Shown here one piece after another: positions 1 through 64,000 of a stretch of DNA of 64,000 nucleotides; position 1 is the stretch's first letter, and each line of letters begins with the position of its first letter. A program made the position numbers and the translations under genes. Origin of the DNA: Candidatus Xenobia bacterium (GTDB lineage: Bacteria > Vulcanimicrobiota > Xenobia > Xenobiales > QWHO01); assembly GCA_045863235.1 (NCBI GenBank), contig BTUM01000043.1:1-64000 (forward strand), written 5' to 3'. The notes below the pieces were generated by a model that was not told the origin of the DNA, ran no database searches, and was given only the letters and a program-made list of their open reading frames with translations.

Positions 1-60
1 GACCTGGCCTCCGGGGCAGGCCTGACCTCCGGGGCTGACCTGGCCTCCGGGGCAGACCTG
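1..60. repeat. 18-bp tandem repeat (encodes RSAPEA-like units) inside the DUF222 ORF
   Basis: gacctggcctccggggca / ...gacctccggggct / gacctggcctccggggca, period 18. Confidence 0.85.
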
Positions 61-1148
61 GTCGAAGAGGCAGAATCCAGCTCAAAGGCAGACTGCAGAG
101 CGACTTCAGCGCCAGAACGCGCCTCGGCCATCGGCGGACCGGCGTCCTGGCAGCAGACAACCTCGCTGGCGACTTCGAGTGCCTGCTCTACCTCTTCAGG
201 TGTGGCCGGCAAAAGACCCCGTCGGGTGTCAAACCATCCGCGCCCGGTCGAGCCGTCTACCCGCACGACCACGGGCAGCCTGGCCCGGGCGGCACCATCG
301 GCGCCGGCGAGAACTCGCCTGGCCAGTTCGGTCAGCACCTGGTTGCGAGAGATTCTTCGGCCGCGCTGTTGGCGGATGCGATCCTCAGCCCGCTCGTAGA
401 GTGCAAAGTCTTCCGCTGTAAGGGTAAAAACCAGCTTGACCAGCGTCGGCGAGGCAGGGGCCAGGGCTTCCTCGCATGGGCCGGCCGTCGTAGCCGGACA
501 TTGCTCGACCACGACAGGGGCATCCGAACTCTCTTGCGGGGAACCGGCCAGTTGGCGAAGTGACTCCGACCCCGCCCGGGTCCGGCTCGAACTCTCCTCC
601 AAAGAACCCGTTGCCAGTTGGCGAACTGCATCCGATCCCGCCTGGGCCGGCGGGCTCGAACTGTCCTCCTGAGAACAGGTGGTGGATAGCAGGCGAATTT
701 GTTCCGATTCGGCTGCCAGGGCCGCCCGGCGTGCCTTGAGGCCACGTGGACTGACGGAGACGGACCTCTCCACCTCGTCGGTGTTGTGGGAGAGAGCATA
801 GGCCAGCCAATGCTGTTCGTTCTCCGCCGTTGCGACCCGAGTAATCTCGCGCACCTTCCCCCAGCTCAAATCGCCACGCTGAAAGGCGGCCGCCAGGGCC
901 GGCAGACCCAGCAGCGCGCGGGTAGCACGGACCAGCTCATAGGCTTTGGGCCGGGTCAGACCCACGACTCTGACCGCATACTGGATGATACCGCTGCACT
1001 CGGACTGGAGATGAAGCTGTCTCTGCTCGATGGCCAGCAAGGCCAGGCCCAGACTCCACAAGCATGTATCCAGCTTACGCCGCAGGGCCCGGGCTCGCTG
1101 GCAAAGCTCCGATTCAGGCAACCCTAGCAGAGGAGTAAGAGGACCCAT
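1..1148 (-). CDS. DUF222 (13E12-repeat-like) protein, probably with a C-terminal HNH nuclease beyond the window edge; 3' truncated
   Basis: Not in the ORF track. Hand translation from ATG 1148 stays open to base 1: MGPLTPLLGLPESELCQRARALRRKLD...LPALAAAFQRGDLSWGKVREITRVATAENEQHWLAYA, which fits the DUF222 core pattern. The HNH domain is inferred, not seen. Confidence 0.75.
   Translation of the reverse strand, partial: MGPLTPLLGLPESELCQRARALRRKLDTCLWSLGLALLAIEQRQLHLQSECSGIIQYAVRVVGLTRPKAYELVRATRALLGLPALAAAFQRGDLSWGKVREITRVATAENEQHWLAYALSHNTDEVERSVSVSPRGLKARRAALAAESEQIRLLSTTCSQEDSSSPPAQAGSDAVRQLATGSLEESSSRTRAGSESLRQLAGSPQESSDAPVVVEQCPATTAGPCEEALAPASPTLVKLVFTLTAEDFALYERAEDRIRQQRGRRISRNQVLTELARRVLAGADGAARARLPVVVRVDGSTGRGWFDTRRGLLPATPEEVEQALEVASEVVCCQDAGPPMAEARSGAEVALQSAFELDSASSTRSAPEARSAPEVRPAPEAR
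525..676. repeat. Degenerate 63-69 bp tandem repeat in the DUF222 linker
   Basis: cgaact(c/g)tc at 525, 588 and 657; gccagttggcgaa occurs twice. Confidence 0.75.
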
Positions 1149-1272
1149 CGTGAAGTTTCCTTTCTGCGAAACTTTTCAGTCAGTCATAAATTTCGCTAAA
1201 CAAAATGAAATCCTGCGATCAAACGTTCGATTTTTGACAAAAAAAAAATTCAAGCCGAGTACCCGGCGGGTA

Positions 1273-1286
1273 CAAACACTTGTTTG
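1273..1286. promoter_or_regulatory. Possible LexA/SOS box (CAAAC-N4-GTTTG)
   Basis: Palindrome resembling the Gram-positive CGAAC-N4-GTTCG box, in an AT-rich region about 125 bp upstream of the DUF222 gene. Confidence 0.4.
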
Positions 1287-1337
1287 CGCGAGCGGGGTCG
1301 CATCGCAGGAGCCATTCAGATTCAACAGGTCTTCGAA

Positions 1338-1452
1338 CTAGGATGGAGCCATTGGCGGCTAGAAGTCCGGCCGCACCGCCACCACAAGATGTTGCAGGCG
1401 GAGGACTTCTAGCACAATATGTTGGGCGTGGGGTTTCCGGCTGCGCTCCTAG
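1338..1452 (+). repeat. Dispersed repeat copy A (MITE/IS-end-like, CTAG-flanked)
   Basis: ccgccaccacaagatgttg...tagcacaatatgttgggcgt...ggtttccggctgcgctcctag; internal inverted repeat gctagaagtcc/ggacttctagc; blocks shared with copies at 26250, 35262 and 39524. Confidence 0.8.
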
Positions 1453-1717
1453 ACTTCGTCGAATGGACCGCGCCAGGTAACGTGCGGAGATGGTCCTGAG
1501 CCCGGCGACGCCAGAGCGGTGGTCAGCAGGCGCTCTCGGCTGTCCAGAGCTCAGCCGTCCGAACAAGGAGGGTGGTCACCATCGGCCCGACCGAACCACC
1601 ATCCAGAGCGTGACTCGTCAGCCGACGCGTCCAGAGCGGGGGCGCACTCTTCCGGTACCTGTCCGTCGCTGCCACGCTGCGCCCGCTCTGGACGTTTTGT
1701 CCGTCGGCGACTCCGGC

Positions 1718-2626
1718 TCAGCAGGAGCGCAGGCTCTGCAGCCGCTCCTCCAGCGGCGGGTGGGTGCCATGCTGAGGGCTGCTTCCCACGGCCTTGAGCA
1801 GAGCCGACTCTGCCTTTTCCACGGGAATCCCCTCGGCTCGCAAAATGCCTACCGCGTAACAGTCGGCCGCCTTCTCGTGGGTCCGGGACATGGCCTCGTA
1901 ATCCCTGGCAAAGGGCTCGCGCATGAACGGCACGGACATGATCCAGCCCACCTGGTCGAGGTAGGAAGCTCGGGTCGCACCGTGGCGTAGCTCGACGTGC
2001 CCGAGCTCGTGGCCTCCCACGAACAAGAGCTCCTCGTCATCGAGCCGGCTGGCCAGGTTGCGCTCGATCAACAGGGCGCCGTTGGAACAGGCCTGGGCGT
2101 TCACCCGGTTGTTGTTCTCCAGATGAACCTGATAAGGAATTTCGCCACGCCTGGCGTGGGTGAGGAGGGTCTGCCCCACGCGGGCGACGCGCTGCTCCTG
2201 CTCGGCATCCCGAGCCGGACGGCCTGAGGTGGCCTTACGCTGGCACTGCGAGCCCAACTCCAGCTCCTGCTCGAGGGTCACCTGCGTTGGATCGGCGACG
2301 ATAGGATGGTTAGCGTGAAGAGCTGTGCCGGCAAAATGCAAACTCATGCCCACGGCCACGCAACCGGCCAGGAACAGGCCGCCGGCATAACGCTTCCAGA
2401 AGGATTCACGTCCCTCGCACTCCCCCCCGCCGGGACCACCCGTCTCAGACGGCGCCAGGCAGGGCTCGCCGCTCAGGCCATTCGGGCCTGGCACGCTTGG
2501 GCACCGGACCGCGTCGCTCGTCCAATCGTCCGAACCCTCCTGGCCCGCGCCAACGCAAGATCCCAGGGTTGCTCGCGTCGAAACGACCCCAGCCCAGTGC
2601 GCTCCGCCAAATCCGTGGATTTGCAT
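1718..2626 (-). CDS. M48-family zinc metallopeptidase with a low-complexity N-terminus and one TM segment
   Basis: VNAQA, GHELGH (HExxH), EKAADCYA, THPPLEERL. Start placed at ATG 2626 (TAGTCT 7 nt upstream). Confidence 0.85.
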   Translation of the reverse strand: MQIHGFGGAHWAGVVSTRATLGSCVGAGQEGSDDWTSDAVRCPSVPGPNGLSGEPCLAPSETGGPGGGECEGRESFWKRYAGGLFLAGCVAVGMSLHFAGTALHANHPIVADPTQVTLEQELELGSQCQRKATSGRPARDAEQEQRVARVGQTLLTHARRGEIPYQVHLENNNRVNAQACSNGALLIERNLASRLDDEELLFVGGHELGHVELRHGATRASYLDQVGWIMSVPFMREPFARDYEAMSRTHEKAADCYAVGILRAEGIPVEKAESALLKAVGSSPQHGTHPPLEERLQSLRSC

Positions 2627-2667
2627 GTCTACCAGACTAGACCCCCAAGCCGAACAAGTTCTGAAAA

Positions 2668-2702
2668 GCAAGAAAACCCGAACCTGCAGCAGGCCGGGTC
2701 TC
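2668..2702 (-). terminator. Probable intrinsic terminator after infA
   Basis: Minus strand acccggcctg-ctg-caggttcgggt followed by tttctt. Confidence 0.55.
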
Positions 2703-2721
2703 CGAGGCGAGGGGCGGAGCC

Positions 2722-2943
2722 TTACTTGAAGCGGTAGGTGATGCGACCACGCGTGAGGTCGTAGGGGGAAAGCTCCACAGTCACCTTGTCGCCAGGAAGG
2801 ATGCGGATGAAATGGCGCCGGATCTTTCCGGACACGTGGGCCAGTACGCGGTGCCCATTGGGCAGCTCCACGCCGAAGCGGGCGTTGGGGAAAGCTTCCA
2901 CAACCGTGCCTTCGACTTCGATGGCTTCTTCCTTATCGGACAT
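2722..2943 (-). CDS. infA: Translation initiation factor IF-1
   Basis: [23 protein letters not shown]...[33 protein letters not shown]. Confidence 0.99.
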
Positions 2944-3020
2944 GCGGCTTTACCTCCTTTCTTGCATCGGTTCCAAACAGAAGACCCCGGCCCCGCGGCC
3001 GCGGTCGTTTGTTCGCCGAC

Positions 3021-3049
3021 ATTATGAACGAACAGCCCTGAAAATGCAA
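3021..3049 (-). promoter_or_regulatory. sigma70-type promoter of infA
   Basis: TTGCAT-N17-CATAAT on the minus strand. Confidence 0.7.
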
Positions 3050-3099
3050 CCCCCCGCAGTTTTTGGCGATTTTTCAGAGCTCGAGCCTATCCTCAGGCT

Positions 3100-4548
3100 A
3101 TGCATGTGCTGCCCACGGCTGCCACCACTCCGCCCGAGCGCTCGCGCGGCTTGTTTAGCTCCACCAAAGACAAGCTGACTGACATCATCGGGGGAGTGAC
3201 CGACGATCGTATTCAGATCGATCTCTCCGGCCCGGAGTACCAGAACATCGAGCCCCGCCAGGCCGACCAGATGCTGGGCTTTTTCACCGAAAAGCTCAAG
3301 GAGCAGGGCTTCCCCTGGCGGCTGCGAGCGGCCGAGCTGCAAGAGGACGGGCAGCTCAAGATGCGCCAGAAGATCAGCCTGCATGACGCCATTCACGCCC
3401 TGGAAAAGGGTGAGGCCATCTTCCTCGAGCCCATGCGAAAGCTCAACATGTCCATCAACGCCGACAGCCTGACAGCCATGGCCATGGCCGGTGGCGCGGT
3501 GGGCGGAGCGGCCGCCGAGGGGATCAAGCAGACCGCCACCGGCGCCAAGGACGCCAAGCTGGGCGCCAGCAACGGCATCGAGGTCAAGTTTGGAGCCCCC
3601 ATCGCCGTCTCCAACCACGCCGAGCTCAAGCTCGTCTACCAGATGTACAACCCCGAAGAGAAGATGAGCGAAACCAACCCGGTGGCCAAGGCGGCTCACC
3701 AGCTCTCCTCCTTCACCACCAAGCGCATGGGCTCGAACTACCCCTGGCGCTTCTACAAGAAGGCCGATACGAACTTGCTCGTGCGCGTGGCCAAAGCCAG
3801 TCTGAAGGCCGGGGTCAACGGGGCCCTCTTCGGGGGCGTCACGGGCGCCATCATCGGAGGCCTGGCGGGCGGGATCTTCGGCAACTGGCAGCTCTGGGAG
3901 CCCTTCGCCAAGTTGGGCGCCCTGGCTGCCGGCGGGTGGTCCACCCTCAACGCCGGTCGCATGGCCGCCAAGGGCGACCCGTTGAACGTGGTGGAGGCCC
4001 TCGAGCGCATCACCCACGGCCAGCCCGTGGTGCTTCAGGAGACACAGATCCACACCGCCACCGTGCCCTTCTTCGGCAGCATCAACTGGTTCAGCGACCG
4101 GGACGTGGGCTCCACGGTGGACACGGTGCAGTCGCTGGACCGGCTCTACTGGGTGCTTAACCCCGACAAGAAGGTCGAGGAGAAGAAGGAAGAGCCCAAG
4201 CCGCAGCCCAAAAAGGACGTCCAGGTCATCGTGCAGCCGGGCGGAACCCTGCACATGCACGTGGGCGACGACATCCAGATCGGCGACCAGTTGCAGGTGG
4301 GCGACCGGGTCCACGTCGAGCGCCACCGCCACGACCACACCCATCTCGAGGGGGAGGTCAAGGTCGAGCAGCACACCCACCTCGAGGGCAGCAACATCGC
4401 CGTCGCCGAGGACCACACCCACTACGAGGGTGGCATCAAGGTCGAGCATCACGACCATCACAATGCCACCCTGAACCACAGCCCGGTGACCATCGAGGGC
4501 TCGCGCGACGAGCACGTGCACGTGGGCCTCCTGACCGGCAAGAAGTGA
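3100..4548 (+). CDS. Hypothetical protein: duplicated N-terminal module, glycine-zipper hydrophobic segment, His-rich beta-repeat C-terminus
   Basis: 482-aa ORF with host-like codon use; PWR...LE/IxxG module twice; GALFGGVTGAIIGGLAGG; repeated HTHLEG/HTHYEG. Confidence 0.85.
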   Translation: MHVLPTAATTPPERSRGLFSSTKDKLTDIIGGVTDDRIQIDLSGPEYQNIEPRQADQMLGFFTEKLKEQGFPWRLRAAELQEDGQLKMRQKISLHDAIHALEKGEAIFLEPMRKLNMSINADSLTAMAMAGGAVGGAAAEGIKQTATGAKDAKLGASNGIEVKFGAPIAVSNHAELKLVYQMYNPEEKMSETNPVAKAAHQLSSFTTKRMGSNYPWRFYKKADTNLLVRVAKASLKAGVNGALFGGVTGAIIGGLAGGIFGNWQLWEPFAKLGALAAGGWSTLNAGRMAAKGDPLNVVEALERITHGQPVVLQETQIHTATVPFFGSINWFSDRDVGSTVDTVQSLDRLYWVLNPDKKVEEKKEEPKPQPKKDVQVIVQPGGTLHMHVGDDIQIGDQLQVGDRVHVERHRHDHTHLEGEVKVEQHTHLEGSNIAVAEDHTHYEGGIKVEHHDHHNATLNHSPVTIEGSRDEHVHVGLLTGKK

Positions 4549-4549
4549 C

Positions 4550-6115
4550 TTGGAGCGCTACCGGGATGAGCTGCGCCGGGGCCTGATCAACGTCGCTCTC
4601 AAGTGGGGTGAGGGCTACGATCGCAACGGCAATCCCTACGCCTGGATGGTGGACACCCGCGAGCTATTGCTCCAGGGGCCCTACCTTCATTACGCGGCGC
4701 GTTTGTTGTGGGAGCGCCTCAAGCCCTATCGTCCCGAGGTGGTGGCCGGCATGACCCTGGCTGCCAACCCCCTGGTCATCGCGCTCATGTACGAGAGCCG
4801 TCAGGACGGGCTACCGGTGAACGGGGCGATCGTCCGCCGCGCCCCCAAGGAGGACGGCCTGCGCAAGCTGGTGGAGGGCCCCCTTATCCCGGCCGGTGCA
4901 CGGGTGGCCATCCTGGATGATCTGGTCAACGCCGGCCACACCCAGAGACAGGCCATGCAGGCCATCGCGCCCTTTGATTGCCGGGTGGTGGCGGTGGGAG
5001 TGCTGATCGATTACCTGAAGGAAGGCTCCCTCTGGCTTCGCGAGCTCGAGATCCCCCTGGAATCGCTCTTTACCCTGCCCGAGCTGGGAGTCACCCTCGA
5101 GAGGGAGTTGCCAACCGATGCGGCCCGACTGGCCTGGACCTTCGAGGGTCTGAACTCGGGCCGGTACAACGCTCCCAAGTCCACCCCGGCAGTCACCCCT
5201 GAGGCGCTCTACGTGGGCAGCGATCAGGGCTTCCTGGTGGCCCTCTCTCCTCAGGGCCAGGAGCTATGGCGTTACCCGGTGCGCGATCAGGAACGCGGCG
5301 TCCATTCCTCGCCCCTCTGGCTGGATGGACGGGTCTACTTCGGAGCCTACGATGGTTACCTCTACTGCGTGGAAGAGGGCCGGCTGGTCTGGGAGACGCG
5401 CCCGGGGCAGTGGATCGGCTCCTCGCCCGCTCACCACGATGGGTTGATCTACGTGGGCATCGAGTACGGCGAGGCGGGCGGAAGCCTGCTGGCAGTGGAA
5501 GCAGCCACCGGCCGGCAGCGCTGGGAGCTCAAGGCCGGTCACTACATCCACTCCTCTCCCTTCGTGGATGAGCCACGCGGCCAGGTCATCGTAGGTGCCA
5601 ACGACGGCCTGGTGCGGGCGGCCGACCTGGTCAGCGGTGAGCTGCGCTGGGAGTTCGAGACAGGCGGCCCCATCAAGGGCCAGCCGGTGGTGGATCCGGA
5701 CGGAACCGTCTTCGTGGCTTCCTTCGACGGCCAACTCTACGCGCTCTCGGCCGGGACGGGTCGGGAGCTGTGGCGACGCCGCCTTTCCTTCCAGCTGTAC
5801 AACACGCCCCTGATCTACGAGAGCCTGGTCGTCGCGGGCGGGAGCTCGGGGCGATTGCTGGCCCTGGACCGAGCTACCGGCGAGGTGCGCTGGGTGGCGC
5901 CCACCGGGGCCTCCATGGTGGGGGGTGCAGCCCTGGTGGGACGCGACCTTCTGGCCGCGGCCGGCACGAACGGCCAGGTCTTCCTCTACACGGCCTCGAC
6001 CGGCCAACCCCGCTGGAGCTTTTCGACCGGCGTCCAGGTCATGGGCACCCCGGCGGCCACCGAAGGCGGCTTCTGCCTGGCGACCTTCAATGCCCTCTAC
6101 AGCTTCAGCCTGTGA
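4550..6115 (+). CDS. Orotate-phosphoribosyltransferase-like domain fused to a PQQ/BamB-type beta-propeller
   Basis: IVRRAPKEDG, VAILDDLVNAGHT (PRPP loop); repeated SSP...vyvGs.DG.lya....G...W blades. Confidence 0.85.
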   Translation: MERYRDELRRGLINVALKWGEGYDRNGNPYAWMVDTRELLLQGPYLHYAARLLWERLKPYRPEVVAGMTLAANPLVIALMYESRQDGLPVNGAIVRRAPKEDGLRKLVEGPLIPAGARVAILDDLVNAGHTQRQAMQAIAPFDCRVVAVGVLIDYLKEGSLWLRELEIPLESLFTLPELGVTLERELPTDAARLAWTFEGLNSGRYNAPKSTPAVTPEALYVGSDQGFLVALSPQGQELWRYPVRDQERGVHSSPLWLDGRVYFGAYDGYLYCVEEGRLVWETRPGQWIGSSPAHHDGLIYVGIEYGEAGGSLLAVEAATGRQRWELKAGHYIHSSPFVDEPRGQVIVGANDGLVRAADLVSGELRWEFETGGPIKGQPVVDPDGTVFVASFDGQLYALSAGTGRELWRRRLSFQLYNTPLIYESLVVAGGSSGRLLALDRATGEVRWVAPTGASMVGGAALVGRDLLAAAGTNGQVFLYTASTGQPRWSFSTGVQVMGTPAATEGGFCLATFNALYSFSL

Positions 6116-7991
6116 TGCCACCTTCCAACCAGCTGCTGTCCGCCTCGGGCGTCAGGGCGGCATGCGTCTCGCCCAATCGCAGTAAGAGCTCGCGCACGTC
6201 CTCGAGAGCCTCGGCGTGATCTTGCACCGAGCCCGTTCCCTGCGCGAGCAGGGCGGCCAGGGTGGATTCCAGGCTCTTGACGTGAACCTCGAACTCCGAG
6301 GCCACCCGCTCGAGCTCCCCATCCTCGCCCACCGCCTGCTGGTTAGCCTTGCTCCAGGCGGCCAGGCGACGCGAGGCGTCCCGCACCACCTGATGGCACT
6401 GGGTCAAAAGCGGACGAATCACAGTCAGCTCCTGCTCGGTCTCCAGGGCCCGGGTGAACCGGTCGAACAGGCTGCCCGCCTTGACCGTGGCTGTGTCTTC
6501 CTCGTTCTCGCCCTCGTCCGGCCAGACCAGGCGAGCGCCGCAACCGCTGCAGTTGCGAATCTTCTGGTTTTTCAACCCGCACTGAAAGCAGGTCACCAGG
6601 TCTTTCTCCTCCTGCAGCAGGCGAATCGTCTCCCGGCACCAGAGCCAGCGGTCGAAGGCCTCCTCCAGCTCGCGCAGGGCGGCGGCCAGGGCGGTCCGAT
6701 CGTCAGCCTCGGCCGCGTCGCGCAGCTTCTCGAACGAGGCCAGAGGGGCGCTGACGGCCGCTTGCAGGGCGTCGTGCTCGAGCGCCTTGAGGCTGGACAG
6801 CTCTCCCTCCAGCTCGGTCGCTTCCAGGTAGCACTGCTCCAGCTTGCCCAGCAAGAACGGGCGTGGAACGCTGCCGGCATACCAGCCTTTGACCGCCTCA
6901 CGCAGCTCCTCCAGCAGCGGATCGGCGGCAAACGAGCGGCTCTGCGGCCCTTTCTCGACCCAGGCCTTCTTCTTGTTCAGCAGCTCCTGACCCAGTCGAA
7001 ACAGCTCCATGAGCTTGCGCTCGGAAGGCTCGGCCCGGGCCCCGGCCAGGGTCGTCTCGAAGCGCTCGAGCACAGGGCGAACGGTGCCCTCCCAGGTCTG
7101 CTCACCGCGCTGCGAGAGCAGCACGGTATCGTGAAAGCGCTGGCAGTCGGCCCGCTGCTCCTCGAGAAAGCCCTGCAGCCTGACGAAGTGCGCTTCCAGG
7201 CGCTCGGGGGTGGCTCCACCTCGGGCCGCCCGCGCGAACGCGTCCAGCACCGCCACCTCGGAGAAGCCCTCCTGGCGGCGCACCTGAGCCACGGCATTGA
7301 AGCTCGAGTTGAGGTCGATGGCGGCGTTCTGGAGCAGCTTGACGGCCTCGGCCAGGCTCTCGCGGCGGCCAGCTGGGTCCTCCAGAAAGTGGACCAGCGC
7401 CCCCACCGCCTGCTCGAAGGTTGTCAGAGCGCCCTGAATGCGCTGGGCTACCGCCTGGTTGTGCGGGTAGCTCTCGCGAAAAACCTGGCCTTCAGCCTCG
7501 TAGGCCTGGTGCAGCTTGACCAGATCGGCCACGCGTGCCCCCAGGAGCTCGTGGTCGCCCAGTCCATCGCGAATGGCGCGCACCGCTTTGAGGGCGTCGT
7601 CCAGCGCGGGAATGGGAACGTCCTGGGGCAACAGGCGGCGCTCGCGTTCGAGCTGCTCGGACAGGGTCGCGATCTGAAAGGAGAGCTCTTGCAGCCGCTT
7701 GCCCGACGCCACCAGGGGATCGCGCTTGGGATTGGCCAGCTCGGCGGAAAGCTCACCCAGCAGAGCTTCGCGCTGATCCAGCTGGGTCAACAGCTGGTCG
7801 GCCAGGGCCACCAGGCGCTCGTGCCCCAGCACCACCCCTCGGGTCAAGCGGGCCAGGTTCCGCGAACGCTGGTGCCGATCCTGAGCGGCGGCCACCAGCT
7901 CCAGGCATTGAGAGCCGGCCAGAGTGCCTTCCAGCACCATCACCAGGCCCTCCACCAGGGCCGAAATCTCGCGCGCATAGCGTGGTGTCAT
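6105..7991 (-). CDS. Hypothetical alpha-helical protein with a zinc ribbon
   Basis: 628 aa; CFQC...CSGC; 4-bp overlap with the upstream kinase. Confidence 0.75.
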   Translation of the reverse strand: MTPRYAREISALVEGLVMVLEGTLAGSQCLELVAAAQDRHQRSRNLARLTRGVVLGHERLVALADQLLTQLDQREALLGELSAELANPKRDPLVASGKRLQELSFQIATLSEQLERERRLLPQDVPIPALDDALKAVRAIRDGLGDHELLGARVADLVKLHQAYEAEGQVFRESYPHNQAVAQRIQGALTTFEQAVGALVHFLEDPAGRRESLAEAVKLLQNAAIDLNSSFNAVAQVRRQEGFSEVAVLDAFARAARGGATPERLEAHFVRLQGFLEEQRADCQRFHDTVLLSQRGEQTWEGTVRPVLERFETTLAGARAEPSERKLMELFRLGQELLNKKKAWVEKGPQSRSFAADPLLEELREAVKGWYAGSVPRPFLLGKLEQCYLEATELEGELSSLKALEHDALQAAVSAPLASFEKLRDAAEADDRTALAAALRELEEAFDRWLWCRETIRLLQEEKDLVTCFQCGLKNQKIRNCSGCGARLVWPDEGENEEDTATVKAGSLFDRFTRALETEQELTVIRPLLTQCHQVVRDASRRLAAWSKANQQAVGEDGELERVASEFEVHVKSLESTLAALLAQGTGSVQDHAEALEDVRELLLRLGETHAALTPEADSSWLEGGITG

Positions 7992-8917
7992 GCTACCTCC
8001 CCCAGCTCGGACAGACGTTCTTTGATACCCGACAGCGACCCGTGCCGCTTCAGGCGGCGCCAGGAGTCGGGCTGGAGAAGGTCCGACAAGACCTCCTCGA
8101 TCCCCTGCCTCACCGGCGAGTCAACCGCAACTGCCGGGACGAAACGAAGCTCAGGCGCTCGGGCGACGTAGTGCTCGTAGACGGCTCGAAAGTCCACCCG
8201 GGGACAGGGCAACCCTTGCTGCAGACAAGTGCGGAAGAACTGCTCGATCTGGCGCGTATAGAGACTGTAGAGAAAGCTCAGCTCGCTGAGCCGAAACAGG
8301 TTACTTCGGGTGTAGAGCGTGTAGAGCACGGCCCCCAGCGAGTAGGCATCGCCCATCTCCCCGCTCTCGATGTGGAACAATCGCTCGGGAGCGGCATACT
8401 CGGGGTCGCCGTGGGCAAACCAGAAGTCGGGGGTGGGACCCTCCTGGGCCGTGCGGGCCAGGCCCAGGTCGGCGATTCGTGGTCGCAGGGTCAGGTCAAG
8501 CAAGATGTTGGAGGGGGCCAGGTCTCGGTGGAGCACTCCGGCCTGGTGCAGACAGTCGAGACCATCGGCCAGGGCGGCGCCGATGTCCAGCAACTGGCGT
8601 GCCGAGTAACCTCCCCGGGCCACCAGCTCGGCCAGGGAACCACCCGTCACCAGCTCCATCGCGAAATAGAGCGTGCCATCGGGCAACTCGGCCAGGGGAG
8701 CCTTGAGAGCCATCACCGCCGGGTGCTCGACGGCCGCCAGGGCGGCCGCTTCCGAGCGAAAGCGAGCGCTCTGCTGGGGGGTCTGGCGGTCGGGCCGCAT
8801 GACCTTGACGGCCAGATCCCCTTCGGCTTCGTATACCTCGCCGTAGCTGCCCCGGCCGAGCAGTCGCCGGACCTGAAAGGGACCGATCGCAGAGATCATT
8901 GTGGTCCGCAGTTCCAC
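7988..8917 (-). CDS. Hanks-type Ser/Thr protein kinase
   Basis: LGRGSYGEVY, AVKVM, HRDLAPSNIL, DLG, YAAPE; the start could instead be ATG 8899. Confidence 0.93.
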   Translation of the reverse strand: MELRTTMISAIGPFQVRRLLGRGSYGEVYEAEGDLAVKVMRPDRQTPQQSARFRSEAAALAAVEHPAVMALKAPLAELPDGTLYFAMELVTGGSLAELVARGGYSARQLLDIGAALADGLDCLHQAGVLHRDLAPSNILLDLTLRPRIADLGLARTAQEGPTPDFWFAHGDPEYAAPERLFHIESGEMGDAYSLGAVLYTLYTRSNLFRLSELSFLYSLYTRQIEQFFRTCLQQGLPCPRVDFRAVYEHYVARAPELRFVPAVAVDSPVRQGIEEVLSDLLQPDSWRRLKRHGSLSGIKERLSELGEVA

Positions 8918-9043
8918 CCGCGAGAGTTCACAACCTGTTCACCAACAGTTAACCGTTTGTTCATTCACCATCTCCGTTACAAAAGCGACTCCTCATCCGC
9001 CGGGCGCTATCCTGAAGCCGTCAGGTGCGCTGGGAGGACAAAG

Positions 9044-10069
9044 ATGCTCTACCAAACCAACAGCTGGGGCGGCTCTTCGATCGCTTCCCCCTTCATGAAC
9101 GGCAATCAGTTCGGCGGTCCGATGAACGCCAATCCTTACAACACGCTGGCCTCCATCATGATGCTCTTCGCCCTCTTCGAGGCCATGGCGCGCCAGGGTG
9201 GCCAACAGCAACCGGGTAACGGCAACTGCTGCTGGAGCGACCCGCGCGGCTTCAACTCGGCCATGAACTATGACCCCTGTTACACTCCCAGCGGGTGCGT
9301 GCCCGACCTGAGCTGCTGGACCGGCGGACATCGCGAGCATGATCACGACCACGCCGGCGCCTCTGCTTCCGCCTCGGCCGGCTCGGCCAGCGCTTCCGCC
9401 TCGGCCGCAGTGGCCGTGTCGGCCAGCCACAACGACAGCCAGAACGCCTCGGCCTCGGCGGCCGCAGCCGCCAGCGTCAGCGTGGAGCAGCAACAGCAGC
9501 AACAGGTGCAGTCCAGCGGCGGAGATGGTGGCGGGGACGGCGGTGGCGGTGGTGGTGGCGGCGGCGGCACCCCCGTCATCCTGGACCTGAACGGGGACGG
9601 CAAGCTGGACACCACCGGCAAAGGGGGCGCAAAGATCAGCTTTGATCTGAACGCCGATGGCAAGCAAGACAAGCTCGAGTGGATGAGCAAGGGCTCTCAG
9701 GACGGACTGCTGGTGCACGACTACAACGGCGACGGGGTCATCAACGACGGCCGCGAGCTGATGCGACGCACCGGCGAGAACGGCGAGCAGGACAAGTACA
9801 AGAACGGCTGGGACAAAGTAGCCCAGCTCTACGACAAGAACCGCGACGGAGTCGTCAAGGGCGAGGAGCTGAACGGCCTGCAGATGTGGGTGGACTCGAA
9901 CGGCGACGCCAAGACTGACAGGGGCGAGCTGAAGTCGCTGGCCGAGCTGGGCATCAGCTCGATCGACCTGCCCAAGCGAGAAGGGGAAATGGATTCGACC
10001 TTCGTGCGCAACGGGCGCACCCAGCTCGCGCGCGACTACGACTTCGAACTGGCCAACCCGATCGCCTGA
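9044..10069 (+). CDS. Ca-binding protein with a low-complexity N-terminal half and a C-terminal FrpC self-processing-module-like domain
   Basis: GGAGG RBS then ATG 9044; TPVILDLNGDG...FDLNADG...DGLLVHDYNGDGVINDGREL...WVDSNGDAKTDRGELKSLAELGISSIDL. Confidence 0.85.
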   Translation: MLYQTNSWGGSSIASPFMNGNQFGGPMNANPYNTLASIMMLFALFEAMARQGGQQQPGNGNCCWSDPRGFNSAMNYDPCYTPSGCVPDLSCWTGGHREHDHDHAGASASASAGSASASASAAVAVSASHNDSQNASASAAAAASVSVEQQQQQQVQSSGGDGGGDGGGGGGGGGGTPVILDLNGDGKLDTTGKGGAKISFDLNADGKQDKLEWMSKGSQDGLLVHDYNGDGVINDGRELMRRTGENGEQDKYKNGWDKVAQLYDKNRDGVVKGEELNGLQMWVDSNGDAKTDRGELKSLAELGISSIDLPKREGEMDSTFVRNGRTQLARDYDFELANPIA

Positions 10070-10073
10070 GCCT

Positions 10074-10631
10074 TCAGGGAGCCTCGGCCAGGGGCCGCTT
10101 GAGGGAGAGGCGGAAGGGGTGGCCGGCCCGGGTGACGGCCACCCCGTCGGCGTCGATGCGCGCCACCCGACAACCGAGCACATACTCCCCCTCGCGGGCC
10201 GTCAGCCGCTCGCCCCGGGCCGAGAGCACAGCCAGAAACTGACCCCCGCTCTTCTCGATGGCGATCAGCCGGAAGGCGGGGGGAGCCGGTTTGCTGATGC
10301 GTCCTCCGGCGTCGGGGTCGGTGGCCCTGCTGGCGGCTGCCTGCTGGTTTGGCGTGCCGCCCGGGGCCACGAACGGGTCGCGGGCCGGCTTGACATAGCT
10401 GACGGCGGGCAGGGTGACCCGGGTGACGGTCGGCTGAGCGGGCGGCTTCACCCTGCGAACGAAGGGATCGCGCGTGGCCGGGGGAACCGCCACCACACGA
10501 GGCTCCTCGTGGGGCGTGGCGACGGAGGCCGGCGACGACGCACTGGCCTGGGTCTGGGGCGGCGCACTGGAGCAGGCCACGGTTGCGCAGGCCAGTCCGG
10601 TCAGCAGCCAGAGGCTCAAGGTGTTTCGCAT
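10074..10631 (-). CDS. Lipoprotein with a PilP/GspC-like C-terminal domain
   Basis: MRNTLSLWLLTGLACATVAC lipobox-like signal; RDPF twice; FRLIAI...AVL...REGE...RVARIDADGVAV. Confidence 0.65.
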   Translation of the reverse strand: MRNTLSLWLLTGLACATVACSSAPPQTQASASSPASVATPHEEPRVVAVPPATRDPFVRRVKPPAQPTVTRVTLPAVSYVKPARDPFVAPGGTPNQQAAASRATDPDAGGRISKPAPPAFRLIAIEKSGGQFLAVLSARGERLTAREGEYVLGCRVARIDADGVAVTRAGHPFRLSLKRPLAEAP

Positions 10632-10638
10632 CCTGCTC

Positions 10639-13600
10639 TTATGTTCTTGAACCATCTTCAAGCTCCTCCCGTTTGGCCACCCGCACGCCTCCCACCAGGA
10701 TGGCCTCCTCCCGTTCCTCGATGGCAGCTCGGCCCCTCAGCATGTCCTCGTTCCCCTGGACGAGCTCGAGCGTCTGCATCCCCTCGCGAACCAGGCGCTG
10801 CGCTTCGGTATGGTTGGGAGCAGCGGCGATGCGCTCGGCCTGGGCACCCAGGCTGATCTGCACCGTCGGGTTGGCCGAGAAGCGCCCGATGGCAAGGCGC
10901 AGAGCCTTCTCCCCGGCCGGTTGCAGCAAGCCCTCGCCCAGCTGCTCGAGAAACTCCCGGCAGGGCGGCAGGGCAAGCGTCAGGGGAGTCGCAGGGTCAA
11001 GAGCCTGCGCGAGGGTCCATTCGGTGACGCGCAGGCGCTCCTCGGCAGCTACTTCTCGGGTCTGCTGGTAAGCCTTCAGGACCGCCAATCCCAGCTCGAC
11101 CGGGCCCGTGCTCTGGAGGTTCTCCAGCGCGCTCCGCCCGATCAGGCGCCGGGCCTCATCGCTGGTTGCCCCTTCGATCAGCTCGCCGGCCCACTCGGCC
11201 GCGCGATGGTGCTCGAGCAGCTTGAGCATCACCGGCAGGCTCGCCTCTCCGCCCGAGTCGGCCAGCAGCGCTCCTACCCGGCCCACGGCCTGATCGCGCT
11301 CGCTGCTGACCGGCTGGCGCTCGAGCTGGCCCAGCTCCCAGCGCAGCAGGCGACGCTTCTCCTCGGGCGGGCAGTCGAGCTTGGCGAACAGCTCGCCCAG
11401 ACGATCGCTCCGGTCACCCGAGGGATTCTCAAGCCACACCTGATAGGCTCGGCTGCGCGCGCTCTCGGTTTCCAGCGCCTCCCCCCAGGCCAGCGCCAAG
11501 CGCGCCCAGGGGGCTCTTATCCTCTCCAGGGCTGGGCGGGCCGCGTCCGCCCCGCCGAGCTGACGCAGGTAGTCGGCCTGCTGGGCAAGCTGCTCCTGAT
11601 CCGTGGTCCGCTCCATTCGGTGGCGCACCAGCTCAATCCGCTCTTCATTGCTGACCTCAGAGCTCGAGCGCACGGCCACCAGAGTTTCATAGAGCACATT
11701 CTCTGCCTCTCCCAGCACCATCGGGACCAGGGTCTTGCGCAAGGTTTCGTTCCTCGTCGCGGCCAGCCACTCGTCCAGCTGCTCGGCTCTGGCCACCGTT
11801 TCGGGAGTGCGTCGCAAGGCGCGGCCGATCTCTTCCAGAGCTTCATCGCCCTTCAGATCATAGAGCCACTTGACCAGGGTCAGGGTCTGCTCGCTGGTGC
11901 CCACTTCACGAAGCGCGCGGCTGACCAGGGCCGCCCGGTCTTCATTGGGCAGCTTGCTGTCATATCGATTCGCCTGCCACAGGCCGCGCAGCAGCTCGAC
12001 CGGGTCGGAATCAAGATCTCCCTTCAGGGCTGCCTCGGTCAACACTTTGCGGCTGGAGGGGTGCGCGACGGCCTGGCGCCAGTCGATCAGGCGCTCGACC
12101 TCGGTCTTGCGGGTGGGCAAGCGGGCCAGCAGCTCCAGCACCTGGACCTCGCCCTGGTCCTCCTTCAGCTCGTAGATCCAGGAGGCGTGGACCGCCAGGG
12201 CCTGATCGCGAGCCTCTCCGGGGGCCAGGGTTACCAGCTGGCTCGCGCTCCAATCCACCAGACGGGCCCGCTCGGCGTTGTCCACCCCGCGCGGCACCGC
12301 TTTCCAGAAGCCCCGCATTCGCTCGACCCGCGCCTCGGGCGTGAGCTCGACCGGCCCCTCCAGCACGGCGGACACGGCCGCACGGCGAGCCTCCTCCAGG
12401 GTCAGGGCCCCCAGCCAGCCGGAGAGCTCTTCGCCCAGCGGTTGTGTGGCGGGATCCGAGGCCAGGTACTCGGCCACACCCTCCGAGACCCCCAGTTGGG
12501 CCTTCCAGCCCAGGAGAGCCAACACTGCGGCGGGGGCACCTTCCTCATTCCGGCGGGTGGCCAGTTGCTCCAGATTGCGCTCCACCAGGCGCCGTCCATC
12601 CTCGCGCGGCAGCTTGCCCACCATCCCCTTCAATAGCTCAAGGCGAGCCGAGGGGGTATCCGCCACCGCCGGTTGGCCCATCACCTGGCTCAGCATCAGC
12701 GAGCGAGATTCCGGCTCTTGCAGAGTGTCCAGCCAATCTCTCTCCAGCGCGCCCAGCATCCCCTTGACCCGGGGCAGGGCCGCCTCACCGGTCAGCTCCA
12801 CCAGCCAGGCACCCAGCGTGCGCAGGGACTCCTCGCTGTCCGGCTGCCCCTGGAGGCGGTCGAACTCGGCCTGGCACAGCCGGGCTCGCTCCTCATTGGG
12901 CACTGCAGAGCCGGCCTTCTTCCAGAAGATCCGCATCCTGTCGATGGTGCTCTCCCCCTCGCCATCGAGGGCGATCTCGGCTGCCAGAGCCCGCCCCCGG
13001 TCGCTGGTCAGGGCCCCCAGCCAGCTCTCCAGCTCAGGGCTGGCCAGGCAGTCTTGCACCTGGGTCAGGGCCCTGGCTCCTTCCAGCTCCAGCAGCCAGC
13101 TGGCCAGCTGGCGACGCGAGGGGGCGTCGCTGGCGGCAGCCAGGTTCGCTCGCACCAGGGCCGCCCGCTGGGCGTTGTCGACCTTGTTGGGAAGACGCTT
13201 CCAGAGCTGCCTCAAAACCTCCACCCGACGCTCTGCGGTGGCATCGGGCGGATTGGTCTCCAACAGCAGCCTGGCGATCTCGCCCTGCCCGGCGGAAACG
13301 ACCTGGCACCATTCCCGGGCCAGTTGGCCGGCCACGGGAGGCAGGACGGCCAGCAACTGGGAGTGATCGCCGTTGGGTTCGAGCTCTTGGAGCCACCCGG
13401 CCAGAGTACGGTTCTCCTCCAGGCTGTTGGCGTCGCTCAACTGGGCCCGCACGAGGCGGGCGCGCTGGTCGTTGGAGAGAGTGCGGTTGGCCTGCCAGAA
13501 ATCGCTCAACAGCTCGACCGGCTTGCCGTCCCGGGGATGCTCCAGGAAGAAGAGCTGCACCGCCCGCCGCCCTTCGTCGGTGGTGACGGCCGCGTTCCAC

Positions 13601-14715
13601 ACACCGGGCTGCTCGAGCCCCAGCTTGTCGAACAGGGGCATGAGATCGGACCTGGCCTGGCGGGCATACTGGCCCACCAGCAGCGGGTCGGCCCCCGCCC
13701 TGGCAAGCTCGCTCTGGAGAACTTTAGGGCGCTCGCTTTCGGGCAGCTTCTCAAGCACAGACTGGAAGGCCTGAAGCCGGCTCTTCTCATCCTGCACCGG
13801 ATTGGCGCTGAGCAGGGTATGCCAGACGGTGCGGCGCTCGGTTTCCTCCAACCCCGCTTCCCAGGCCTGGCCGGCCTGAATCGAGCCAGCCAGCTCGCTC
13901 GTGCGTCGGGCCTGTTCGGCCAGCTCAAGAATGGGCCTGTCGGCCGCCAGCCGGCGTACCTCTTCGGCCGTCAGCGGCGGTGCGCCCTGACCGACTTTCA
14001 CAGCCAGCGCCCAGGGCAGCTCGCCGGCCAGCTCTCCCATGGAGGCGGGCGGTTGGCGGTGAGCCAGCTCCCAGGCCCGGGCCGCCATGGCCGCATCGGG
14101 AGCGACCTCGCGCCAGGCACGATAGGTGCTCAGGGTCTCGGGGGTGGCCTCTCCCGCGGGCAACCAGGCTTCGCCGTCTCGACCCACCTTGCCCCGGGAG
14201 CCCACCAGGTAGGCCGAGGCGGGCTCCCCGCGCTCATCGAGAAAGACGTAACCCTGCTCCTCGAGCCGGGCCAGCGGGCTCTCCAGCACGAAGTCGCGCA
14301 GCTCGCCCACCACCTCGCGGCTCAGGGCCACACTGCGCTCGCCCTTGCGGGCCCGCAGCTCGGGCAGGTTCTTGGCGGGCTCGGTGAGAGCGTTGTAGGC
14401 TCCATAGGCGCCGACCTGGCCGGGCCGGGCCTCGAACAGCCAGCCGTGGGCGGACAGGTCCTGCAGAGCCGTTCCCAGCTCAGGCTCGGCCAGCATCTCG
14501 GGCCCGAGCTCACCGCTGAAGACGCGGACTTCCTGGAGATCCTCCGAAGAGCTCAGCGGCAGCGGCAGGTTGCTGTCGGGGGGCTTGACGAGCAAACGCT
14601 CGCTCTGACCGCGCTCGAGGCGGTCCACGACCTCCTGGAGCGGGATCGGCTCGTGGGCATCTTGCCAGGGCAAGCGCCAGCGCTTCTGTTGGTAGAACTC
14701 AGGATGGATCTCCAC
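10639..14715 (-). CDS. Large alpha-helical repeat protein (1358 aa) with the C-terminal VGGV motif
   Basis: Repeats of type VE.lr.fW......vdN.eRA.Lv; ends IEEREEAILVGGVRVAKR. Confidence 0.85.
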   Translation of the reverse strand: MEIHPEFYQQKRWRLPWQDAHEPIPLQEVVDRLERGQSERLLVKPPDSNLPLPLSSSEDLQEVRVFSGELGPEMLAEPELGTALQDLSAHGWLFEARPGQVGAYGAYNALTEPAKNLPELRARKGERSVALSREVVGELRDFVLESPLARLEEQGYVFLDERGEPASAYLVGSRGKVGRDGEAWLPAGEATPETLSTYRAWREVAPDAAMAARAWELAHRQPPASMGELAGELPWALAVKVGQGAPPLTAEEVRRLAADRPILELAEQARRTSELAGSIQAGQAWEAGLEETERRTVWHTLLSANPVQDEKSRLQAFQSVLEKLPESERPKVLQSELARAGADPLLVGQYARQARSDLMPLFDKLGLEQPGVWNAAVTTDEGRRAVQLFFLEHPRDGKPVELLSDFWQANRTLSNDQRARLVRAQLSDANSLEENRTLAGWLQELEPNGDHSQLLAVLPPVAGQLAREWCQVVSAGQGEIARLLLETNPPDATAERRVEVLRQLWKRLPNKVDNAQRAALVRANLAAASDAPSRRQLASWLLELEGARALTQVQDCLASPELESWLGALTSDRGRALAAEIALDGEGESTIDRMRIFWKKAGSAVPNEERARLCQAEFDRLQGQPDSEESLRTLGAWLVELTGEAALPRVKGMLGALERDWLDTLQEPESRSLMLSQVMGQPAVADTPSARLELLKGMVGKLPREDGRRLVERNLEQLATRRNEEGAPAAVLALLGWKAQLGVSEGVAEYLASDPATQPLGEELSGWLGALTLEEARRAAVSAVLEGPVELTPEARVERMRGFWKAVPRGVDNAERARLVDWSASQLVTLAPGEARDQALAVHASWIYELKEDQGEVQVLELLARLPTRKTEVERLIDWRQAVAHPSSRKVLTEAALKGDLDSDPVELLRGLWQANRYDSKLPNEDRAALVSRALREVGTSEQTLTLVKWLYDLKGDEALEEIGRALRRTPETVARAEQLDEWLAATRNETLRKTLVPMVLGEAENVLYETLVAVRSSSEVSNEERIELVRHRMERTTDQEQLAQQADYLRQLGGADAARPALERIRAPWARLALAWGEALETESARSRAYQVWLENPSGDRSDRLGELFAKLDCPPEEKRRLLRWELGQLERQPVSSERDQAVGRVGALLADSGGEASLPVMLKLLEHHRAAEWAGELIEGATSDEARRLIGRSALENLQSTGPVELGLAVLKAYQQTREVAAEERLRVTEWTLAQALDPATPLTLALPPCREFLEQLGEGLLQPAGEKALRLAIGRFSANPTVQISLGAQAERIAAAPNHTEAQRLVREGMQTLELVQGNEDMLRGRAAIEEREEAILVGGVRVAKREELEDGSRT

Positions 14716-14730
14716 CCGATCATGCTAGCT

Positions 14731-15756
14731 TCAAGCCTGGAAAAAAGGCTGAACGGGGCTCCGAACGGGCAGCCAGCTGCCGCCCACCACCACCCGGTCG
14801 GCCTCGAGCTGCACACCCGCAGCGGGAGATGGGTACAGCTGACGCAGCTGGGGCCACAGGGCCCCGATCTGCTGCAAGGTTGCCACCGGCTCGCCCTGCT
14901 CCAGGACTTTGGGCAGGCCATACTGCTGGCCCAGAGTCTCAAGACATGTCCGGGCCACCTCCTCGAGCCGGCCCGGGTCTTGAATCAGGGCTACGGTGTC
15001 GGGAAACCGGGAGGCAAACGCGTTCTCGCTCCACAGGGTGTTGCCCGGATAACTCAAGACGGCGGCCGCTGCGACACTGCGCTGCTCGGCGTCGGAGTCG
15101 GCGAACTGGCTGGTCAAAAAGCACGCATAGAGCGACCGCGAAGCCTGGTGCTGACCCAGCGGGGTCCGATCATCCAGGCGCTCGGCCAGCTTGAGGCCGA
15201 AGGTCATCAGCTCGGCCTGCTCGGGGTCGTTGGCCCGTACCTGCTCGGCCAGATGGCGGCGCACGGCCAGCCCGCCATCGCTCAGGGCGCCGCAGAACAA
15301 GCCGAAGGCCAGGCGCGCCTGACCCACTGTCTCTCGTCGCAGTGCCCGGGCGGCCGACTCCACCAGGTGGTTGCGGTCGCGCTCGCTGGGCAGTTGAGGT
15401 AGAAAGTGGTCCACGACCTCGAGTATGGCGGGCGCGGCCGGGTGAGTGCTGGCGCGCAGGAAGGGGAGCACGTAGGGCGTGTGGTCCTGGCCGGACAACT
15501 GCTCGGGTTTGAGGCCAGCCAGCCAGTCGGAAGCCAGCCACACGGCCACCATGGTGGCCGGCCCGGTGGCCGCCTTCTCCAGCCCCTTACCCCAGGTGCG
15601 GGAAGCTCGCTCGGCCAGCTCCGAGCCGAGTGAGGCCCGCATGCTGTCCAGCGAGCTTCTCACCAGCACGTCCAGCGGCTCGCCCGTGGACAGGGCAGGG
15701 ACGGCCGAGGCCCGCATCGGGGCCTGAAAGACAGAAGGACGCCAGTTGACCAGCAT
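14731..15756 (-). CDS. Hypothetical helical protein with the C-terminal VGG motif
   Basis: 341 aa; ends VQLEADRVVVGGSWLPVR; TAAGCT 6 nt before the ATG. Confidence 0.8.
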   Translation of the reverse strand: MLVNWRPSVFQAPMRASAVPALSTGEPLDVLVRSSLDSMRASLGSELAERASRTWGKGLEKAATGPATMVAVWLASDWLAGLKPEQLSGQDHTPYVLPFLRASTHPAAPAILEVVDHFLPQLPSERDRNHLVESAARALRRETVGQARLAFGLFCGALSDGGLAVRRHLAEQVRANDPEQAELMTFGLKLAERLDDRTPLGQHQASRSLYACFLTSQFADSDAEQRSVAAAAVLSYPGNTLWSENAFASRFPDTVALIQDPGRLEEVARTCLETLGQQYGLPKVLEQGEPVATLQQIGALWPQLRQLYPSPAAGVQLEADRVVVGGSWLPVRSPVQPFFQA

Positions 15757-15820
15757 GATCGGAGCTTAGCCTGCCGGCCTGAAAGGGGACTGAAGCGGGC
15801 TCTCGCGAATTGGCGACCCC

Positions 15821-16153
15821 ATGCGCATCCTGCTCATCTGCTTGCTGACAGCCGCCGCCCTGGCTGCCGAGACCCTCACCGTGCCCGACCTCTTCGCTGG
15901 CCGGGAGAAGTACTCGGGCCAGGAGGTGCTGGTGGGCGGCACCATCAAGGGGTATTCCGAGAAGCCTGAGCAGACCAGCTTTCTGCTCTTCGACTCCGGC
16001 AAGGCGGTCTCGGTCTATCTGCCCGGGGCGGCCGGCTACGCCAACAACGAAAAGGCCATCGTCAGCGGCACGTTCCACCTGGAGAAGAAGCTGGGCGGAC
16101 GGGTCTTCACGAACGTGATCGAGGCCACCAGCATCGAGCCCTCTCAGGAGTAA
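15821..16153 (+). CDS. Small secreted OB-fold-like protein
   Basis: Sec signal MRILLICLLTAAALA; beta-rich pattern GQEVLVGGTI...IVSGTF...IEATSI. Confidence 0.75.
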   Translation: MRILLICLLTAAALAAETLTVPDLFAGREKYSGQEVLVGGTIKGYSEKPEQTSFLLFDSGKAVSVYLPGAAGYANNEKAIVSGTFHLEKKLGGRVFTNVIEATSIEPSQE

Positions 16154-16270
16154 GGAAGCGCTAAGGGGTGAGACGGACCAACTCCCCAGATCGGTGCAGG
16201 TGGTAGTCTCGCCGCAAAGCTGATGCCAGTCATACCACCGCTACCCGTGGAGTGATACCCTTACCCTAGC

Positions 16271-16786
16271 ATGATCATCGCAAGCCTGCTCCTTCTGGCG
16301 GTAGGGGTCTCCCTGGGTGGACTGGTCGTCTTTTTGCCCTACACCCTGAGAGGCGGAGGGGGCGTCGAACTGGGGATCAGTTTGCTCTGTCTCGTCCTGG
16401 CCGGGCTCCTGGCCGGTAAGAAGCATCCTCGTCTGGCCTCGACGGCCCTGCTCGGCTCGCTCCTGGTGGTTGGACTGGCCTTCCAGCGTGGAGCACTGAA
16501 TCGCCAATCGGATCGCAATCTCGAGGGCTGCGAGGGCAACCTGCAGACCCTGAGCCGGGCCCTGGAATCCTACCGACAGACCCGCGGGGTCTTGCCTGAC
16601 CGACTCAGCGACTGCGGACCGGTCCCCATCTGTCCCGCCGCGGGGCGAGAGACCTACTCGGCGGGATACCAGGTCGAGGGCGAGGGATGGACTTTATCGT
16701 GCAAGGGCGACGCCCACGCCAGACACTTCTACGACGCCCCCCGCAACCAGGTCGACTTTCCTCGCATCAGCGGCCCGCCTCCATGA
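16271..16786 (+). CDS. Membrane protein with a pilin/pseudopilin-like Cys-containing C-terminal domain
   Basis: Three hydrophobic segments, then CEGNLQTLSRALESY...G.LP..L...PICPAAG...C.G..H. Confidence 0.65.
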   Translation: MIIASLLLLAVGVSLGGLVVFLPYTLRGGGGVELGISLLCLVLAGLLAGKKHPRLASTALLGSLLVVGLAFQRGALNRQSDRNLEGCEGNLQTLSRALESYRQTRGVLPDRLSDCGPVPICPAAGRETYSAGYQVEGEGWTLSCKGDAHARHFYDAPRNQVDFPRISGPPP

Positions 16787-16902
16787 AGAGTAAGGCTCGC
16801 AGAGGGGACCAGGGTTGAGCCGCCTGAGCGAAACTTCGTCGCATTGACCGTCAGGCGTTGTGGACAGAAACCACTTCCGGCCACGCTGTAAACCTCTTCG
16901 CG

Positions 16903-17865
16903 TTAGAACAGGTCCGAGAAGGATACGGCTACCGGGCGCCGACCCGAGATGCTCACGGTCAATCCGGCTCCCGGGGCCAGCTTGTCCGGGAAGGCCGGGT
17001 CCTGGTAGAGGGCGGCGAAGGTTTCCACTACGTCCACCAGCAGCCGGATCTCGGCGGCGGTGGGAAAGGGAGCCAGGGGCCGGTCGGCCCGCAGCACCAG
17101 GGGGGCCAGCTGGCGCGAGCCCTCCTGGGCCAGTGGCCAGCCATGGGTGGTGGCCTCGCGCAGCAGGAGGCGCGGGAAGCTCTCCAGGTCGGCGAAGGTC
17201 AGACCGATGCATGCGCCAGGCTGCTTGCCATCTGTCACGGCCCGCACGCTTTTGCGGTCGAGCAGGAGGGAGAGGCCCGTCTCGATGCCCTGCGAGCCCA
17301 TCACCGAGCAGAAGACGGGCGAGACCGACAGGCCGTCGAGCTCGAACAGCATCCGATCGCTGAAGTCGAGCCAGGGGGCCAGCTGGTAGAGCTCGGCTGC
17401 CGACTGGAACAACTTGCGCAACTGGCCGGGGGTGACACCGGGCTGCTTGAGGTAGCTGCGCCGCGATCCGCCCAGGTAAGCCTCCAGGTCGCGGAAGGCC
17501 AGATCGAGCAGTTCGGGTTCGTGCAGGGCGTCCACCCTGACGTCGATGCGATCCAGGGCGGGTTTGAGCCGCCCCACGAACTCGGCCGGGACGGCCACCC
17601 GCACCGGGCGGGCCGGAGTCTGGTCGGTCAAAATCGCCTGCACCAGCGAGTCCAGCAAGGAGCGCTCGGCCGGCCCGCTGGCCTCCACCGGCTTGAGCGA
17701 GCGGACCGCTCCGGTGGCCGCGTCCACCCACACCGCCACGGCCAGGGGGCCGCGCTTGAGGCGTGCCCGGCTGAGGCGCCGGTCGCCCAGCCAGATGGAG
17801 GTCTGGCGGCTAGGCAGCTCTTTCAGGCGGGCTTCGGTTTCCGGGTCGAGGGCGACAGTGGGCAC
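16903..17865 (-). CDS. Conserved hypothetical protein (DUF6930/DUF7309-like, tentative)
   Basis: LFQSAAELYQLAPW...FCSVMGSQG.ETGL; AGGAG RBS supports GTG 17865 over the track start. Confidence 0.7.
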   Translation of the reverse strand: MPTVALDPETEARLKELPSRQTSIWLGDRRLSRARLKRGPLAVAVWVDAATGAVRSLKPVEASGPAERSLLDSLVQAILTDQTPARPVRVAVPAEFVGRLKPALDRIDVRVDALHEPELLDLAFRDLEAYLGGSRRSYLKQPGVTPGQLRKLFQSAAELYQLAPWLDFSDRMLFELDGLSVSPVFCSVMGSQGIETGLSLLLDRKSVRAVTDGKQPGACIGLTFADLESFPRLLLREATTHGWPLAQEGSRQLAPLVLRADRPLAPFPTAAEIRLLVDVVETFAALYQDPAFPDKLAPGAGLTVSISGRRPVAVSFSDLF

Positions 17866-17891
17866 GGTCTCTGCTCCTTGCACAAGTTTTC

Positions 17892-17905
17892 CGAACATAC
17901 ATTCC
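17892..17905. promoter_or_regulatory. Probable LexA/SOS box
   Basis: GGAATGTATGTTCG on the minus strand, close to the Bacillus-type CGAAC-N4-GTTCG; about 27 bp upstream of GTG 17865. Confidence 0.55.
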
Positions 17906-18194
17906 ATGAAGTGCATGGAAAATCATTCCAGTTTCAGGAGAATGTTTTTCAGCTAGGAGTCCTGTGGTGTCGGAGGAGCTACGCTCTCTCGGGGGCCCCT
18001 ACCCCGCCTCCGGCAACAAGGCCGGTCCTCCTTCATCCTTCGTGGTCCCGCGCGCGGGATGGGACCTAGCAGGCCTATGCCCTACACAATTTCTGTGGTG
18101 ACGGAGCAGCCCCAGGAAGAAGGGCCGGTGGGACGGGTCGGATTTGAGGCCTGGCTCAAGCAGGTAGCCCCTCGCAGCCCAGAGGCTACCCCGC

Positions 18195-18716
18195 TCACAC
18201 TGCAGCACGTCGCTTGGCCAGCTTCACACCATTGACCACGATCTTGTGCGAGTCTTGCTGGATGGTCGCGAACCCGTCCGGGTCGCTCACCGCCTCCTGG
18301 TACTTCGCCTGCGCCACCGCCAGACGCTCTTCCAGGGCTCTTTCCTGGGGGGCCAGCGCGGCGTACTTCTCCGCACCCTCTTGTCTGGCAGACCGGCTCA
18401 TCAGCCAGAATCCAATCCCCGGGGCCACCAGTCCGGCCACGAACGCCGGCAGGCCCAACCCCATGTTGCCGGCCAGATACATCCCCGCGATCGGCGGTAT
18501 ACACAAGATCCAGATGCCGTAGTCGGACATCTTCTTGCTGCCAGCCTGCTTGCTGAGCGCCTCCTGGCTGGATGTGGCGCGGAATCCATCCAGCGCCGCC
18601 CGGGCCTGGTTGACCTCGTGCTCGGCTTGCTGGACTCTTTCTTCGGCCCCGGTCAACTGGCGGGTGGCCGAGGTGAGCGAAGTCGCCCCCGTGGGCAGCG
18701 CAAATCGGACCTGCAT
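18195..18716 (-). CDS. Coiled-coil / 2-TM hypothetical protein with the C-terminal VNGV motif variant
   Basis: GGAGA RBS then MQVRFALP; hydrophobic hairpin; ends IQQDSHKIVVNGVKLAKRR. Confidence 0.8.
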   Translation of the reverse strand: MQVRFALPTGATSLTSATRQLTGAEERVQQAEHEVNQARAALDGFRATSSQEALSKQAGSKKMSDYGIWILCIPPIAGMYLAGNMGLGLPAFVAGLVAPGIGFWLMSRSARQEGAEKYAALAPQERALEERLAVAQAKYQEAVSDPDGFATIQQDSHKIVVNGVKLAKRRAAV

Positions 18717-18811
18717 GTTCTCTCCAGAATCTGCCTTTTCATCAGACCCTATCGAGGTGGGCTCAAAAATCTCCGATTCAGACAAGTTCCCAAACGGACG
18801 GCTCAACAATC

Positions 18812-19486
18812 TCAGGCCTGCTGAACGCGCCCATCCACCAGTTGCACGACCCTGTCGGCCATCCGGGTGAACCTCTCGTCGTGGCTCACCATCACGAAAC
18901 TCTTGCCGCTGGAGCGGCTGAGCTCGCGCATCAGGTCGTAGGCGGTCCGGGCGGTCTTGGAGTCGAGGTTCCCGGTGGGTTCGTCAGCCAGCACCAGCAC
19001 GGGATCGTTGGCCAGCGCGCGGACGATGGCCACCCTCTGCTGCTGCCCGCCCGAGAGCTGAGAGGGGCGATAGTGCAGTCGGTCGGCCAGTCCTACCTGC
19101 TCGAGCAGAGCCTCGACCCGAGCGCGAGCCGCCTGCTCGGCGCCCCGCCCCCTCAATCGACAGGGCATGAGCGCGTTCTCGAGCACGGTGAACTCGGGCA
19201 GGAGGTAGTGGAACTGGAAGATGAAGCCCAGGTAGTCGCGCCGGTACTCGGCCCGGGCGCGAGCGGTGAAGCCGGCCGTATCTCGATCTCCCAGACGCAG
19301 AACACCGCCGGTGGGGCTGTCGAGGAGCCCGAGCAGGTTGAGCAGGGTCGACTTCCCGCTTCCCGAGGCCCCCTGGATGGCCAGAAACTCGCCTGACGCG
19401 ACGGTCAGGTTGACCTCGAAGAGCACCTGCGTGGGAACTTCGCCCGCGTAGATCTTGTCCACCTTGATCAGCTCGGCCACCGCCAT
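18812..19486 (-). CDS. ABC transporter ATP-binding protein (LolD/MacB type)
   Basis: [33 protein letters not shown] 19486 overlaps the permease stop. Confidence 0.95.
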
Positions 19487-20736
19487 CAGCTCCCCCGGAT
19501 CACCTCGATGGGATCGACCCGGGCGGCCTGCCAGGCTGGAAAGAGCGAGGAGAGCAGGCCCACGATCAGGGCCAGTCCCACCGCTCCCAGAACCATCTCG
19601 GGGGTGAGCTCCACCGGGAAGAGCTCGATGCTGCGACCGCTGGCCGAGAGGGTGCGGGCCTTCTTGAGCTGGCTCACCAGGAACAACCCGGTGGCGCTGC
19701 CCAGCACTCCGCCCAGGAGCGAGAGAAGGCAGCCCTCCAGGGCGAACACTCCCAGGATCTGACGGTCTGTCGCTCCCATGGCTTTGAGGATGCCGATCTC
19801 CTTGGAACGGCTGACCACCGCCGTGATCATGATGCTCGCGATGCCGAAGGCCGCGGCCAGGGTGGTGATAGCCAGGATCATGTTGGAAGAGCCTGACTGT
19901 GCCTTCAGCGCAACCAGCAGGCTCTGATTGTCCCTGGTCCAGGGCTCGACCTGGTAGGGAACCTGGAGAGACAGCCGCCGGGCCAGCTCCTCTGCTTCGA
20001 AGACGTGGCGCAGCCGCATCCCCAGCGAGGTGACCGCAGTGCCCAATCCGAACAGCGACTGCCCGTCGCGCAGGGGCAGGTAGACCGTGCTCGAGTCGAG
20101 GGCGCGGAAGCCGGTGTCGAAGATACCCGCAACAGTATAGGTGCGGGCTACGTCCTCGGTGCTGGTGAGGCGCAGCTTGTCGCCCAGGTCGACTCCCAGC
20201 TCCTCGGCCAGGCGATAGCCCATGGTCAGCTCCCCTCCGTTGAGCCCGAAAAAGCGTCCCCGGGCCAGGTTGCCCTGCAGCGCGACCACCCGGTCCTGGC
20301 GCTCGGGGATGACCCCGTAGATCTGCACCGTGACCTTCTTGGTGCCTCGCGCCAGGGTCCCCTGGCCGCTCACCGTGGGAGAGACCGCGATGACCTCGGG
20401 GTCGAACCGCTCCAGTCGGGGAAGCCAGGCCTGCCAGTCCTCGATTTTTTGCTTCTGTTGGGGCAGCTTGACGGTGCGGGCGGTGTAGAGCACGCCCGCC
20501 TCGGGCGACTCTTCCCACAGCGCAATGGGTGGACGCTCGACCTGCTCGACGGAAATATGCGCCACCGCTCCCGTCACGGTGGCGATCAGCCGGCGCTGCA
20601 GACCGCCGATCAGGCCGGTCAGGAAGATGATCAGGGTCACGCTCATGGCCACCACGCCCGTGGTCAAGAGCGTCTCGCCACGCCCGTAGCGGAGGTGGCG
20701 CAGGGCCACTGTGACGGTGAAGTAGTCGGGGATCAC
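19486..20736 (-). CDS. ABC permease (FtsX/MacB/LolC-E family)
   Basis: N-terminal TM, periplasmic domain, RSKEIGILKAMGA, AARVDPIEVIR. Confidence 0.93.
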   Translation of the reverse strand: MIPDYFTVTVALRHLRYGRGETLLTTGVVAMSVTLIIFLTGLIGGLQRRLIATVTGAVAHISVEQVERPPIALWEESPEAGVLYTARTVKLPQQKQKIEDWQAWLPRLERFDPEVIAVSPTVSGQGTLARGTKKVTVQIYGVIPERQDRVVALQGNLARGRFFGLNGGELTMGYRLAEELGVDLGDKLRLTSTEDVARTYTVAGIFDTGFRALDSSTVYLPLRDGQSLFGLGTAVTSLGMRLRHVFEAEELARRLSLQVPYQVEPWTRDNQSLLVALKAQSGSSNMILAITTLAAAFGIASIMITAVVSRSKEIGILKAMGATDRQILGVFALEGCLLSLLGGVLGSATGLFLVSQLKKARTLSASGRSIELFPVELTPEMVLGAVGLALIVGLLSSLFPAWQAARVDPIEVIRGS

Positions 20737-22250
20737 TCGCCCACCGGCTCGTAGTTGGTCTTGCCGTTGAGGTCGTTGCCGACGGCGGGCGGCCCCGACT
20801 CGAGCTCGGGGGGCTCGACCGTCCGGGCTCGAGCGCGCTGCCCGGACTCGACGGCGGTGGCGTTCTGCACCACCGCCTGGTCCTCCCCGAGGCCTTCGAT
20901 GGCGGCCCAGTTCTGGCCGCGAGCCAGCACCTTGACCGTGAGCGCGCGCAGCCGTCCCCCTTCGACCACCAGGCAGGTGTTGTCGTTGATCAGGCAGGAG
21001 AGGGGAAGGCTGAGGGCTTTCAGGCGCTGGACCTCGATGCTGACATCCAGAGTCATCTCGGGACGGGCGTAGTCGGGCAGCCGATCGGGCTTGAGCCGCA
21101 CCGGCACGACCCCGCGCGTGGCATCCACGTCGGGCCCGATCTGGCTGACCCGAGCCGTGAACGGCTGCTCGCGGAAGGCTGGCGGGAAGACGGTGGCGCT
21201 CTGCCCTACCTTGAGGCGGGGAAGGTTGGTCTCATCCGTCTCGACATAGATCTCGGTGCGCTCCATGGCTGCCAGCGTGAGCAGGGTGGTGCCCGTATTG
21301 ACGCTCTGGCCCGGCTCGACGTAACGACGGGTGATCAGCCCCGCCATGGGGGCCCGGATCTGACGTCGCTCCACCTGCTCCACGGCGTTCCGGAAGGCCG
21401 ACTCGGCTTCGGCCAGACGGGCTCGGGCCAGACTGCGGTCCTCCGGATAGGGCTGCCGGGCCAGCAGGCTGAGGTTCTGGCTGGCCACCTGCTCGCTGGT
21501 GGAGAGAGTGGCCCGGGCGGCCTCCAACTCGGCTCGGGCGGCGGCGATCTCCTCGGAGCGTGCTGGCCGGCTGGCCAGCCGCAGGCGTTCCTGCAGGGCC
21601 CGCTCGCTGGCCAGGGCACGGTTCTGGGCCAGGGTAGCCTGCTCGAGCTCCGAGCGCGAGATGGCTCCCTGGGCAAAGAGGTCGCGGGCCCGAGCCAGGT
21701 CGCGGTCGGCCTGCTCGCGCTCCGAGCGCCCTCGAGCCAGGTTGGCTCGGGCTTCACCTCGCTCCTCGGGCCGGCCGCCGCGCTCGAGCTGGTCGAGCCT
21801 CTGGCGTGCCTGCTCCAGGCGCGCCCGGTTGACCTGACTGGCCTGCTCGAGCTCGGCCCGGGCTCGAGCGATCTCCTCCGGTTGGGCGCCGCGCTCGACC
21901 CGGGCCAGCTCGCTGGAGGCCGTTTCCACGGCGTGGCGGGCCTGGTCGCGCTGCGCCAGGATGTCGCGGTCGTCAAGCTGGAGCAGCAGCTGACCCTTGC
22001 GCACCTGATCGCCTTCCTCCACCAGCACTCTGGCCACGCTACCCGAGACACTGCAGCCGATCTGGCTCTGTCGCACCGCTCGGAGCCGACCGCTGGCCAG
22101 AATCAACTCGACCACTTCTCGTTCGCGAGGCAAGACCACATCGACGGCGGGGGCGGGTCGCAGCTGCCACCCCACCAGCGCGAGGACCAGCACGCCAAGA
22201 ACGAGCAGCACGGCGACTCTGGGGCTCGACATTCGGCCGGGATGTTCCAC
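20733..22250 (-). CDS. Efflux periplasmic adaptor (MacA/HlyD family) with a long coiled coil
   Basis: SGSVARVLVEEGDQVRKGQLL, IRAPMAGLI...VEPGQSV; the start may be 22232. Confidence 0.92.
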   Translation of the reverse strand: MEHPGRMSSPRVAVLLVLGVLVLALVGWQLRPAPAVDVVLPREREVVELILASGRLRAVRQSQIGCSVSGSVARVLVEEGDQVRKGQLLLQLDDRDILAQRDQARHAVETASSELARVERGAQPEEIARARAELEQASQVNRARLEQARQRLDQLERGGRPEERGEARANLARGRSEREQADRDLARARDLFAQGAISRSELEQATLAQNRALASERALQERLRLASRPARSEEIAAARAELEAARATLSTSEQVASQNLSLLARQPYPEDRSLARARLAEAESAFRNAVEQVERRQIRAPMAGLITRRYVEPGQSVNTGTTLLTLAAMERTEIYVETDETNLPRLKVGQSATVFPPAFREQPFTARVSQIGPDVDATRGVVPVRLKPDRLPDYARPEMTLDVSIEVQRLKALSLPLSCLINDNTCLVVEGGRLRALTVKVLARGQNWAAIEGLGEDQAVVQNATAVESGQRARARTVEPPELESGPPAVGNDLNGKTNYEPVGE

Positions 22251-22413
22251 TACCAGGGGGTGAGTCCTTTGCGACTTCGGGCTGCGCGAACCTGTTCATC
22301 CACTGTTTACGCTCTGGTTCTTCCGACAAGAGTTACGGCAGGCTGGGATTCCTCCCTCAAGGCCTTGAGGGCCCGCTTTCGGAGCGGGTCGGAAGTTCAA
22401 GTCGCCCGGGGCT

Positions 22414-22914
22414 TCAGAAGGCTCCCTCGTCTTCCCGATGCAGAATGCGGAAAAAGTCGGGGTTGGCGTTGGTCGTCCCCCGAATCGTCTCCGAGAAGTC
22501 CAGCTCGGCCGTGAGCTTGCGCCGGGCAAGAGGGGCTCCGACTGGGCCGGCCATCCCCACGCTCGAGAGACGCACGATGCGTGTCTCGCCGCCCACCCAG
22601 CGCAGGTCCACAGTGACGTCGTAGCGACCGATGACCGTGCTGTCGTCCAGATCCAGGACCACCTCGCTGAAACAGAAAAGGTCCTGGTCCTCGGCGCCTC
22701 GTGGAGGGAAGTCCTCGTCGCGATTCAGCTTCACCCTGGCGTCCTCCAGGCCGGCCTCGGCCAGGGCCAGCGCCTGGGCCGCCGCAGATGCCTGGATGGC
22801 GGCTCGGTACTGTGCCTCCCGGGCGCTCAGCTGACCCATGGCCAGCAGCAGCAGTACAACCATCAAGAGCAACGCCAGCACCATGATAAAACCCCGGCGT
22901 CTCAGCGCAACCAC
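22414..22914 (-). CDS. PilX-like minor pilin
   Basis: RRRGFIMVLALLLMVVLLLL (class III signal without E5), AQALALAEAGLE. Confidence 0.8.
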   Translation of the reverse strand: MVALRRRGFIMVLALLLMVVLLLLAMGQLSAREAQYRAAIQASAAAQALALAEAGLEDARVKLNRDEDFPPRGAEDQDLFCFSEVVLDLDDSTVIGRYDVTVDLRWVGGETRIVRLSSVGMAGPVGAPLARRKLTAELDFSETIRGTTNANPDFFRILHREDEGAF

Positions 22915-23435
22915 AGCAAGAATACCTCCGTCGTAAGAGCCCGGACCTGCTTGTCCTCTCGGATGGACAAGACAACCTCCACGTTGCCGTTGGGAACCAG
23001 TCGGGTGGATAGTCCCGTGATGGAACTGGCCAGAGCCAGGCTGGTGGTGCTCCCGCTCGGCCTGACGACCTCACGCCGGAGAGTGTCGCTGGTCACCTCA
23101 TAGCGAACCAGCACTTCGTCACTGGCCGGATGGGGCGTCCAGCCAGGCGGGGCCGAATCGGGGGGCAAGGGCAGTGTCCGAGCGGGGGACAGCTTGCGGA
23201 ACTCCAGGTGAGGAACGCTGGCAGGTCCGGGAGGAGAAATCAGTTGGTGGCCCTGGGCGAGCTCGGTGCGAATCTGCTCCAGGGCCACCAGGGCGGCCTG
23301 CAAAGTCCTGTCCTTACTGGAAGAGTAACGCAGCACTCCAGAGTAGCTCCGGACGAGCTCCAGGGCGGCACCGAGCACGATCATCAGCAAGAACATGGTG
23401 ACCAGGCACTCGACCAGAGTCATGCCCCGCTTCAT
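22902..23435 (-). CDS. PilW/GspJ-like minor pilin
   Basis: MKRGMTLVECLV prepilin motif. Confidence 0.85.
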   Translation of the reverse strand: MKRGMTLVECLVTMFLLMIVLGAALELVRSYSGVLRYSSSKDRTLQAALVALEQIRTELAQGHQLISPPGPASVPHLEFRKLSPARTLPLPPDSAPPGWTPHPASDEVLVRYEVTSDTLRREVVRPSGSTTSLALASSITGLSTRLVPNGNVEVVLSIREDKQVRALTTEVFLLWLR

Positions 23436-24253
23436 GGGAGGGGCCCCGGGCTCAAATCGAGCACCACCTCGCCCGTCACGATGCGACCATACTGGCGGGT
23501 CCGAGCGACCACTCGACACTGGCCATCCTTGTGTCGCCAGGCTGTGCCGTCAGCTCGCCGGTAGCGATGCTGAAAGTCGATCTGGCTGCCGTCCCGGGGA
23601 CGCTCCGGGAGGCCGTCCCCGTCCAGGTCGGTCACCAGCGTCCCGAGACCGGGATTGGGACCGGTGGGCTCCACCGACCAGAAGTAACTCAATCCCTGCA
23701 CCGGATTTCCTGCCAGGTCGGTGGCCGAAACCTGGAGCGTCACGCTGGCGTCCTGAGCCAGAGCTCCGGCCGCACCGCTGATGGTCAGGGGCTGAAGCTC
23801 GAGAGGAGGCTCCCCCACGTAACTGAACAAAGTGACCGAGTCACTGCCTGTCTGGTCCACCCGGACCCGAACTGGAATCACCGCCCGGGTCATCTGCCGG
23901 GGTAGGCCGGAGTAAGTCTGCTCCAGGGTGGATGAGGGCGAGAAGAGGGAACGGCCGCCCGGGTTCACGTCCACCTGGACGGTCAGCCCCGGGTAGGCCG
24001 GATCGGTCAGGGTGGCCCCGTTGTAGAAGGCCCAGTTGGAGTGGAAATTGTAGGTTCCCGCGGTCTTCTCCCAGGCCCAGGCGCGGACTCGGTCCAGCGT
24101 GAGCTGGGCCAGTTGCACCGACAGGGCCCGCTTCTCGATGCGGGCCTGGTGGCGCAGTGATGCGTGCAAGAGGTTGATGACGATCAGCATTCCGGCCAGC
24201 AGCAAGAAGATGGCCATGAGCGTCTCAGTAAGGGTCGTGCCGCGACGACTCAA
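23432..24253 (-). CDS. PilV-like minor pilin with an Ig-like extension
   Basis: SRRGTTLTETLMAIFLL. Confidence 0.8.
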   Translation of the reverse strand: MSRRGTTLTETLMAIFLLLAGMLIVINLLHASLRHQARIEKRALSVQLAQLTLDRVRAWAWEKTAGTYNFHSNWAFYNGATLTDPAYPGLTVQVDVNPGGRSLFSPSSTLEQTYSGLPRQMTRAVIPVRVRVDQTGSDSVTLFSYVGEPPLELQPLTISGAAGALAQDASVTLQVSATDLAGNPVQGLSYFWSVEPTGPNPGLGTLVTDLDGDGLPERPRDGSQIDFQHRYRRADGTAWRHKDGQCRVVARTRQYGRIVTGEVVLDLSPGPLP

Positions 24254-26181
24254 CGAGGCCTCCCCCAGCTGGGCATGTCACACGTGCCCGGGCCGTTGGT
24301 CAACTGGCTGGTCGCCCCACCCAGGTCGGAGACGAAAATCTGGCTGCCACCGGCGACACGATTGCTGGTGAAGGCGACCCGCTGGCTGTCGGGAGACCAG
24401 CTGGGCTCCTTGTCACTGGCACCGTGAGTGGTCAGGTTGAGAAGGCCGGTGAAGGCCGACCCGTTGAAGCCGGCGACGTAGATCTCGAAGTTCCCGTCAC
24501 GGGAGGTGTGCCAGGCCACCGAGAGCCCGTCGGGCGAGAAGGCGGCGTACTCGTCGTCGGCCGTCAGCGCGGTCATGTTGGCTCCCAGGGTTCCGTCGGG
24601 AGCGAGCAAGAACAGGTCTTCCTGGGCCCCAACCGCTCCCCCATTGCGCCCCACCAGCCCGACCAGGCCGTCGGGATGCCAGCAGGTCTCGACCCAGCCA
24701 TCGGTGGGATTCTGAAGCAAGAAACGGTCATTGCTGCCATCCGCGTTCACAGCCCTCAAATCTGTCGTGGGATTCAGGATGGAATACACAATCCTGGTTC
24801 CATCCGGGCTCCAGCTCAGGTTCTGGCACTCGTAGGCCTGGGTGGTCAGCATCTGCTCGTCACTGCCATCGGCGTTCATCACCCAGACCTGATCCATCGT
24901 GCTGGGACCCGGAGCCGTGAACGCGATGCGCGTCCCATCTGGCGACCAGACCGGAAAACTCTCATCGCGATTGGGTGTGTTGGTCAGGTTGGTCACTTCG
25001 GTCCCATCCGGGTTCATCACAAAGATGTCCCGCTGACCGCTGCGATCCGACCGAAAGGCGATCTTCCCCCCGGAGATGACCTGCACCTGACCGCTTGCCC
25101 CCAGCGTACCCGCGGCCAGACCACCGCGGCCATCCACGACTTCGCAATTGAGAGTGTAGACCGCACCCACCGGGGCTCCCAGTGGAGGGCGCCACTCCCA
25201 GGTCTGGTCCCAGGCCGAGCCGTCCCACTCCATCGCCACCAGCTCGGGTGAGGACATGGTTCCCTGGGCACACTGCCAGCGAATGCTGAGCGGGTCCTGG
25301 TCGGGATCGCTGGCCCGCACGTGAAAGGTCAGGTAGCCCGACAGATCGACCGTCGCATCCACTCCGGCCGGGAGATTGGCTGCCACGGGCACGGGGAAGA
25401 CCTCCACCAGGCTGATGACCGGATCTTGGTTGGCACCCGTCACCGGATTGGGCGGCAGGGCCGGGGCCGAGACAAAACCCAGATCGGCACGCTCGGGAAT
25501 GCCCCCGCTGCTGGCCGTGAAACCGTTACTGAGGCTGACTTCTCCCAGCAGCGAGACGTTGATGGTGAAGCATTGACCCACCAGCGTAGGGATTGCCGAT
25601 GGGCTTCCGGCTACCGCGGCAGAAGTGTACTCGATCCCTGCGCAGGCCACGATGTGGTAGGCCCCGTCGAAGTGAACCTGGCGGTTGGAAACCAGGGCCC
25701 CGGACGGGGTGAAGACAAAGCAGGGATCCTGGGGAAAGGGCGCCCCCCAGGCCGAGACGTCAAAGGATTGGGAGCGGATCGCCTGATCGGACTGAATCCG
25801 CGCGTTGAGAGCCGAGGGATCGGACAGGAGGGAAGGGTCGAGGCTCCAGCTTCCCACGAAGAGTCCGCTGCCCTGGAAGTCTCCCCCGTAGCGCTTGACG
25901 CGGGTGATTCGGGGGGTGACCTCCCCCTCGAGAACGTAGAGCGACTGGGTGTGAGCCTTGCTCCCTCCCTCGCTGGGGAAAACGATGGCCACGGGCACAC
26001 CGGTCGAGCGAGCTCGCTGGCGAGCCCACACAAATTCCTGAGAGACCGCCTCGGCCAGGCCCTGGGCGGAAGCAGCGCCACGGGCTCGAGAGAAGCGGGT
26101 TGCGCCGATCGAAACCAGCAGACCGACCAGAAAGACGATGATCAGAGTCTCGACCAACGAGAATCCCCGCCGCCCGCGCAT
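24250..26181 (-). CDS. FimU/GspH-like prepilin fused to an Ig-like domain and a TolB (PD40) beta-propeller
   Basis: MRGRRGFSLVETLI; repeated WSPDG.RIAF and MNPDG/MNADG. Confidence 0.88.
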   Translation of the reverse strand: MRGRRGFSLVETLIIVFLVGLLVSIGATRFSRARGAASAQGLAEAVSQEFVWARQRARSTGVPVAIVFPSEGGSKAHTQSLYVLEGEVTPRITRVKRYGGDFQGSGLFVGSWSLDPSLLSDPSALNARIQSDQAIRSQSFDVSAWGAPFPQDPCFVFTPSGALVSNRQVHFDGAYHIVACAGIEYTSAAVAGSPSAIPTLVGQCFTINVSLLGEVSLSNGFTASSGGIPERADLGFVSAPALPPNPVTGANQDPVISLVEVFPVPVAANLPAGVDATVDLSGYLTFHVRASDPDQDPLSIRWQCAQGTMSSPELVAMEWDGSAWDQTWEWRPPLGAPVGAVYTLNCEVVDGRGGLAAGTLGASGQVQVISGGKIAFRSDRSGQRDIFVMNPDGTEVTNLTNTPNRDESFPVWSPDGTRIAFTAPGPSTMDQVWVMNADGSDEQMLTTQAYECQNLSWSPDGTRIVYSILNPTTDLRAVNADGSNDRFLLQNPTDGWVETCWHPDGLVGLVGRNGGAVGAQEDLFLLAPDGTLGANMTALTADDEYAAFSPDGLSVAWHTSRDGNFEIYVAGFNGSAFTGLLNLTTHGASDKEPSWSPDSQRVAFTSNRVAGGSQIFVSDLGGATSQLTNGPGTCDMPSWGRPR

Positions 26182-26249
26182 GCTGCAAGTATAGCACAAG
26201 ATTCATCCTCACCTCTGGAGGGAAATACCGCAGATGCTTTCGTCCAGCC

Positions 26250-26320
26250 GGAGCGCAGCCGGAAACCACGACTGCGACCACCCAACAGATGCCTCAGTAG
26301 ACAACGCCTTGTGGTGGCGG
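26250..26320 (-). repeat. Dispersed repeat copy B (inverted, diverged)
   Basis: Reverse complement reads ccgccaccacaaggcgttg...catctgttggg...ggtttccggctgcgctcc. Confidence 0.75.
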
Positions 26321-26536
26321 ACGCGCGACCGGATTCTCAGCGCGAAATTGGAGTCCGAGGAATGGCAGTGTGCGAGGGCGTCATCGCCACCAGCAGTCTG
26401 TTCCAATTCAACAAGCTGCCGGCTCATCCGGGCCCGGCGCCTGGCTCTGGTCTTGGGCTACACGTCGACCATCACCGTTTCCGCCTGTCTGGACCTGGCC
26501 TGCGGGTGGGGTTGGCGATCCCGCTGGTGATGCAGC

Positions 26537-27412
26537 CTACTGACGCGCCGCAGCCCGGTGGGCGACGTGCTCGGCGGCCTTGTTCGTGATGACGCCATCG
26601 GTGCCGGCGGCGTCCATTGCGGTCCACTCGGCCGGATTGTCGACCGTCCACGACATGACGCCAACACCGGCAGCGTTGAGCTCGCCGATGATGTGCAGAT
26701 GGCTCGAGAGGCTGGTCCAATCCGGGTTGAAGGATGACAGGTGATACTGCCTGGCGATCGCCACCGCGTCGTCGGTGGCCGGTGCGAGCAGGGCGATGTC
26801 GAGCTCGGGCTGGATCGAGTAGGAATCGACGAGCACTTGCTTGTTGCTGCTCTGAAGAAGCACCTGGTCGAGCATTCCGCGCTCCTCGACCTGGCCGATG
26901 ATGATCTCCATTTGGTCGCGATCGGCTTTCTTGACCTCGAGCAAGAGGACCGTCTCGGGATGCGCTTTGACCTCGTCGAGTTGCTCGGCGAGAGTTGGCA
27001 CGCGCTCGCCGGCGAAGGACGGCGAAAACCAGCTTCCCGCATCGAGCCTGGCGATCTCTGAGGAGGTCATCGCGGTGATCAGGCCGGTGCCGTCGGTCGT
27101 GCGCTCGACCGACTCGTCGTGCATCACGACCGGGACGCCGTCGGCGGAAACGTAGACGTCGTTCTCGACGAGCTCAGCCCCGGCGGCTATCGCGGCGCGA
27201 AAGGCGGCCATCGTGTTCTCCGGATACTTCAGGCTGTCCCCGCGGTGAGCGATGGTCAGCGGGCCCTCTTCGGTCGTGCGCACCCATTGCCCGCTCGTGT
27301 CCGGCGGAGGGGTGGTCAGCACCGCGTCGATCGGCTCGTGCTCGGCGCAGCCAACCTCGCCGGCCACGGAAAGGGCCGCGAAGGTGGTCATCACGGCGGC
27401 GGCCAGAACCAT
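26537..27412 (-). CDS. Glycerophosphodiester phosphodiesterase, probably exported
   Basis: IAHRG...PENTMAAF, ENDV, VVMHD, RVPTL, WTVD, GVITN; start uncertain (27412 or 27451). Confidence 0.92.
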   Translation of the reverse strand: MVLAAAVMTTFAALSVAGEVGCAEHEPIDAVLTTPPPDTSGQWVRTTEEGPLTIAHRGDSLKYPENTMAAFRAAIAAGAELVENDVYVSADGVPVVMHDESVERTTDGTGLITAMTSSEIARLDAGSWFSPSFAGERVPTLAEQLDEVKAHPETVLLLEVKKADRDQMEIIIGQVEERGMLDQVLLQSSNKQVLVDSYSIQPELDIALLAPATDDAVAIARQYHLSSFNPDWTSLSSHLHIIGELNAAGVGVMSWTVDNPAEWTAMDAAGTDGVITNKAAEHVAHRAAARQ

Positions 27413-27620
27413 TTTGAATCTGTTGTTGCCCGTCGTTTCGATGCTCCTCACTCTCACCTCCAACGGTAGAACTCGAGAATCGTCGGCTGACAGACGGCGC
27501 CTTTCCTCATGCCTGCAGTATGCCCGGAGACCCTGAAACCATGCTGAATGGGGCCCAAGAGACCTGGACCGCCCTCCAACCAGGGCCCGAAGGTGAGAGC
27601 CCCGAAGCAGGCCCTCCGCC

Positions 27621-29468
27621 GTGCAGTGCCCAGCATGCTCATACCAGGACCAGAGCGATGCCATGGTCTGCCCTCGCTGCAACACCCCGCTGGCCACGGC
27701 TTACTATGCCCGCCAGCCCCTGCCCGAGGGAACGCCCCTCCAGGGCGGCGTCTACCGGGTGGGCGAGAAGATCGGCATGGGGGCGACCAGCATCGTCTAC
27801 TCTGGCGTCGAGGTCCGGCTCAACCATCCCATCGCCATCAAGGAGTTCTTCCCCCTCACCGCTCGTCGCGAAGGCCTGAAGGTGGTGCCCACCAACCCCG
27901 GGAGCGGCCCGCGCCGCAAGCTCAACGTCGAGCGAGAAGAGTTCCTGGAGGAAGGTCGCCTGCTCTCGCGCTTCAACCACCCCGGTATCACCGGCGTCCA
28001 CAACCTGTTCGAGGAGAACGAGACCGCCTACCTGGTGATGGAGCTTCTTCACGGGGCCACCCTCTACGAGCTGGCCACCGAGCGTGGAGGCAAGCTCGAG
28101 CAAGACGAGGTCATGCGCTGCGTGCTGCAGATCCCGCCTGCGCTCGAGACCATGCACCTTTACGGGCTGGTGCACGCCGACCTCAAGCCTGACAACCTCA
28201 TGCTCACCGAGGAAGGGCGGGTCGTGCTGCTCGATTTCGGAGCCACCTACCGCTATCTGACCGGCACCGGCAAGACCCAGGAGTTCACCCCCGCCTACGC
28301 CGCTCCCGAGCAGCTTCCCGAACAGGCCGGCCAGCTCGGGCCGTTCACCGACATTTACGGGCTGGCCGCCACGCTCTATCAGCTGCTGGCCGGCAGACGC
28401 CCTACCCCGGCTCGGGCCCGCATTTCAGGCGAGCGCCTGGAGAACCTCAAAGAGCTGCGTCCGGACGTGCACCCCCGCCTGGCCGCCGTGCTGGAGCGGT
28501 CGCTCGAGCTAGACCCGGGCCGCCGCCCCCAGGACATCAAAACCTTTGTGAAGCTGCTGGGGGGCTCGTCGGAGCACGCCGAAACCCGGGCCGCTTACAC
28601 GGTGGAGGAGTCTGGCTGCCTGCGGGCCCACCGGGCTCCCCTGGTCGCCCTGGACGCCTCCGCCGACGGGCGCTTCCTGGCCTCGGGCAGCGAGGATGGC
28701 GCAGTGTGGCTGTGGGACACGTTTCAGAACACTTCCTACCAGGCCCTGACCCAACCCGGGCTGACCGGCCTCAAGCTGGGACCGGACGCCAGCTGGCTGA
28801 TGCTGTCGGCGGCAGACGGAAGCGTGCGGCTGTGGGACCTGGTGCGCGAGCGCGACCTGAAGGTGCTCAAGCGGGGGCAGCCCCGGGTGGAGGTTCTGGC
28901 CCGCACCCCGGACGGAGGTTGGCTGGGAGCCGGCTGCGTGGATGGCCGGGCCAGCCTGTGGAAGAGCCCGGGGACCACTTTCATGCTGCTCACCGGGCAT
29001 ACCCGCCCGGTCTTCGCCATGGCCATCGCCCCCAATGGCGCGATGGCGGCCACCGGCTCGGGCGACCTGACCGTCCGGGTATGGGAGGCGGACACCGGCA
29101 CCACCCTGCGAGTCCTGTCGGGTCACCAAAAACAGATCCAGGACCTGGCCTTCTCGCCAGACGGGGCGCTGCTCGCCTCCAGCTCCCTCGACCGCACCAT
29201 CCGGGTTTGGGATCCCTTTTCGGGCAGGGAAATTCGCTGCTTCGAATGTCCCGTGCCCTTATGCACCGCCTTTTCTCCCGACGGAGAAGTGCTGGTGGCC
29301 GGCTCGCTCAACGGCTCGCTGCAATTTTACCACCTGGCCTCGGGTCGTCGCCTGATCGAGGTGAAGGCCCACACCGGGGGGGTGAGGGGACTTGTGCTCT
29401 TGCCCGAGGGACGCCTGGCCACCGGCTCGGTGGACTCCACCGTCCGCCTCTGGGAGGTCCAGGGCTAA
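27621..29468 (+). CDS. Zinc ribbon + Ser/Thr kinase + WD40 protein
   Basis: CPAC...CPRC; HADLKPDN, DFG, YAAPE; GH...WD/WE repeats. Confidence 0.95.
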   Translation: MQCPACSYQDQSDAMVCPRCNTPLATAYYARQPLPEGTPLQGGVYRVGEKIGMGATSIVYSGVEVRLNHPIAIKEFFPLTARREGLKVVPTNPGSGPRRKLNVEREEFLEEGRLLSRFNHPGITGVHNLFEENETAYLVMELLHGATLYELATERGGKLEQDEVMRCVLQIPPALETMHLYGLVHADLKPDNLMLTEEGRVVLLDFGATYRYLTGTGKTQEFTPAYAAPEQLPEQAGQLGPFTDIYGLAATLYQLLAGRRPTPARARISGERLENLKELRPDVHPRLAAVLERSLELDPGRRPQDIKTFVKLLGGSSEHAETRAAYTVEESGCLRAHRAPLVALDASADGRFLASGSEDGAVWLWDTFQNTSYQALTQPGLTGLKLGPDASWLMLSAADGSVRLWDLVRERDLKVLKRGQPRVEVLARTPDGGWLGAGCVDGRASLWKSPGTTFMLLTGHTRPVFAMAIAPNGAMAATGSGDLTVRVWEADTGTTLRVLSGHQKQIQDLAFSPDGALLASSSLDRTIRVWDPFSGREIRCFECPVPLCTAFSPDGEVLVAGSLNGSLQFYHLASGRRLIEVKAHTGGVRGLVLLPEGRLATGSVDSTVRLWEVQG

Positions 29469-29488
29469 CCTGTCAGGAAGCAAGGCGC

Positions 29489-29653
29489 GTGCCGAAGTAC
29501 GTCTACAACGTCGAGACCAGAGAAGGTCAACTGAAAACCGGCAAGCTTTACGCCGAGAGCGAGGAAGAGGCGCGCAACATCCTCATGCTGCGCGGTTTTC
29601 GCATCCGCAGCATCTACGAGGTGGAAGAGCCGCAGCCCAAGGGCAAGAAATAG
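29489..29653 (+). CDS. 54-aa stand-alone PilC/GspF N-terminal-like module
   Basis: GTG start; MPKYVYNVETREGQLKTGKLYAESEEEARNILMLRGFRIRSI. Confidence 0.7.
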   Translation: MPKYVYNVETREGQLKTGKLYAESEEEARNILMLRGFRIRSIYEVEEPQPKGKK

Positions 29654-29706
29654 CCGAGCCGCGAAACTGCCCAGAGTTTGCGGACATCGATGCGACGAAG
29701 CTCGAG

Positions 29707-30606
29707 TCAATGAGACTGACGGGCTTGATAGTCTCGATAGTCGTTCTGCGCCGCCTGCCGGAAGACGGCCCGATCCACCTTGCGATTGGCCTGGAACTCC
29801 TCAGGCGTGATCCGACCCAGAGCCAGCGCTTTCACGCCCGGATCGCGCCATGACTTGGGCTCGCGCCCGGTGAGCTGAAAGACCTGCTTCTCCAGTTTGC
29901 GCCAGAAGTTGGCTTTGGAAAGGGTCTGGTTCCACATGCCATTGACGATGCAGTAGTAGTCGTCCCAGGGCATGGCGTGGTGTTTGGCGTGATCGGATCG
30001 AGTCTGGAGAACTCTGGCCCTCTGCAAGCTCTGGGCCAGCCGGGGAGCCTGCGGATGGTGGGTCCAGCGGTGGGAGACCTGGCCCAGAGTGGTGCCGAGC
30101 AGCATCGAGGTCACCCCGGCGGTCACCGCGTGATGAGGACTGAAAAGTCCCAGGGCCAGGATGGGCAGGGCGGTGAAGTGGCCTACCTGGGCCAGGTTGC
30201 TCAGGGTGGAGCGCTCCAGGATGCTGTGGCGCTCGTGATGGTGGATCTGGAATTTCTCGGCCAGTTCGCCCAGCACAGGCGTGTTGCGAGTCGGATAGTT
30301 GTCCACCGCCCAGTGGAAGATGCCGCTGCCGAAGTCGGCCGCGGCCCAGCCGGCCAGGGCGCTGCCGGCCACCAGGGCGGCCGCGGCCACTTTAGCTGTC
30401 ACCCCCGGCAGAGAAGCCACCTGGGAGGCTATGTTGGAGACGTTCCAGGCCACCCCGCCCATCACCGCGCCGGCTACCAGCTTGTGAGCCAACGGGGTGC
30501 CAGGCTCTCCGCCGAGCAGAGCCCGGTCGGCCGGCTCCTCGGCAGCGGGCAGGGCCCTGCGGGGGGCTGTGAAGTTGGGTCGATGGGTGGCAAAGGATAC
30601 GTTCAT
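29707..30606 (-). CDS. carF: CarF/TMEM189-family (plasmanylethanolamine) desaturase
   Basis: ADFGSGIFHWAVDNY, FQIHHH, SHRWTH, HAKHH.PWDDYYCIVNGMWN. Confidence 0.88.
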   Translation of the reverse strand: MNVSFATHRPNFTAPRRALPAAEEPADRALLGGEPGTPLAHKLVAGAVMGGVAWNVSNIASQVASLPGVTAKVAAAALVAGSALAGWAAADFGSGIFHWAVDNYPTRNTPVLGELAEKFQIHHHERHSILERSTLSNLAQVGHFTALPILALGLFSPHHAVTAGVTSMLLGTTLGQVSHRWTHHPQAPRLAQSLQRARVLQTRSDHAKHHAMPWDDYYCIVNGMWNQTLSKANFWRKLEKQVFQLTGREPKSWRDPGVKALALGRITPEEFQANRKVDRAVFRQAAQNDYRDYQARQSH

Positions 30607-30706
30607 GGCCTTCTCCTGCTCGTCTCACTTCCACAGTAGCGAGACCGGGAAGATCCCTTCAAGATCCAGAGAGGATCCGGCGGTTGCTCGTGCTAACTGG
30701 GCAGGC

Positions 30707-31102
30707 ATGAAGACCTTGCTCGTAGCTACCGACTTCAGCCTGCCCGCAGACCGAGCTCTCAAGCTCGCTCAGGAGCTCGCTGCTGCCCATGAGGGCTCGA
30801 TCCACCTTCTGCACGTTGTAGAGCCGATCGGAGCCCCCGAAGACATCGAACCCGATGACGAAGCTTTCTTGCGCGACCTGAAAGACAAGGCCACCCAGCA
30901 ATTAGAGACCCGCCAGCAGGCCATCAGCGAGGTATCGGTGCGCTGCTCGGTGGTGCTCGGTCATCGCAGCGAGGTCATCCGCCGGCTGGCCGATGAGCTG
31001 GATGCCTGGATGGTGGTCCTGGGAACCCACGCCGGCAAGGAGGGGGGCATCAGCCGGCAGGTGGTCTTCCGCCTGGACCGACCCGTCCTGCTCGTCCCCT
31101 GA
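30707..31102 (+). CDS. Universal stress protein
   Basis: MKTLLVATDFS, LLHVV, MVVLGTH, RPVLLVP. Confidence 0.92.
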   Translation: MKTLLVATDFSLPADRALKLAQELAAAHEGSIHLLHVVEPIGAPEDIEPDDEAFLRDLKDKATQQLETRQQAISEVSVRCSVVLGHRSEVIRRLADELDAWMVVLGTHAGKEGGISRQVVFRLDRPVLLVP

Positions 31103-31134
31103 ACGTCCATCCTAAGACGGTGGCCCAGAAGATC

Positions 31135-31589
31135 ATGCAGCAAACCCCCTTCCTGCGACTGCGCGTCTGGGCAGCCGCCGCCTCGTTCACACTGGGACTG
31201 CTGGCAAGCCTGGCCTTCACCTGGTGGTCGGTGTGCTGCGGGTTGATCTGTGGAATCCCGACTGCTGGCGCGCCCAGAGTTTCAACCGGACCACCCGGCG
31301 CGAGAGCCTGGAACGCCTGGCCGGCTCGCTCAGCACCGGTCCAGCTCTGGTAGGAGGCGACTTCAACGCACCCGCCGGCGATGCAGCCATGCGGCCCCTG
31401 GCTGCAGCTGGCCTGCGCGATGCCTTCCCGCTGGCCGGCTCGGGCTGGGACAACAGCTTCGAGAACTCGCTGCCGGTGCACCGCATCGACCAGCTCTGGT
31501 CACGGGGTCTGCGAGCGGTGCGCGTGGAGACTCGGCGCTCGGATGCCTCGGACCATCGCATGGTGCTGGGCTGGTTTGAGCCTTCCTGA
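31135..31589 (+). pseudogene. Internally deleted / frameshifted endonuclease-exonuclease-phosphatase (EEP) gene
   Basis: A hydrophobic N-terminus from ATG 31135 lies in one frame; the GDFN, RIDQ and SDHR catalytic half lies in another frame with no credible start; the central region is missing. Confidence 0.6.
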
Positions 31590-31594
31590 ACGAC

Positions 31595-34453
31595 TCAGCG
31601 CCAGTCGCCGATCAAGACGAAGGGAGCCCAGTAGTATGGGTGGCTGGTGGCCGGCTGGCGAAGCAGTTTCAGCTGGGCCTCCTGCATCGAGAGGGCCAGG
31701 TTCTGGCCCTGGCCCAGCCCGTCGTAGAGGGCCAGCATCAGATCGCGGGTGGAGCGATCATCCACCTTCCACAGGCTGGCCACCAGCGAGGGGCTGCCGG
31801 CAAAGCTGAAGGCGTCAGCCAGGGTGGTCAGCTCCGAGCCAGGCTCGCGCTCGGCCAGGGCCGTCTGACAGGCCGACAGGGTGACCAGGCGCACACCCTT
31901 CAAATCCAGGCCTGCGATATCGCCCACGCCCATGCGCTGCTCTCCAGCCATGACCAGGTAGCTCGAGCTGGGGCTCTTGGAGTTGAGAATGCCGTGGGTG
32001 GCCAGGTGCAGCATGCCCATCCCTTTCGCCAGTTCCACGAAACGCTCGTTGGTGGCCTGGGCGCCCAGCAGCAGTCGGCTGCCGGGATGCTTGCGGCTGA
32101 GCTCCTCGGCCTCCTGGGCGGAGGCCGGCAAGGTTCCATCCGGATTACCCACGGCCAGCAGCGCCGGGTCCATCTTGCCCGGGGGGCGGGTCAGTTGCTC
32201 GAGGTCGCTGGACCTGGTCAGCACCACCACCGCCTTGCGCTCGATGAGATAGCCCTCGCTCGAGCGCAGGGCCTGAAAGGGCAGATAGTGCAGACTGCCG
32301 GTGGGAATCACCGCCAGGATGGGCCGCTGGCCCAGGTCGGCCTGAACGGGAGCGATGAGCCACTCATAGAGCTGGGCGGCGGGTGCGCTCAGCTCCTCCC
32401 GGCGGCTGCAACCGGCGCGCAGGGCCCGGACCTGCTCTTCGATCTGGGCCCGGCTGACCTCGACCTGGCGGATGGTCAGCTGCTGCCGAGTCAAAACGAA
32501 GAGATAAAGCCGTTTCTCGGACGGGAAATACTGCACCACGGTCACGTCCTCGGGCAGCAAAGGCTGAAGACGGCTGAAGTTGACCGGACGCACGGCCAGC
32601 AGGCGCTCGTAGTCGGGGTTCTGGGAGCGGAGTTGCTGCAGCCCGAGGTAGAAGCTGGCCCGGTCGGGGTTCTGGGCGCCTGCCGAGCCCAGCCGGCGCA
32701 GTTCGTCGGCGGCCGGTTTGAGCTCGGGCAGTCCCCGGCTCAGCTCATCGAGCTCCAGGCCGGCCCGCGCTTCCACCTGGGCCAGGCGGCCCTGGACCTC
32801 CATAGCCTCCTGCACCTTGCCGGCCTTTAGATACAGCTCACTGAGCCGGTCGTAGGCGGGACGATAGCGGGTGCGCACGGCCTGCGTGGCCTCCGGACCG
32901 CCGCCCGACTCGGCGATCAGACGCTCGATCAAGTCCACTGCTTCCTCCAGGTCGCTCCGCTGGCCCAGGGCGATCAGGGCCTGGATACGACCAGGGGGGA
33001 AGTCCCGGTACTCCTGCTCGAGCTGCCGGGCCAGGGTGGGGTCGGGACGGGCCTCCAGCTCGACCCAGCGGGGATCGTCCAGGCCCAGGAAGCCGCGGTA
33101 TCGGTCCAGATAACGTCTGGCTCGAGCCATATCGCTGTCGAAGTCGACCTGAGTGCGAGCCCGCTTGAGATGGTAAACCCCCAGCAGGCGAGCCAGCGCC
33201 CCTTCATTCCAGACCAGGGCGAACGGGCTGGGAGCCGCACCGGGCGGGGGCGGTGTGGGATCCAGGGCGTACTGGGCCAGTTGGAAGGCCAGGGTGGCCT
33301 CATCAAAGCGCCGTTCCAGCTCGACCCGAGGGGTGGCCAGCAGGTCGAGGCGCTGGCGGGCCAGCCGGGTCTGGCCCAGGTTCTCCAGGCGGGTGATGGT
33401 GTCCAGCTCGAGACGAAAGAGGCCCAGCGCCAGCTCCGGATTCCACAGCTCGAGAAACTGGTGCGGCTGGGAGGGCTGCAGCGAGAAGGACTCCTCGAAG
33501 GCCTGCCGGTTCAGGCTCTGCAGCAGCTCCAGGTCGCGACGCACCAGGTAGTCGAGCTGGGCCTTGATGGGAAACTCCTCCACCTCGGCCGCCTGACGGC
33601 GCAGGGCCTCCACCACCCAGATCTGGGCCGCCAGGCAGAGCCAGCGCCCTTCGCCGGTGGCCAGGCGGCGCACGGTCAGACCGTCCAGGTGGCGCCAGGC
33701 TTGCTGGTGACGGGCCAGAAACTGCTCAAAGCTGAGCCGCGCCCCCTTCTCCAACTCGCGCTCGAGTGCCACGCTCTCCAGCACGAAACCAGCCACCGCC
33801 TCGCCGCGCAACAACGAGCGGGCCTTGCCAAGGTGCAGGTCCACCTCCTGGGTGCGGGCCAGCTGCCGCGAGGCCGACAGCAGGGCCAGTTCGTTGCTCA
33901 GGCTGGGGGCCAAGCGCTCGCCCAGTTGCAGGGCCTCGGCCGGTCGTCCCCCGCTCTCCATGGCCAGCAGCTCCATCTCGGCTGGTCCTCCCAGGGACTT
34001 CAGCATGCGCGCGGCCGCCTCCGGATCGCCCACCCGGATGGCCAGATGCAGACAGGCCAGCTTCTCCTGAGCGGGATCAGACCGGGTGGGAGCCAGGTTG
34101 GTGGGGATGGCGCGCCGGGTCAACAGCTCCGGGTCGTCAGCCAGGGCCGTGCCGTCCCAGGTGGTGGGCACGAGGTAGGCCTTCTGAGCCTTGAGCTGCT
34201 CGGTGGGAGCGGGGTCCCCGGCCAGCAGCAGAGCCCGGGCCAGGGCGTTGGCCAGGAGCTTGTCCTCGGGCAGCTTCAGCCTGGCCAGCAGCTCTCGCGC
34301 GAGCTGAGGCTCCATGAAGGCCGCCTGCCCCAGGCTGGCGTAGTCCTGGCTCTGCACCCAGGCACGCACTTTCTGCTCGAACGAGGCCAGCTCGTCCGAA
34401 CGAGCAGGCACGACCAGCAGAGCCAGAACAAGGACCGCCAGGAGCATACGCAT
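31595..34453 (-). CDS. Secreted CHAT-domain (caspase-like) protease with a helical N-terminal region
   Basis: Signal MRMLLAVLVLALLVVPA; IPTGSLHYLPF, LHLATHG, LVTLSACQT, SLWKVDD, HPYYWAPF. Confidence 0.93.
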   Translation of the reverse strand: MRMLLAVLVLALLVVPARSDELASFEQKVRAWVQSQDYASLGQAAFMEPQLARELLARLKLPEDKLLANALARALLLAGDPAPTEQLKAQKAYLVPTTWDGTALADDPELLTRRAIPTNLAPTRSDPAQEKLACLHLAIRVGDPEAAARMLKSLGGPAEMELLAMESGGRPAEALQLGERLAPSLSNELALLSASRQLARTQEVDLHLGKARSLLRGEAVAGFVLESVALERELEKGARLSFEQFLARHQQAWRHLDGLTVRRLATGEGRWLCLAAQIWVVEALRRQAAEVEEFPIKAQLDYLVRRDLELLQSLNRQAFEESFSLQPSQPHQFLELWNPELALGLFRLELDTITRLENLGQTRLARQRLDLLATPRVELERRFDEATLAFQLAQYALDPTPPPPGAAPSPFALVWNEGALARLLGVYHLKRARTQVDFDSDMARARRYLDRYRGFLGLDDPRWVELEARPDPTLARQLEQEYRDFPPGRIQALIALGQRSDLEEAVDLIERLIAESGGGPEATQAVRTRYRPAYDRLSELYLKAGKVQEAMEVQGRLAQVEARAGLELDELSRGLPELKPAADELRRLGSAGAQNPDRASFYLGLQQLRSQNPDYERLLAVRPVNFSRLQPLLPEDVTVVQYFPSEKRLYLFVLTRQQLTIRQVEVSRAQIEEQVRALRAGCSRREELSAPAAQLYEWLIAPVQADLGQRPILAVIPTGSLHYLPFQALRSSEGYLIERKAVVVLTRSSDLEQLTRPPGKMDPALLAVGNPDGTLPASAQEAEELSRKHPGSRLLLGAQATNERFVELAKGMGMLHLATHGILNSKSPSSSYLVMAGEQRMGVGDIAGLDLKGVRLVTLSACQTALAEREPGSELTTLADAFSFAGSPSLVASLWKVDDRSTRDLMLALYDGLGQGQNLALSMQEAQLKLLRQPATSHPYYWAPFVLIGDWR

Positions 34454-34738
34454 GGTGGGCAGATAGATTCTCGTCGGTCAGGGTCGACTCTTCTATAGTC
34501 TGTTGACATTCAGATCCGCTGAGAGCGCAGAGAGCGCGGAGACTCTGGTTGCGTCAATGATTGCCGGCCCGGACGCGAAGGCCTCCTTCGAGGAGGGGAC
34601 GACGCGAGTTCTGGCACTGACCATGGGGCAGGTCGCAAAGAGTTCAGAAGTTTGAGTCTTTCTTGAGCCAGTCTTGGGGTGTCCTTGACCGGGTCGTTCT
34701 AGACTGGGGACAGACACAACAACTGGAGGATATTCGCG

Positions 34739-35056
34739 ATGAAGAAAGTGATGCTGTCGATAGCCCTGATGCTCGGTCTGCTGCTGCCCGCACTGGCCGA
34801 ACCACGATCCGCTTCAGGAGGCGGCACAGCCCGGGGAGTCGGCCGGGGCCAGGGGGTCGGGGTGGTGCGAGGGAGTGGCACCGCTCAGGGCACCGGAACG
34901 GTGATCTATCGGGGCCAGGACGGTGGGCTCGAAGCCCGGCGGGGAACCGGTCAGGTGAGCGGACGGGGCCTGGCGATCGGTCGCGGTCAGTTCCGGGCCC
35001 GGGGCACTGCCTGCGGGCAGGGACATGTTCGCGGCTGGGGGCGTGCCCGCCCCTAG
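34739..35056 (+). CDS. Small secreted Gly-rich protein
   Basis: GGAGG RBS; Sec signal MKKVMLSIALMLGLLLPALA; GxG repeats. Confidence 0.8.
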   Translation: MKKVMLSIALMLGLLLPALAEPRSASGGGTARGVGRGQGVGVVRGSGTAQGTGTVIYRGQDGGLEARRGTGQVSGRGLAIGRGQFRARGTACGQGHVRGWGRARP

Positions 35057-35230
35057 CAGATTGATGCGAAGTCCTCGAAGAGGGCTTTGCATCATCCTGC
35101 GCTCAACCAGCCTGCTAAAGTGCAAGGCCTTTGGTCTTGCACTTTACAACGCGCTGGAACGCAGTTCCGGCGCGTTCGTCAGATTGTGCTAATGTGCAAA
35201 ACCAAAGTGCGAGCACATTAGACCTTTTTT
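35056..35230. repeat. Cluster of four adjacent inverted repeats
   Basis: Hairpins at 35056-35100, 35116-35146, 35148-35176 and 35189-35221, the last followed by a T run. Confidence 0.75.
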
Positions 35231-35261
35231 GCATCCTCTGGCTGAGGGGTCACCCCATCCT

Positions 35262-35369
35262 CCGCCACCACAAGAGGTTGTGGGCGGCCGGACTACGCTA
35301 TTAGCACAATATGTTGGGCGTCGCGTAGCCGGAAAACCGTGTCAAGGGGGTTTCCGGCTGCGCTCCCAG
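35262..35369 (+). repeat. Dispersed repeat copy C
   Basis: ccgccaccacaagaggttgtg...tagcacaatatgttgggcgt...tgtcaagggggtttccggctgcgctcccag. Confidence 0.8.
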
Positions 35370-35409
35370 GCTTGAGGAGACTTCCGGGCTCGGTGAACCA
35401 ACTCGCCGG

Positions 35410-35440
35410 AAAACACAAAAGCCACCTTTCGGTGGCTTTC
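35410..35440 (-). terminator. Intrinsic terminator ending the putative ncRNA
   Basis: Minus strand gaaagccacc-gaaa-ggtggcttttgtgtttt. Confidence 0.88.
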
Positions 35441-36087
35441 GTGGCCCGGCTCCAACCTCACCGGACACTCCTGGTTCAACCTTCAGTCGGTGGCCGACTT
35501 GCGCCGACGCTTCTCCTCGCGGTCCCGACCTGGTCCCAGGCCCGCCTCGATCTTCACGCAGTCGAGACACTGCTCCGTGCTGCGGTCTGCACGTTACCCC
35601 TGCCAGGTTTCGGTCTCTGGCAGCCCGCCAAGGCTCTCGCGCCTCGGAGCGCCGGCTCTCTCGCTTCGCCGGAGCGGCCGACCCTACGTTCTGTGTCGGC
35701 ACTGTCCTACTCGGTAGAAGCCCGATCGGACGTCTCGGCATTTTTACGCGGCCGAAACCCCGCGGCGTCACTGTGGTCTGCACGCTACCCCTGCCGTTCT
35801 CGGAGCGACAGTCCGCCGGTTCTTACGCTCCCCGGTGCGCCAGCGCAACGACTCGCTGGAGTGATCGGCTCCGGCCTCACCGATCTTCCCTGGCATTCCC
35901 CTCGAGGGCACCTTGCGGTGCACTCAACCTCGCGGTCTCGAGCTTGTCTCCAGGCCCGTTTCGATGTTCTCAGCAGTCGAAACACTGCGGCGCACTCTGG
36001 TCTGCACGCAACCCCTGCCAGGTCTCGGTTTCTGACAGCCCGCCGGATTCTTTCGCTCATCCGGTGCGGTCGGCGTCGCCGTCGACT
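35410..36087 (-). ncRNA. Putative ~680-nt ncRNA of three tandem structured ~200-nt units, class unknown
   Basis: Has its own promoter and terminator; core GGCAGGGGTWRCGTGCAGACC at 35584, 35775 and 35999; compensatory changes in several stems; no credible ORF. Confidence 0.8.
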
Positions 36088-36092
36088 TCGAC

Positions 36093-36121
36093 AATCTACT
36101 CGGGAAGCCAGATTCTGTCAA
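36093..36121 (-). promoter_or_regulatory. Near-consensus sigma70 promoter
   Basis: TTGACA (36121-36116)-N17-TAGATT (36098-36093). Confidence 0.85.
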
Positions 36122-36243
36122 CCCCATGATCATTGTTCGATGGACACGAACCCGATGCCATCAGGAAAAGAAAAATTCTGCAGGGGATCGGCTCGAACAA
36201 AGGTCGACCCCATGCCCCGGCAAAAGGAACTCCAACACCTGGC

Positions 36244-37092
36244 TCACCCTGATGCCAGGCTGGCCCACAGCTCGCGCGAATCGGGCTGGCGCTGGAGCCC
36301 CTCCTGGAGCTCTTGCTTGCCTCGCGAGCAGAGCGCCTCTGCCTGGGCCGTCTCGCGAGCCCCCAGCTCCAGGTGCTCGGAAGCCAGCGGCTCGACCTCC
36401 ACGTCCCATTCCACCGGCTCCAATCCGGCCGTCAGCTCGGCCCTCAGGGCGCTGATCTGCTCGAACCCGAGGCCACTTTCTCGAGCCAGCCGGCCCGCAT
36501 GCTGGGGAAGCAGGAAAGCGATGCGGCAGACCGCCTCACTTTGCGCGGCCGCGACTGCCGTGGCGATGCTCACCAACCGGTCGCGAACGCGCTCAGCGCG
36601 GGTGCGGTAGTAGGCCACCGACTCGCGCTGAAAGGTATCCAGCCTCTGCAACTCGAGGTTGCGCTGGAGATGAGTCTGGACGGCCTGGCGGAGCGGGGCC
36701 AGCCCCTGACCAAGTTGCTCCGGCCTGGCCGGACGCTGGAAGCGCTCGAGCACCTCCTGGCAGCTGCGCCGCTCGGCCTGCTTGCGTGCCACGATCCCCC
36801 CTTCCAGGCCGCGCACCTGGTCGATGGTCTGGCGGGCGAAGCCGGAGAAGCGTTCCACGGTCTCGTGCTGGCCGTCTCGCTGGGCGCGAACCCTGTCCGT
36901 CCAGCCCTCCAGCCACTGGGACAGTTGCCTGAGCTCACCCCAGTGCTGGCCAAACTCAAGACAGACGGACTGGCACAGGAGCCTGGCGCTCTGCTCAAGC
37001 GGCTGGGGCCCATCCTCGTGTCGGGCTGTCGGGGCGGCCAGCAGGGCGGGCGGCGCAAGGGTGGAGGGGGGAGCCAGAAGCTGGATCTGCAC
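36244..37092 (-). CDS. Hypothetical helical / coiled-coil protein
   Basis: 282-aa ORF; TAGAGT 6 nt before the GTG. Confidence 0.65.
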   Translation of the reverse strand: MQIQLLAPPSTLAPPALLAAPTARHEDGPQPLEQSARLLCQSVCLEFGQHWGELRQLSQWLEGWTDRVRAQRDGQHETVERFSGFARQTIDQVRGLEGGIVARKQAERRSCQEVLERFQRPARPEQLGQGLAPLRQAVQTHLQRNLELQRLDTFQRESVAYYRTRAERVRDRLVSIATAVAAAQSEAVCRIAFLLPQHAGRLARESGLGFEQISALRAELTAGLEPVEWDVEVEPLASEHLELGARETAQAEALCSRGKQELQEGLQRQPDSRELWASLASG

Positions 37093-37172
37093 GACTTGAC
37101 TCTAACTCATCGGGTTTTGCAAAACCTTTGCAAGGGCGGAGACGACCGCCCTGGCGTCGAATCCAAAGGGCG

Positions 37173-39509
37173 ATGCTGGACCGAGTCAGCCTCAAAGGGC
37201 CGACCATCACCGACCGGGTCGCCTTCCTGGGCAAGCTCCAGGCCGATGGGACGCGCCCCCTCGACGAGGTCGTCTTTTCCCAGGATGGCACCAGGGCCTT
37301 CCTCAAGGACGCCGAGGGACTGGTTTCGGTGGCGCCGGACGGAACCCGCCAGGTCCTCTGCCCATGGCAGAAAGATCGGTCTCCCATGGGGGCCCCGTTC
37401 GAGCTTCCCGGAGGGGGGGTGGCGTTCTTCCGAGGTGGTTCCTCCACGGTCCGGGACCTGACCGCAGTAGGTGCGGACGGCTCTCCCCTCTGGTCGGTGC
37501 CGGTAGAGCGGGACGCACCCGATCGGGCCCGCTTTTTGCAAGACCGGGTCTTGCTTTGTGGCGACCAGTGCGTGAAGGCGGTCAGCCTCCAGAACGGCAA
37601 ACTGCTCTGGGCCCACGACATCCCGCGGTTTTCCACCCTCAGCAGCACTCCCGATGGCCATCTGCTCGTGGGCGACGACCAGCAGGTCTATTCGCTGACC
37701 CCCGAAGGGGAGCGCCAGGACCTGCCCCTGCAACTTCCCCCCGACCAGCGTTGCATCGCGCTCACGGCAACCGGGGACGGCGCTCTATTGATCCAGCACT
37801 CCCAGGAGCTGCGCTGCTACAATCCGGATGGCTCGGTGCGCTGGAGTCGGCCGGGCTACGGCGAGAGGGTGCCGGTGGGCGAAGGGCCCGGGGTCTACTA
37901 CCAGGTTCAGGATCACACCCTCCAGGGCCTGGATCCGGCTACCGGCGAGTCGAAGTGGACGGTGGACGGATACTCCTTGCGCCGCAGCTACCACCTCGAC
38001 CCGGAGGGGCGTGTGCGCTTCGTTCCCCTGCAGCCGTTCGGCGAGCTGTGGACGGTCGACCCCCGGGGAGGGGTCCTGGTGCAGAAACTTCCCAAGGAGG
38101 CGGGCGCGCCCGACCAGATCGCGATCCAGCCAGACGGATCCACCCTGTTGATCAGCTTCGGCAAGGTGGTGCCACTGGCCCCGCCCGAGGCTGGCGCCTC
38201 CAAGGGCGAGTTCGAGCTCTTGCAGGAAGCCACCGAGCGGGTTACCGGCCTGTCCCGAGAGCAATTGAGCCACCTCGAGCCCGAGGAGTGGCGCCCCCTG
38301 ATGGAGAGAGCCCGCGCGCTCCTTCTCCAGCGCCGGAACGCCGAAGACCGGGCCCTGGCCAGCCGGGCAAGCTGCAGCGAGGCCACCCGGCCCTTCGATC
38401 AGGAGCACCAGCAACTCAAGGAGCTCTATAGCCAGTGCGAGCTCACCCGGCCGGCCCGGGAGGGACTGCTGGCCGTGTGGGGCCAGCACCATGCGGTGGA
38501 AGGCTGGGAACGCCGCCTGTTCGGCGAAAAGGTCACGCCTGAGCAGCGGAGCTGGCTCTATCAAAGCGCCTCCGATCTGATCCATGGCCCCCGCGTGGAG
38601 CGGTTGAGCGAGCTGCCCGAGGCCACCCTGCGCCTGGCCTGCGAGGAGATGCTGGGGCCACCAGGGCGCGAGACGGACAACCCCGCCCTGCTGCTCGACG
38701 CCTGCCATCGAGCCAGCGAGCAGTCGCCCTGGCAAAGGAGGCGGGCCCTGGAAGTTCTGGCGAAATTGGACCGCAGCGCCGACGCATCTTTGTTTGCCGA
38801 CCTGATCTCCACCAAAGACTTCGTGGAGCGGGTGGACAAACTGCTGACTCAACCTTTCCCCACCTGCCAGGTGCCGGTGGCCCTCAAGATCCTGGCGGGA
38901 CAGGATCCGGGTCCAGTCCAGGCGGGGAGCGAGCAAGAGTCGCTGGCCCTGGCCCGACTCGCCGGGCTGGAGCCGAAGGCTCTGGAGCAGCTGTGGCCGG
39001 CTCTGCAGGTCAGTCAGAAGGGCCAGACCGCGCGCGAGTTGCAGGACCTGTGTCCCACCAACCCGGCCGTGGCCACCACCGTGCTCGGTCAATCCGACGA
39101 GCAGAACGCCGTTCAGCTGACCGAGAGTCTCTTGCGCTCAGGCCGCCTGAGGAGCGACGAGAGCGCCCGGGTGGGCGCTTACCTCGTCGCTCGACGCCTT
39201 GAGAGCGGGGCCGAGCTGGTAGGAGTGGGGCGGGAGTTGCTCGACGAGACCGGTGAGCCGGCCTGGCTGGGCGGAGCCCTGACCGGTTTCCTGGAAGCCG
39301 CCAGCGCCCGGGGGGTAATCGGCCTGAACGCGCTGCTCCAGTCCCAATCTCCCCGCCCGGTGGCCGAGCTGCGCCCACTGGTGAGCGAGGCCGTCGCTCG
39401 CGCCGAGACCAGCAAGCTCCACGCCCCCGAGCAAAGTGGCGGCGTGGCCCGGCTGGGCTCCAACCTGGTGGTCGGCAACGTGGCCCTGAGAACCCGCTCC
39501 CGCAGCTGA
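37173..39509 (+). CDS. PQQ-like beta-propeller + helical domain protein with the C-terminal VGNV motif variant
   Basis: DGSPLW, NGKLLW, DGSVRW and TGESKW blades; ends VARLGSNLVVGNVALRTR. Confidence 0.8.
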   Translation: MLDRVSLKGPTITDRVAFLGKLQADGTRPLDEVVFSQDGTRAFLKDAEGLVSVAPDGTRQVLCPWQKDRSPMGAPFELPGGGVAFFRGGSSTVRDLTAVGADGSPLWSVPVERDAPDRARFLQDRVLLCGDQCVKAVSLQNGKLLWAHDIPRFSTLSSTPDGHLLVGDDQQVYSLTPEGERQDLPLQLPPDQRCIALTATGDGALLIQHSQELRCYNPDGSVRWSRPGYGERVPVGEGPGVYYQVQDHTLQGLDPATGESKWTVDGYSLRRSYHLDPEGRVRFVPLQPFGELWTVDPRGGVLVQKLPKEAGAPDQIAIQPDGSTLLISFGKVVPLAPPEAGASKGEFELLQEATERVTGLSREQLSHLEPEEWRPLMERARALLLQRRNAEDRALASRASCSEATRPFDQEHQQLKELYSQCELTRPAREGLLAVWGQHHAVEGWERRLFGEKVTPEQRSWLYQSASDLIHGPRVERLSELPEATLRLACEEMLGPPGRETDNPALLLDACHRASEQSPWQRRRALEVLAKLDRSADASLFADLISTKDFVERVDKLLTQPFPTCQVPVALKILAGQDPGPVQAGSEQESLALARLAGLEPKALEQLWPALQVSQKGQTARELQDLCPTNPAVATTVLGQSDEQNAVQLTESLLRSGRLRSDESARVGAYLVARRLESGAELVGVGRELLDETGEPAWLGGALTGFLEAASARGVIGLNALLQSQSPRPVAELRPLVSEAVARAETSKLHAPEQSGGVARLGSNLVVGNVALRTRSRS

Positions 39510-39523
39510 CCACCCGGCGGGTT

Positions 39524-39553
39524 TGTCAAGGGGGTTTCCGGCTGCGCTCCTAG
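39524..39553 (+). repeat. Dispersed repeat copy D (end only)
   Basis: 27 bp identical to copy C (tgtcaagggggtttccggctgcgctcc) followed by tagcctagctag; lies between convergent genes. Confidence 0.8.
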
Positions 39554-39558
39554 CCTAG

Positions 39559-41244
39559 CTAGGGGGCCGTCTCGCAGTCCACCTTGCGCACCCGCAAGCG
39601 TACCCCGCCCACCAGCACCGCGCCCTGAGTCTCGGCGATGGTGGTGGCCTGGTCCTGACCGGTCACGGCCTTCGCCATCTTCTTGATCTCGGTCACATCA
39701 TCGTCGATCGCCTGAATGCCGCGAAACGCCTCTTTGAGCGCTTCGGCCTTCTGGTGGTCGTACTGTTTGCTCAGGGCCTCGTCGAGCAGAGCGCGCGCTC
39801 GGGGATTGCTGTAACGGCCGCTCAGCACACGCCCCGCGGCCACGATGTCCTGGGCGGCATGGGCGGTGCTGAGAGAGCCCAGCAGCTCGGCGGCCAGTTG
39901 CGAGAAGGGAGGCGGCTCGGGCGCAAGCAGGTGGCTGAAGACGACCCTGGCCATCTCCACCCGCTGGTTGTCGTAGCGAACCGCTCGCATGGCCTGCAGC
40001 ACGATGTCGGCGTCTGCGTTGTCGGTGCGCTCGAGCACCGCCATGGCTACCCGGTTGAGGTCCTGGGCGGCATAGGTGGAGCTGATGGTGCTCATGGCCT
40101 GCCGGGCCACGCTCAGCTCGGAAGTCTGTCCCTGCGAGATGGCCTCCAGCACTTCGTCGGCCAGAGCGAGCTTCTGGTTGTCATAGCGCACCTCGCCCTG
40201 CATCAAGAGGGCCAGATCGGCCATGGATTCTGTCTCGGGGAACTGCTTGAGCCTTTCCAGCAGCACGATCGAGGCAGCTGCTCGGTCCTGAGCCGCATAG
40301 GTGGGGCTGAGCTGAGCCAGCATGGCCTGACCCTGACGGGCCAGCCCCACCGGGTCTTTCGTCTGGCACGAGCTCATGGCCGTCTCGTAGATGGCCAGGC
40401 GCTGGTTGTCGTAGCGCACGGCCCGGCCCATCTCGAGCCCCAGCGAGAGCATCGGAGCGACGCTCGGGTCACCCACCAGGTGCTCGAGCAAGGTGCGCCC
40501 GAGGGCGGCGCGATCCTGCGCGGCGTAGGTGCTGCTGAGCTGGCTGGCCGCTTGCAGCCCCGGCGCAACCAGCTCCGGAGCGGAGGTCTTGTCGAACTGC
40601 TCCAGGAAGGTCTGGTAGATCGGGATCCTCTGGTTGTCGTAGCGCACGGACTGCCCGAGTTTCAGGGCCAGGCGAGCGGCCGGTGTGTCCAGCCGGCGCA
40701 GAGCCTTTTCTCCCACCTGACAAACGTCCGCAGCCGCGTAGTCGCTGTTCAGGGCCCGGGTAGCGGCCAGGCCCAGACCGGCCAGCCCGGCCGCCTCGGT
40801 GGCGGTGCTGGCCAGCACCAGCTGGGCGATGGCAACCCTTTGATTGGCGTAGCGGGGCGCCTCGAGCAGTTCGCTCCCGAAGCTCCACGGCCCGGGTACT
40901 TGATGGGCCTGCAGATGCTGCAGCGACCGCTGAGCCAGACTGAGCTTCTCCTCGTCGTTGCGCCCGGTGTTGACCAGCTCCAGGGCCACCCCGGCCAGCC
41001 CCAGCTGCGACCCGGCGACCTGCAGGGAGGCTCCCCGCCGCATCAGGGCCTCCTTGCCGGCGAACTTGAGCGCACCGGCCAGGTCGTCGCAAAGCGCCTC
41101 AACCGTGGGGTCAGAGAAAACCAGGGGGCCAGGCGGCTGGACCGGCTCGGGCACGTAAGCATCCTGGACCGGAGTCTCTTCCGGCCTGGGCTTCTTGCCC
41201 GTGATCCAGTCCCAAACACCTCCCATGCGTATGGGGGCAAGCAT
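39559..41244 (-). CDS. Alpha-helical repeat protein (RYDNQ / STYAAQD repeats) with the C-terminal VGGV motif
   Basis: About 6 repeats of ~65-72 aa; ends IAETQGAVLVGGVRLRVRK. Confidence 0.85.
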   Translation of the reverse strand: MLAPIRMGGVWDWITGKKPRPEETPVQDAYVPEPVQPPGPLVFSDPTVEALCDDLAGALKFAGKEALMRRGASLQVAGSQLGLAGVALELVNTGRNDEEKLSLAQRSLQHLQAHQVPGPWSFGSELLEAPRYANQRVAIAQLVLASTATEAAGLAGLGLAATRALNSDYAAADVCQVGEKALRRLDTPAARLALKLGQSVRYDNQRIPIYQTFLEQFDKTSAPELVAPGLQAASQLSSTYAAQDRAALGRTLLEHLVGDPSVAPMLSLGLEMGRAVRYDNQRLAIYETAMSSCQTKDPVGLARQGQAMLAQLSPTYAAQDRAAASIVLLERLKQFPETESMADLALLMQGEVRYDNQKLALADEVLEAISQGQTSELSVARQAMSTISSTYAAQDLNRVAMAVLERTDNADADIVLQAMRAVRYDNQRVEMARVVFSHLLAPEPPPFSQLAAELLGSLSTAHAAQDIVAAGRVLSGRYSNPRARALLDEALSKQYDHQKAEALKEAFRGIQAIDDDVTEIKKMAKAVTGQDQATTIAETQGAVLVGGVRLRVRKVDCETAP

Positions 41245-41402
41245 GACGCCGTCAGTATGACAAGGGCTTCTGAACGGAGTCTGAAAGCCTGCCTGCAAAG
41301 CGGCAGGTCACCACCGCGACCCGTGTCGAATCATGACGTTCAGCCCATCCCGGTAGGACGCAGGACAGGCCCCCGGCGTCAACTCGAGCAGGGAGAGTCA
41401 GC

Positions 41403-42290
41403 ATGAGCACGTTGCAAGGCACCTCGAACCCCAACTACAGCTTTACGGGAGTTCAAACCGTAGCCAGTTATGCCACCGGCGGGCCCAACCCGGCCACGCC
41501 GGTCGTGCAGGTCTCCTACACTCAGGAACAGCTCGCCATCATCGCTGTCTCCGTCCAGCGCGAGCGAGAGCTTTACAACCAGTGGGGCTTCGTGGCTGGG
41601 CAACCGGTCAACGGCCACACGGTCACCAATCCCAACCCGCCCGCCGTCACCCAGCCGGTCCAGGGCCCCACCAATTCGAGCTTCCCGTTCATCGGGCCCT
41701 ACACCGGCCCGGGAGGGCTTCCCCAGCAGTCGCCCAACGTGCTCGGCCCCTTCGGCGGGCCTGGCGGTCTGCCTCAGGGTCCCTACGTGCTCGGGCCCTG
41801 GGATGGTCCGGGCGGTCTTCCTCAGGGTCCGCACGTGCTCGGTCCCTGGAATGGTCCGGGCGGTCTTCCCCAGGGTCCCCACGTGCTCGGCCCCTGGGAT
41901 GGACCGGGCGGCCTGCCTCAGGGGCCTTACGTGCTCGGGCCGTGGGGTGGCCCGGGAGGCCTGCCTCAGGGTCCTTACGTGCTCGGGCCGTGGGGTGGTC
42001 CGGGTGGCCTGCCTCAGGGGCCCTACGTGCTCGGCCCCTGGGATGGCCCGGGCGGTCTGCCTCAGGGTCCGAATGTGCTCGGACCCTTCGGCGGCCAAGG
42101 TGGTCTGCCCCAGGGCCCCTTCGTGCTCGGCCCCTGGAATGGTCCGGGTGGCCTGCCCACCGGCCCGAACGTGCTCGGGCCTTTCGGAGGACCGGGCGGG
42201 CTGCCGGGCCAGTCCCCGCCACTGCTTGGCCCGGCCAGCTTCGGGGCACCCAACGGCACCTTCCCCTTCTTCGGGCAGTTTCCGTCCTGA
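41403..42290 (+). CDS. Gly/Pro-rich 16-aa tandem repeat protein
   Basis: GGAG RBS; GPGGLPQGP[YHNF]VLGP[WF][DNG] x10; variation between units is mostly synonymous in this frame. Confidence 0.85.
   Translation: MSTLQGTSNPNYSFTGVQTVASYATGGPNPATPVVQVSYTQEQLAIIAVSVQRERELYNQWGFVAGQPVNGHTVTNPNPPAVTQPVQGPTNSSFPFIGPYTGPGGLPQQSPNVLGPFGGPGGLPQGPYVLGPWDGPGGLPQGPHVLGPWNGPGGLPQGPHVLGPWDGPGGLPQGPYVLGPWGGPGGLPQGPYVLGPWGGPGGLPQGPYVLGPWDGPGGLPQGPNVLGPFGGQGGLPQGPFVLGPWNGPGGLPTGPNVLGPFGGPGGLPGQSPPLLGPASFGAPNGTFPFFGQFPS
41706..42235 (+). repeat. 48-bp coding tandem repeat, 10 copies plus 1 degenerate
   Basis: cgtgctcgg recurs with period 48. Confidence 0.95.
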
Positions 42291-42294
42291 GCTC

Positions 42295-44679
42295 TCAGTA
42301 AAGCAAGAACGGCGCGCGGCGCTTTCGAAAACGCTCCAGGTCGGCCTCCCAGGAGGCCTCGATCTGGGCCGGAGTTTCTCCCGCCAGTAACCGGCGCAGG
42401 CTGTCCGCGTTGTCCAGCAGCCGTCCCAGCTTCTCGGTCTCGAACTCGCGCGGGTGCAGACGCAGCAGGGCCGCGGCCAGCTCCATCCCCAGCCGAACCG
42501 GGCGCAGGCGGGCGCGGTCGGTGAGCAGGATCTGAACCCCCCTGCACTCCTGGCCAGCGTAGACCGAGCTTTGCGGGGTGAAACGCACGGGCACGAAGCG
42601 AACCCCGGGCAGGCCCTGCTCGTTGAGCAGCAGAGCGAACCTGTCGGCGTCGATCCAGGGAGCGCCCAATTGCTCGAAGGGCCGGTCGGTGCCGCGCCCC
42701 ACCGACAGGTTGGTGGCCTCCCACAGGCCCACCCCGGGATAGAGCAGGGCGGCCGCAGGTCCGCGCAGGTTGGGGGAAGGATTCACCCACTCTTGCTGGG
42801 TCTGGTCGAACCAGAGCGAGCGGGCCCAGGGATCCATCGCGATGACCCGCAGGTCGGCGCCGATCTTACGCTCGTCGTTGAACATGCGAGCCAACTCGCC
42901 CATAGTCATCCCGTGGCGCACGGGCAACGTGTGAGGGCAGGTGAACGAGTCGCGCTCGGCGTCGGCCACCGGGCCCTCCACCGCCTCTCCGCCCAGCGGG
43001 TTGGGGCGGTCGAGCACGAACACGGTCAAGCCGGCCCGGGCGCCCTCCTCGAGCAGGTAGCGCAGGGTGGTGCTGTAGGTGTAGTAGCGCGTGCCGCAAT
43101 CCTGAATGTCGTAGACCAGGGCGTCCAGACCCTCCAGGTCCTCGGGACGGGGGCGCTTTCTCTCGCCGTAGAGGCTCACCACCGGCAGTCCGGTGCGCGG
43201 GTCGGCCCCGTCGGGCACTTTCTCGTCAAGCTGCCCGCGCAGGCCGTGCTCGGGCGAGAAGATGCGCACCAGATGCACTCCGGGGGCTTTGTGCAGCAGG
43301 TCCACCGTCAGCTCCCCCTGGCGGTTGCGACCGGTGTGGTTGGTCACCACCCCGACGCGCATCCCGGCCAGCTCGCGAAAGCCGTTCTCCTGCAGGATGT
43401 CGATGCCGTTCAGCGTGCGCCGCGACAGGGGCGGAGAGGGGGGCTGGCCGGCCAGCTTCTCCAGGCGGGCCTCCAACTCAGGCAGGCCGCGGGCCACCTC
43501 GGCCGCGTAGCGCTGCTCGGCCTGACGCCAGGCGGTCTTCTGATCGGTGGCGGCGCCGGCTGCCAGGGTGGCCACCCGGGCCCTCAAGGGGGTCACGTCT
43601 CCCTTGCCGTCGGGGTGGACGCGGTTGGACAGAAAGACCACGAAGATCTCGCTGGTAGGATCCACCCACAGGGAGGTGCCGGTCCACCCGGTGTGCCCGA
43701 AGGAGCCCCGGGGGAACAGCTCGCCCCGGTTGGCCGAGTAGGGCGAGTCGATGTCCAGCCCCAGCCCTCGGGTGTGGCCGCTGGCGGAGACCACGACCGG
43801 ACGGGTCATGCGGGCCACCGAGGCCGGGCTGAGGACCCCGCCCCCCTGGTCGAGCAGCATCTGAGCGAAAAGGGCCACGTCGTCGGCGGTGGCAAAGAGG
43901 CCGGCGTGGCCGCCCACCCCGCCCATGCGCGCAGCCACGTGGTCGTGCACGACGCCTCGCAGCACCACGCTGGCTCGGCGCTCGGTGGGAGCGACGTTAG
44001 GCTCGATGCGCGGCCCGAAACCGGCATGCGTCATCTGCAGCGGACCGAAGAGATGCCGGGAGGCAAATTGATCCAGGGGCTGGCCCGCCAGGCGCTGAAC
44101 CAGGAGTCCCAGCGCGATGTAGTTGATGTCGGAATACTCGAAGTGGGTGCCGGGAGGGTGGCGCAAGTACTCGCGAGAGAGCTCGCCGACCGCACCCTGC
44201 AGGCCCTGCCAGTCGCGGGTGCGGTCCAGGCCACTGCCGTAGCCCGAGGTATGGGTCAACAGCTCCTGCACGGTCACCCTGCGGGCAGCCGGGTCCTCGA
44301 GCTCGGGAAAGTAGAGCCCCAGCGGGTCGCTCAGGCGCAGGCGGCCCTGCTCCACCAGCAGCATCACGCTGGGGGCGGTGGCCAGGGGCTTGGTCAGGCT
44401 GGCCAGGTCGAAGATGGTGTCCACGGTCATGGGCTCGGCCGCCGGCTCCAGGGCGCGCTGGCCGAAGGCGCGGCGATAGACGATCTTGCCCCGCCGGCCG
44501 ACGATCACGACCGCCCCGGGCAGCTTACCGGCGGCGATGGCCTGATTGACCACGCGCTCGATCTCGGAAAGACGCGCTGCCGACATGTCCACCGATTCCG
44601 GATCGACCTCGGGCAGTCCTCGGGCCGACGCGAGCAGAGCCAGCACCAACAACACCCACAGCATCTTTCTTGCTGGCAT
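42295..44679 (-). CDS. Exported serine hydrolase (beta-lactamase fold) fused to a NamZ/DUF1343 exo-beta-N-acetylmuramidase domain
   Basis: FDLASLTK, YSD, GHTGWTG; TNHTG, FSPEHG, YDIQD.GTRYYTY, LDRPNP, PSPNL. Confidence 0.93.
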   Translation of the reverse strand: MPARKMLWVLLVLALLASARGLPEVDPESVDMSAARLSEIERVVNQAIAAGKLPGAVVIVGRRGKIVYRRAFGQRALEPAAEPMTVDTIFDLASLTKPLATAPSVMLLVEQGRLRLSDPLGLYFPELEDPAARRVTVQELLTHTSGYGSGLDRTRDWQGLQGAVGELSREYLRHPPGTHFEYSDINYIALGLLVQRLAGQPLDQFASRHLFGPLQMTHAGFGPRIEPNVAPTERRASVVLRGVVHDHVAARMGGVGGHAGLFATADDVALFAQMLLDQGGGVLSPASVARMTRPVVVSASGHTRGLGLDIDSPYSANRGELFPRGSFGHTGWTGTSLWVDPTSEIFVVFLSNRVHPDGKGDVTPLRARVATLAAGAATDQKTAWRQAEQRYAAEVARGLPELEARLEKLAGQPPSPPLSRRTLNGIDILQENGFRELAGMRVGVVTNHTGRNRQGELTVDLLHKAPGVHLVRIFSPEHGLRGQLDEKVPDGADPRTGLPVVSLYGERKRPRPEDLEGLDALVYDIQDCGTRYYTYSTTLRYLLEEGARAGLTVFVLDRPNPLGGEAVEGPVADAERDSFTCPHTLPVRHGMTMGELARMFNDERKIGADLRVIAMDPWARSLWFDQTQQEWVNPSPNLRGPAAALLYPGVGLWEATNLSVGRGTDRPFEQLGAPWIDADRFALLLNEQGLPGVRFVPVRFTPQSSVYAGQECRGVQILLTDRARLRPVRLGMELAAALLRLHPREFETEKLGRLLDNADSLRRLLAGETPAQIEASWEADLERFRKRRAPFLLY

Positions 44680-44698
44680 GCAACAGTGCACTGAGAAT

Positions 44699-45157
44699 CT
44701 AACGATTCACCTCGCGCACCTCGCCGTTGCGCCGGTCCACCACGACCAGGTGGTAGCGGCCCACGTCGTTGGGGGCAGAGTAGTATTTCGACTCCTCTGG
44801 CGTCACCCGCTCGACCTGCAGGTGCACGCTCTCCCCGTCGCTCTGCAGGCGCAACTCCACGATCTTGACCTGGGCGTAGAGGAAGTTGCTGTAGGCCACC
44901 ACGGCCATGTTCTCGGTGAAGTCGATCTCGGGGCGCTTCAGGAGCGGGTCGTCGCTGGGTGGAGCCGGGTTGGTCTTGGAGATCTCCGTCCTGGGAATGC
45001 GGTCGATGAAGTCGTCGTAAGCCTTTTGATCGCGCAGCACCAGCACCCCGCCCGGACCGTGAACCCTCAGCACTCCGCTGTACTCAGCCGTGGGGAACAA
45101 GAGCGCCTCCCCGGCACCCAGGGCGAGGAGAGCCAGCAGCAAGAGCCACTTTCTCAT
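44699..45157 (-). CDS. Secreted PrcB-C-terminal-like protein
   Basis: MRKWLLLLALLALG signal; PEIDFTENMAVVA...YHLVVVDR. Confidence 0.7.
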   Translation of the reverse strand: MRKWLLLLALLALGAGEALLFPTAEYSGVLRVHGPGGVLVLRDQKAYDDFIDRIPRTEISKTNPAPPSDDPLLKRPEIDFTENMAVVAYSNFLYAQVKIVELRLQSDGESVHLQVERVTPEESKYYSAPNDVGRYHLVVVDRRNGEVREVNR

Positions 45158-45654
45158 CGCGTGGGGGCCAGCAGATAAAGATGGGGAGCCAGATCGGTCA
45201 TGTCCAGGTTGATCATCTCGGCCTGGACGGCCTGTCCGTTCACCTGGCCGCTCAGCTGGCCGCGGGAAAGATCCAGCTCCAGGTCCACCGACTTCGAGCC
45301 CACCGTGCCGTGCAGGCTGTCGTGGTCGAAGCGCAGGTTCCACTGGTCCTCGCCGGTGGAGCCAGAAATGGTGTGAGCCTGCCAGTTCACCTCCAGCTCG
45401 AGGTCCTGGCCGTTGGCCTGGCCTTCCAACTGAATCCGGCTGGGGCTCCAGCCCATGGACAGCTCCACCTCGTGGCCGTTGGCCACGCCCTCGATGGCCC
45501 CGCGGTCGTGGTCGATGCTGAGCGACACCGAATCCTGATTGGCCGTGCCGGCCACGGTGTGCAGGCGACGATCGAAACTGAGGTCCAGCGACGCCCCGTT
45601 GGCCTGCCCTCGGATCCATCCGAGGCGCGGCGGGGCAAGAGTGCTCACAGCCAT
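45154..45654 (-). CDS. Beta-hairpin repeat hypothetical protein
   Basis: About 7 repeats of ~19 aa, I.G.aNG..v.L; GGAGG RBS. Confidence 0.78.
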   Translation of the reverse strand: MAVSTLAPPRLGWIRGQANGASLDLSFDRRLHTVAGTANQDSVSLSIDHDRGAIEGVANGHEVELSMGWSPSRIQLEGQANGQDLELEVNWQAHTISGSTGEDQWNLRFDHDSLHGTVGSKSVDLELDLSRGQLSGQVNGQAVQAEMINLDMTDLAPHLYLLAPTR

Positions 45655-45797
45655 GACAAAGTCCCTCCAAAATCAGACGACGCTCACTTTCGGGAGCGGT
45701 CGAGCATTTCTTTGTGTGTGGCGCCAGTATAGCCAGGCCCTGCCAGTCAGCCGTGAACGGGGTGTTACACTCTCCCGCGGGGGGGCTCACACGGGGA

Positions 45798-46520
45798 ATG
45801 TCGAATCCCAGGACTGTGGATCCGATCATCCGAGCCGGCGCCCCCGGACTCCATGTCGTGGCCCAGGTCCGGCCAGCCGAGCCTGGACTATCAGGCGATG
45901 GGTTCGAGGTGGCTCCGCGCGAGGACGGCAGCACCGCCATCTGGTTGCTTGACGCCGAGGGCCATGGGGCCAAAGGCTGCGCTGAGCGCCAACAGATCCT
46001 CAGCGTGCTCGGGAAGGATGCCAGCTGGACCTCGCTCGAGCCTGAGAAAGCCCTGGCCCGGGCCGACGAGTTGCTGGCCGCCGAGGGTAAAGAGGTCTCC
46101 ATGACCTTCGTCCAGGTGGACCCGGTCAGCCAGACCCTCACCGTTGCGGTTGCCGGAGGGATTCCGTTCCCGATGCTCCTGCGGGGCGACTCGGGAGCGC
46201 TCGAAACCATCGAGTCGGGGGGCCTCTTTCTCGGCTACGGCTATGCCGACATCCAGCACGACGTGATCAAGACCGAGTTCCACCCCGGCGACCGGTTGGT
46301 GCTCTTCAGCGACGGCGTCACCGAGGCTCGCGATCAGACCGATACGCTGTTCACCCTCGAGGGCGTCTCACAGACCCTGAAGGGTTCGGCTGAAGCGCCC
46401 CCGGAGCAGCTGGTGGACCGCCTGATGCAGGCCAGCCTCACCCACGCCGGCCGCGAGTTGCCCGAGGACGACACCACCGTCGTCCTGGTAGAGTTCTTTC
46501 AGCCCCCTCGACTAGACTGA
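45798..46520 (+). CDS. PP2C / SpoIIE-type phosphatase
   Basis: DAEGHG, PGDRLVLFSDGVTEA, EDDTTVV. Confidence 0.88.
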   Translation: MSNPRTVDPIIRAGAPGLHVVAQVRPAEPGLSGDGFEVAPREDGSTAIWLLDAEGHGAKGCAERQQILSVLGKDASWTSLEPEKALARADELLAAEGKEVSMTFVQVDPVSQTLTVAVAGGIPFPMLLRGDSGALETIESGGLFLGYGYADIQHDVIKTEFHPGDRLVLFSDGVTEARDQTDTLFTLEGVSQTLKGSAEAPPEQLVDRLMQASLTHAGRELPEDDTTVVLVEFFQPPRLD

Positions 46521-46524
46521 GCCC

Positions 46525-47610
46525 ATGGAGCTGGGCGCCGCAACCCGGGCACTGAGCAGCATCAAGGATGCCGATCCGCATCGGCTCTGGTCATGCCAGC
46601 CGGAAGAGCTGATCGAGGAAGACCAGCGACCGTTTGCGGTCAAAGGCACCTTTTACGCCTCCCCGGTCGAGGACACGGTGCTGATCGGCTATCAGGGCCG
46701 CCTGGCCCGGCTCGACAGCCTGGACGGCAAGCAGAAGGAAGTGCTCAACACCGAGAAGGCCGGCTTCTGGTTCTCGGACTGCTGGCAGACCCTGACACCG
46801 GACGGCAAGACGCTGCTGCAGGCCGATGATCAGGCCATCACCGCCCTGAACGTGGCCACTGGCAAGAAGCGCTGGACCTTCCCCAACCGGGACAAGAACA
46901 CCAGCTTCGGCCGGACCGGGCCCAGCGTGGGCCCGGACGGCACGGTGTACTTCGGCACCACCAACGGAGCCGTCTACGCCGTCAACGGCGAGACCGGCAA
47001 GAAGCTCTGGAAGGCCGAAACCGGGGCCTACGCGCGGGCCGCTCCGGCGGTGGGGCCAGACGGCAAGCTGTACGTTGGGCTGCTGGGAGGCGACAAGTTG
47101 CCCCTGGTGGTGCTGAACGCCGCGGATGGGCACGAGGAGCGGCGCCTCCCCTTAAAGGGCAGCCTGCGCACCGAGCCCTGGGTGGGCGGCGACGGGGTGG
47201 TCTTCGTCAAGCTCGATGGCGGCGTAACGGCGCTTGATCCGCAGAGTGGCGGGCAGCGCTGGAAGGTCAAGCCGGCCTCACGCGACGACGTGCTGGGCCC
47301 GGCGCCAGGCCCGGACGGGCAGTACTACTTCAGCACTCGCCAGGGCAAGCTGCTGGCCGTGAACGCTGCGGACGGACAGGAGACCTGGCGCCTGGACGCC
47401 GAGCAGCGCCTCAGCTCGGGCCCGCAGGTGGACCGCCACGGAGTGCTCTACGTCATGAACGACGAGGGCGAGGTGGAAGCCTTCGCCCGCAACAAGGGTG
47501 CTCGCCTGGCCGCCCAGGCCAGCTCCGCGCTGGCGGCCGGACCCGCGGTGGGAGCCGTCCACGGCTACTTCGTGGTGGGCGGCGTGCGACTGGCCATGGC
47601 CTCTCGCTGA
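46525..47610 (+). CDS. PQQ-like beta-propeller protein with the C-terminal VGGV motif
   Basis: GPDGTVYFG...AVN..TGK..W blades; ends VGAVHGYFVVGGVRLAMASR; no signal peptide. Confidence 0.88.
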   Translation: MELGAATRALSSIKDADPHRLWSCQPEELIEEDQRPFAVKGTFYASPVEDTVLIGYQGRLARLDSLDGKQKEVLNTEKAGFWFSDCWQTLTPDGKTLLQADDQAITALNVATGKKRWTFPNRDKNTSFGRTGPSVGPDGTVYFGTTNGAVYAVNGETGKKLWKAETGAYARAAPAVGPDGKLYVGLLGGDKLPLVVLNAADGHEERRLPLKGSLRTEPWVGGDGVVFVKLDGGVTALDPQSGGQRWKVKPASRDDVLGPAPGPDGQYYFSTRQGKLLAVNAADGQETWRLDAEQRLSSGPQVDRHGVLYVMNDEGEVEAFARNKGARLAAQASSALAAGPAVGAVHGYFVVGGVRLAMASR

Positions 47611-47661
47611 GCGCTGATCTGCATCATTTGCCAGCCCGGCAGGCCTGTTATTCTGACGGTG

Positions 47662-48861
47662 ATGACCGAGCAAAAGTCAGTCCAGGATATCGGACTCCCG
47701 GAATTCTCCCTGGTCCTGGGAGGGCCACTTTACCAGCTCTTTCGTCGAGCCCATCTGACCGGGGACCATCTCGAGCACCTGAAGCGTCGCCTGCTGCTCC
47801 TGCCCTTGCTGGCCTGGCTGCCTCTGCTCGTACTCTCGGCGCTGGAGGGCAACGCCTGGGGCCCCAGGGTGCAGGTCCCGTTCCTCTTCGACCTGGACGT
47901 GCACACGCGGTTCTTGCTGGCTCTTCCGCTGTTCATCGCGGCCGAGCTGGTTGTTCACCAGCGCATGCGCGTCATGGTCTCGCAGTTCGTGGATCGCGGC
48001 CTGGTGCCCTCGGGCGAGCTCGAGAAGTTCAAGGCCGCCATCAGCTCGGCCTTTCGCCTGCGCAACTCGGTCCTGGCAGAAGTCTTGCTCGTTGCCATTG
48101 TCTACGGGGTCGGGGTTCTCTTCATCTGGAGGAGCTACGCGGCCCTGGACGTGGCCAACTGGAGTGGGACCACGGTCACCGGTCAGATGCACCCGACTCT
48201 GGCCGGCTGGTGGTATGGCTTGCTGAGCCTGCCGCTGATCCAGTTCCTCTTGCTGCGCTGGTACTATCGGCTGTTCATCTGGTCGCGGTTTCTCTTCCAG
48301 GTCTCCCGCTTGAAGCTCGAGCTCGTTCCCACCCATCCCGATGGCGCGGGAGGGCTGGGATTCCTGGGCGGAGTGGGCCAGACCTTCGCCCTCCTGATGA
48401 TCGCCCAGGGAGCGCTCCTGGCCGGAGTGCTGGCCAACCGGATCTTCATCCACGGAGCCAGGCTGACCGACTTCAAGCTCGAGATCATCGGCTGGGTGGC
48501 CCTGATCCTGTGCTTCGTCCTGGGTCCGCTCTGCTTGCTTCTCCCCACGCTGGCCGACTGCAAGCGGGTGGGCCTGAGGGAGTATGGAGCCCTTGCCCAG
48601 CGCTATGTCCGGGAGTTCGACCAGAAGTGGCTGCGAGGTGGAGCCCCGAGCGACGAGCCTCTGCTTGGCAGCGCCGACATCCAGTCGCTGAATGACCTGA
48701 GCGCCAGCTACCAGAACGTCAGGGAGATGAAGCTCGTTCCGGTTTCGCGGGACGCCCTCATCCAGGTGGTGCTCATCGCTTTGTTGCCCATCTCGCCTCT
48801 GGTCTTGACCATGATCCCGTTCTCCGAGCTGCTCGAGCGGCTCCTGGCGGTCGTGTTCTGA
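47662..48861 (+). CDS. Conserved multi-pass membrane protein
   Basis: Several TM segments; HPDGAGGLGFLG, LLGSADIQSLNDL. Confidence 0.85.
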   Translation: MTEQKSVQDIGLPEFSLVLGGPLYQLFRRAHLTGDHLEHLKRRLLLLPLLAWLPLLVLSALEGNAWGPRVQVPFLFDLDVHTRFLLALPLFIAAELVVHQRMRVMVSQFVDRGLVPSGELEKFKAAISSAFRLRNSVLAEVLLVAIVYGVGVLFIWRSYAALDVANWSGTTVTGQMHPTLAGWWYGLLSLPLIQFLLLRWYYRLFIWSRFLFQVSRLKLELVPTHPDGAGGLGFLGGVGQTFALLMIAQGALLAGVLANRIFIHGARLTDFKLEIIGWVALILCFVLGPLCLLLPTLADCKRVGLREYGALAQRYVREFDQKWLRGGAPSDEPLLGSADIQSLNDLSASYQNVREMKLVPVSRDALIQVVLIALLPISPLVLTMIPFSELLERLLAVVF

Positions 48862-48919
48862 GCTTCCAGGAGCCCGTCGCTGAGAGGAAAGCGCCCCGAT
48901 GATCTGCAAAGGGGCGCCT

Positions 48920-49876
48920 ATGGCAGGGGATCGAAATCAAGCCAAGGCGGCCCGTCTCCACCGGTTGAGCCTGCTCCTGCGGTCTCGCTCCTACTCGTTG
49001 GACGAGCTGGCCGAGGAGTTCGGCAAAGACAGGCGCACCATCCAGCGAGACCTGGCCCACCTGCGCGAGTGGCTCGGCTGCCAGCTCGAGCCTCGCGACG
49101 GGCGCTACCAGCTCGACTCGGAGGGCTACCTGACTCCTCCCCCTTTGACCGTGGAAGAGATGTGGGCGCTGTTCCTGGCCTGTCGCACGCTGGCCAGGCG
49201 GGGCACCTTTCCCGAAGCGGCCAAAACCGCCCTGGAAAAGCTGCGCGGCTCGGCCCAGTCCATCACGCGCCGCACCCTGGTGGACCTGGAGGAAGCCGTC
49301 GAGGTGGGTCCGGATCAGCACGCCTTCTCCTCGGAGTACCTGCGCCTGACCCTGGAAGCTTACCGTCGCAGGGAATCGATCGACATCGAGTATCGCTCCA
49401 TCAAGAGCAGCCAGGCCGTGGCCCGGCGGCTGGACCCCTGGGGGGTCTTCTTCCTGCAAGACCACTGGTACGTGGTGGGTTTTGACCACCTGCGCGGCGA
49501 GCAGCGCACCTTCAAGCTGGCCCGGATCCAGTCGCTCAAGCTCAGCGGAGTCAAGCACGAGCGGCCGCGGGACTTCGAACCCGGCTCGGCGGTCTTCCAC
49601 AGCTTCGACGTGGGCGATGCCCCTCCCCAGAGAGTCCGCCTGAAAGTAACGCCCGAGCTGGCCCGCCTGCTCGAGGAGAATCCCGGCCATCCGACCCAGA
49701 GGGTGGAGGGCGAGCTGGTCGAGCTCCAGGTCAAGGCTCCCCTGCGCATGCTCCGCTGGTTGCTGGGCCTGGGCAACATGGAGGTGCTCGAGCCGCCCGA
49801 ATTACGTGCCGCCCTGGCCGCCGAGGCCAGGTCGATCGCGGACCGGCACACCGCAACACGGGACCCGCATCGGTGA
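48920..49876 (+). CDS. HTH-WYL-WCX transcriptional regulator
   Basis: ELAEEFGKDRRTIQRDL; RRLDPWG...WYVVGFD...RTFKLARI; EVLEPPELR. Confidence 0.95.
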   Translation: MAGDRNQAKAARLHRLSLLLRSRSYSLDELAEEFGKDRRTIQRDLAHLREWLGCQLEPRDGRYQLDSEGYLTPPPLTVEEMWALFLACRTLARRGTFPEAAKTALEKLRGSAQSITRRTLVDLEEAVEVGPDQHAFSSEYLRLTLEAYRRRESIDIEYRSIKSSQAVARRLDPWGVFFLQDHWYVVGFDHLRGEQRTFKLARIQSLKLSGVKHERPRDFEPGSAVFHSFDVGDAPPQRVRLKVTPELARLLEENPGHPTQRVEGELVELQVKAPLRMLRWLLGLGNMEVLEPPELRAALAAEARSIADRHTATRDPHR

Positions 49877-51303
49877 CCGAGCGCCTGCTCGAGTTGCTGC
49901 GCGCCCACGGCTCCAACGTCTACTCCTTCGAGATGCTCGAGCCGGGGCTGGAGTACTGGCTCAATTCCGATGGCACCGCCGCCGTGGCCTACGTCGACAG
50001 CGGTGGCTACTGGGTAGCGGTCGGAGCGCCTCTGGCCCCCCCCAACCAGGTCGAGCAGGTGGCCCTGGAGTGGGCTCGCGAGGCGCGCCGACAGGGCCGC
50101 GGCGCGGCCTTCTTCGGGGCCTCAGACCGGCTGGTGGACCGGCTGGCTTCCGGCCCCTGGGACTGGCTGCAGATCGGCCAACAGCCCGCCTGGGATCCGC
50201 GTAACTGGAGCCGCAAGCTCCGCTCCTCCCCCGACCTGCGCCGGCGGCTGCGGCGAGCCGTCAAAGCCGGAGTCAGCGTGAGCGAGGTGCCCTGGCAAGA
50301 ACTGCAAGAGGGCTCGGCCCTGCGCGTGCAGGCCGACGCCCTGGTGCGGGCCTGGGAGACGGGCCACGCCATGCCGCCCATGCGCTTCATGGTCACGCTC
50401 GACCTCTTCTCGCACCTCTGCGAGCGCCGCTTCTTCATCGCTCGAGATCCGTCGGGGCTGGTGGGCCTGCTGGTGGGGGTGCCCATCTATGCCCGGGGGG
50501 GGTGGCTGCTCGACGACCTGCTCGTGCTGCGAGGCAGCGCCCCGGGCGCCTCGGAGGCCCTGATCGACCTGGCCATGAGCACTTTCGAGCGCGAGCAGGT
50601 GAGCTACGTCTCTCTGGGCATGGTGGCGCTGTCCGGGCTGGGCGAAGGCCGCCTGAGCCGTTACCCCCACCCCATCCTGGATCGGCTCTTCAACTTCAGC
50701 CTGCGCTCGATGTCGTGGCTCTACAGCTTTCATGGCATCCGCGCCTTCCGCTCCAAGTTCATGCCCGACGCCTGGGAGCCGGTCTACCTGGTGGGCTACC
50801 GCCGGGTGCACCTGTTCACCATGCGGGCCGTGCTGATGGCTTTCAGCGGCGGCTGGCTGCCCCGTTTCGTGGCTCGGGTGGCCACCCACCAGCTGGCCCC
50901 CCGGGTTGCTGGGGTCAACCCGGCCGTCTTCCCCACCCTGGCAGCCGGCATGACGCTCTGGAGCGGCGTGCTGCTCTCCCACGCCCACCTCTTCGGCGGT
51001 CTGGCCCCGGCCTGGGGCTGGACCCTGTACGACTGGCTGCAGGCCGGGGCCCTCTGGAAAGTGGGCACCAGCCGCGACCTGGCCGAACGGCGAAAGGCCG
51101 CCGCCCTGGCCACCCGGCTGGCGGCTGTGGACGCCCTTGTCAGCCTGGTGCAGCTCGCCCTGTCGCCACGTCGCTCACGTGGCTTCCTGGAGGGGTTGAT
51201 CACCGGGGCGGCGGTCACGGGCCCACTCGCCCTGGCGGGCTTCTTGTGGCTCTACGAGCGGGGTCTGGAGGACGTTCAGGGCTCTTTCAGGCCCTCCCGG
51301 TAA
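49873..51303 (+). CDS. DUF2156 / MprF C-terminal-like aminoacyl-phosphatidylglycerol synthase domain with C-terminal TM segments
   Basis: VAVGAPL, APGASEALI, VSLGMVALS, YSFHGIRAFRSKF.P..WEPVY. Confidence 0.85.
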   Translation: MTERLLELLRAHGSNVYSFEMLEPGLEYWLNSDGTAAVAYVDSGGYWVAVGAPLAPPNQVEQVALEWAREARRQGRGAAFFGASDRLVDRLASGPWDWLQIGQQPAWDPRNWSRKLRSSPDLRRRLRRAVKAGVSVSEVPWQELQEGSALRVQADALVRAWETGHAMPPMRFMVTLDLFSHLCERRFFIARDPSGLVGLLVGVPIYARGGWLLDDLLVLRGSAPGASEALIDLAMSTFEREQVSYVSLGMVALSGLGEGRLSRYPHPILDRLFNFSLRSMSWLYSFHGIRAFRSKFMPDAWEPVYLVGYRRVHLFTMRAVLMAFSGGWLPRFVARVATHQLAPRVAGVNPAVFPTLAAGMTLWSGVLLSHAHLFGGLAPAWGWTLYDWLQAGALWKVGTSRDLAERRKAAALATRLAAVDALVSLVQLALSPRRSRGFLEGLITGAAVTGPLALAGFLWLYERGLEDVQGSFRPSR

Positions 51304-51336
51304 ACTCGAAGCAGCGAGCCCGAGGAGAGAAAGTCG

Positions 51337-52023
51337 ATGCGAACTGTCAGCGAGAACTACTTCCAGACGACCTACGCCGCCCCCGTGCGGCAAACCAAGA
51401 TCTACGCCTACGCCGATCTGGACAACTCGGGCGACTTCAATCCCGAGGTCGACCGCCAGTTGGGCTCGACCTCGGAGAGCGGTTCCAGCGCTCTGGTCTA
51501 CAGCAGGCTGGCCGCTCTGGTCGCAAGCAAGAACGGACCGGTCTCGGGGGCCGAGGCGGCTGGCTCGACCGAGGAAGAGCCTCGCTTCATCAGCTTCTAC
51601 AAGCTTCCCCCGGGGCTCACCCACCCGGTCGTCGACTTCACATTTCAGGCCACCGAGGACGGTGGAATCGAAGCCCGCTTCACGGTGCAGAAACGAGCCT
51701 TGATGTACCCCACCCCCGAGGGCCACCTCGGCATCGACCACGATGCCGATGGCCGGCCTGACGCCAAGCTCCACGTGGAGCACTGGCTCGAGCAGGGCGA
51801 AAAGATCCCCAACTTTGGGGCCGAGATGGCTGAGCAGCTTTCCTTCAACGGAGAGGCCGGCCCCTACGCCGACAACGGTCCAGGTCCCGACCAAGCCCGG
51901 GTCTTCGAGTCCCCGGCGCGCCTCTTCGGAGGAGGTTTTCTGGATGTGATCGAGCGCACCATCATCAGAACGCCTTCCAGCCTGGAAATCGCCTACAACG
52001 TGGTCCCCTTCAAGCAGGACTGA
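51337..52023 (+). CDS. Hypothetical protein
   Basis: 228-aa ORF, AGGAG RBS, host-like codon use. Confidence 0.7.
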   Translation: MRTVSENYFQTTYAAPVRQTKIYAYADLDNSGDFNPEVDRQLGSTSESGSSALVYSRLAALVASKNGPVSGAEAAGSTEEEPRFISFYKLPPGLTHPVVDFTFQATEDGGIEARFTVQKRALMYPTPEGHLGIDHDADGRPDAKLHVEHWLEQGEKIPNFGAEMAEQLSFNGEAGPYADNGPGPDQARVFESPARLFGGGFLDVIERTIIRTPSSLEIAYNVVPFKQD

Positions 52024-52122
52024 TCGACGACAGGAGAAGCCCGAGAAGGCTCTTGAAGCAGGCGGGCTCGCGGCAGTCATCCAGCGCCCGGGAGACGTCG
52101 GGCGGGCTCCGTTCACCTCATG

Positions 52123-53580
<1,458 letters not shown>

Positions 53581-53601
53581 CAGTCCTACCCGAATGGCGT
53601 T

Positions 53602-53898
53602 CTACTCGGCAGACTCGCCGCTGTCGACGGCCACGACCGAGACCAGAGCGCGCCCGTCCTTGTGCTCGAAGCGCACCACGCCGTCAGCCACCGCGAACAG
53701 CGTGAAGTCGCGGCCCATCTGCACGTTGTCGCCGGGCCGGAACTTGGAGCCGCGCTGGCGCACGAGAATATTGCCGGCCAGCACTGCCTGGCCGCCGTAG
53801 CGCTTCACACCCAGCATCTTCGGGTTGGAATCGCGCCCGTTCTTCGAAGACCCCATGCCCTTCTTATGGGCAAAGCGGGTCAGGTCCATCCAGAACAT
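53602..53898 (-). CDS. rpmA: 50S ribosomal protein bL27 with an N-terminal pro-extension
   Basis: [24 protein letters not shown]...[18 protein letters not shown] before ATG 53898. Confidence 0.98.
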
Positions 53899-53924
53899 TT
53901 GACTATCCTCCTGTCAGGGCTCCC

Positions 53925-53953
53925 ATTATAGTCACCGGTGGGCAGGCACGCAA
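53925..53953 (-). promoter_or_regulatory. sigma70 promoter of rpmA-obgE
   Basis: TTGCGT-N17-TATAAT. Confidence 0.8.
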
Positions 53954-53983
53954 GAGCGGGAAGAGAATTACTCTCCAAGCGAC

Positions 53984-54343
53984 ATGATGAGCGTGCCCCG
54001 CAGATCCCGGCGAGACCTTTTCTGGGCCCTTCTGGTGCTTTCCCTGCTGGCCCTGGGCCTGCAGAGCCTGCCCCGGCAGTCGCCTCCCCCTGCCCCGAGC
54101 GACTGGTGGACCGTTACCAGCGAGGCCAATCACGCCCTGGAGCAGGGCCAGCACCTGCGGGCCGAGGCCACTTTCGAGCAGGCGCTCGAGCTGGCAGACC
54201 AGCCGGCCCTGGAATACTCCAGCCTGCAGAGCCTGGCCTGCGTCAAGGACTTGCTGGGCAAGAAGGGCCAGGCCGAGGAGCTGAGAGTGCAGGCAGGCCG
54301 TCTCTACCACCTCGAGCCCGGCCTGGCCACCCCGGCGCGCTGA
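53984..54343 (+). CDS. Small membrane-anchored TPR-like protein
   Basis: TM segment, then ALEQGQHLRAEATFEQALELA. Confidence 0.7.
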   Translation: MMSVPRRSRRDLFWALLVLSLLALGLQSLPRQSPPPAPSDWWTVTSEANHALEQGQHLRAEATFEQALELADQPALEYSSLQSLACVKDLLGKKGQAEELRVQAGRLYHLEPGLATPAR

Positions 54344-54344
54344 C

Positions 54345-55916
54345 GTGGAAGAAAAGCTGCTGCTGGAAAAGATCCACGAGCTGAGGAGGCGCCTGCGCTT
54401 CGTCTGGATGGTCAACGGCGCCCTGCAGTGGTGCCTGGCTGGCTCGCTGGTGACGCTGCTGTCGATCTTCTGCCTCAAGCTGCTCGATCGGCCCCCCCAC
54501 GAGCTGACCGCGGCCACCCTGGCCCTGGTATTGTTCCCGCTGGGCGGGGCGGTGGCGGCGGGTCTGCGCAAGCTGCCCCTGATGTCGGTGGCCCTGGCCA
54601 CCGACCGCAAGCTCGGTCTCAAGGAGCGGTTGACCACGGGCCTGGAGTGGAGCCTGTCTGACCGTCCGCGCACGGTGGTGGCCCAGCGCCTGCTGCGCGA
54701 CGCCAGCCAGTATGCCGCCGGGGTCGATCCGGGCAAGACCTTCAAGCCGAGGATGCCCCGCTCGCTGCGCCAGGCGGCCGTGGCCAGCCTGCTGGCCAGC
54801 CTGCTGCTGGTGCTCCCCCCCTGGCACCTGTTCCAGCCCCGCCTGAGCGCCGACGAGATCCGGGTGGTGCGCCAGGCAGCCGAGCGGCTCGACCAGAAGG
54901 CGCGCGAGCTGCGCCAGCGTTTCCCCAACTCGCGCCAGGCCCGGGCCACCGCCCAGAAGCTGGAAGACCTGGCCCGCCGGCTACGCGAGCCGGGCACCGA
55001 GCGCGAAGAAGCCGCCGCCCGGGTGGCCAGCCTGGCTGAGCAGCTCAAGGGCCAGGCCCGCGGCCAGGGACAGGGGTCAGCCCAGAACCAGGGCCAGACC
55101 GGAATGAGCGATGCCCGCGAGCAGGCCGAGCGGCTGCGCGCCCTGGCCCGCCGGGCCCAGCGCGAGGGCCTCAGCCAGGGGCTGGGCAAGGACATCCAGA
55201 AAGAAGCCGAGCGGGCCGACCCCAAGAGTGGTCAGAGCCAGGCCCTCAAGCAGGCTCAGAAGGCCGCTCAGCAGGGCAACTCGCAGGCCACCGCCGAGTC
55301 GCTGGAGGCGGCCGCCCAGGCCGCCGCGCAACAGGCTGCCGAGCAGCAGGAGATGCAGCAAGAGGTCTCCGAGAGCCTGCAAGAATGCCAGTCGGGCCTG
55401 TGCAAGGAGGGAGGGCCGGGCAAGGGCAACTCGCAGGGCCAGCCTCAGGCCGGTCAGGGACAGCAGTCCGGGCAGGCGATGGCCAATCAGCCCGGCCAGC
55501 AGCCGGGCAAGGGAGGCAAGAAGGCACCCGCCGACTTCGGCAAGGGCACCACCAACGAGCAGAGTGCCAACAATCCCGATGGCAAACAGAGAGACTACGT
55601 CTTCGACCGCCAGTCGAAAGAGACGTCCGACTGGACCGAAGAGTATGAGCGGCTCTATGCCAGCAAGCGGGTGCACCGCGACACGGCCGACGCCATGGTC
55701 AAGGGCCAGCTGACTCCGGGCCAGATGCTACCGGCCCAGGGCCAGGTGCGGGGGGCACCCAGGAGCCAGCCGGGCGCCGGGGAAGGGGCCGAGGAAGTCT
55801 ACCTGAACTACAAACGCGAAGCCGAAGAGGCGGTCACCCGACAGAACGTGCCAGCGGAGTATCGCGAGCTGGTGCGCAACTACTTCGACGGGATCGATCC
55901 GCGGGAAGGAAAATAA
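54345..55916 (+). CDS. Membrane protein with a Gln/Ala-rich coiled coil (MoxR-cluster associated)
   Basis: DRKLGLKERLTT; C-terminal VPAEYRELVRNYF. Confidence 0.85.
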   Translation: MEEKLLLEKIHELRRRLRFVWMVNGALQWCLAGSLVTLLSIFCLKLLDRPPHELTAATLALVLFPLGGAVAAGLRKLPLMSVALATDRKLGLKERLTTGLEWSLSDRPRTVVAQRLLRDASQYAAGVDPGKTFKPRMPRSLRQAAVASLLASLLLVLPPWHLFQPRLSADEIRVVRQAAERLDQKARELRQRFPNSRQARATAQKLEDLARRLREPGTEREEAAARVASLAEQLKGQARGQGQGSAQNQGQTGMSDAREQAERLRALARRAQREGLSQGLGKDIQKEAERADPKSGQSQALKQAQKAAQQGNSQATAESLEAAAQAAAQQAAEQQEMQQEVSESLQECQSGLCKEGGPGKGNSQGQPQAGQGQQSGQAMANQPGQQPGKGGKKAPADFGKGTTNEQSANNPDGKQRDYVFDRQSKETSDWTEEYERLYASKRVHRDTADAMVKGQLTPGQMLPAQGQVRGAPRSQPGAGEGAEEVYLNYKREAEEAVTRQNVPAEYRELVRNYFDGIDPREGK

Positions 55917-56914
55917 TGCCCCATCGGGTCGAGAAGTTCGCCAGCCAGCTGCAGGCGCTGCGCGAGGAGATCGCAAAGCGCCTCGTAGGCCAGAAAGAGC
56001 TGGTCGAGCAGGTGCTCATCGCCATCGTGGCCGGCGGCCACGTGCTGCTCGAGGGGGTGCCCGGGCTGGGCAAGACCATGCTGGTCAAAACCCTCTCCTC
56101 ATGCATGGACCTCTCCTTCAACCGCATCCAGTTCACCCCCGACCTGATGCCGGCCGACATCACCGGCACCAACCTGGTGGACGAGGACGAGCACGGCAAG
56201 CGGGTCTTCCGCTTCTCGGCCGGCCCCATCTTCGCCAGCCTGGTGCTGGCCGACGAGATCAACCGGGCCACCCCCAAGACCCAGTCGGCCCTGCTCGAGG
56301 CCATGCAGGAAAAGAGCGTGACCGTGGCCGGGGTGGTGCACCCGCTGCCCGATCCCTTCTTCGTGCTGGCCACCCAGAACCCGATCGACATGGAAGGAAC
56401 CTATCCGCTGCCCGAGGCCCAGGTGGATCGCTTCATGTTCAAGCTCAACGTGCGCTTTCCCGACGAGCGTGAGCTCTCCGACATCCTGGACCTGACCACC
56501 GGCACGCGTCAGGCCGAGCTGAAGGCGGTCTGCGACGGCCAGACCTTGCTGGAGATGAACCGCCTGGCCCGCGAGGTGGTGGCCGCCGAGCCGGTGCGCG
56601 ACTACGCTGCCCGGCTGGTTCTGGCCACCCATCCCGAGCTGCCCAACGCCCATGCCCAGGTGAAGCGGTTCGTGCGCTTCGGGGCCAGCCCCCGTGGGGG
56701 CCAGACGCTGCTGCTGGCCGGCAAGGTGCGGGCTTTGATGGAGGGGCGCTTCAACCTGGCCTTCGAGGACATCCAGGCGGTAGCCGCCTCGGCGCTGCGC
56801 CACCGGCTGATCTTGAGCTTCGAGGGTGAGGCCGAAGGCATCAAGACCGACCAGATCATCGCCGACCTGGTCCAGTCCCTGCCGGTGGAGGCGGCCGCCC
56901 TGCCCGGTGTCTAA
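55916..56914 (+). CDS. moxR: MoxR-family AAA+ ATPase
   Basis: HVLLEGVPGLGKT, RIQFTPDLMPAD, LADEINRATPKTQSALLEAMQE, ATQNP, GASPRG. Confidence 0.97.
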   Translation: MPHRVEKFASQLQALREEIAKRLVGQKELVEQVLIAIVAGGHVLLEGVPGLGKTMLVKTLSSCMDLSFNRIQFTPDLMPADITGTNLVDEDEHGKRVFRFSAGPIFASLVLADEINRATPKTQSALLEAMQEKSVTVAGVVHPLPDPFFVLATQNPIDMEGTYPLPEAQVDRFMFKLNVRFPDERELSDILDLTTGTRQAELKAVCDGQTLLEMNRLAREVVAAEPVRDYAARLVLATHPELPNAHAQVKRFVRFGASPRGGQTLLLAGKVRALMEGRFNLAFEDIQAVAASALRHRLILSFEGEAEGIKTDQIIADLVQSLPVEAAALPGV

Positions 56915-58706
56915 AAGAGCCCTTCTCCTCTTGCTCTGTCTCTTGCTCCTGCCGGTCGCGGCTCAAAAGCCGTCCGACGTGCAGGTGCGGGCCTGGCTTT
57001 CGACCGGCCCCAAGGTGCATCCGGGTCGCTGCCAGGCAGTCGTGGTGGAAATCGAGAACCTGGGCCCCGAGCGCACCTTTGCGCTGACCCTGCAGCACGG
57101 CAGCCAGCTTCCCATGACCGCTCCCCTGAACGTGTTGGTCCCTTCCGGCGCCCGCCAGGAGTTCCAGATGGCGGTGCCCAGCTTCGAAGGCTGGGGCGGC
57201 GAGCTGGAGGTGATCGTGCGCAGCCGCGAGCGCAAATTGACCTCCGCGGTGCTCAAGTATGATACCTTCGGAGAGGGCCTGGCGGTGCTGCTGGTGGCCC
57301 CCCCCGACAAGAATTTTGGCCACCTGGGCGGCTACTCCGAGCTCTTGCCCGAGACCAACGGCAATCATCCGCCCGTCTACCTCAACGCCCAGAACGTGGG
57401 CCTGCCCACCCACTGGAGCGGCTTTCTGGCCGCCGATCTGATCGTGGTCCACGACCTGCCGCGCCTCAACCTGCCTGCCTCGACTCTGCAGGCGTTGGCC
57501 GACTGGACCCGGGCCGGCGGCCGGCTGGTGCTGGTCTCCTCGGGCGACCCGGGCGAGTACCGGGGCACCCCGCTGGAGAGCCTGCTGCCCCTCGTGCCCG
57601 GATCTTCCACGGATCTGCCCGCCTGCCCCATCGTGACCGGCGAGGTGCGGCCCGAAGCCGTGGTGGAGCAAGAGCTCGAAGGCCTGCCGGCCCTGCTCGT
57701 AGCCCCCGCCCTGAACGGCTCGGTGTGGCAGTTCACTGTGCCTGCCTCCAAGGACACCGTGCTCGGCTCGGACCTGAGCAAGACGTTCTGGAAGCCGGTC
57801 CTGAACAACATCAAGCCCTTCGACAACTTCGGACTGCGCAGCGACAACCTGCTCTACCGGCTGCCCGAAGCCAGCCTCCCCTCCCCCGGCCTGATGGCCT
57901 GGGGGTTGGTGCTCTACGTGCTGGTGGTGGGCCCGATCAACTTCTTCCTCCTGAAAAAGCGCGACCGCATGCTCTGGATCTTTGTCTCGGTGCCGATCCT
58001 GGCGGTGGGCTTCACGCTGGGCATGTTCTTGACCACCCAGCTCTCGCGGGGCACGGTCACGGTGGTGCGCGAGGTAGGCCTGCTCCAGCTGGCCTCGGGC
58101 CGCTCCCAGGGCCTCCTGGAGGGCCAGGTGACGCTGTTTGCCCCCTTCCCTCACCGTTACCAGGCCCGCTTTCCCCGGGCCACGACAGCTCTGGCCGAGA
58201 GCTCGATGCGAACCGACCCCCAGCCCCCGGCCCGACTGACCGAGGAGATGACCTATCCAGACCTCGAGATGCGCATGTCCTCGCTGCGCCGCTTCTCGAT
58301 CCGAGCCGTGCCGGAGCTGGCCGGTCCCATCAACCTGTCAATGAAACGCTCGGGGCAGTCGGTGGAGCTGGTGGTGGACAACCGGAGCGACCTCAAGCTC
58401 ACTTCCTGCTGCCTGGTGGTGGGGGATCGGGCCAGCAAGTCCTTTGAGGTGGGCCCGGGCAAGAGTCGGCACAAGCTCGAGCTGGGGATGGCCGATGCCA
58501 ACGCTCTGACCGGCAGCTTGCTGAGCAACACCGACAGCCGGGAGGACCGTTTCAAGGTGACCGATGCGGCCCTGAAAGCCGCCTTCACCAGCCAGACGAA
58601 GGGAACGCTGATCGGCTGGAGCGACAGCCTGAGTTGCGGGCTGGAGCTGAACGGCCTGGCCGTCAAGCACCGCGACTACCTGCTGGTGGTGGAGACCGAG
58701 CCGTGA
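56907..58706 (+). CDS. Exported / membrane protein with a GATase-like domain
   Basis: Signal-like N-terminus from GTG 56907; ALADWTRAGGRLVL; LYVLVVGPINFF TM pair. Confidence 0.78.
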   Translation: MSKRALLLLLCLLLLPVAAQKPSDVQVRAWLSTGPKVHPGRCQAVVVEIENLGPERTFALTLQHGSQLPMTAPLNVLVPSGARQEFQMAVPSFEGWGGELEVIVRSRERKLTSAVLKYDTFGEGLAVLLVAPPDKNFGHLGGYSELLPETNGNHPPVYLNAQNVGLPTHWSGFLAADLIVVHDLPRLNLPASTLQALADWTRAGGRLVLVSSGDPGEYRGTPLESLLPLVPGSSTDLPACPIVTGEVRPEAVVEQELEGLPALLVAPALNGSVWQFTVPASKDTVLGSDLSKTFWKPVLNNIKPFDNFGLRSDNLLYRLPEASLPSPGLMAWGLVLYVLVVGPINFFLLKKRDRMLWIFVSVPILAVGFTLGMFLTTQLSRGTVTVVREVGLLQLASGRSQGLLEGQVTLFAPFPHRYQARFPRATTALAESSMRTDPQPPARLTEEMTYPDLEMRMSSLRRFSIRAVPELAGPINLSMKRSGQSVELVVDNRSDLKLTSCCLVVGDRASKSFEVGPGKSRHKLELGMADANALTGSLLSNTDSREDRFKVTDAALKAAFTSQTKGTLIGWSDSLSCGLELNGLAVKHRDYLLVVETEP

Positions 58707-59620
58707 TCGAGTGTCGGGCGCTGAGCAAGGACTACGGCAACCACCTGGCTTTGAGCAACCTCTGCCTGAAGGTCGAGTCCGGCGACGCCTTCGGATTCAT
58801 CGGCCCCAACGGAGCCGGTAAGACGACCACCATCAAGATCCTGGCCACTTTGCAGGAGCCCACCGAGGGGGAGGCCTGGGTGGGCGGCTATTCGGTGATC
58901 GACGAGCCCGACGAGGTGCGCCGGGTGCTCGGCTACATGCCCGATCAGTTCGGCGTCTACGACGGCATGCGGGTGTGGGAGTATCTCGAGTTCTTCGCCG
59001 CCGCCTACCGCGTCGAGCGCCCCAAGCGGCGCAAGCTGGTGGATGACGTGCTGGAGCTGACCGACCTGGGCAAGCGGCGCGACAGCTTCATCGAGACCCT
59101 CTCCACCGGCCTCAAGCAGAGAGTCTGCCTGGCCAAGACCCTGCTCCACGACCCGTCCGTGCTGATCTTAGACGAGCCGGCCTCGGGCCTTGATCCCCGC
59201 GCCCGCATCGAGCTCAAGGAGCTGCTGCGCGAGCTGACCCGGATGGGCAAGACCCTGTTCGTCAGCTCCCACATCCTGCCCGAGCTGGCCGACTTCTGCA
59301 ACAAGGTGGGCATCATCGAGAACGGCCGCCTGCTCGTCAGTGGAGACGTGCACGAGATCCAGTCCGGCCTGGGGCGCGGGCGGCGCATGCGGGTGAAGGT
59401 GCTGCGCGAGCAGGAAGCGGCCCTGGCCCTCGTGGACGGCTTCAACGAGTCGGCCGACGCCTTCCTCGAGGACGGCGAGATCCAGTTCGAGTACCGCGGC
59501 CCCTACGAAGCTCTGGCCGACCTGACCGAGCAGCTGGTGCGCTTCGGGCTGGTGGAGTTTGCCGAGGAGAAGACCGATCTCGAGGACCTGTTCCTCAAGG
59601 TGACGGGAGGACCGTCTTGA
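58703..59620 (+). CDS. ABC transporter ATP-binding protein
   Basis: GPNGAGKTT, LSTGLKQR, ILDEPASGLDP, SSHIL. Confidence 0.95.
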   Translation: MIECRALSKDYGNHLALSNLCLKVESGDAFGFIGPNGAGKTTTIKILATLQEPTEGEAWVGGYSVIDEPDEVRRVLGYMPDQFGVYDGMRVWEYLEFFAAAYRVERPKRRKLVDDVLELTDLGKRRDSFIETLSTGLKQRVCLAKTLLHDPSVLILDEPASGLDPRARIELKELLRELTRMGKTLFVSSHILPELADFCNKVGIIENGRLLVSGDVHEIQSGLGRGRRMRVKVLREQEAALALVDGFNESADAFLEDGEIQFEYRGPYEALADLTEQLVRFGLVEFAEEKTDLEDLFLKVTGGPS

Positions 59621-61056
59621 CCACCATCACCCGCCCGCGAGGGGGCCTCTTCAAGCGCCTGGCCCGAGCCCTGTTCGACAACCCGGTGCTGCTCAAGGAG
59701 CTGCGCCAGGGCCTGCGCGAGCGGCGCATCTTTGTCATTCAGACCATCTATCTCTTGCTCCTGGGGATGGTCACCCTGATCTACCTGGCGGTGGTGTCCG
59801 ACCGCAACGATCCGGCTGCCCTGGCCGAGTCCGGCAAACAGTTCTTCCAGGTGCAGTTCTGGATGCAGCTCATCATGATCATCCTGATCACGCCCAGCCT
59901 GACCTGCGGCCTGATCTCCACCGAGAAAGAGCGCCACAGCCTGGAGATGCTGCTGGCTTCGCGGCTGGCCCCCTCCGACATCGTGCTGGGCAAGCTGGGC
60001 TTTGCGCTCGCCTTCATGGCCTTGCTCTTGTTCTCGGCCATGCCGCTCACGGCCCTGATCTTCTTCGTGGGCGGGGTGGCCCCGGGCGAGTTCTTGCTGG
60101 CCTACTTCCACCTGGCCATCGCAGTGCTGATCGCGGCCCAGATCGGGCTCACCTTCTCGGCCCGCGAGAACAAGACCAACCACGCCACCAACCAGACCTA
60201 CGGGCTGGTGGTGCTGGGCCTGATCGTGTTCATGTTCTTGATCGTCCCGCTGGGCTTGATCTTCCAGGCCACCGCCGGCTGGTTCCCGTTCGCTCCCGAG
60301 CTCGTGCTGGTACTGGAGATCGCTTACCTGGCCACGCTGATGTTTCTCAAGACGGTCAACCACCTGCGCCCCGCTCTCAAGAACATCTACAACCTGTGCC
60401 GGGCTTTCATGCTGGCCTATCTGGTCAACGTCGCCCTGGTGGCCTATACCGTGGCCACCAACGCCAACGGGTCGGACGAGCCCGCCCTGTGGAGCGCGAT
60501 CCTGGTGATGCACCTCTTCCTGGCCGGCTTCTTCGTGCACGTGCCCCGCTTCATCAACCCCTCCGAAGCGCTGCGCTACCGGCGCTCGTGGTTCTCACGG
60601 CCCACCTTCTGGTGTTTGTTCTTTGCGGTGGGGCTGTTCTGCCTGGCGGGCGCCTGTCACGGGGCGGGCAACGGGATCTGGGTCTTCTCGGCGGCCGGGC
60701 TGGCGGTGCTCTTCTTGTTCTCCTACCAGGCCCTGGCGCGCTGCTTCGCGGCCATGATCGGCCCCAAAGCCCATGTTCCCACGCTTTACTACATCCTGGT
60801 CTCGGTCACCACCATCGTGCCGGTCTTCTGGCTGGGCGGCTCGGGCGACACTTACAGCATCTTCACCGGGATCTTCCTTTCGCCGGTGCTGGCCACCGTG
60901 GGCCTGGCCGAGGGCGAGCCCAACCTGACGGGCGACATTCCGGTGGCGGTGGTCTCCTGCGTTTTCTACCCGGCCGCCACCGCGCTCTTCTACCTGGCGG
61001 CCCGAAAGCGCCTGGCGGCCGAGCTGGCCCCGGCGGCGCGGCGCGATAACCGGTGA
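59617..61056 (+). CDS. ABC-2-type permease
   Basis: NPVLLKELR, ISTEKERHSLEMLL, IVLGK; many TM segments. Confidence 0.9.
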   Translation: MTTITRPRGGLFKRLARALFDNPVLLKELRQGLRERRIFVIQTIYLLLLGMVTLIYLAVVSDRNDPAALAESGKQFFQVQFWMQLIMIILITPSLTCGLISTEKERHSLEMLLASRLAPSDIVLGKLGFALAFMALLLFSAMPLTALIFFVGGVAPGEFLLAYFHLAIAVLIAAQIGLTFSARENKTNHATNQTYGLVVLGLIVFMFLIVPLGLIFQATAGWFPFAPELVLVLEIAYLATLMFLKTVNHLRPALKNIYNLCRAFMLAYLVNVALVAYTVATNANGSDEPALWSAILVMHLFLAGFFVHVPRFINPSEALRYRRSWFSRPTFWCLFFAVGLFCLAGACHGAGNGIWVFSAAGLAVLFLFSYQALARCFAAMIGPKAHVPTLYYILVSVTTIVPVFWLGGSGDTYSIFTGIFLSPVLATVGLAEGEPNLTGDIPVAVVSCVFYPAATALFYLAARKRLAAELAPAARRDNR

Positions 61057-61949
61057 GCTCACTGATCGAGCCGGAGCTGCTGCGCCGACTCGAGCGCCTC
61101 CAGGTGCTCTCGCGCCGAACCCGTTCGCGACAGGCCCCGGGCGAGCGCAAGAGCGGCCACCGGGGCCGCTCGGTCGAGTTCGCCGAGCACCGCGACTATA
61201 CGTTCGGCGACGACTTCCGCCACATCGACTGGAACGCATACGGCCGCCTCGAGCGGCTGTTTCTCAAGTTGTTCGTGGAAGAACGCGAGCAGACCGTCAC
61301 GGTGCTGGTGGACCGCTCCGCCTCCATGACCTGCTCGTCTCCCCTGGGCCCCCAGGGCCCGTCCAAGTTTGACTTCGCCCGCAAGCTGGCGGCGGCCCTC
61401 AGCTACATCGCCCTCTGCTCCTATGACCGGGTGGCCGTGGGCCTGTTGGGCCAGAAGCTGGAGGACTACCAGCAGCCGGTGCGGGGCCGCAACCAGGCCC
61501 TGGCGCTCTTTCGCTTCCTGGAAGGGGCCGAGTGCCGCGGTGAAGGCCAGCTCGACGCGGCCCTGACCGACTACGTGCGCCGCTATCCGCGCCCGGGCAT
61601 GGCCATCGTGCTGAGCGACTTTCTGGTGCCCGGGGCCGGCATCACCGGGCTCAAGCACCTGCGCTACCAGAAGTACGAGGTATTCGCCCTGCAGGTGCTG
61701 CACCCGGGCGAGCTCTCCCCCGAGCCGGGGGGCGACCTCAAGCTGGTGGACGTCGAGTCGCAGGGCACCCGCGATCTGACCCTCACCTCGGGCGTGCTCA
61801 GGGCCTATCGAGCGGCGCTGCAGCGCCACAATCAAGAGCTGGAAGCCTGGTGCAAGAAGACCGGCTGCGGCTACCTGCAGGCCTCCACCGTGGAGGCTCT
61901 GGAGGGCCTGGTGGTGGGAGCCCTGCGCCGGAGCGGCCTCCTGCAATGA
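61053..61949 (+). CDS. DUF58 protein
   Basis: GRSVEFAEHRDY..GDD.RHIDWN, VDRSASM, LSDF. Confidence 0.95.
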   Translation: MSSLIEPELLRRLERLQVLSRRTRSRQAPGERKSGHRGRSVEFAEHRDYTFGDDFRHIDWNAYGRLERLFLKLFVEEREQTVTVLVDRSASMTCSSPLGPQGPSKFDFARKLAAALSYIALCSYDRVAVGLLGQKLEDYQQPVRGRNQALALFRFLEGAECRGEGQLDAALTDYVRRYPRPGMAIVLSDFLVPGAGITGLKHLRYQKYEVFALQVLHPGELSPEPGGDLKLVDVESQGTRDLTLTSGVLRAYRAALQRHNQELEAWCKKTGCGYLQASTVEALEGLVVGALRRSGLLQ

Positions 61950-63679
61950 AGTTCCTCGACCCCGGCTCGCTGGTCTGGCTCTCGCTGCTGCCCTTGCTGG
62001 TGATCTTCTACCTGATGAAGCTGCGCCGCAAGCGGGCCGAGGTGTCGGCCCTCTTCTTGTGGCAGGCGGCCGCCCGCGAGGCGCGGGTGGACAGCTTCTT
62101 TCAGAAGCTGAGAAACAACCTGCTGCTGTGGCTGCAAATCCTGGCCCTGCTGGGGCTGGGCCTGGCCCTGGCCCGCCCCTACGCGGTGGTGAGCGGCAAG
62201 GTCTCGCCTCAGGTGGCCCTGGTGCTGGACGTCTCCGCCTCCATGGGAGCCTCCGACGGTCGCTTTGAGGCGGCCCGCAAGCGCGCCCTGCAACTGGTCG
62301 ACCAGGCTCCCCGCGGTACCGAGCTGACCCTGGCCGTGATGGGACGCGAGGCGCGCGTGGTGGTGCCCTTCACCACCGACAAGGAGCAGCTGCGCCGGGC
62401 GCTGCGCTCGCTCACCCCCCAGGCGGTGGAGGAAGCGCGCCAGGGGGCCCGCTCGCTGCTGGCCTCGCTGTTGGCCAACCGTCCCCAGGCCGAGGCCTTC
62501 CTCCTCAGCGACCATCCCCCCACCTGGGAGCTGCCTCCCCGCGTCAGCTATCTCGCCCACGGCGAGCCGGGCGACAACCTGGCCATCTCCGCCTTCCAGA
62601 TCGCCCCTGGCGATCCGCTCCAGGCCTTCGCAGCCATCACCAGCTATGCCCGCGGGGTGGAAACGGTGGAGCTCGAGCTCTTGCAGGGCGGACGGGCCAT
62701 CGACCGGCGCCAGCTGACCCTGCCGGGAGGAGCGCGCCGCACCATGGTGGTGGCCGTGGACCCCGACGGCAGCCCCGAGTTCGAGCTGCGCTTGCAGCAC
62801 AAAGACGCCCTGGCGGCCGACAACGTGGCCTGGGCGGTGGCCCCCCGTCAGCGCCCGGTCAGGGTCGGGGTGGTGGGCGATCCTCCCCTCTTCGTGCTCA
62901 AGGCCCTGCTCTCGATCCCGGGCGTCGAGATGTTCCGCGGCCCCGAGGGCGACCTCACGGTGTGGGCCGAGGGCCAGCCCACCGGCAAGGGCGTGCACCT
63001 GGTGCTCGAGCCTCCCGAGAAAGTGCTCAAAGGCCCCTTCAACCTGACCGCCGGCACTGATCCGCTGGTGCGCGACCTGCCCCTGGACCGGGTGTTCGTG
63101 CGCAGCGTGGCCCCCCTCAGCTCCACCACGCGCCAGCGGGTGCTGGCCCGGGCCGGGGCCCACCCGGCCATCGTGCTCGATGAGGAGCGCTTCCTGCGCT
63201 TCGGATTCGACCTTTATCAGTCCGATCTACCTCTCTCTCCGGCCTTCCCCATCCTGCTCCATCGCCTGGTCGATCAGCTGGTGCGCGGCCTGATCGCGGC
63301 CGTTCCGGTCGAGGTGGTGCCGGGCACGGGCCTGGAGGTGGCCACCGACCAGAGCGTCACGGTGCGTCGGCCGGACGGCGGCAAGCTCACCCTGACCCCC
63401 ACCGCCGGGAAGGCGGTGCTGGCCGAGACCGACCAGGCCGGACTCTATCGCGTCGAGCTCAAGGGTCAGCAGTATCCCGTGGCCGCCAACCTGCGCTCGG
63501 CCACCGAGAGCGATCTGCGGACCGAGGCCGGCCACGACATCCTGAGCGGCCTGGCCACTCCCAGGGACCAGCCGGCCGCCTCCCACTCGCTGGTGCGCGA
63601 GTGGTGGTGGGAGCTGGCGCTGGGGGCGCTCTTCTTGCTCATGCTGGAGTGGTACTGGTACCACCGGAGAACGAGATGA
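61946..63679 (+). CDS. BatA N-terminal + vWA domain membrane protein
   Basis: MKFLDP...LALARP; LDVSASM MIDAS; LSD; C-terminal LMLEW. Confidence 0.92.
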   Translation: MKFLDPGSLVWLSLLPLLVIFYLMKLRRKRAEVSALFLWQAAAREARVDSFFQKLRNNLLLWLQILALLGLGLALARPYAVVSGKVSPQVALVLDVSASMGASDGRFEAARKRALQLVDQAPRGTELTLAVMGREARVVVPFTTDKEQLRRALRSLTPQAVEEARQGARSLLASLLANRPQAEAFLLSDHPPTWELPPRVSYLAHGEPGDNLAISAFQIAPGDPLQAFAAITSYARGVETVELELLQGGRAIDRRQLTLPGGARRTMVVAVDPDGSPEFELRLQHKDALAADNVAWAVAPRQRPVRVGVVGDPPLFVLKALLSIPGVEMFRGPEGDLTVWAEGQPTGKGVHLVLEPPEKVLKGPFNLTAGTDPLVRDLPLDRVFVRSVAPLSSTTRQRVLARAGAHPAIVLDEERFLRFGFDLYQSDLPLSPAFPILLHRLVDQLVRGLIAAVPVEVVPGTGLEVATDQSVTVRRPDGGKLTLTPTAGKAVLAETDQAGLYRVELKGQQYPVAANLRSATESDLRTEAGHDILSGLATPRDQPAASHSLVREWWWELALGALFLLMLEWYWYHRRTR

Positions 63680-64000
63680 TCGAGTTCTCTCACCCGCTCA
63701 TGCTCGGGCTGCTGCTCCTGCTGGTGCCGGTCTGGGCCATGTGGGCTCGCTCCAAAGCGGGCATGGCCCCCGAGCGGCGCCTCTTGATCCTATTCGTGCG
63801 CCTGGTCATGGTGGCGGCTCTGGTGCTGGCCCTGGCCGGCCCCCGCGCCCGCCTGGACTCGGATCGCATGACCGTGCTCTTCCTGGTGGACCGCTCGCTC
63901 TCGACCCGCAATGCCTCCGATAGCTTCGCCCGCGGCTACGTCGACCGGGCCGTGGCCCGGATGGGGCCCAAGGACCGGGCCGGGGTGGTGGTCTTCGGGC
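63676..64000 (+). CDS. Second vWA-domain membrane protein, 3' truncated by the window
   Basis: Hand translation MIEFSHPLMLGLLLLL...LALAGP...VLFLVDRSLS...DRAGVVVFG. Confidence 0.85.
   Translation, partial: MIEFSHPLMLGLLLLLVPVWAMWARSKAGMAPERRLLILFVRLVMVAALVLALAGPRARLDSDRMTVLFLVDRSLSTRNASDSFARGYVDRAVARMGPKDRAGVVVFG

Follow-up and report, generated by a model that had tools for sequence, protein, structure and literature searches.

About 190 unrelated proteins of this Xenobia genome, likely substrates of a type III export system, carry a common 18-residue tag, nearly always at the C-terminus. Our preferred reading, which we hold tentatively, is that the tag is an accessory docking handle for a single chaperone or adaptor shared by these proteins in the producing cell. 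Six of them are encoded in the window, that is, in the whole 64,000-nucleotide stretch of DNA that was analysed:

10669..10722, minus strand: tag 1 (35.8 bits), 9 residues before the stop of gene 14715-10639
14761..14814, minus strand: tag 2 (27.7 bits), 9 residues before the stop of gene 15756-14731
18210..18263, minus strand: tag 3 (25.4 bits), 4 residues before the stop of gene 18716-18195
39444..39497, plus strand: tag 4 (18.8 bits), 3 residues before the stop of gene 37173-39509
39586..39639, minus strand: tag 5 (35.1 bits), 8 residues before the stop of gene 41244-39559
47548..47601, plus strand: tag 6 (18.2 bits), 2 residues before the stop of gene 46525-47610
residues 342-345, 348-351 and 354-357 of the product of 46525-47610: predicted strands of tag 6, after a linker helix
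10639..14715, minus strand: tagged helical repeat protein, 1358 aa, without a Pfam match, in a family of 19 tagged proteins
14731..15756, minus strand: tagged protein, 341 aa, with a type III-like N-terminus and without a Pfam match
18195..18716, minus strand: tagged coiled-coil protein, 173 aa, with a bilobed hydrophobic (Inc-like) segment
37173..39509, plus strand: tagged protein, 778 aa, with a PQQ-type propeller and a helical part
39559..41244, minus strand: tagged helical repeat protein, 561 aa
46525..47610, plus strand: tagged PQQ-type beta-propeller, 361 aa

The tag and its predicted fold

An earlier note on the window had described an identically spaced C-terminal motif in these six proteins, and indeed all six 18-mers are in frame, align without gaps and end 2–9 residues from the stop. 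The literal pattern given there, [IV]-x6-[ILVF]-[VL]-V-G-G-V-x-[LV]-x-x-R, fits just two of the six, however, and the consensus is looser: G/A-[VI]-x-E-x4-[VL]-x-[VIL]-G-[GS]-V-x-[VL]-[RK]-[RK]-R. Genome-wide, the literal pattern recovers 10 ORFs, each at most 9 residues from the stop. A position-specific scoring matrix, seeded with the six window tags alone and iterated without regard to position over 73,495 six-frame ORFs (cut-off of at least 15 bits), gave 191 matches, 180 of which lie within 30 residues of the stop, where 21% of positions are located; among ORFs of at least 150 aa, the reversed sequences gave two matches and the shuffled ones none. Likewise, a hidden Markov model found 174 matches of at least 10 bits in the 6,402 called genes, 168 of them C-terminal, and none in the reversed proteome. 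The large genome-wide family that the earlier note anticipated thus exists, with 193 proteins after curation, and the window is dense in it (six copies in 64 kb, compared to a genome mean of 1.5).

The tag follows a G/A/P/S-rich linker, in agreement with the short flexible linker noted before, and is trailed by a variable stretch of 0–30 residues. Seven copies are internal, six of them being followed by another domain and one being the first of two tags; double tags were seen in P0003 and C10:924. The tail is characteristically basic, with a net charge of at least +2 in 86% of 180 tagged tails versus 21% of background C-termini. Tag identity is 34% between families and 36% within them, and synonymous codons amount to 46% in tags versus 44% in the background; the tag is therefore conserved at the protein level, and recent DNA duplication is ruled out as the cause of the similarity. 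The bodies are as unlike each other as had been claimed. Those in the window comprise two PQQ-type propellers recognised by Pfam, helical repeats without a Pfam match and one hairpin-transmembrane coiled coil, and the 193 proteins together span 101 unrelated body families, the largest being propellers (24/193), with hairpin-membrane (Inc-like) proteins accounting for 43.

Folding of the tag alignment, with tag 5 as its first row, gave three strands, and in the full-length model of the 46525-47610 product the tag forms a separate element of lower confidence past the propeller and a helix. The three-stranded beta tag proposed earlier is therefore also what we predict, namely a beta-meander with a hydrophobic face made of positions 2, 9, 11, 14 and 16. 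It matches no described domain: 95 tags matched no Pfam family, 96 tags gave just four stray single-member matches in NCBIfam (E of at least 0.019), a Foldseek search of the PDB returned nothing below an E-value of 3.7, and the ESM Atlas contained no feature match. Profile comparison against 137 control families placed three candidate relatives, picked for a likeness seen by eye, within the background, namely the FliN SpoA hairpin (rank 16), the PQQ blade (rank 31) and a stalk-like domain (rank 76). In genus g2, a secreted stalk-like protein matched at 52%, but this was discarded as circular, because such proteins of g2 had been found with the tag model. By eye, the tag bears a likeness to CsrA strands.

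N-termini, promoter box and probable export machine

The absence of Sec and Tat signals, reported for the six proteins, extends to the entire set: a Tat motif was found in 0/193 tagged proteins, and a Sec-like N-terminus, by a crude hydropathy rule, in just one. Instead, their N-termini are rich in S/P/T and have I or V at position 3 in 64% of cases versus 14% in the background. A model of this region trained on untagged box genes alone (see below) separated 105 tagged from 4,917 background genes with an AUC of 0.93, and the untagged box genes mostly have the same N-termini as the tagged ones. Judged by composition only, tagged proteins thus appear to possess the disordered N-terminal signal, without Sec or Tat, that is expected of type III substrates. 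Among 46 public propeller homologues, a hydrophobic N-terminus was present in 0/10 tagged proteins (six of these ten being close orthologues) and in 26/36 untagged ones.

Many of these genes share a promoter box, a direct repeat of TTTCAG, which precedes 116/193 tagged genes (77 are without it) versus 116 of 6,215 others, an enrichment that is inflated since the box model was seeded from tagged genes. The exact repeat with a 6-nt spacer occurs 112 times, compared to 8–21 times at other spacers, and in the related genome G013 the repeat has 74 matches versus 12 for the control. Box genes with a tag have a median length of 449 aa, compared to 334 aa for those without. The window contains the following boxes:

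14738..14754, minus strand: TTCAG-type direct-repeat promoter box, 22 nt before the GTG at 14715
15779..15795, minus strand: direct-repeat promoter box, 22 nt before the ATG at 15756
41270..41286, minus strand: direct-repeat promoter box, 25 nt before the ATG at 41244
46486..46502, plus strand: promoter box with a strong proximal half-site, 22 nt before the ATG at 46525
3061..4548, plus strand: box 3061-3077 and untagged regulon gene 3100-4548, whose product has a type III-like N-terminus
1718..2666, minus strand: box 2650-2666 and an untagged regulon gene starting at 2626

The machine that fits this cargo is likely a flagellum-derived type III system, apparently undescribed, which the earlier note missed because it is not visible from the window. 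Contig C27 carries the cluster flgB-flgC-fliE-fliF-fliG-fliH-fliI-fliJ...fliM-fliN-fliO-fliP-fliQ-fliR-flhB-flhA, and the genome encodes a complete export apparatus (FlhA, FlhB, FliP, two FliQ, FliR, FliO, FliH, FliI, FliJ, FliF, FliG, FliM and two FliN). The genome (97.6% complete, 166 contigs) contains no flagellin (PF00669), and tblastn with FliC, FliD, FliS, FlgK, FlgL, FlgM, FliW, FlgD, FlgH, FlgI, MotA and MotB of the relatives G004 and G013 found no match in it. Going by these searches, it does not encode a motility flagellum as defined by flagellin, hook cap and junction, stator and L/P rings. Some relatives have a separate true flagellum in addition to this system. Adjoining the cluster are three identical 81-aa genes, for which the nearest named ESM features are HrpA-pilin-containing clusters, a resemblance that serves as a lead only (scores of 0.90-0.91, with the family on 23-24% of members). 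In a quick IQ-TREE phylogeny of 48 rows, FlhA branches with the flagellar FlhAs as a clade of its own (100), separate from both the SctV clade (100) and the relatives' motility FlhA. The cluster includes no secretin; secretin genes sit on other contigs. Acidic four-helix-bundle proteins are also encoded at the cluster, and there are five stand-alone FlhA-C paralogues. The box model found no box at the cluster genes or pilin candidates; regulon and machine are therefore linked by N-terminal composition and by their co-occurrence in related genomes, not by promoters in common. In four RNA runs, contigs covered genes and intergenic DNA alike at low depth, which is no evidence of transcription.

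Distribution and possible roles of the tag

The tag is present in multiple copies in 14 of 401 Eremiobacterota genomes, and the pilin-like family in 50, including all 14 tag-rich ones. The same machine is also found in tag-negative genomes, where the cluster is the same in gene content among the genes listed; pilin-positive genomes without the tag fall in g2, g3, g4, g6, g7 and f13. In 333 genomes, from two families, the pilin-like gene is missing and tag matches are weak and single. Thirteen weak or single genome matches were dropped as chance because ten are over 20 residues away from the stop, while the other three are in short or implausible frames. In five distant genomes, all 24 tag matches examined end 0–3 residues from the stop, and many of the proteins have the same N-terminal style by eye. 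Many of the tagged proteins in tag-poor genomes are propellers. In some genera that share the export machine and promoter box, the tag was not detected, and in G007 none of nine box genes examined is tagged. A word-indexed protein search with the tag profile returned seven proteins only, which is weak evidence on spread.

The tail is basic in most tag-rich genomes and acidic in one genus, g5 (mean charge of -1.75, versus +3.08 in g1), a flip seen across unrelated proteins; for example, a 1397-aa protein of G013 similar to the 1358-aa protein of the window carries the acidic form. This concerted flip, together with the nearly equal tag identity between and within families, points to one shared partner, as we infer from sequence.

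The tag seems dispensable for the system as a whole, given that the cluster is the same in tag-negative genomes, that 116 box genes are untagged and that G007 has 0/9. As half of the box genes and entire genera do without it, its role is probably that of an accessory docking module. Of the export signal proposed by the earlier note, the link to secretion is supported, but the tag is probably not the primary signal, in view of its optional presence, its seven internal copies and the type III-like N-termini, which most of the 116 untagged box genes have as well. We envisage that an activator would bind the 11-bp-spaced TTTCAG repeats and give rise to leaderless transcripts of some 230 or more cargo genes, with starts predicted 22–23 nt past the box. 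The disordered N-terminus (M-x-I/V, S/P/T-rich, often with D-x-V-x-L or D-x-F) would be the type III export signal, and the tag would offer its hydrophobic face and charged tail to the common partner. The partner would hold or pilot bulky cargo (propellers, long helical repeats and hairpin-membrane proteins) to the export gate, and the cargo might then pass through a filament of HrpA-like small subunits into a target cell. Its mode would be that of flagellar chaperones, which bind subunit C-termini, early subunits such as FlgE having a C-terminal targeting signal (PMC10936197).

Candidates for the partner were sought in several ways. No recurrent neighbour family emerged beside tagged genes (584 neighbours in this genome; 22 loci in five distant ones), the gene content of the cluster in tag-positive versus tag-negative genomes showed no tag-linked partner among the genes listed, and a charge-swap scan of the export-cluster proteins of G013 yielded no acid-to-base change matching the g5 dialect. 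FliW was found in 0/5 genomes. A Pfam search for CesT gave no match and was uninformative, its controls being silent too. The genome has YbjN/class I-fold chaperone genes, and the distribution of the one YbjN-type chaperone profiled is at odds with that of the tag, since it occurs in tag-negative g2 and g4 and was not found in tag-positive g8, g9 and g33.

The same cargo and machine could be combined with a tag that acts after delivery, gathering effectors on a co-delivered scaffold or translocon part or on a membrane or protein of the target cell. We regard this as rather unlikely, yet it would suit the optional nature of the tag, the prevalence of basic tails and the lack of a producer-side partner near tagged genes or in the cluster, and the tails of the 43 Inc-like proteins would, by inferred topology, face the target cytoplasm. 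The concerted acidic switch in g5 is more readily reconciled with a co-evolving producer partner than with a generic membrane, but it would also be explicable by a partner that the producer encodes and co-delivers.

Two further roles are each improbable. As a degradation or unfolding handle, the tag would let an AAA+ adaptor unfold stable cargo before export or destroy unexported cargo, in keeping with its position past a flexible linker, the greater length of tagged box genes and the many propellers in tag-poor genomes. ssrA-type degrons are free terminal, however, unlike the seven internal copies and the 0–30 variable residues past the motif, and no adaptor was found. We consider it similarly improbable that the tag is a self-association module, by which tags would pack face to face and form cargo bundles or a lattice at the surface or membrane. 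The single predicted hydrophobic face on an isolated three-stranded sheet does need a partner, and double tags exist, but in g5, whose form is all-acidic, the acid/base complementarity of g1 is lost and yet the tag remains conserved.

In the reading of the earlier note, the tag would be the primary signal by which some other machine, not recognised so far, exports or packages its cargo; the type III-like N-termini would then be incidental. This appears very doubtful. Strict C-terminal placement across classes and the 77 tagged genes without a box would agree with it. However, several known machines were looked for and not found: the T4SS coupling protein (PF02534) was found in 0/14 tag-rich genomes and VirB4 (PF03135) was absent from the present one, in a test of T4SS genes other than the Dot/Icm-specific ones; neither TssC nor a phage-type sheath was found in this genome; and HlyD (TIGR01843) exceeded the cut-off in 0/19 genomes, though generic efflux adaptors are many. 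Moreover, no tagged protein has an RTX nonapeptide, LPxTG or PEP-CTERM (VPEP) motif (0/193), and the pilin-like family of the type III cluster is in every tag-rich genome. It is highly improbable, and was already disfavoured, that the tag is a structural cap, such as a relic propeller blade, folding back on the protein that carries it and having no partner in trans, since a by-eye likeness to three PQQ-blade strands and the prominence of propellers are outweighed by the 101 unrelated bodies, the separate position of the tag in the full-length model and the background rank of the PQQ-blade profile.

Comparison with known secretion systems

Flagellar type III substrates (FlgN/FlgK-L, FliS/FliC, FliT/FliD; FlgE) likewise combine an N-terminal export signal with a second, C-terminal element. 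Those elements are helical D0 regions that belong to the subunits themselves and serve one or two subunits each, whereas here one appended, predicted beta-meander is common to about 100 unrelated families, and homologues of FliS, FliW and FlgM were not found. The beta-motifs bound by class I chaperones differ as well, as they are single strands near the N-terminus.

Shared C-terminal modules on unrelated cargo are also known from the T9SS CTD, the XVIPCD of the Xanthomonas X-T4SS and the VirB and Dot/Icm tails. These are obligatory signals, either 70–120 aa long or purely charge-based, while the tag is 18 aa long, optional and without a sequence match. The analogy drawn by the earlier note with T9SS and T4SS signals thus holds for an appended C-terminal module, but the tag is probably not a primary export signal in their manner. 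The CTD route needs a Sec signal, which tagged proteins do not have; T4SS signals share the basic C-terminal tail, but VirB4 and the coupling protein were not found. Compared to T9SS CTD, PEP-CTERM and sortase cargo, a Sec-like N-terminus is limited to 1/193 and there is no PEP or LPxTG motif and no NCBIfam match, and compared to T1SS cargo there are no RTX repeats and no HlyD over the cut-off.

As with injectisome effectors, we find a big co-regulated cargo set with putatively disordered N-terminal signals, Inc-like membrane proteins and HrpA-like pilin candidates. Unlike in injectisomes, the export gate is flagellar (FlgB, FlgC, FliE, FliG, FliM and FliO are kept), FlhA falls outside the SctV clade and the cluster is without a secretin. 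Flagellum-derived apparatuses without motility occur elsewhere, such as the filament-less flagellar basal bodies of Buchnera. As defined by Abby and Rocha, a non-flagellar T3SS has a secretin in the cluster and no flgB, flgC or fliE (PMC3459982); the present cluster has all three genes, and its gate is not of the SctV clade. The myxococcal T3SS resembles it as a flagellum-derived export apparatus used without motility, but groups with SctV in the FlhA tree and is described as missing FlgB/C, FliE and FliG (PMC3459982). The system described here keeps these proteins and has its own pilin-like family and hundreds of cargo candidates.

It is possible, albeit doubtful, that Xenobia and related Eremiobacterota have a second, independent basal-body injectisome with an HrpA-like pilus and hundreds of effectors (possibly delivered into bacterial prey), and that several lineages sort about half of the cargo by a transferable tag and one co-evolving adaptor, a two-signal logic that would be new to type III systems. 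If true, about 100 unrelated type III substrates would be handled in a new way, by means of a portable C-terminal module, and this would help to explain how Xenobia, which have been proposed to be predators, act on other cells (PMC9259500). The tag also provides a sequence handle on about 3% of the genome's genes, most of them unannotated, and defines them as one functional class, present in several classes of a phylum of which hardly any member has been cultured. Finally, the conserved secretion system appears to have arisen from the flagellum separately from known injectisomes, which bears on the question of whether the flagellum-to-injectisome transition took place once or repeatedly.

A C-terminal tag on proteins of unrelated build

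Six window genes had been proposed in an earlier note to share an 18-residue C-terminal motif, and each of the six genes does carry its 18-mer in frame near the end, 2–9 residues ahead of the stop; the literal pattern in which the motif had been written matches two of the six, the family consensus being looser. A position-specific scoring matrix (PSSM), seeded with the six window motifs only and iterated position-blind to convergence, was used to scan 73,495 six-frame ORFs of the genome (8.36 Mb, 66% GC, 97.6% complete), in which the window is contig C43. It returned 191 matches of at least 15 bits, and the anticipated C-terminal enrichment was evident, with 180 of the 191 lying within 30 residues of the stop, where 21% of positions lie. 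Among ORFs of at least 150 aa, reversed sequences gave two matches and shuffled sequences none. The terminal PSSM matches, together with 7 weaker terminal matches and 6 proteins in which the copy is internal, make up a set of 193 tagged proteins (~3.6% of the bases of the genome), in line with the large genome-wide family that had been predicted. Their bodies are indeed unrelated, falling into 101 families (77 of them singletons) after removal of the tag, and 72 of 85 tagged proteins scanned against Pfam had no family; the remainder were mostly PQQ/WD-type propellers, with single examples of an HD domain and a MAM/CUB protein. Of the seven internal copies, six have another domain after them and the seventh is the first member of a pair of tags; a tandem double tag occurs in the public protein P0003. 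At C3:76119, C3:123379, C32:68044 and C135:61 (contig:position) the internal tag is followed by a ~22-residue beta-type repeat domain that is absent from all other ORFs of the genome.

The tag family is real, and it matched no Pfam or NCBIfam model, no PDB fold and no ESM Atlas cluster. AlphaFold2 with a 96-row alignment predicts three strands (core pLDDT 74–81), as the earlier note had supposed. In the full-length model of the window propeller (361 aa, gene 46525-47610; mean pLDDT 88), these strands follow a linker helix and stand apart from the propeller, with pLDDT ~70. Conserved hydrophobic positions 2, 9, 11, 14 and 16 alternate and would thus form one face. Tags are 34% identical between families versus 36% within, and their synonymous codon agreement is at background (46% versus 44% expected); we therefore infer that their likeness is kept by protein-level selection and not by recent DNA copying.

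All four other genomes of the same genus are tag-rich, with 98–148 matches each among the best 150 scored. Across 401 genomes of the phylum (Eremiobacterota/Vulcanimicrobiota, from the source names of homologues), a combined tag model gave at least five matches in 14 genomes, with the best 20 candidates scored per genome; these 14 belong to six families, of which three lie outside the class. All 24 matches read in five distant genomes lie 0–3 residues from the stop. Thirteen weak or single matches in the remaining genomes were read individually and discarded as chance. When 1.84 billion representatives were scanned in full with HMMER, 14 tag matches were obtained, 13 of them within 10 residues of the C-terminus. 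The propeller homologues of G013, a relative placed in another family, carry a variant tag at their ends, in which the turn has Gly-Asp and the tail is acidic; a model of this variant found 26 and 20 matches in the two genomes of that genus. In genus g2, three loci (L188, L191 and L195) encode secreted proteins whose stalk-like N-terminal domain, without Pfam match, contains an internal tag-like hairpin.

A promoter box and an N-terminus shared with untagged genes

Many tagged genes have upstream of them the direct repeat TTTCAG-N5-TTTCAG, whose end lies 22–23 nt from the start codon, and a TAnnnT-like hexamer at −12 to −7; this arrangement implies that the transcripts may be leaderless. The box was found at 116 of the 193 tagged genes versus 116 of 6,215 others, and at four of the six tagged window genes. 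The tagged genes form half of a regulon. As the box model was seeded on tagged genes, the independent checks are repeat spacing (112 exact repeats at a 6 nt spacer versus 8–21 at other spacers) and enrichment over controls in two relatives (74 versus 12 matches in G013, 58 versus 11 in G007). Window gene 3100-4548 (+) has the box but no tag, and the end of its product comprises His-rich repeats and what may be a degenerate tag-like tail.

In most untagged box genes the encoded N-terminus is of the same type as in tagged ones. A model trained on untagged box genes alone reached an AUC of 0.93 for 105 tagged versus 4,917 background genes, the starts of the latter coming from a simple gene caller. 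Sec and Tat signals had been noted as missing from the six window proteins; among the 193 tagged proteins one looks Sec-like and none has a Tat motif, and in 43 there is a bilobed hydrophobic stretch of Inc-like type. Of 46 homologues of the window propeller in public data, all 10 tagged ones lack a hydrophobic N-terminus and 26 of the 36 untagged ones have one. Several of the untagged proteins of the regulon resemble, by eye, bacterial housekeeping enzymes to which an N-terminal signal has been added (presumably YidD-, DHH-, glycerophosphodiesterase-, thioredoxin reductase- and M48-like); this would point to targets in bacteria and not in eukaryotes. The window also encodes a lipid desaturase domain protein (29707-30606 (−); PF10520, E 3e-45) that lacks both tag and box and whose N-terminus looks type III-like by eye.

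A probable flagellum-derived export machine

Three loci of the genome encode components of a flagellar-type system or adjoin it:

Contig C27, 60,720-79,381: full flagellar-type export and basal-body cluster
Contig C27, 55986-57072 (L044): three tandem genes for an identical 81-aa pilin/needle-like protein, adjoining the export cluster
Contig C74, 1-4181 (L292): second small cluster with a sigma-70-family factor (sigma-28-like by eye), FlgJ rod-binding protein, FlgG/FlgF-like rods, a stand-alone FlhB C-domain and a FliK-like protein

Flagellin is absent from the genome, and FliC, FliD, FliS, FlgK, FlgL, FlgM, FliW, FlgD, FlgH, FlgI, MotA and MotB of relatives' true flagella gave no tblastn match in it. 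A search of this genome and 40 relatives from its class found an FHIPEP match in all 41 and flagellin in 8, most of these 8 with a second full-length FlhA among the matches listed. In a quick, midpoint-rooted tree of 48 sequences, the cluster FlhA belongs to a ten-member clade (support 100) that lies among flagellar FlhAs, is sister to an Armatimonadota sequence (87) and stands apart from both the SctV clade (100) and the motility FlhA of relatives G004 and G013. Judged against the criteria that Abby and Rocha set out (PMC3459982), the system qualifies neither as a motility flagellum nor as an injectisome. The genome's two secretins lie on contigs other than that of the export cluster.

The nearest named ESM feature matches of the 81-aa protein are clusters with HrpA pilins (0.90–0.91), no more than a lead, which makes these proteins HrpA-like pilin candidates. 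The genome has further paralogues at other loci, and some of these form the C-terminal domain of a longer protein. This protein family is present in 50 of 401 genomes, among them all of the 14 that are tag-rich; in two large families no genome has it (0 of 304 and 0 of 29). As kin are not independent, this co-occurrence is nesting and not a statistical test. Five proteins (C80:28012, C3:26973, C1:377631, C106:14839 and C107:13658) consist of the FlhA cytoplasmic domain only, and could possibly be soluble sorting platforms or signalling domains; relatives have 2–19 FHIPEP matches per genome. A large family of acidic helical-bundle proteins (C27:41931-54279 and ~40 other places; 48 matches including relatives' loci) has members kept beside the export cluster, and these are candidate chaperones.

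VirB4, TssC and a phage-type sheath were not found in the genome, a T4SS coupling protein in none of the 14 tag-rich genomes, and HlyD above the T1SS cut-off in none of 19 genomes. In the window, ABC transporter ATPase and HlyD-like adaptor genes (18812-22250 (−)) lie directly upstream of tagged gene 18716-18195, this adaptor scoring below that cut-off. Given the N-terminal composition, the lack of other routes found and the co-occurrence, the tagged proteins are probably cargo of the type III system.

In the literature listings searched, we found no description of the tag, the box or this secretion system. The portions consulted of PMC9259500 and its supplements report diverse secretion systems and possible predation for a related marine family, with nothing further on secretion, and those of PMC11484240 do not mention secretion. 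The tag family is thus apparently undescribed and attached to an apparently undescribed type III secretion variant.

Possible roles of the tag

The tag is optional, since the export cluster is syntenic in tag-negative genomes and, by eye among 20 loci fetched per genome, 0 of 9 box genes with readable frames in G007 and 3 of 13 in G013 are tagged. The box is absent at the export cluster genes themselves, and neighbourhood, profile and charge-swap tests found no partner for the tag. The reading that we favour, if tentatively, is that the tag would serve in docking as an accessory handle, with a single chaperone or adaptor of the producer cell binding to it. It is favoured by the one exposed hydrophobic face predicted, by protein-level conservation across ~100 bodies, by the concerted flip of tail charge across unrelated proteins of one genus (mean −1.75 for 16 g5 tags versus +3.08 for 72 g1 tags) and by flagellar precedent, C-terminal chaperone binding and C-terminal targeting both being described in the parts consulted of PMC10936197.

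Alternatively, the tag might act after delivery, which we regard as doubtful. That it serves as a handle for unfolding or degradation is unlikely, and equally so that it is a module for self-association. We think it quite unlikely that the tag is the primary signal for an unknown machine, against which stands the failure to find VirB4, TssC, a phage-type sheath, a T4SS coupling protein or T1SS-grade HlyD. A cap acting in cis is very improbable.

Two further window ORFs have repetitive sequences. The 295-aa ORF at 41403-42290 (+) consists of near-perfect 14-residue Gly/Pro-rich repeats and has no Pfam match, and the ORF at 7982-10069 (+) contains in its second half a low-complexity N-terminal region together with DxDGD-type repeats that resemble calcium-binding ones and give weak EF-hand matches.

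Follow-up and report, generated by a model that had tools for sequence, protein, structure and literature searches.

A lineage-specific family of large modular structured RNAs in Eremiobacterota, with evidence of expression

Background

Large, intricately folded RNAs are, to our knowledge, rare in bacteria, and almost every one that has been studied revealed new biology. Eremiobacterota, a widespread phylum, have hardly any representatives in culture, and in the accessible portion of the full-text literature we found no paper on any RNA of the Eremiobacterota/WPS-2 phylum. A 64,000-nt stretch of DNA from a Candidatus Xenobia bacterium (GCA_045863235.1 BTUM01000043.1:1-64000, hereafter the window) contains a region that an initial, sequence-only reading proposed to be an independently transcribed RNA of about 680 nt, built from three diverged tandem units with conserved pairing and belonging to no recognisable class. 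Is this region a gene for a structured RNA, is it expressed, how far does it extend beyond this one locus, and what could such a molecule do in the cell?

Architecture of the locus

On the minus strand (to which all coordinates of the RNA refer), the region opens with a sigma-70 type promoter, TTGACA-N17-TAGATT (36121-36093, 10 of 12 consensus matches), and closes with an intrinsic terminator made of a 13-bp stem, a GAAA loop and a U-run (35405..35443). Both signals had been proposed from the outset and both hold up: a promoter scan returned 36121-36093 as the sole promoter-like site in 34300-36400 (2.1 kb; shuffle mean 0.1), and the terminator is visible as a 13-nt inverted repeat with 92% complementarity (35414-35426 / 35431-35443) followed by a T-run. 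A simple terminator scan did not flag it, probably because the stem runs into the T-run. Paralogous loci carry the same TTGACA / TAnAnT pair and end in equivalent terminators. Directly upstream of the -35 box lies a CGAACA motif (36134..36139); by eye, among the upstream regions of eight family promoters in this genome, it occupies the same position at five and has the opposite orientation at a sixth. A role as a regulator site or an UP-like site is possible, and its recurrence at five of eight promoters hints at common regulation of the loci. Behind the promoter lies a 5' leader hairpin (GUCGAC-GGCGAC-GCCGAC, 36069..36086), which is kept at the 5' end of the transcripts of four paralogous loci (C23, C6, C79 and C59) and is more diverged at a fifth (C111).

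Between promoter and terminator, direct repeats mark a 27-nt core three times, at spacings of 191 and 224 nt, and a 72-nt direct repeat connects units 1 and 3 (83% identity). The three tandem units described by the sequence-only reading are thus recovered, by direct repeats as well as by a covariance model (R1, see below); Tandem Repeats Finder missed them because they are too diverged, its sole report in the region being a 9-nt artefact in the terminator. A GNRA-capped hairpin, P0 (36064-36043), stands ahead of module 1 (35863..36049, 90.8 bits with R1), which is of a long type: its core (36049-35947) consists of hairpins P1, P2 and P3 and an H-type pseudoknot, and its 3' part of P4, P5, a GNRA-capped P5a, P6 and a terminal hairpin, P7 (35885-35863). 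A putative linker hairpin read from sequence alone (CCAGCG-N8-CGCUGG, 35840..35859) lies between modules 1 and 2. Module 2 (35677..35822; core 35822-35723, 82.8 bits) is of a short type, having the shared core, an 8-bp pseudoknot, a closing helix (CGGAC/GUCCG) and then two small hairpins, without the P4-P7 domain. Two P0-like hairpins (35676-35627) precede module 3 (35444..35634; core 35634-35533, 101.7 bits), again of the long type, in which the 3' domain is followed by a P7 hairpin with the loop UGAGGUUGGAG (35466-35444). Taken as a whole, the predicted fold of the stretch beats 20 of 20 shuffles (z = -4.25).

Expression in metatranscriptomes

The stretch or part of it is contained in 20 of 24 sequencing runs, and 14 runs contain at least half of its sampled words; 17 are registered as RNA libraries, and 14 studies contributed the 20 runs of either kind. 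Contigs of four RNA runs, one from each of four studies with samples labelled bioreactor, soil, sludge and a fourth, coded organism, were placed on 34700-36900, and further runs with the stretch derive from wastewater, sediment and aquatic samples. In the placed runs the contigs, mostly exact matches, cover 35444/35446 to 36064/36078 only. Depth, given per assembled contig and not from raw reads (absolute abundance, exact ends, strand and minor cut forms lie beyond such contigs), amounts to 5371-7217 in run X1 (exact-match contigs), 498-3053 in X3 (exact-match contigs, one with two differences), 54-257 in X2 and 10-12 in X7, and to 0-3 over the flanking protein genes in the four runs. In all four, depth is 0 in the bin 36106-36179, and the summed depth over 35366-35439, at the terminator, is 0-0.92.

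At the 3' side, contigs of X2, X3 and X7 end at 35444-35446, and the mature 3' end lies at the foot of the P7 hairpin of module 3. The terminator hairpin is transcribed and then removed, the RNA being trimmed back to the foot of P7. At the 5' side, RNA contigs stop within the leader hairpin, at 36074-36078, and our reading of these contigs is that the 5' end lies in or near it. Adapter-like letters abut positions 35445 and 36074 in X2; we take these to be Illumina adapter ends, and therefore whole molecules of ca. 630 nt seem to have been cloned. Both module junctions are bridged by exact-match contigs at the depth seen in module interiors (X1 records 7 and 8; X2 record 12, which spans 35505-36074), and one 592-nt contig with two differences spans nearly the whole RNA. 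Cover over 35445-36074, with flanks no deeper than 3, gives a mature RNA of about 630 nt (35445..36074; 39% G and 22% A) that is uncut between modules and devoid of the terminator hairpin.

The length of ca. 680 nt first assigned to the RNA is thereby shortened, and the suggestion that it might be a precursor cut into ~200-nt RNAs is not favoured: in the abundant RNA the modules remain linked to one another, and a minor cut fraction is compatible with the contigs. Independent transcription is borne out by the RNA's own promoter and terminator and by contigs, from four metatranscriptome studies, that are confined to 35445-36074. Minus-strand positions 36121-35405 make up a stand-alone gene, whose product is a stable non-coding RNA of high abundance and about 630 nt in length.

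A conserved and covarying fold

The core of every module follows the same order: hairpin P1, an invariant joiner (GGGGU), hairpin P2, hairpin P3 and an H-type pseudoknot in which the P3 loop pairs with a strand 7-10 nt downstream. In the loop of P2, ACC is invariant and AG near-invariant, and a contact between this loop and the joiner (GGU/ACC) is a candidate. In the long form (ca. 185-205 nt) the core is followed by a 3' domain with many GNRA loops and by a hairpin whose loop is rich in purines, and the short form measures ca. 105-145 nt; across the family the domain ranges from ca. 100 to 230 nt. GNRA loops recur within each module (P0 GAAA, P5a GCGA/GUGA, P6 GCAA).

Support for the fold comes from two alignments. 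The first (A1), the basis of model R1, uses sequence alone and comprises 78 distinct units, taken from the present genome and from relatives; 83.6% of its cells are paired (72.5% in column shuffles), 231 cells show double changes (64 in shuffles) and 23 of 28 pairs covary, and pairing falls to 24-42% in slid controls, where partners are moved by 1-3 columns. The second, model-based alignment of 150 hits (91 distinct) gives 86.4% paired cells (shuffles 71.2%) and 347 cells with double changes (shuffles 93), figures that are biased towards the nested helices to which this alignment was fitted, the pseudoknot being absent from the model. Among these 91 units P1, P2 and P3 are 98.7%, 96.8% and 94.0% paired, the pseudoknot 66.6% (double changes at seven of seven pairs) and the closing helix Pa 78.1% (double changes at three of four pairs). 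Pairing in the pseudoknot reaches 95.7% among the 40 long units, in which P4 (CCUGG/CCAGG) and P7 are each 100% paired with compensatory changes at four of five pairs, and the GNRA-capped P5a is likewise 100% paired. P5 and P6 reach 57-59% in the sequence-only alignment of long units; judged by eye, they are likely covarying GNRA-capped hairpins that were misaligned by MAFFT. All 40 long units keep the pattern U-G-x-G-G..G-G-x-G in the P7 loop, which contains GAGG and GGAG.

A tally of pair types in the model-based alignment counts about 200 G-U pairs among 2466 paired cells; such pairs would become A-C on the opposite strand, and therefore the RNA is the minus strand. The pairings that the sequence-only reading had listed, i.e., a stem (P1), the two stems of a pseudoknot (P3 and its partner helix) and a terminal CGG-UGAGG..GGAG-CCG hairpin (P7), all display compensatory changes, and covariation across 91 distinct copies upholds its view that the structure is under selection. 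A further, long-range pairing (CGGGC/GCCUG, i.e., Pa) fares less uniformly: its overall pairing and double changes speak for it, and it is secure in the short module type only, because in long modules its 3' strand overlaps the fully paired and covarying P4. Pa and P4 could be alternative pairings.

Coding signature and relation to catalogued RNAs

Could the region code for protein instead? Open reading frames of 423 aa on the plus strand and 160 aa on the minus strand lie over it, and the early statement that it holds no credible ORF is thus correct as to coding signature and not as to the presence of ORFs. GC by codon position is flat in these overlapping ORFs (0.63/0.65/0.67 vs 0.75/0.45/0.85 in neighbouring genes), and none of five overlapping ORFs matched Pfam at E <= 0.01. 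That the 423-aa ORF spans the region is what speaks for a protein-coding plus strand, or for a decaying repeat with no functional RNA at all; against this stand the flat codon composition and Pfam result, compensatory G-U pairs that are sensible on the minus strand only, an RNA depth thousands-fold above that of the flanks, and an orthologue of the window locus that is 96% identical in congeners. We give this explanation practically no credence.

Searches with the Rfam 15 covariance models at gathering score yielded no match in the 64-kb window, in agreement with the assertion that the RNA belongs to no recognisable class; in E-value mode the window gave chance-level hits only (best E of 8.4-9.9, to miRNA and atpB models), and the modules of five divergent relatives returned nothing. 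ARAGORN predicted no tRNA or tmRNA gene in 34000-37500. An identity with 6S RNA, which is defined by a match to its model and by a single long helix with a central bubble, is unlikely, as RF00013 has no match in the window; a separate full-length 6S candidate is located elsewhere in the genome (C34:8852-9026, 35.5 bits, sub-threshold). A bacterial Y RNA was rejected too, the Ro (TROVE) domain PF05731 having no match in this genome (G000) in a search that was positive in control genomes. The genome contains no RRM proteins and no ANTAR match, although control genomes were equally silent for ANTAR, and it encodes one Hfq gene, a finding that is uninformative here given that Hfq is widespread among bacteria. 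The RNA family is uncatalogued, and no Rfam 15 class fits it.

Several large orphan RNAs of bacteria (ROOL, GOLLD, OLE and the raiA motif) combine structured folds with pseudoknots, GNRA loops and high abundance. The present RNA resembles them in its length of several hundred nucleotides, stand-alone gene, complex conserved fold and abundance, and in having no function known at discovery; unlike them, it matches no Rfam 15 model, consists of 1-6 tandem modules, occurs at about nine loci per genome and is found in Eremiobacterota only. ToxI, the RNA of type III toxin-antitoxin systems, also has tandem repeats folding into pseudoknots, its own promoter and a terminator after the array, all features shared by the RNA described here, whose units are in contrast several times longer, stay joined, lie next to no toxin gene and are spread over nine loci per genome. 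A type III antitoxin was rejected accordingly: no toxin endoribonuclease gene follows downstream, no toxin-type Pfam neighbour was seen at the nine loci, and the array is not cut into single repeats (contigs bridge both junctions at equal depth).

A multi-locus family confined to few lineages

A DNA search within the genome turned up paralogous stretches on further contigs, and model R1 recovers 27 modules on nine contigs. The single locus first noticed belongs to a family with many loci that extends across a lineage. The loci hold five (C59 and C111), four (C13), three (C43, the window locus, C23 and C6), two (C79) or one module (C35 and C12). The assembly breaks that end C13 and C111 fall within 106-nt short modules that are almost identical, and the two are probably one long array split by the assembly. 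Each of the nine loci has its own strong promoter and terminator, and at most of them the plan is the same, i.e., a near-consensus promoter, a leader hairpin, 1-5 tandem units and a similar terminator; eight loci have an assembled 5' end, and six of these, all but C35 and C12, show the leader hairpin. Module order is kept between paralogous loci and species, for example the long-short-long array of C43 that reappears in C23, and the short-type module takes the corresponding place in the arrays of C23 and of relatives.

What surrounds these loci is not constant. Among 66 flanking ORFs around the nine loci there was no common Pfam neighbour, and at eight of nine no same-strand gene follows the terminator within the unit. 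Downstream of the window locus lie dispersed repeats, a convergent small ORF and then a CHAT-domain gene. The lack of any neighbour common to the nine loci, together with the absence of a gene within the unit, therefore argues for action in trans, as the sequence-only reading had supposed.

An even sample of 151 Eremiobacterota genomes (the present genome included) was searched with R1, and 23 of them matched. Matches occurred in 4 of 4 genomes of family f1, 15 of 16 of f2 and the single genome of f5, and one weak match each was found among 19 genomes of f3 (E = 3e-4) and 71 genomes of f15 (E = 8e-4); the 39 genomes of 16 other families gave none. No convincing copy was found in the 129 other sampled genomes outside f1, f2 and f5. 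The family is thus confined to a few large-genome families of Eremiobacterota, two of them sisters and one further. Carriers have genomes of 5-9.5 Mb and those of the non-carrier sister family f3 measure 1.9-4.7 Mb. The richest carriers hold at least ca. 26 modules (26 candidates were scored per genome). Relatives in f2 possess longer arrays, for example six modules on ca. 1.4 kb with one promoter and one terminator (L027), and modules per transcript range from 1 to 6 across the family.

A pattern scan of species-representative genomes returned 30 loci, 13 of which are in records named as Eremiobacterota or Vulcanimicrobiota MAGs. Thirteen further loci are real modules under other submitter labels; in one, labelled Selenomonadaceae, the module region is identical, over the part read, to that of G009, from the window's own order. 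Among the ten of 30 loci that were read, L023, L030, L032 and L033 proved to be chance matches inside unrelated sequence, and these four and the overlapping duplicates L028 and L045 were left out of the model search. Phage-borne copies were considered and dismissed: the best of 23 pattern matches on viral contigs scored 17.7 bits, compared with 26-106 bits for real copies.

What could the RNA do?

We are highly confident that this is a real and novel family of trans-acting structured RNAs. As to mechanism, we tentatively consider the RNA a trans-acting multivalent binding platform, a reading that we hold to be quite possible though short of probable. In such a platform each module would be one binding site for the same partner, which would more likely be a protein or ribonucleoprotein than a small molecule; the small ribosomal subunit, or a regulator that reads the purine-rich loop, are candidate partners. 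Arrays and multiple loci would supply many sites, through which the partner would be titrated or scaffolded. A function exerted by each module in additive fashion would agree with the variable module count (1-6 per transcript), the number of loci, the very high RNA level and the lack of linked genes, and such a function points to a multivalent platform. The purine-rich loop of P7 resembles a ribosome-binding site, and one possibility is that it mimics one: GGAG and GAGG are among the most enriched tetramers before predicted starts in the genome (499 vs 247 and 449 vs 241 occurrences at -20 to -5, by a crude first-ATG heuristic with an upstream control window). The 16S rRNA gene, whose anti-Shine-Dalgarno tail such a loop might pair with, is not in the assembly. 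Against a platform one may hold that the pseudoknotted fold, the invariant joiner and the GNRA loops exceed the needs of any known protein sponge and look like a ligand pocket or catalytic core, that short modules are without the purine-rich hairpin, the loop thus not being the whole story, and that CsrA, the known reader of GGA loops, was not found in the genome.

This last point bears on the closest functional parallel. The CsrB/RsmZ RNAs, sponges for CsrA, are likewise trans-acting, abundant and repetitive and show a purine-rich, GGA-containing hairpin loop many times; their repeat is, unlike the 100-230-nt pseudoknotted domain found here, a short GGA hairpin, and the present long modules carry one purine-rich GG..GG loop each and the short modules none. 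The defining feature of such a sponge, an encoded cognate CsrA/RsmA, was not found: PF02599, in a search positive in control genomes, has no match in G000 (97.6% complete) and occurs in one of four genomes of the genus and 5 of 16 of f2. CsrA is present in 67 of 71 genomes of f15, a family without the RNA, i.e., the distributions are opposite. We rejected a CsrA sponge, which we regard as very improbable. Since the fold is more elaborate than those of known sponges, ligand binding, self-assembly and catalysis stay live rivals of the platform. A further reading takes each module for an RNA machine complete in itself, with a high-affinity ligand pocket or with a core that is catalytic or assembles by itself, and the arrays for a new class of large functional RNA without a dedicated protein; we deem this unlikely, if well worth keeping in mind. 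In long modules the segment GCCUGG has two possible partners: the 5' CGGGC, with which it would close the core in the manner of short modules, and the CCAGG that closes the 3' domain. Such alternatives would be a built-in conformational switch.

Were each module a small-molecule aptamer, the arrays, as an expressed "riboswitch without a switch", would buffer or store a metabolite or signalling nucleotide, and one copy would act in cis. The pseudoknotted core with its invariant unpaired GGGGU and ACC and its AG is reminiscent of ligand pockets, and the single module of C12 lies ca. 90 nt upstream, on the same strand, of a gene for an ECF-transporter substrate-binding component (PF12822), an arrangement kept in all three genus genomes with assembled upstream DNA (G000, G001 and G004). 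Conservation inside a single genus is, however, not independent evidence, the module is absent from all 20 orthologous ECF loci in f2 and f3, the C12 terminator shows by eye no obvious alternative pairing with the module, and eight of nine loci have no downstream same-strand gene within the unit. The sole known riboswitches matched upstream of the orthologous ECF genes are TPP riboswitches, which lie at a distance of 1-2 kb and seem to go with other genes. A classic riboswitch is unlikely on these grounds (no regulated gene at eight of nine loci, no competing platform seen at C12): tandem aptamers such as those for glycine share with this RNA the repeated, complex, aptamer-like domains on one transcript and differ from it in the regulated gene, the expression platform and the module number, here up to 5-6. 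We consider aptamer arrays rather improbable. An architectural role, in which GNRA loops and their receptors would fold modules or copies together into a large RNA-only particle, is a slightly weaker contender; ROOL and GOLLD reportedly reach a large particle by homo-oligomerisation, which the tandem modules would do in cis, and several GNRA tetraloops per module, the high abundance and the fixed module orders would suit it, yet no tetraloop receptor was identified and single-module loci (C35 and C12) exist. Size and fold complexity such as those seen here are typical of ribozymes, either self-cleaving units that free monomers or a trans-acting catalytic RNA, and a CUGAUGA...GAAA string is present in P1 hairpins of some relatives. 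This hammerhead-like string is nevertheless without stem II and missing from most units, no Rfam ribozyme family matched, and contigs bridge both junctions at interior depth, all of which makes catalysis distinctly improbable to us. The trans-acting multivalent platform is thus retained as our tentative preference.

Conclusions

The RNA, for which there is expression evidence, belongs to a new and lineage-specific family whose members are large, modular and structured. Its construction is unusual, one pseudoknotted domain of ca. 100-230 nt being strung one to six times per transcript at about nine loci per genome, and it ranks among the most deeply covered features of the organism's DNA in the four placed metatranscriptomes. 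At 630 nt and with strong covariation, it is tractable for cryo-EM, chemical probing and pull-downs, and the covariance model can serve at once to mark these bacteria in RNA data sets. Should the modules turn out to be self-contained RNA machines, the arrays could, for example, be an expressed "buffer" of aptamers that takes up a metabolite or second messenger, or their repeated domains could assemble in cis into a particle made of RNA only. Within Eremiobacterota the RNA marks a deep split, being present in large-genome lineages and absent from their small-genome sister family.

Genomic surroundings of the RNA gene

Directly downstream of the RNA gene lie members of two dispersed repeat families, each ca. 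110 nt long (window positions 35112-35225 and 35259-35370). The genome carries at least 28 copies of the first and at least 12 of the second, with 86-100% identity, and both contain internal inverted repeats in the manner of MITE or REP elements. These repeats account for the weak, multi-copy RNA-seq signal over this stretch (depth 5-100). Beyond the repeats, a small open reading frame of 105 aa (34739-35056, plus strand) runs convergently with the RNA gene; it is preceded by a GGAGGA ribosome-binding site, begins with a signal-peptide-like stretch, continues into a Gly/Arg-rich body and has no match in Pfam. Also encoded nearby are a CHAT-domain protein of 952 aa, whose N-terminal part is long and helical (31595-34453, minus strand), and a protein that resembles Ser/Thr kinases and carries WD40-like repeats (27621-29468, plus strand), neither of which has any apparent connection to the RNA.

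Modules at other loci

A single module with its own terminator is found on contig C12 (51127-51995; positions 4990-5900 of locus L083), ca. 90 nt upstream of a same-strand gene for the substrate component of an ECF transporter (PF12822), and this gene order is kept in two congeners. Contigs C13 (end, 123393-123816) and C111 (start, 1-641) both break off within short-module repeats of 106 nt that are nearly identical to each other. The assembly has probably collapsed or split a long module array here, and the true number of modules therefore probably exceeds the 27 counted.

The gene for bacterial RNase P RNA (positions 502-875, plus strand, of locus L034 from a relative; 271.6 bits) precedes an array of five modules by ca. 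1.3 kb, a proximity that is probably coincidental. On contig C34 (8852-9026, minus strand), a full-length candidate 6S RNA scored 35.5 bits, i.e., below the gathering score of 46.4.

A motif shared by five of the family promoters

The sequence CGAACA directly precedes (5') GGGGTTGACA in five of eight promoters of the RNA family, at window positions 36134-36139 and at equivalent sites on contigs C23, C6, C59 and C111. Variants also occur, the motif being palindromic on C23 and inverted on C35. CGAACA may represent a shared regulator site.
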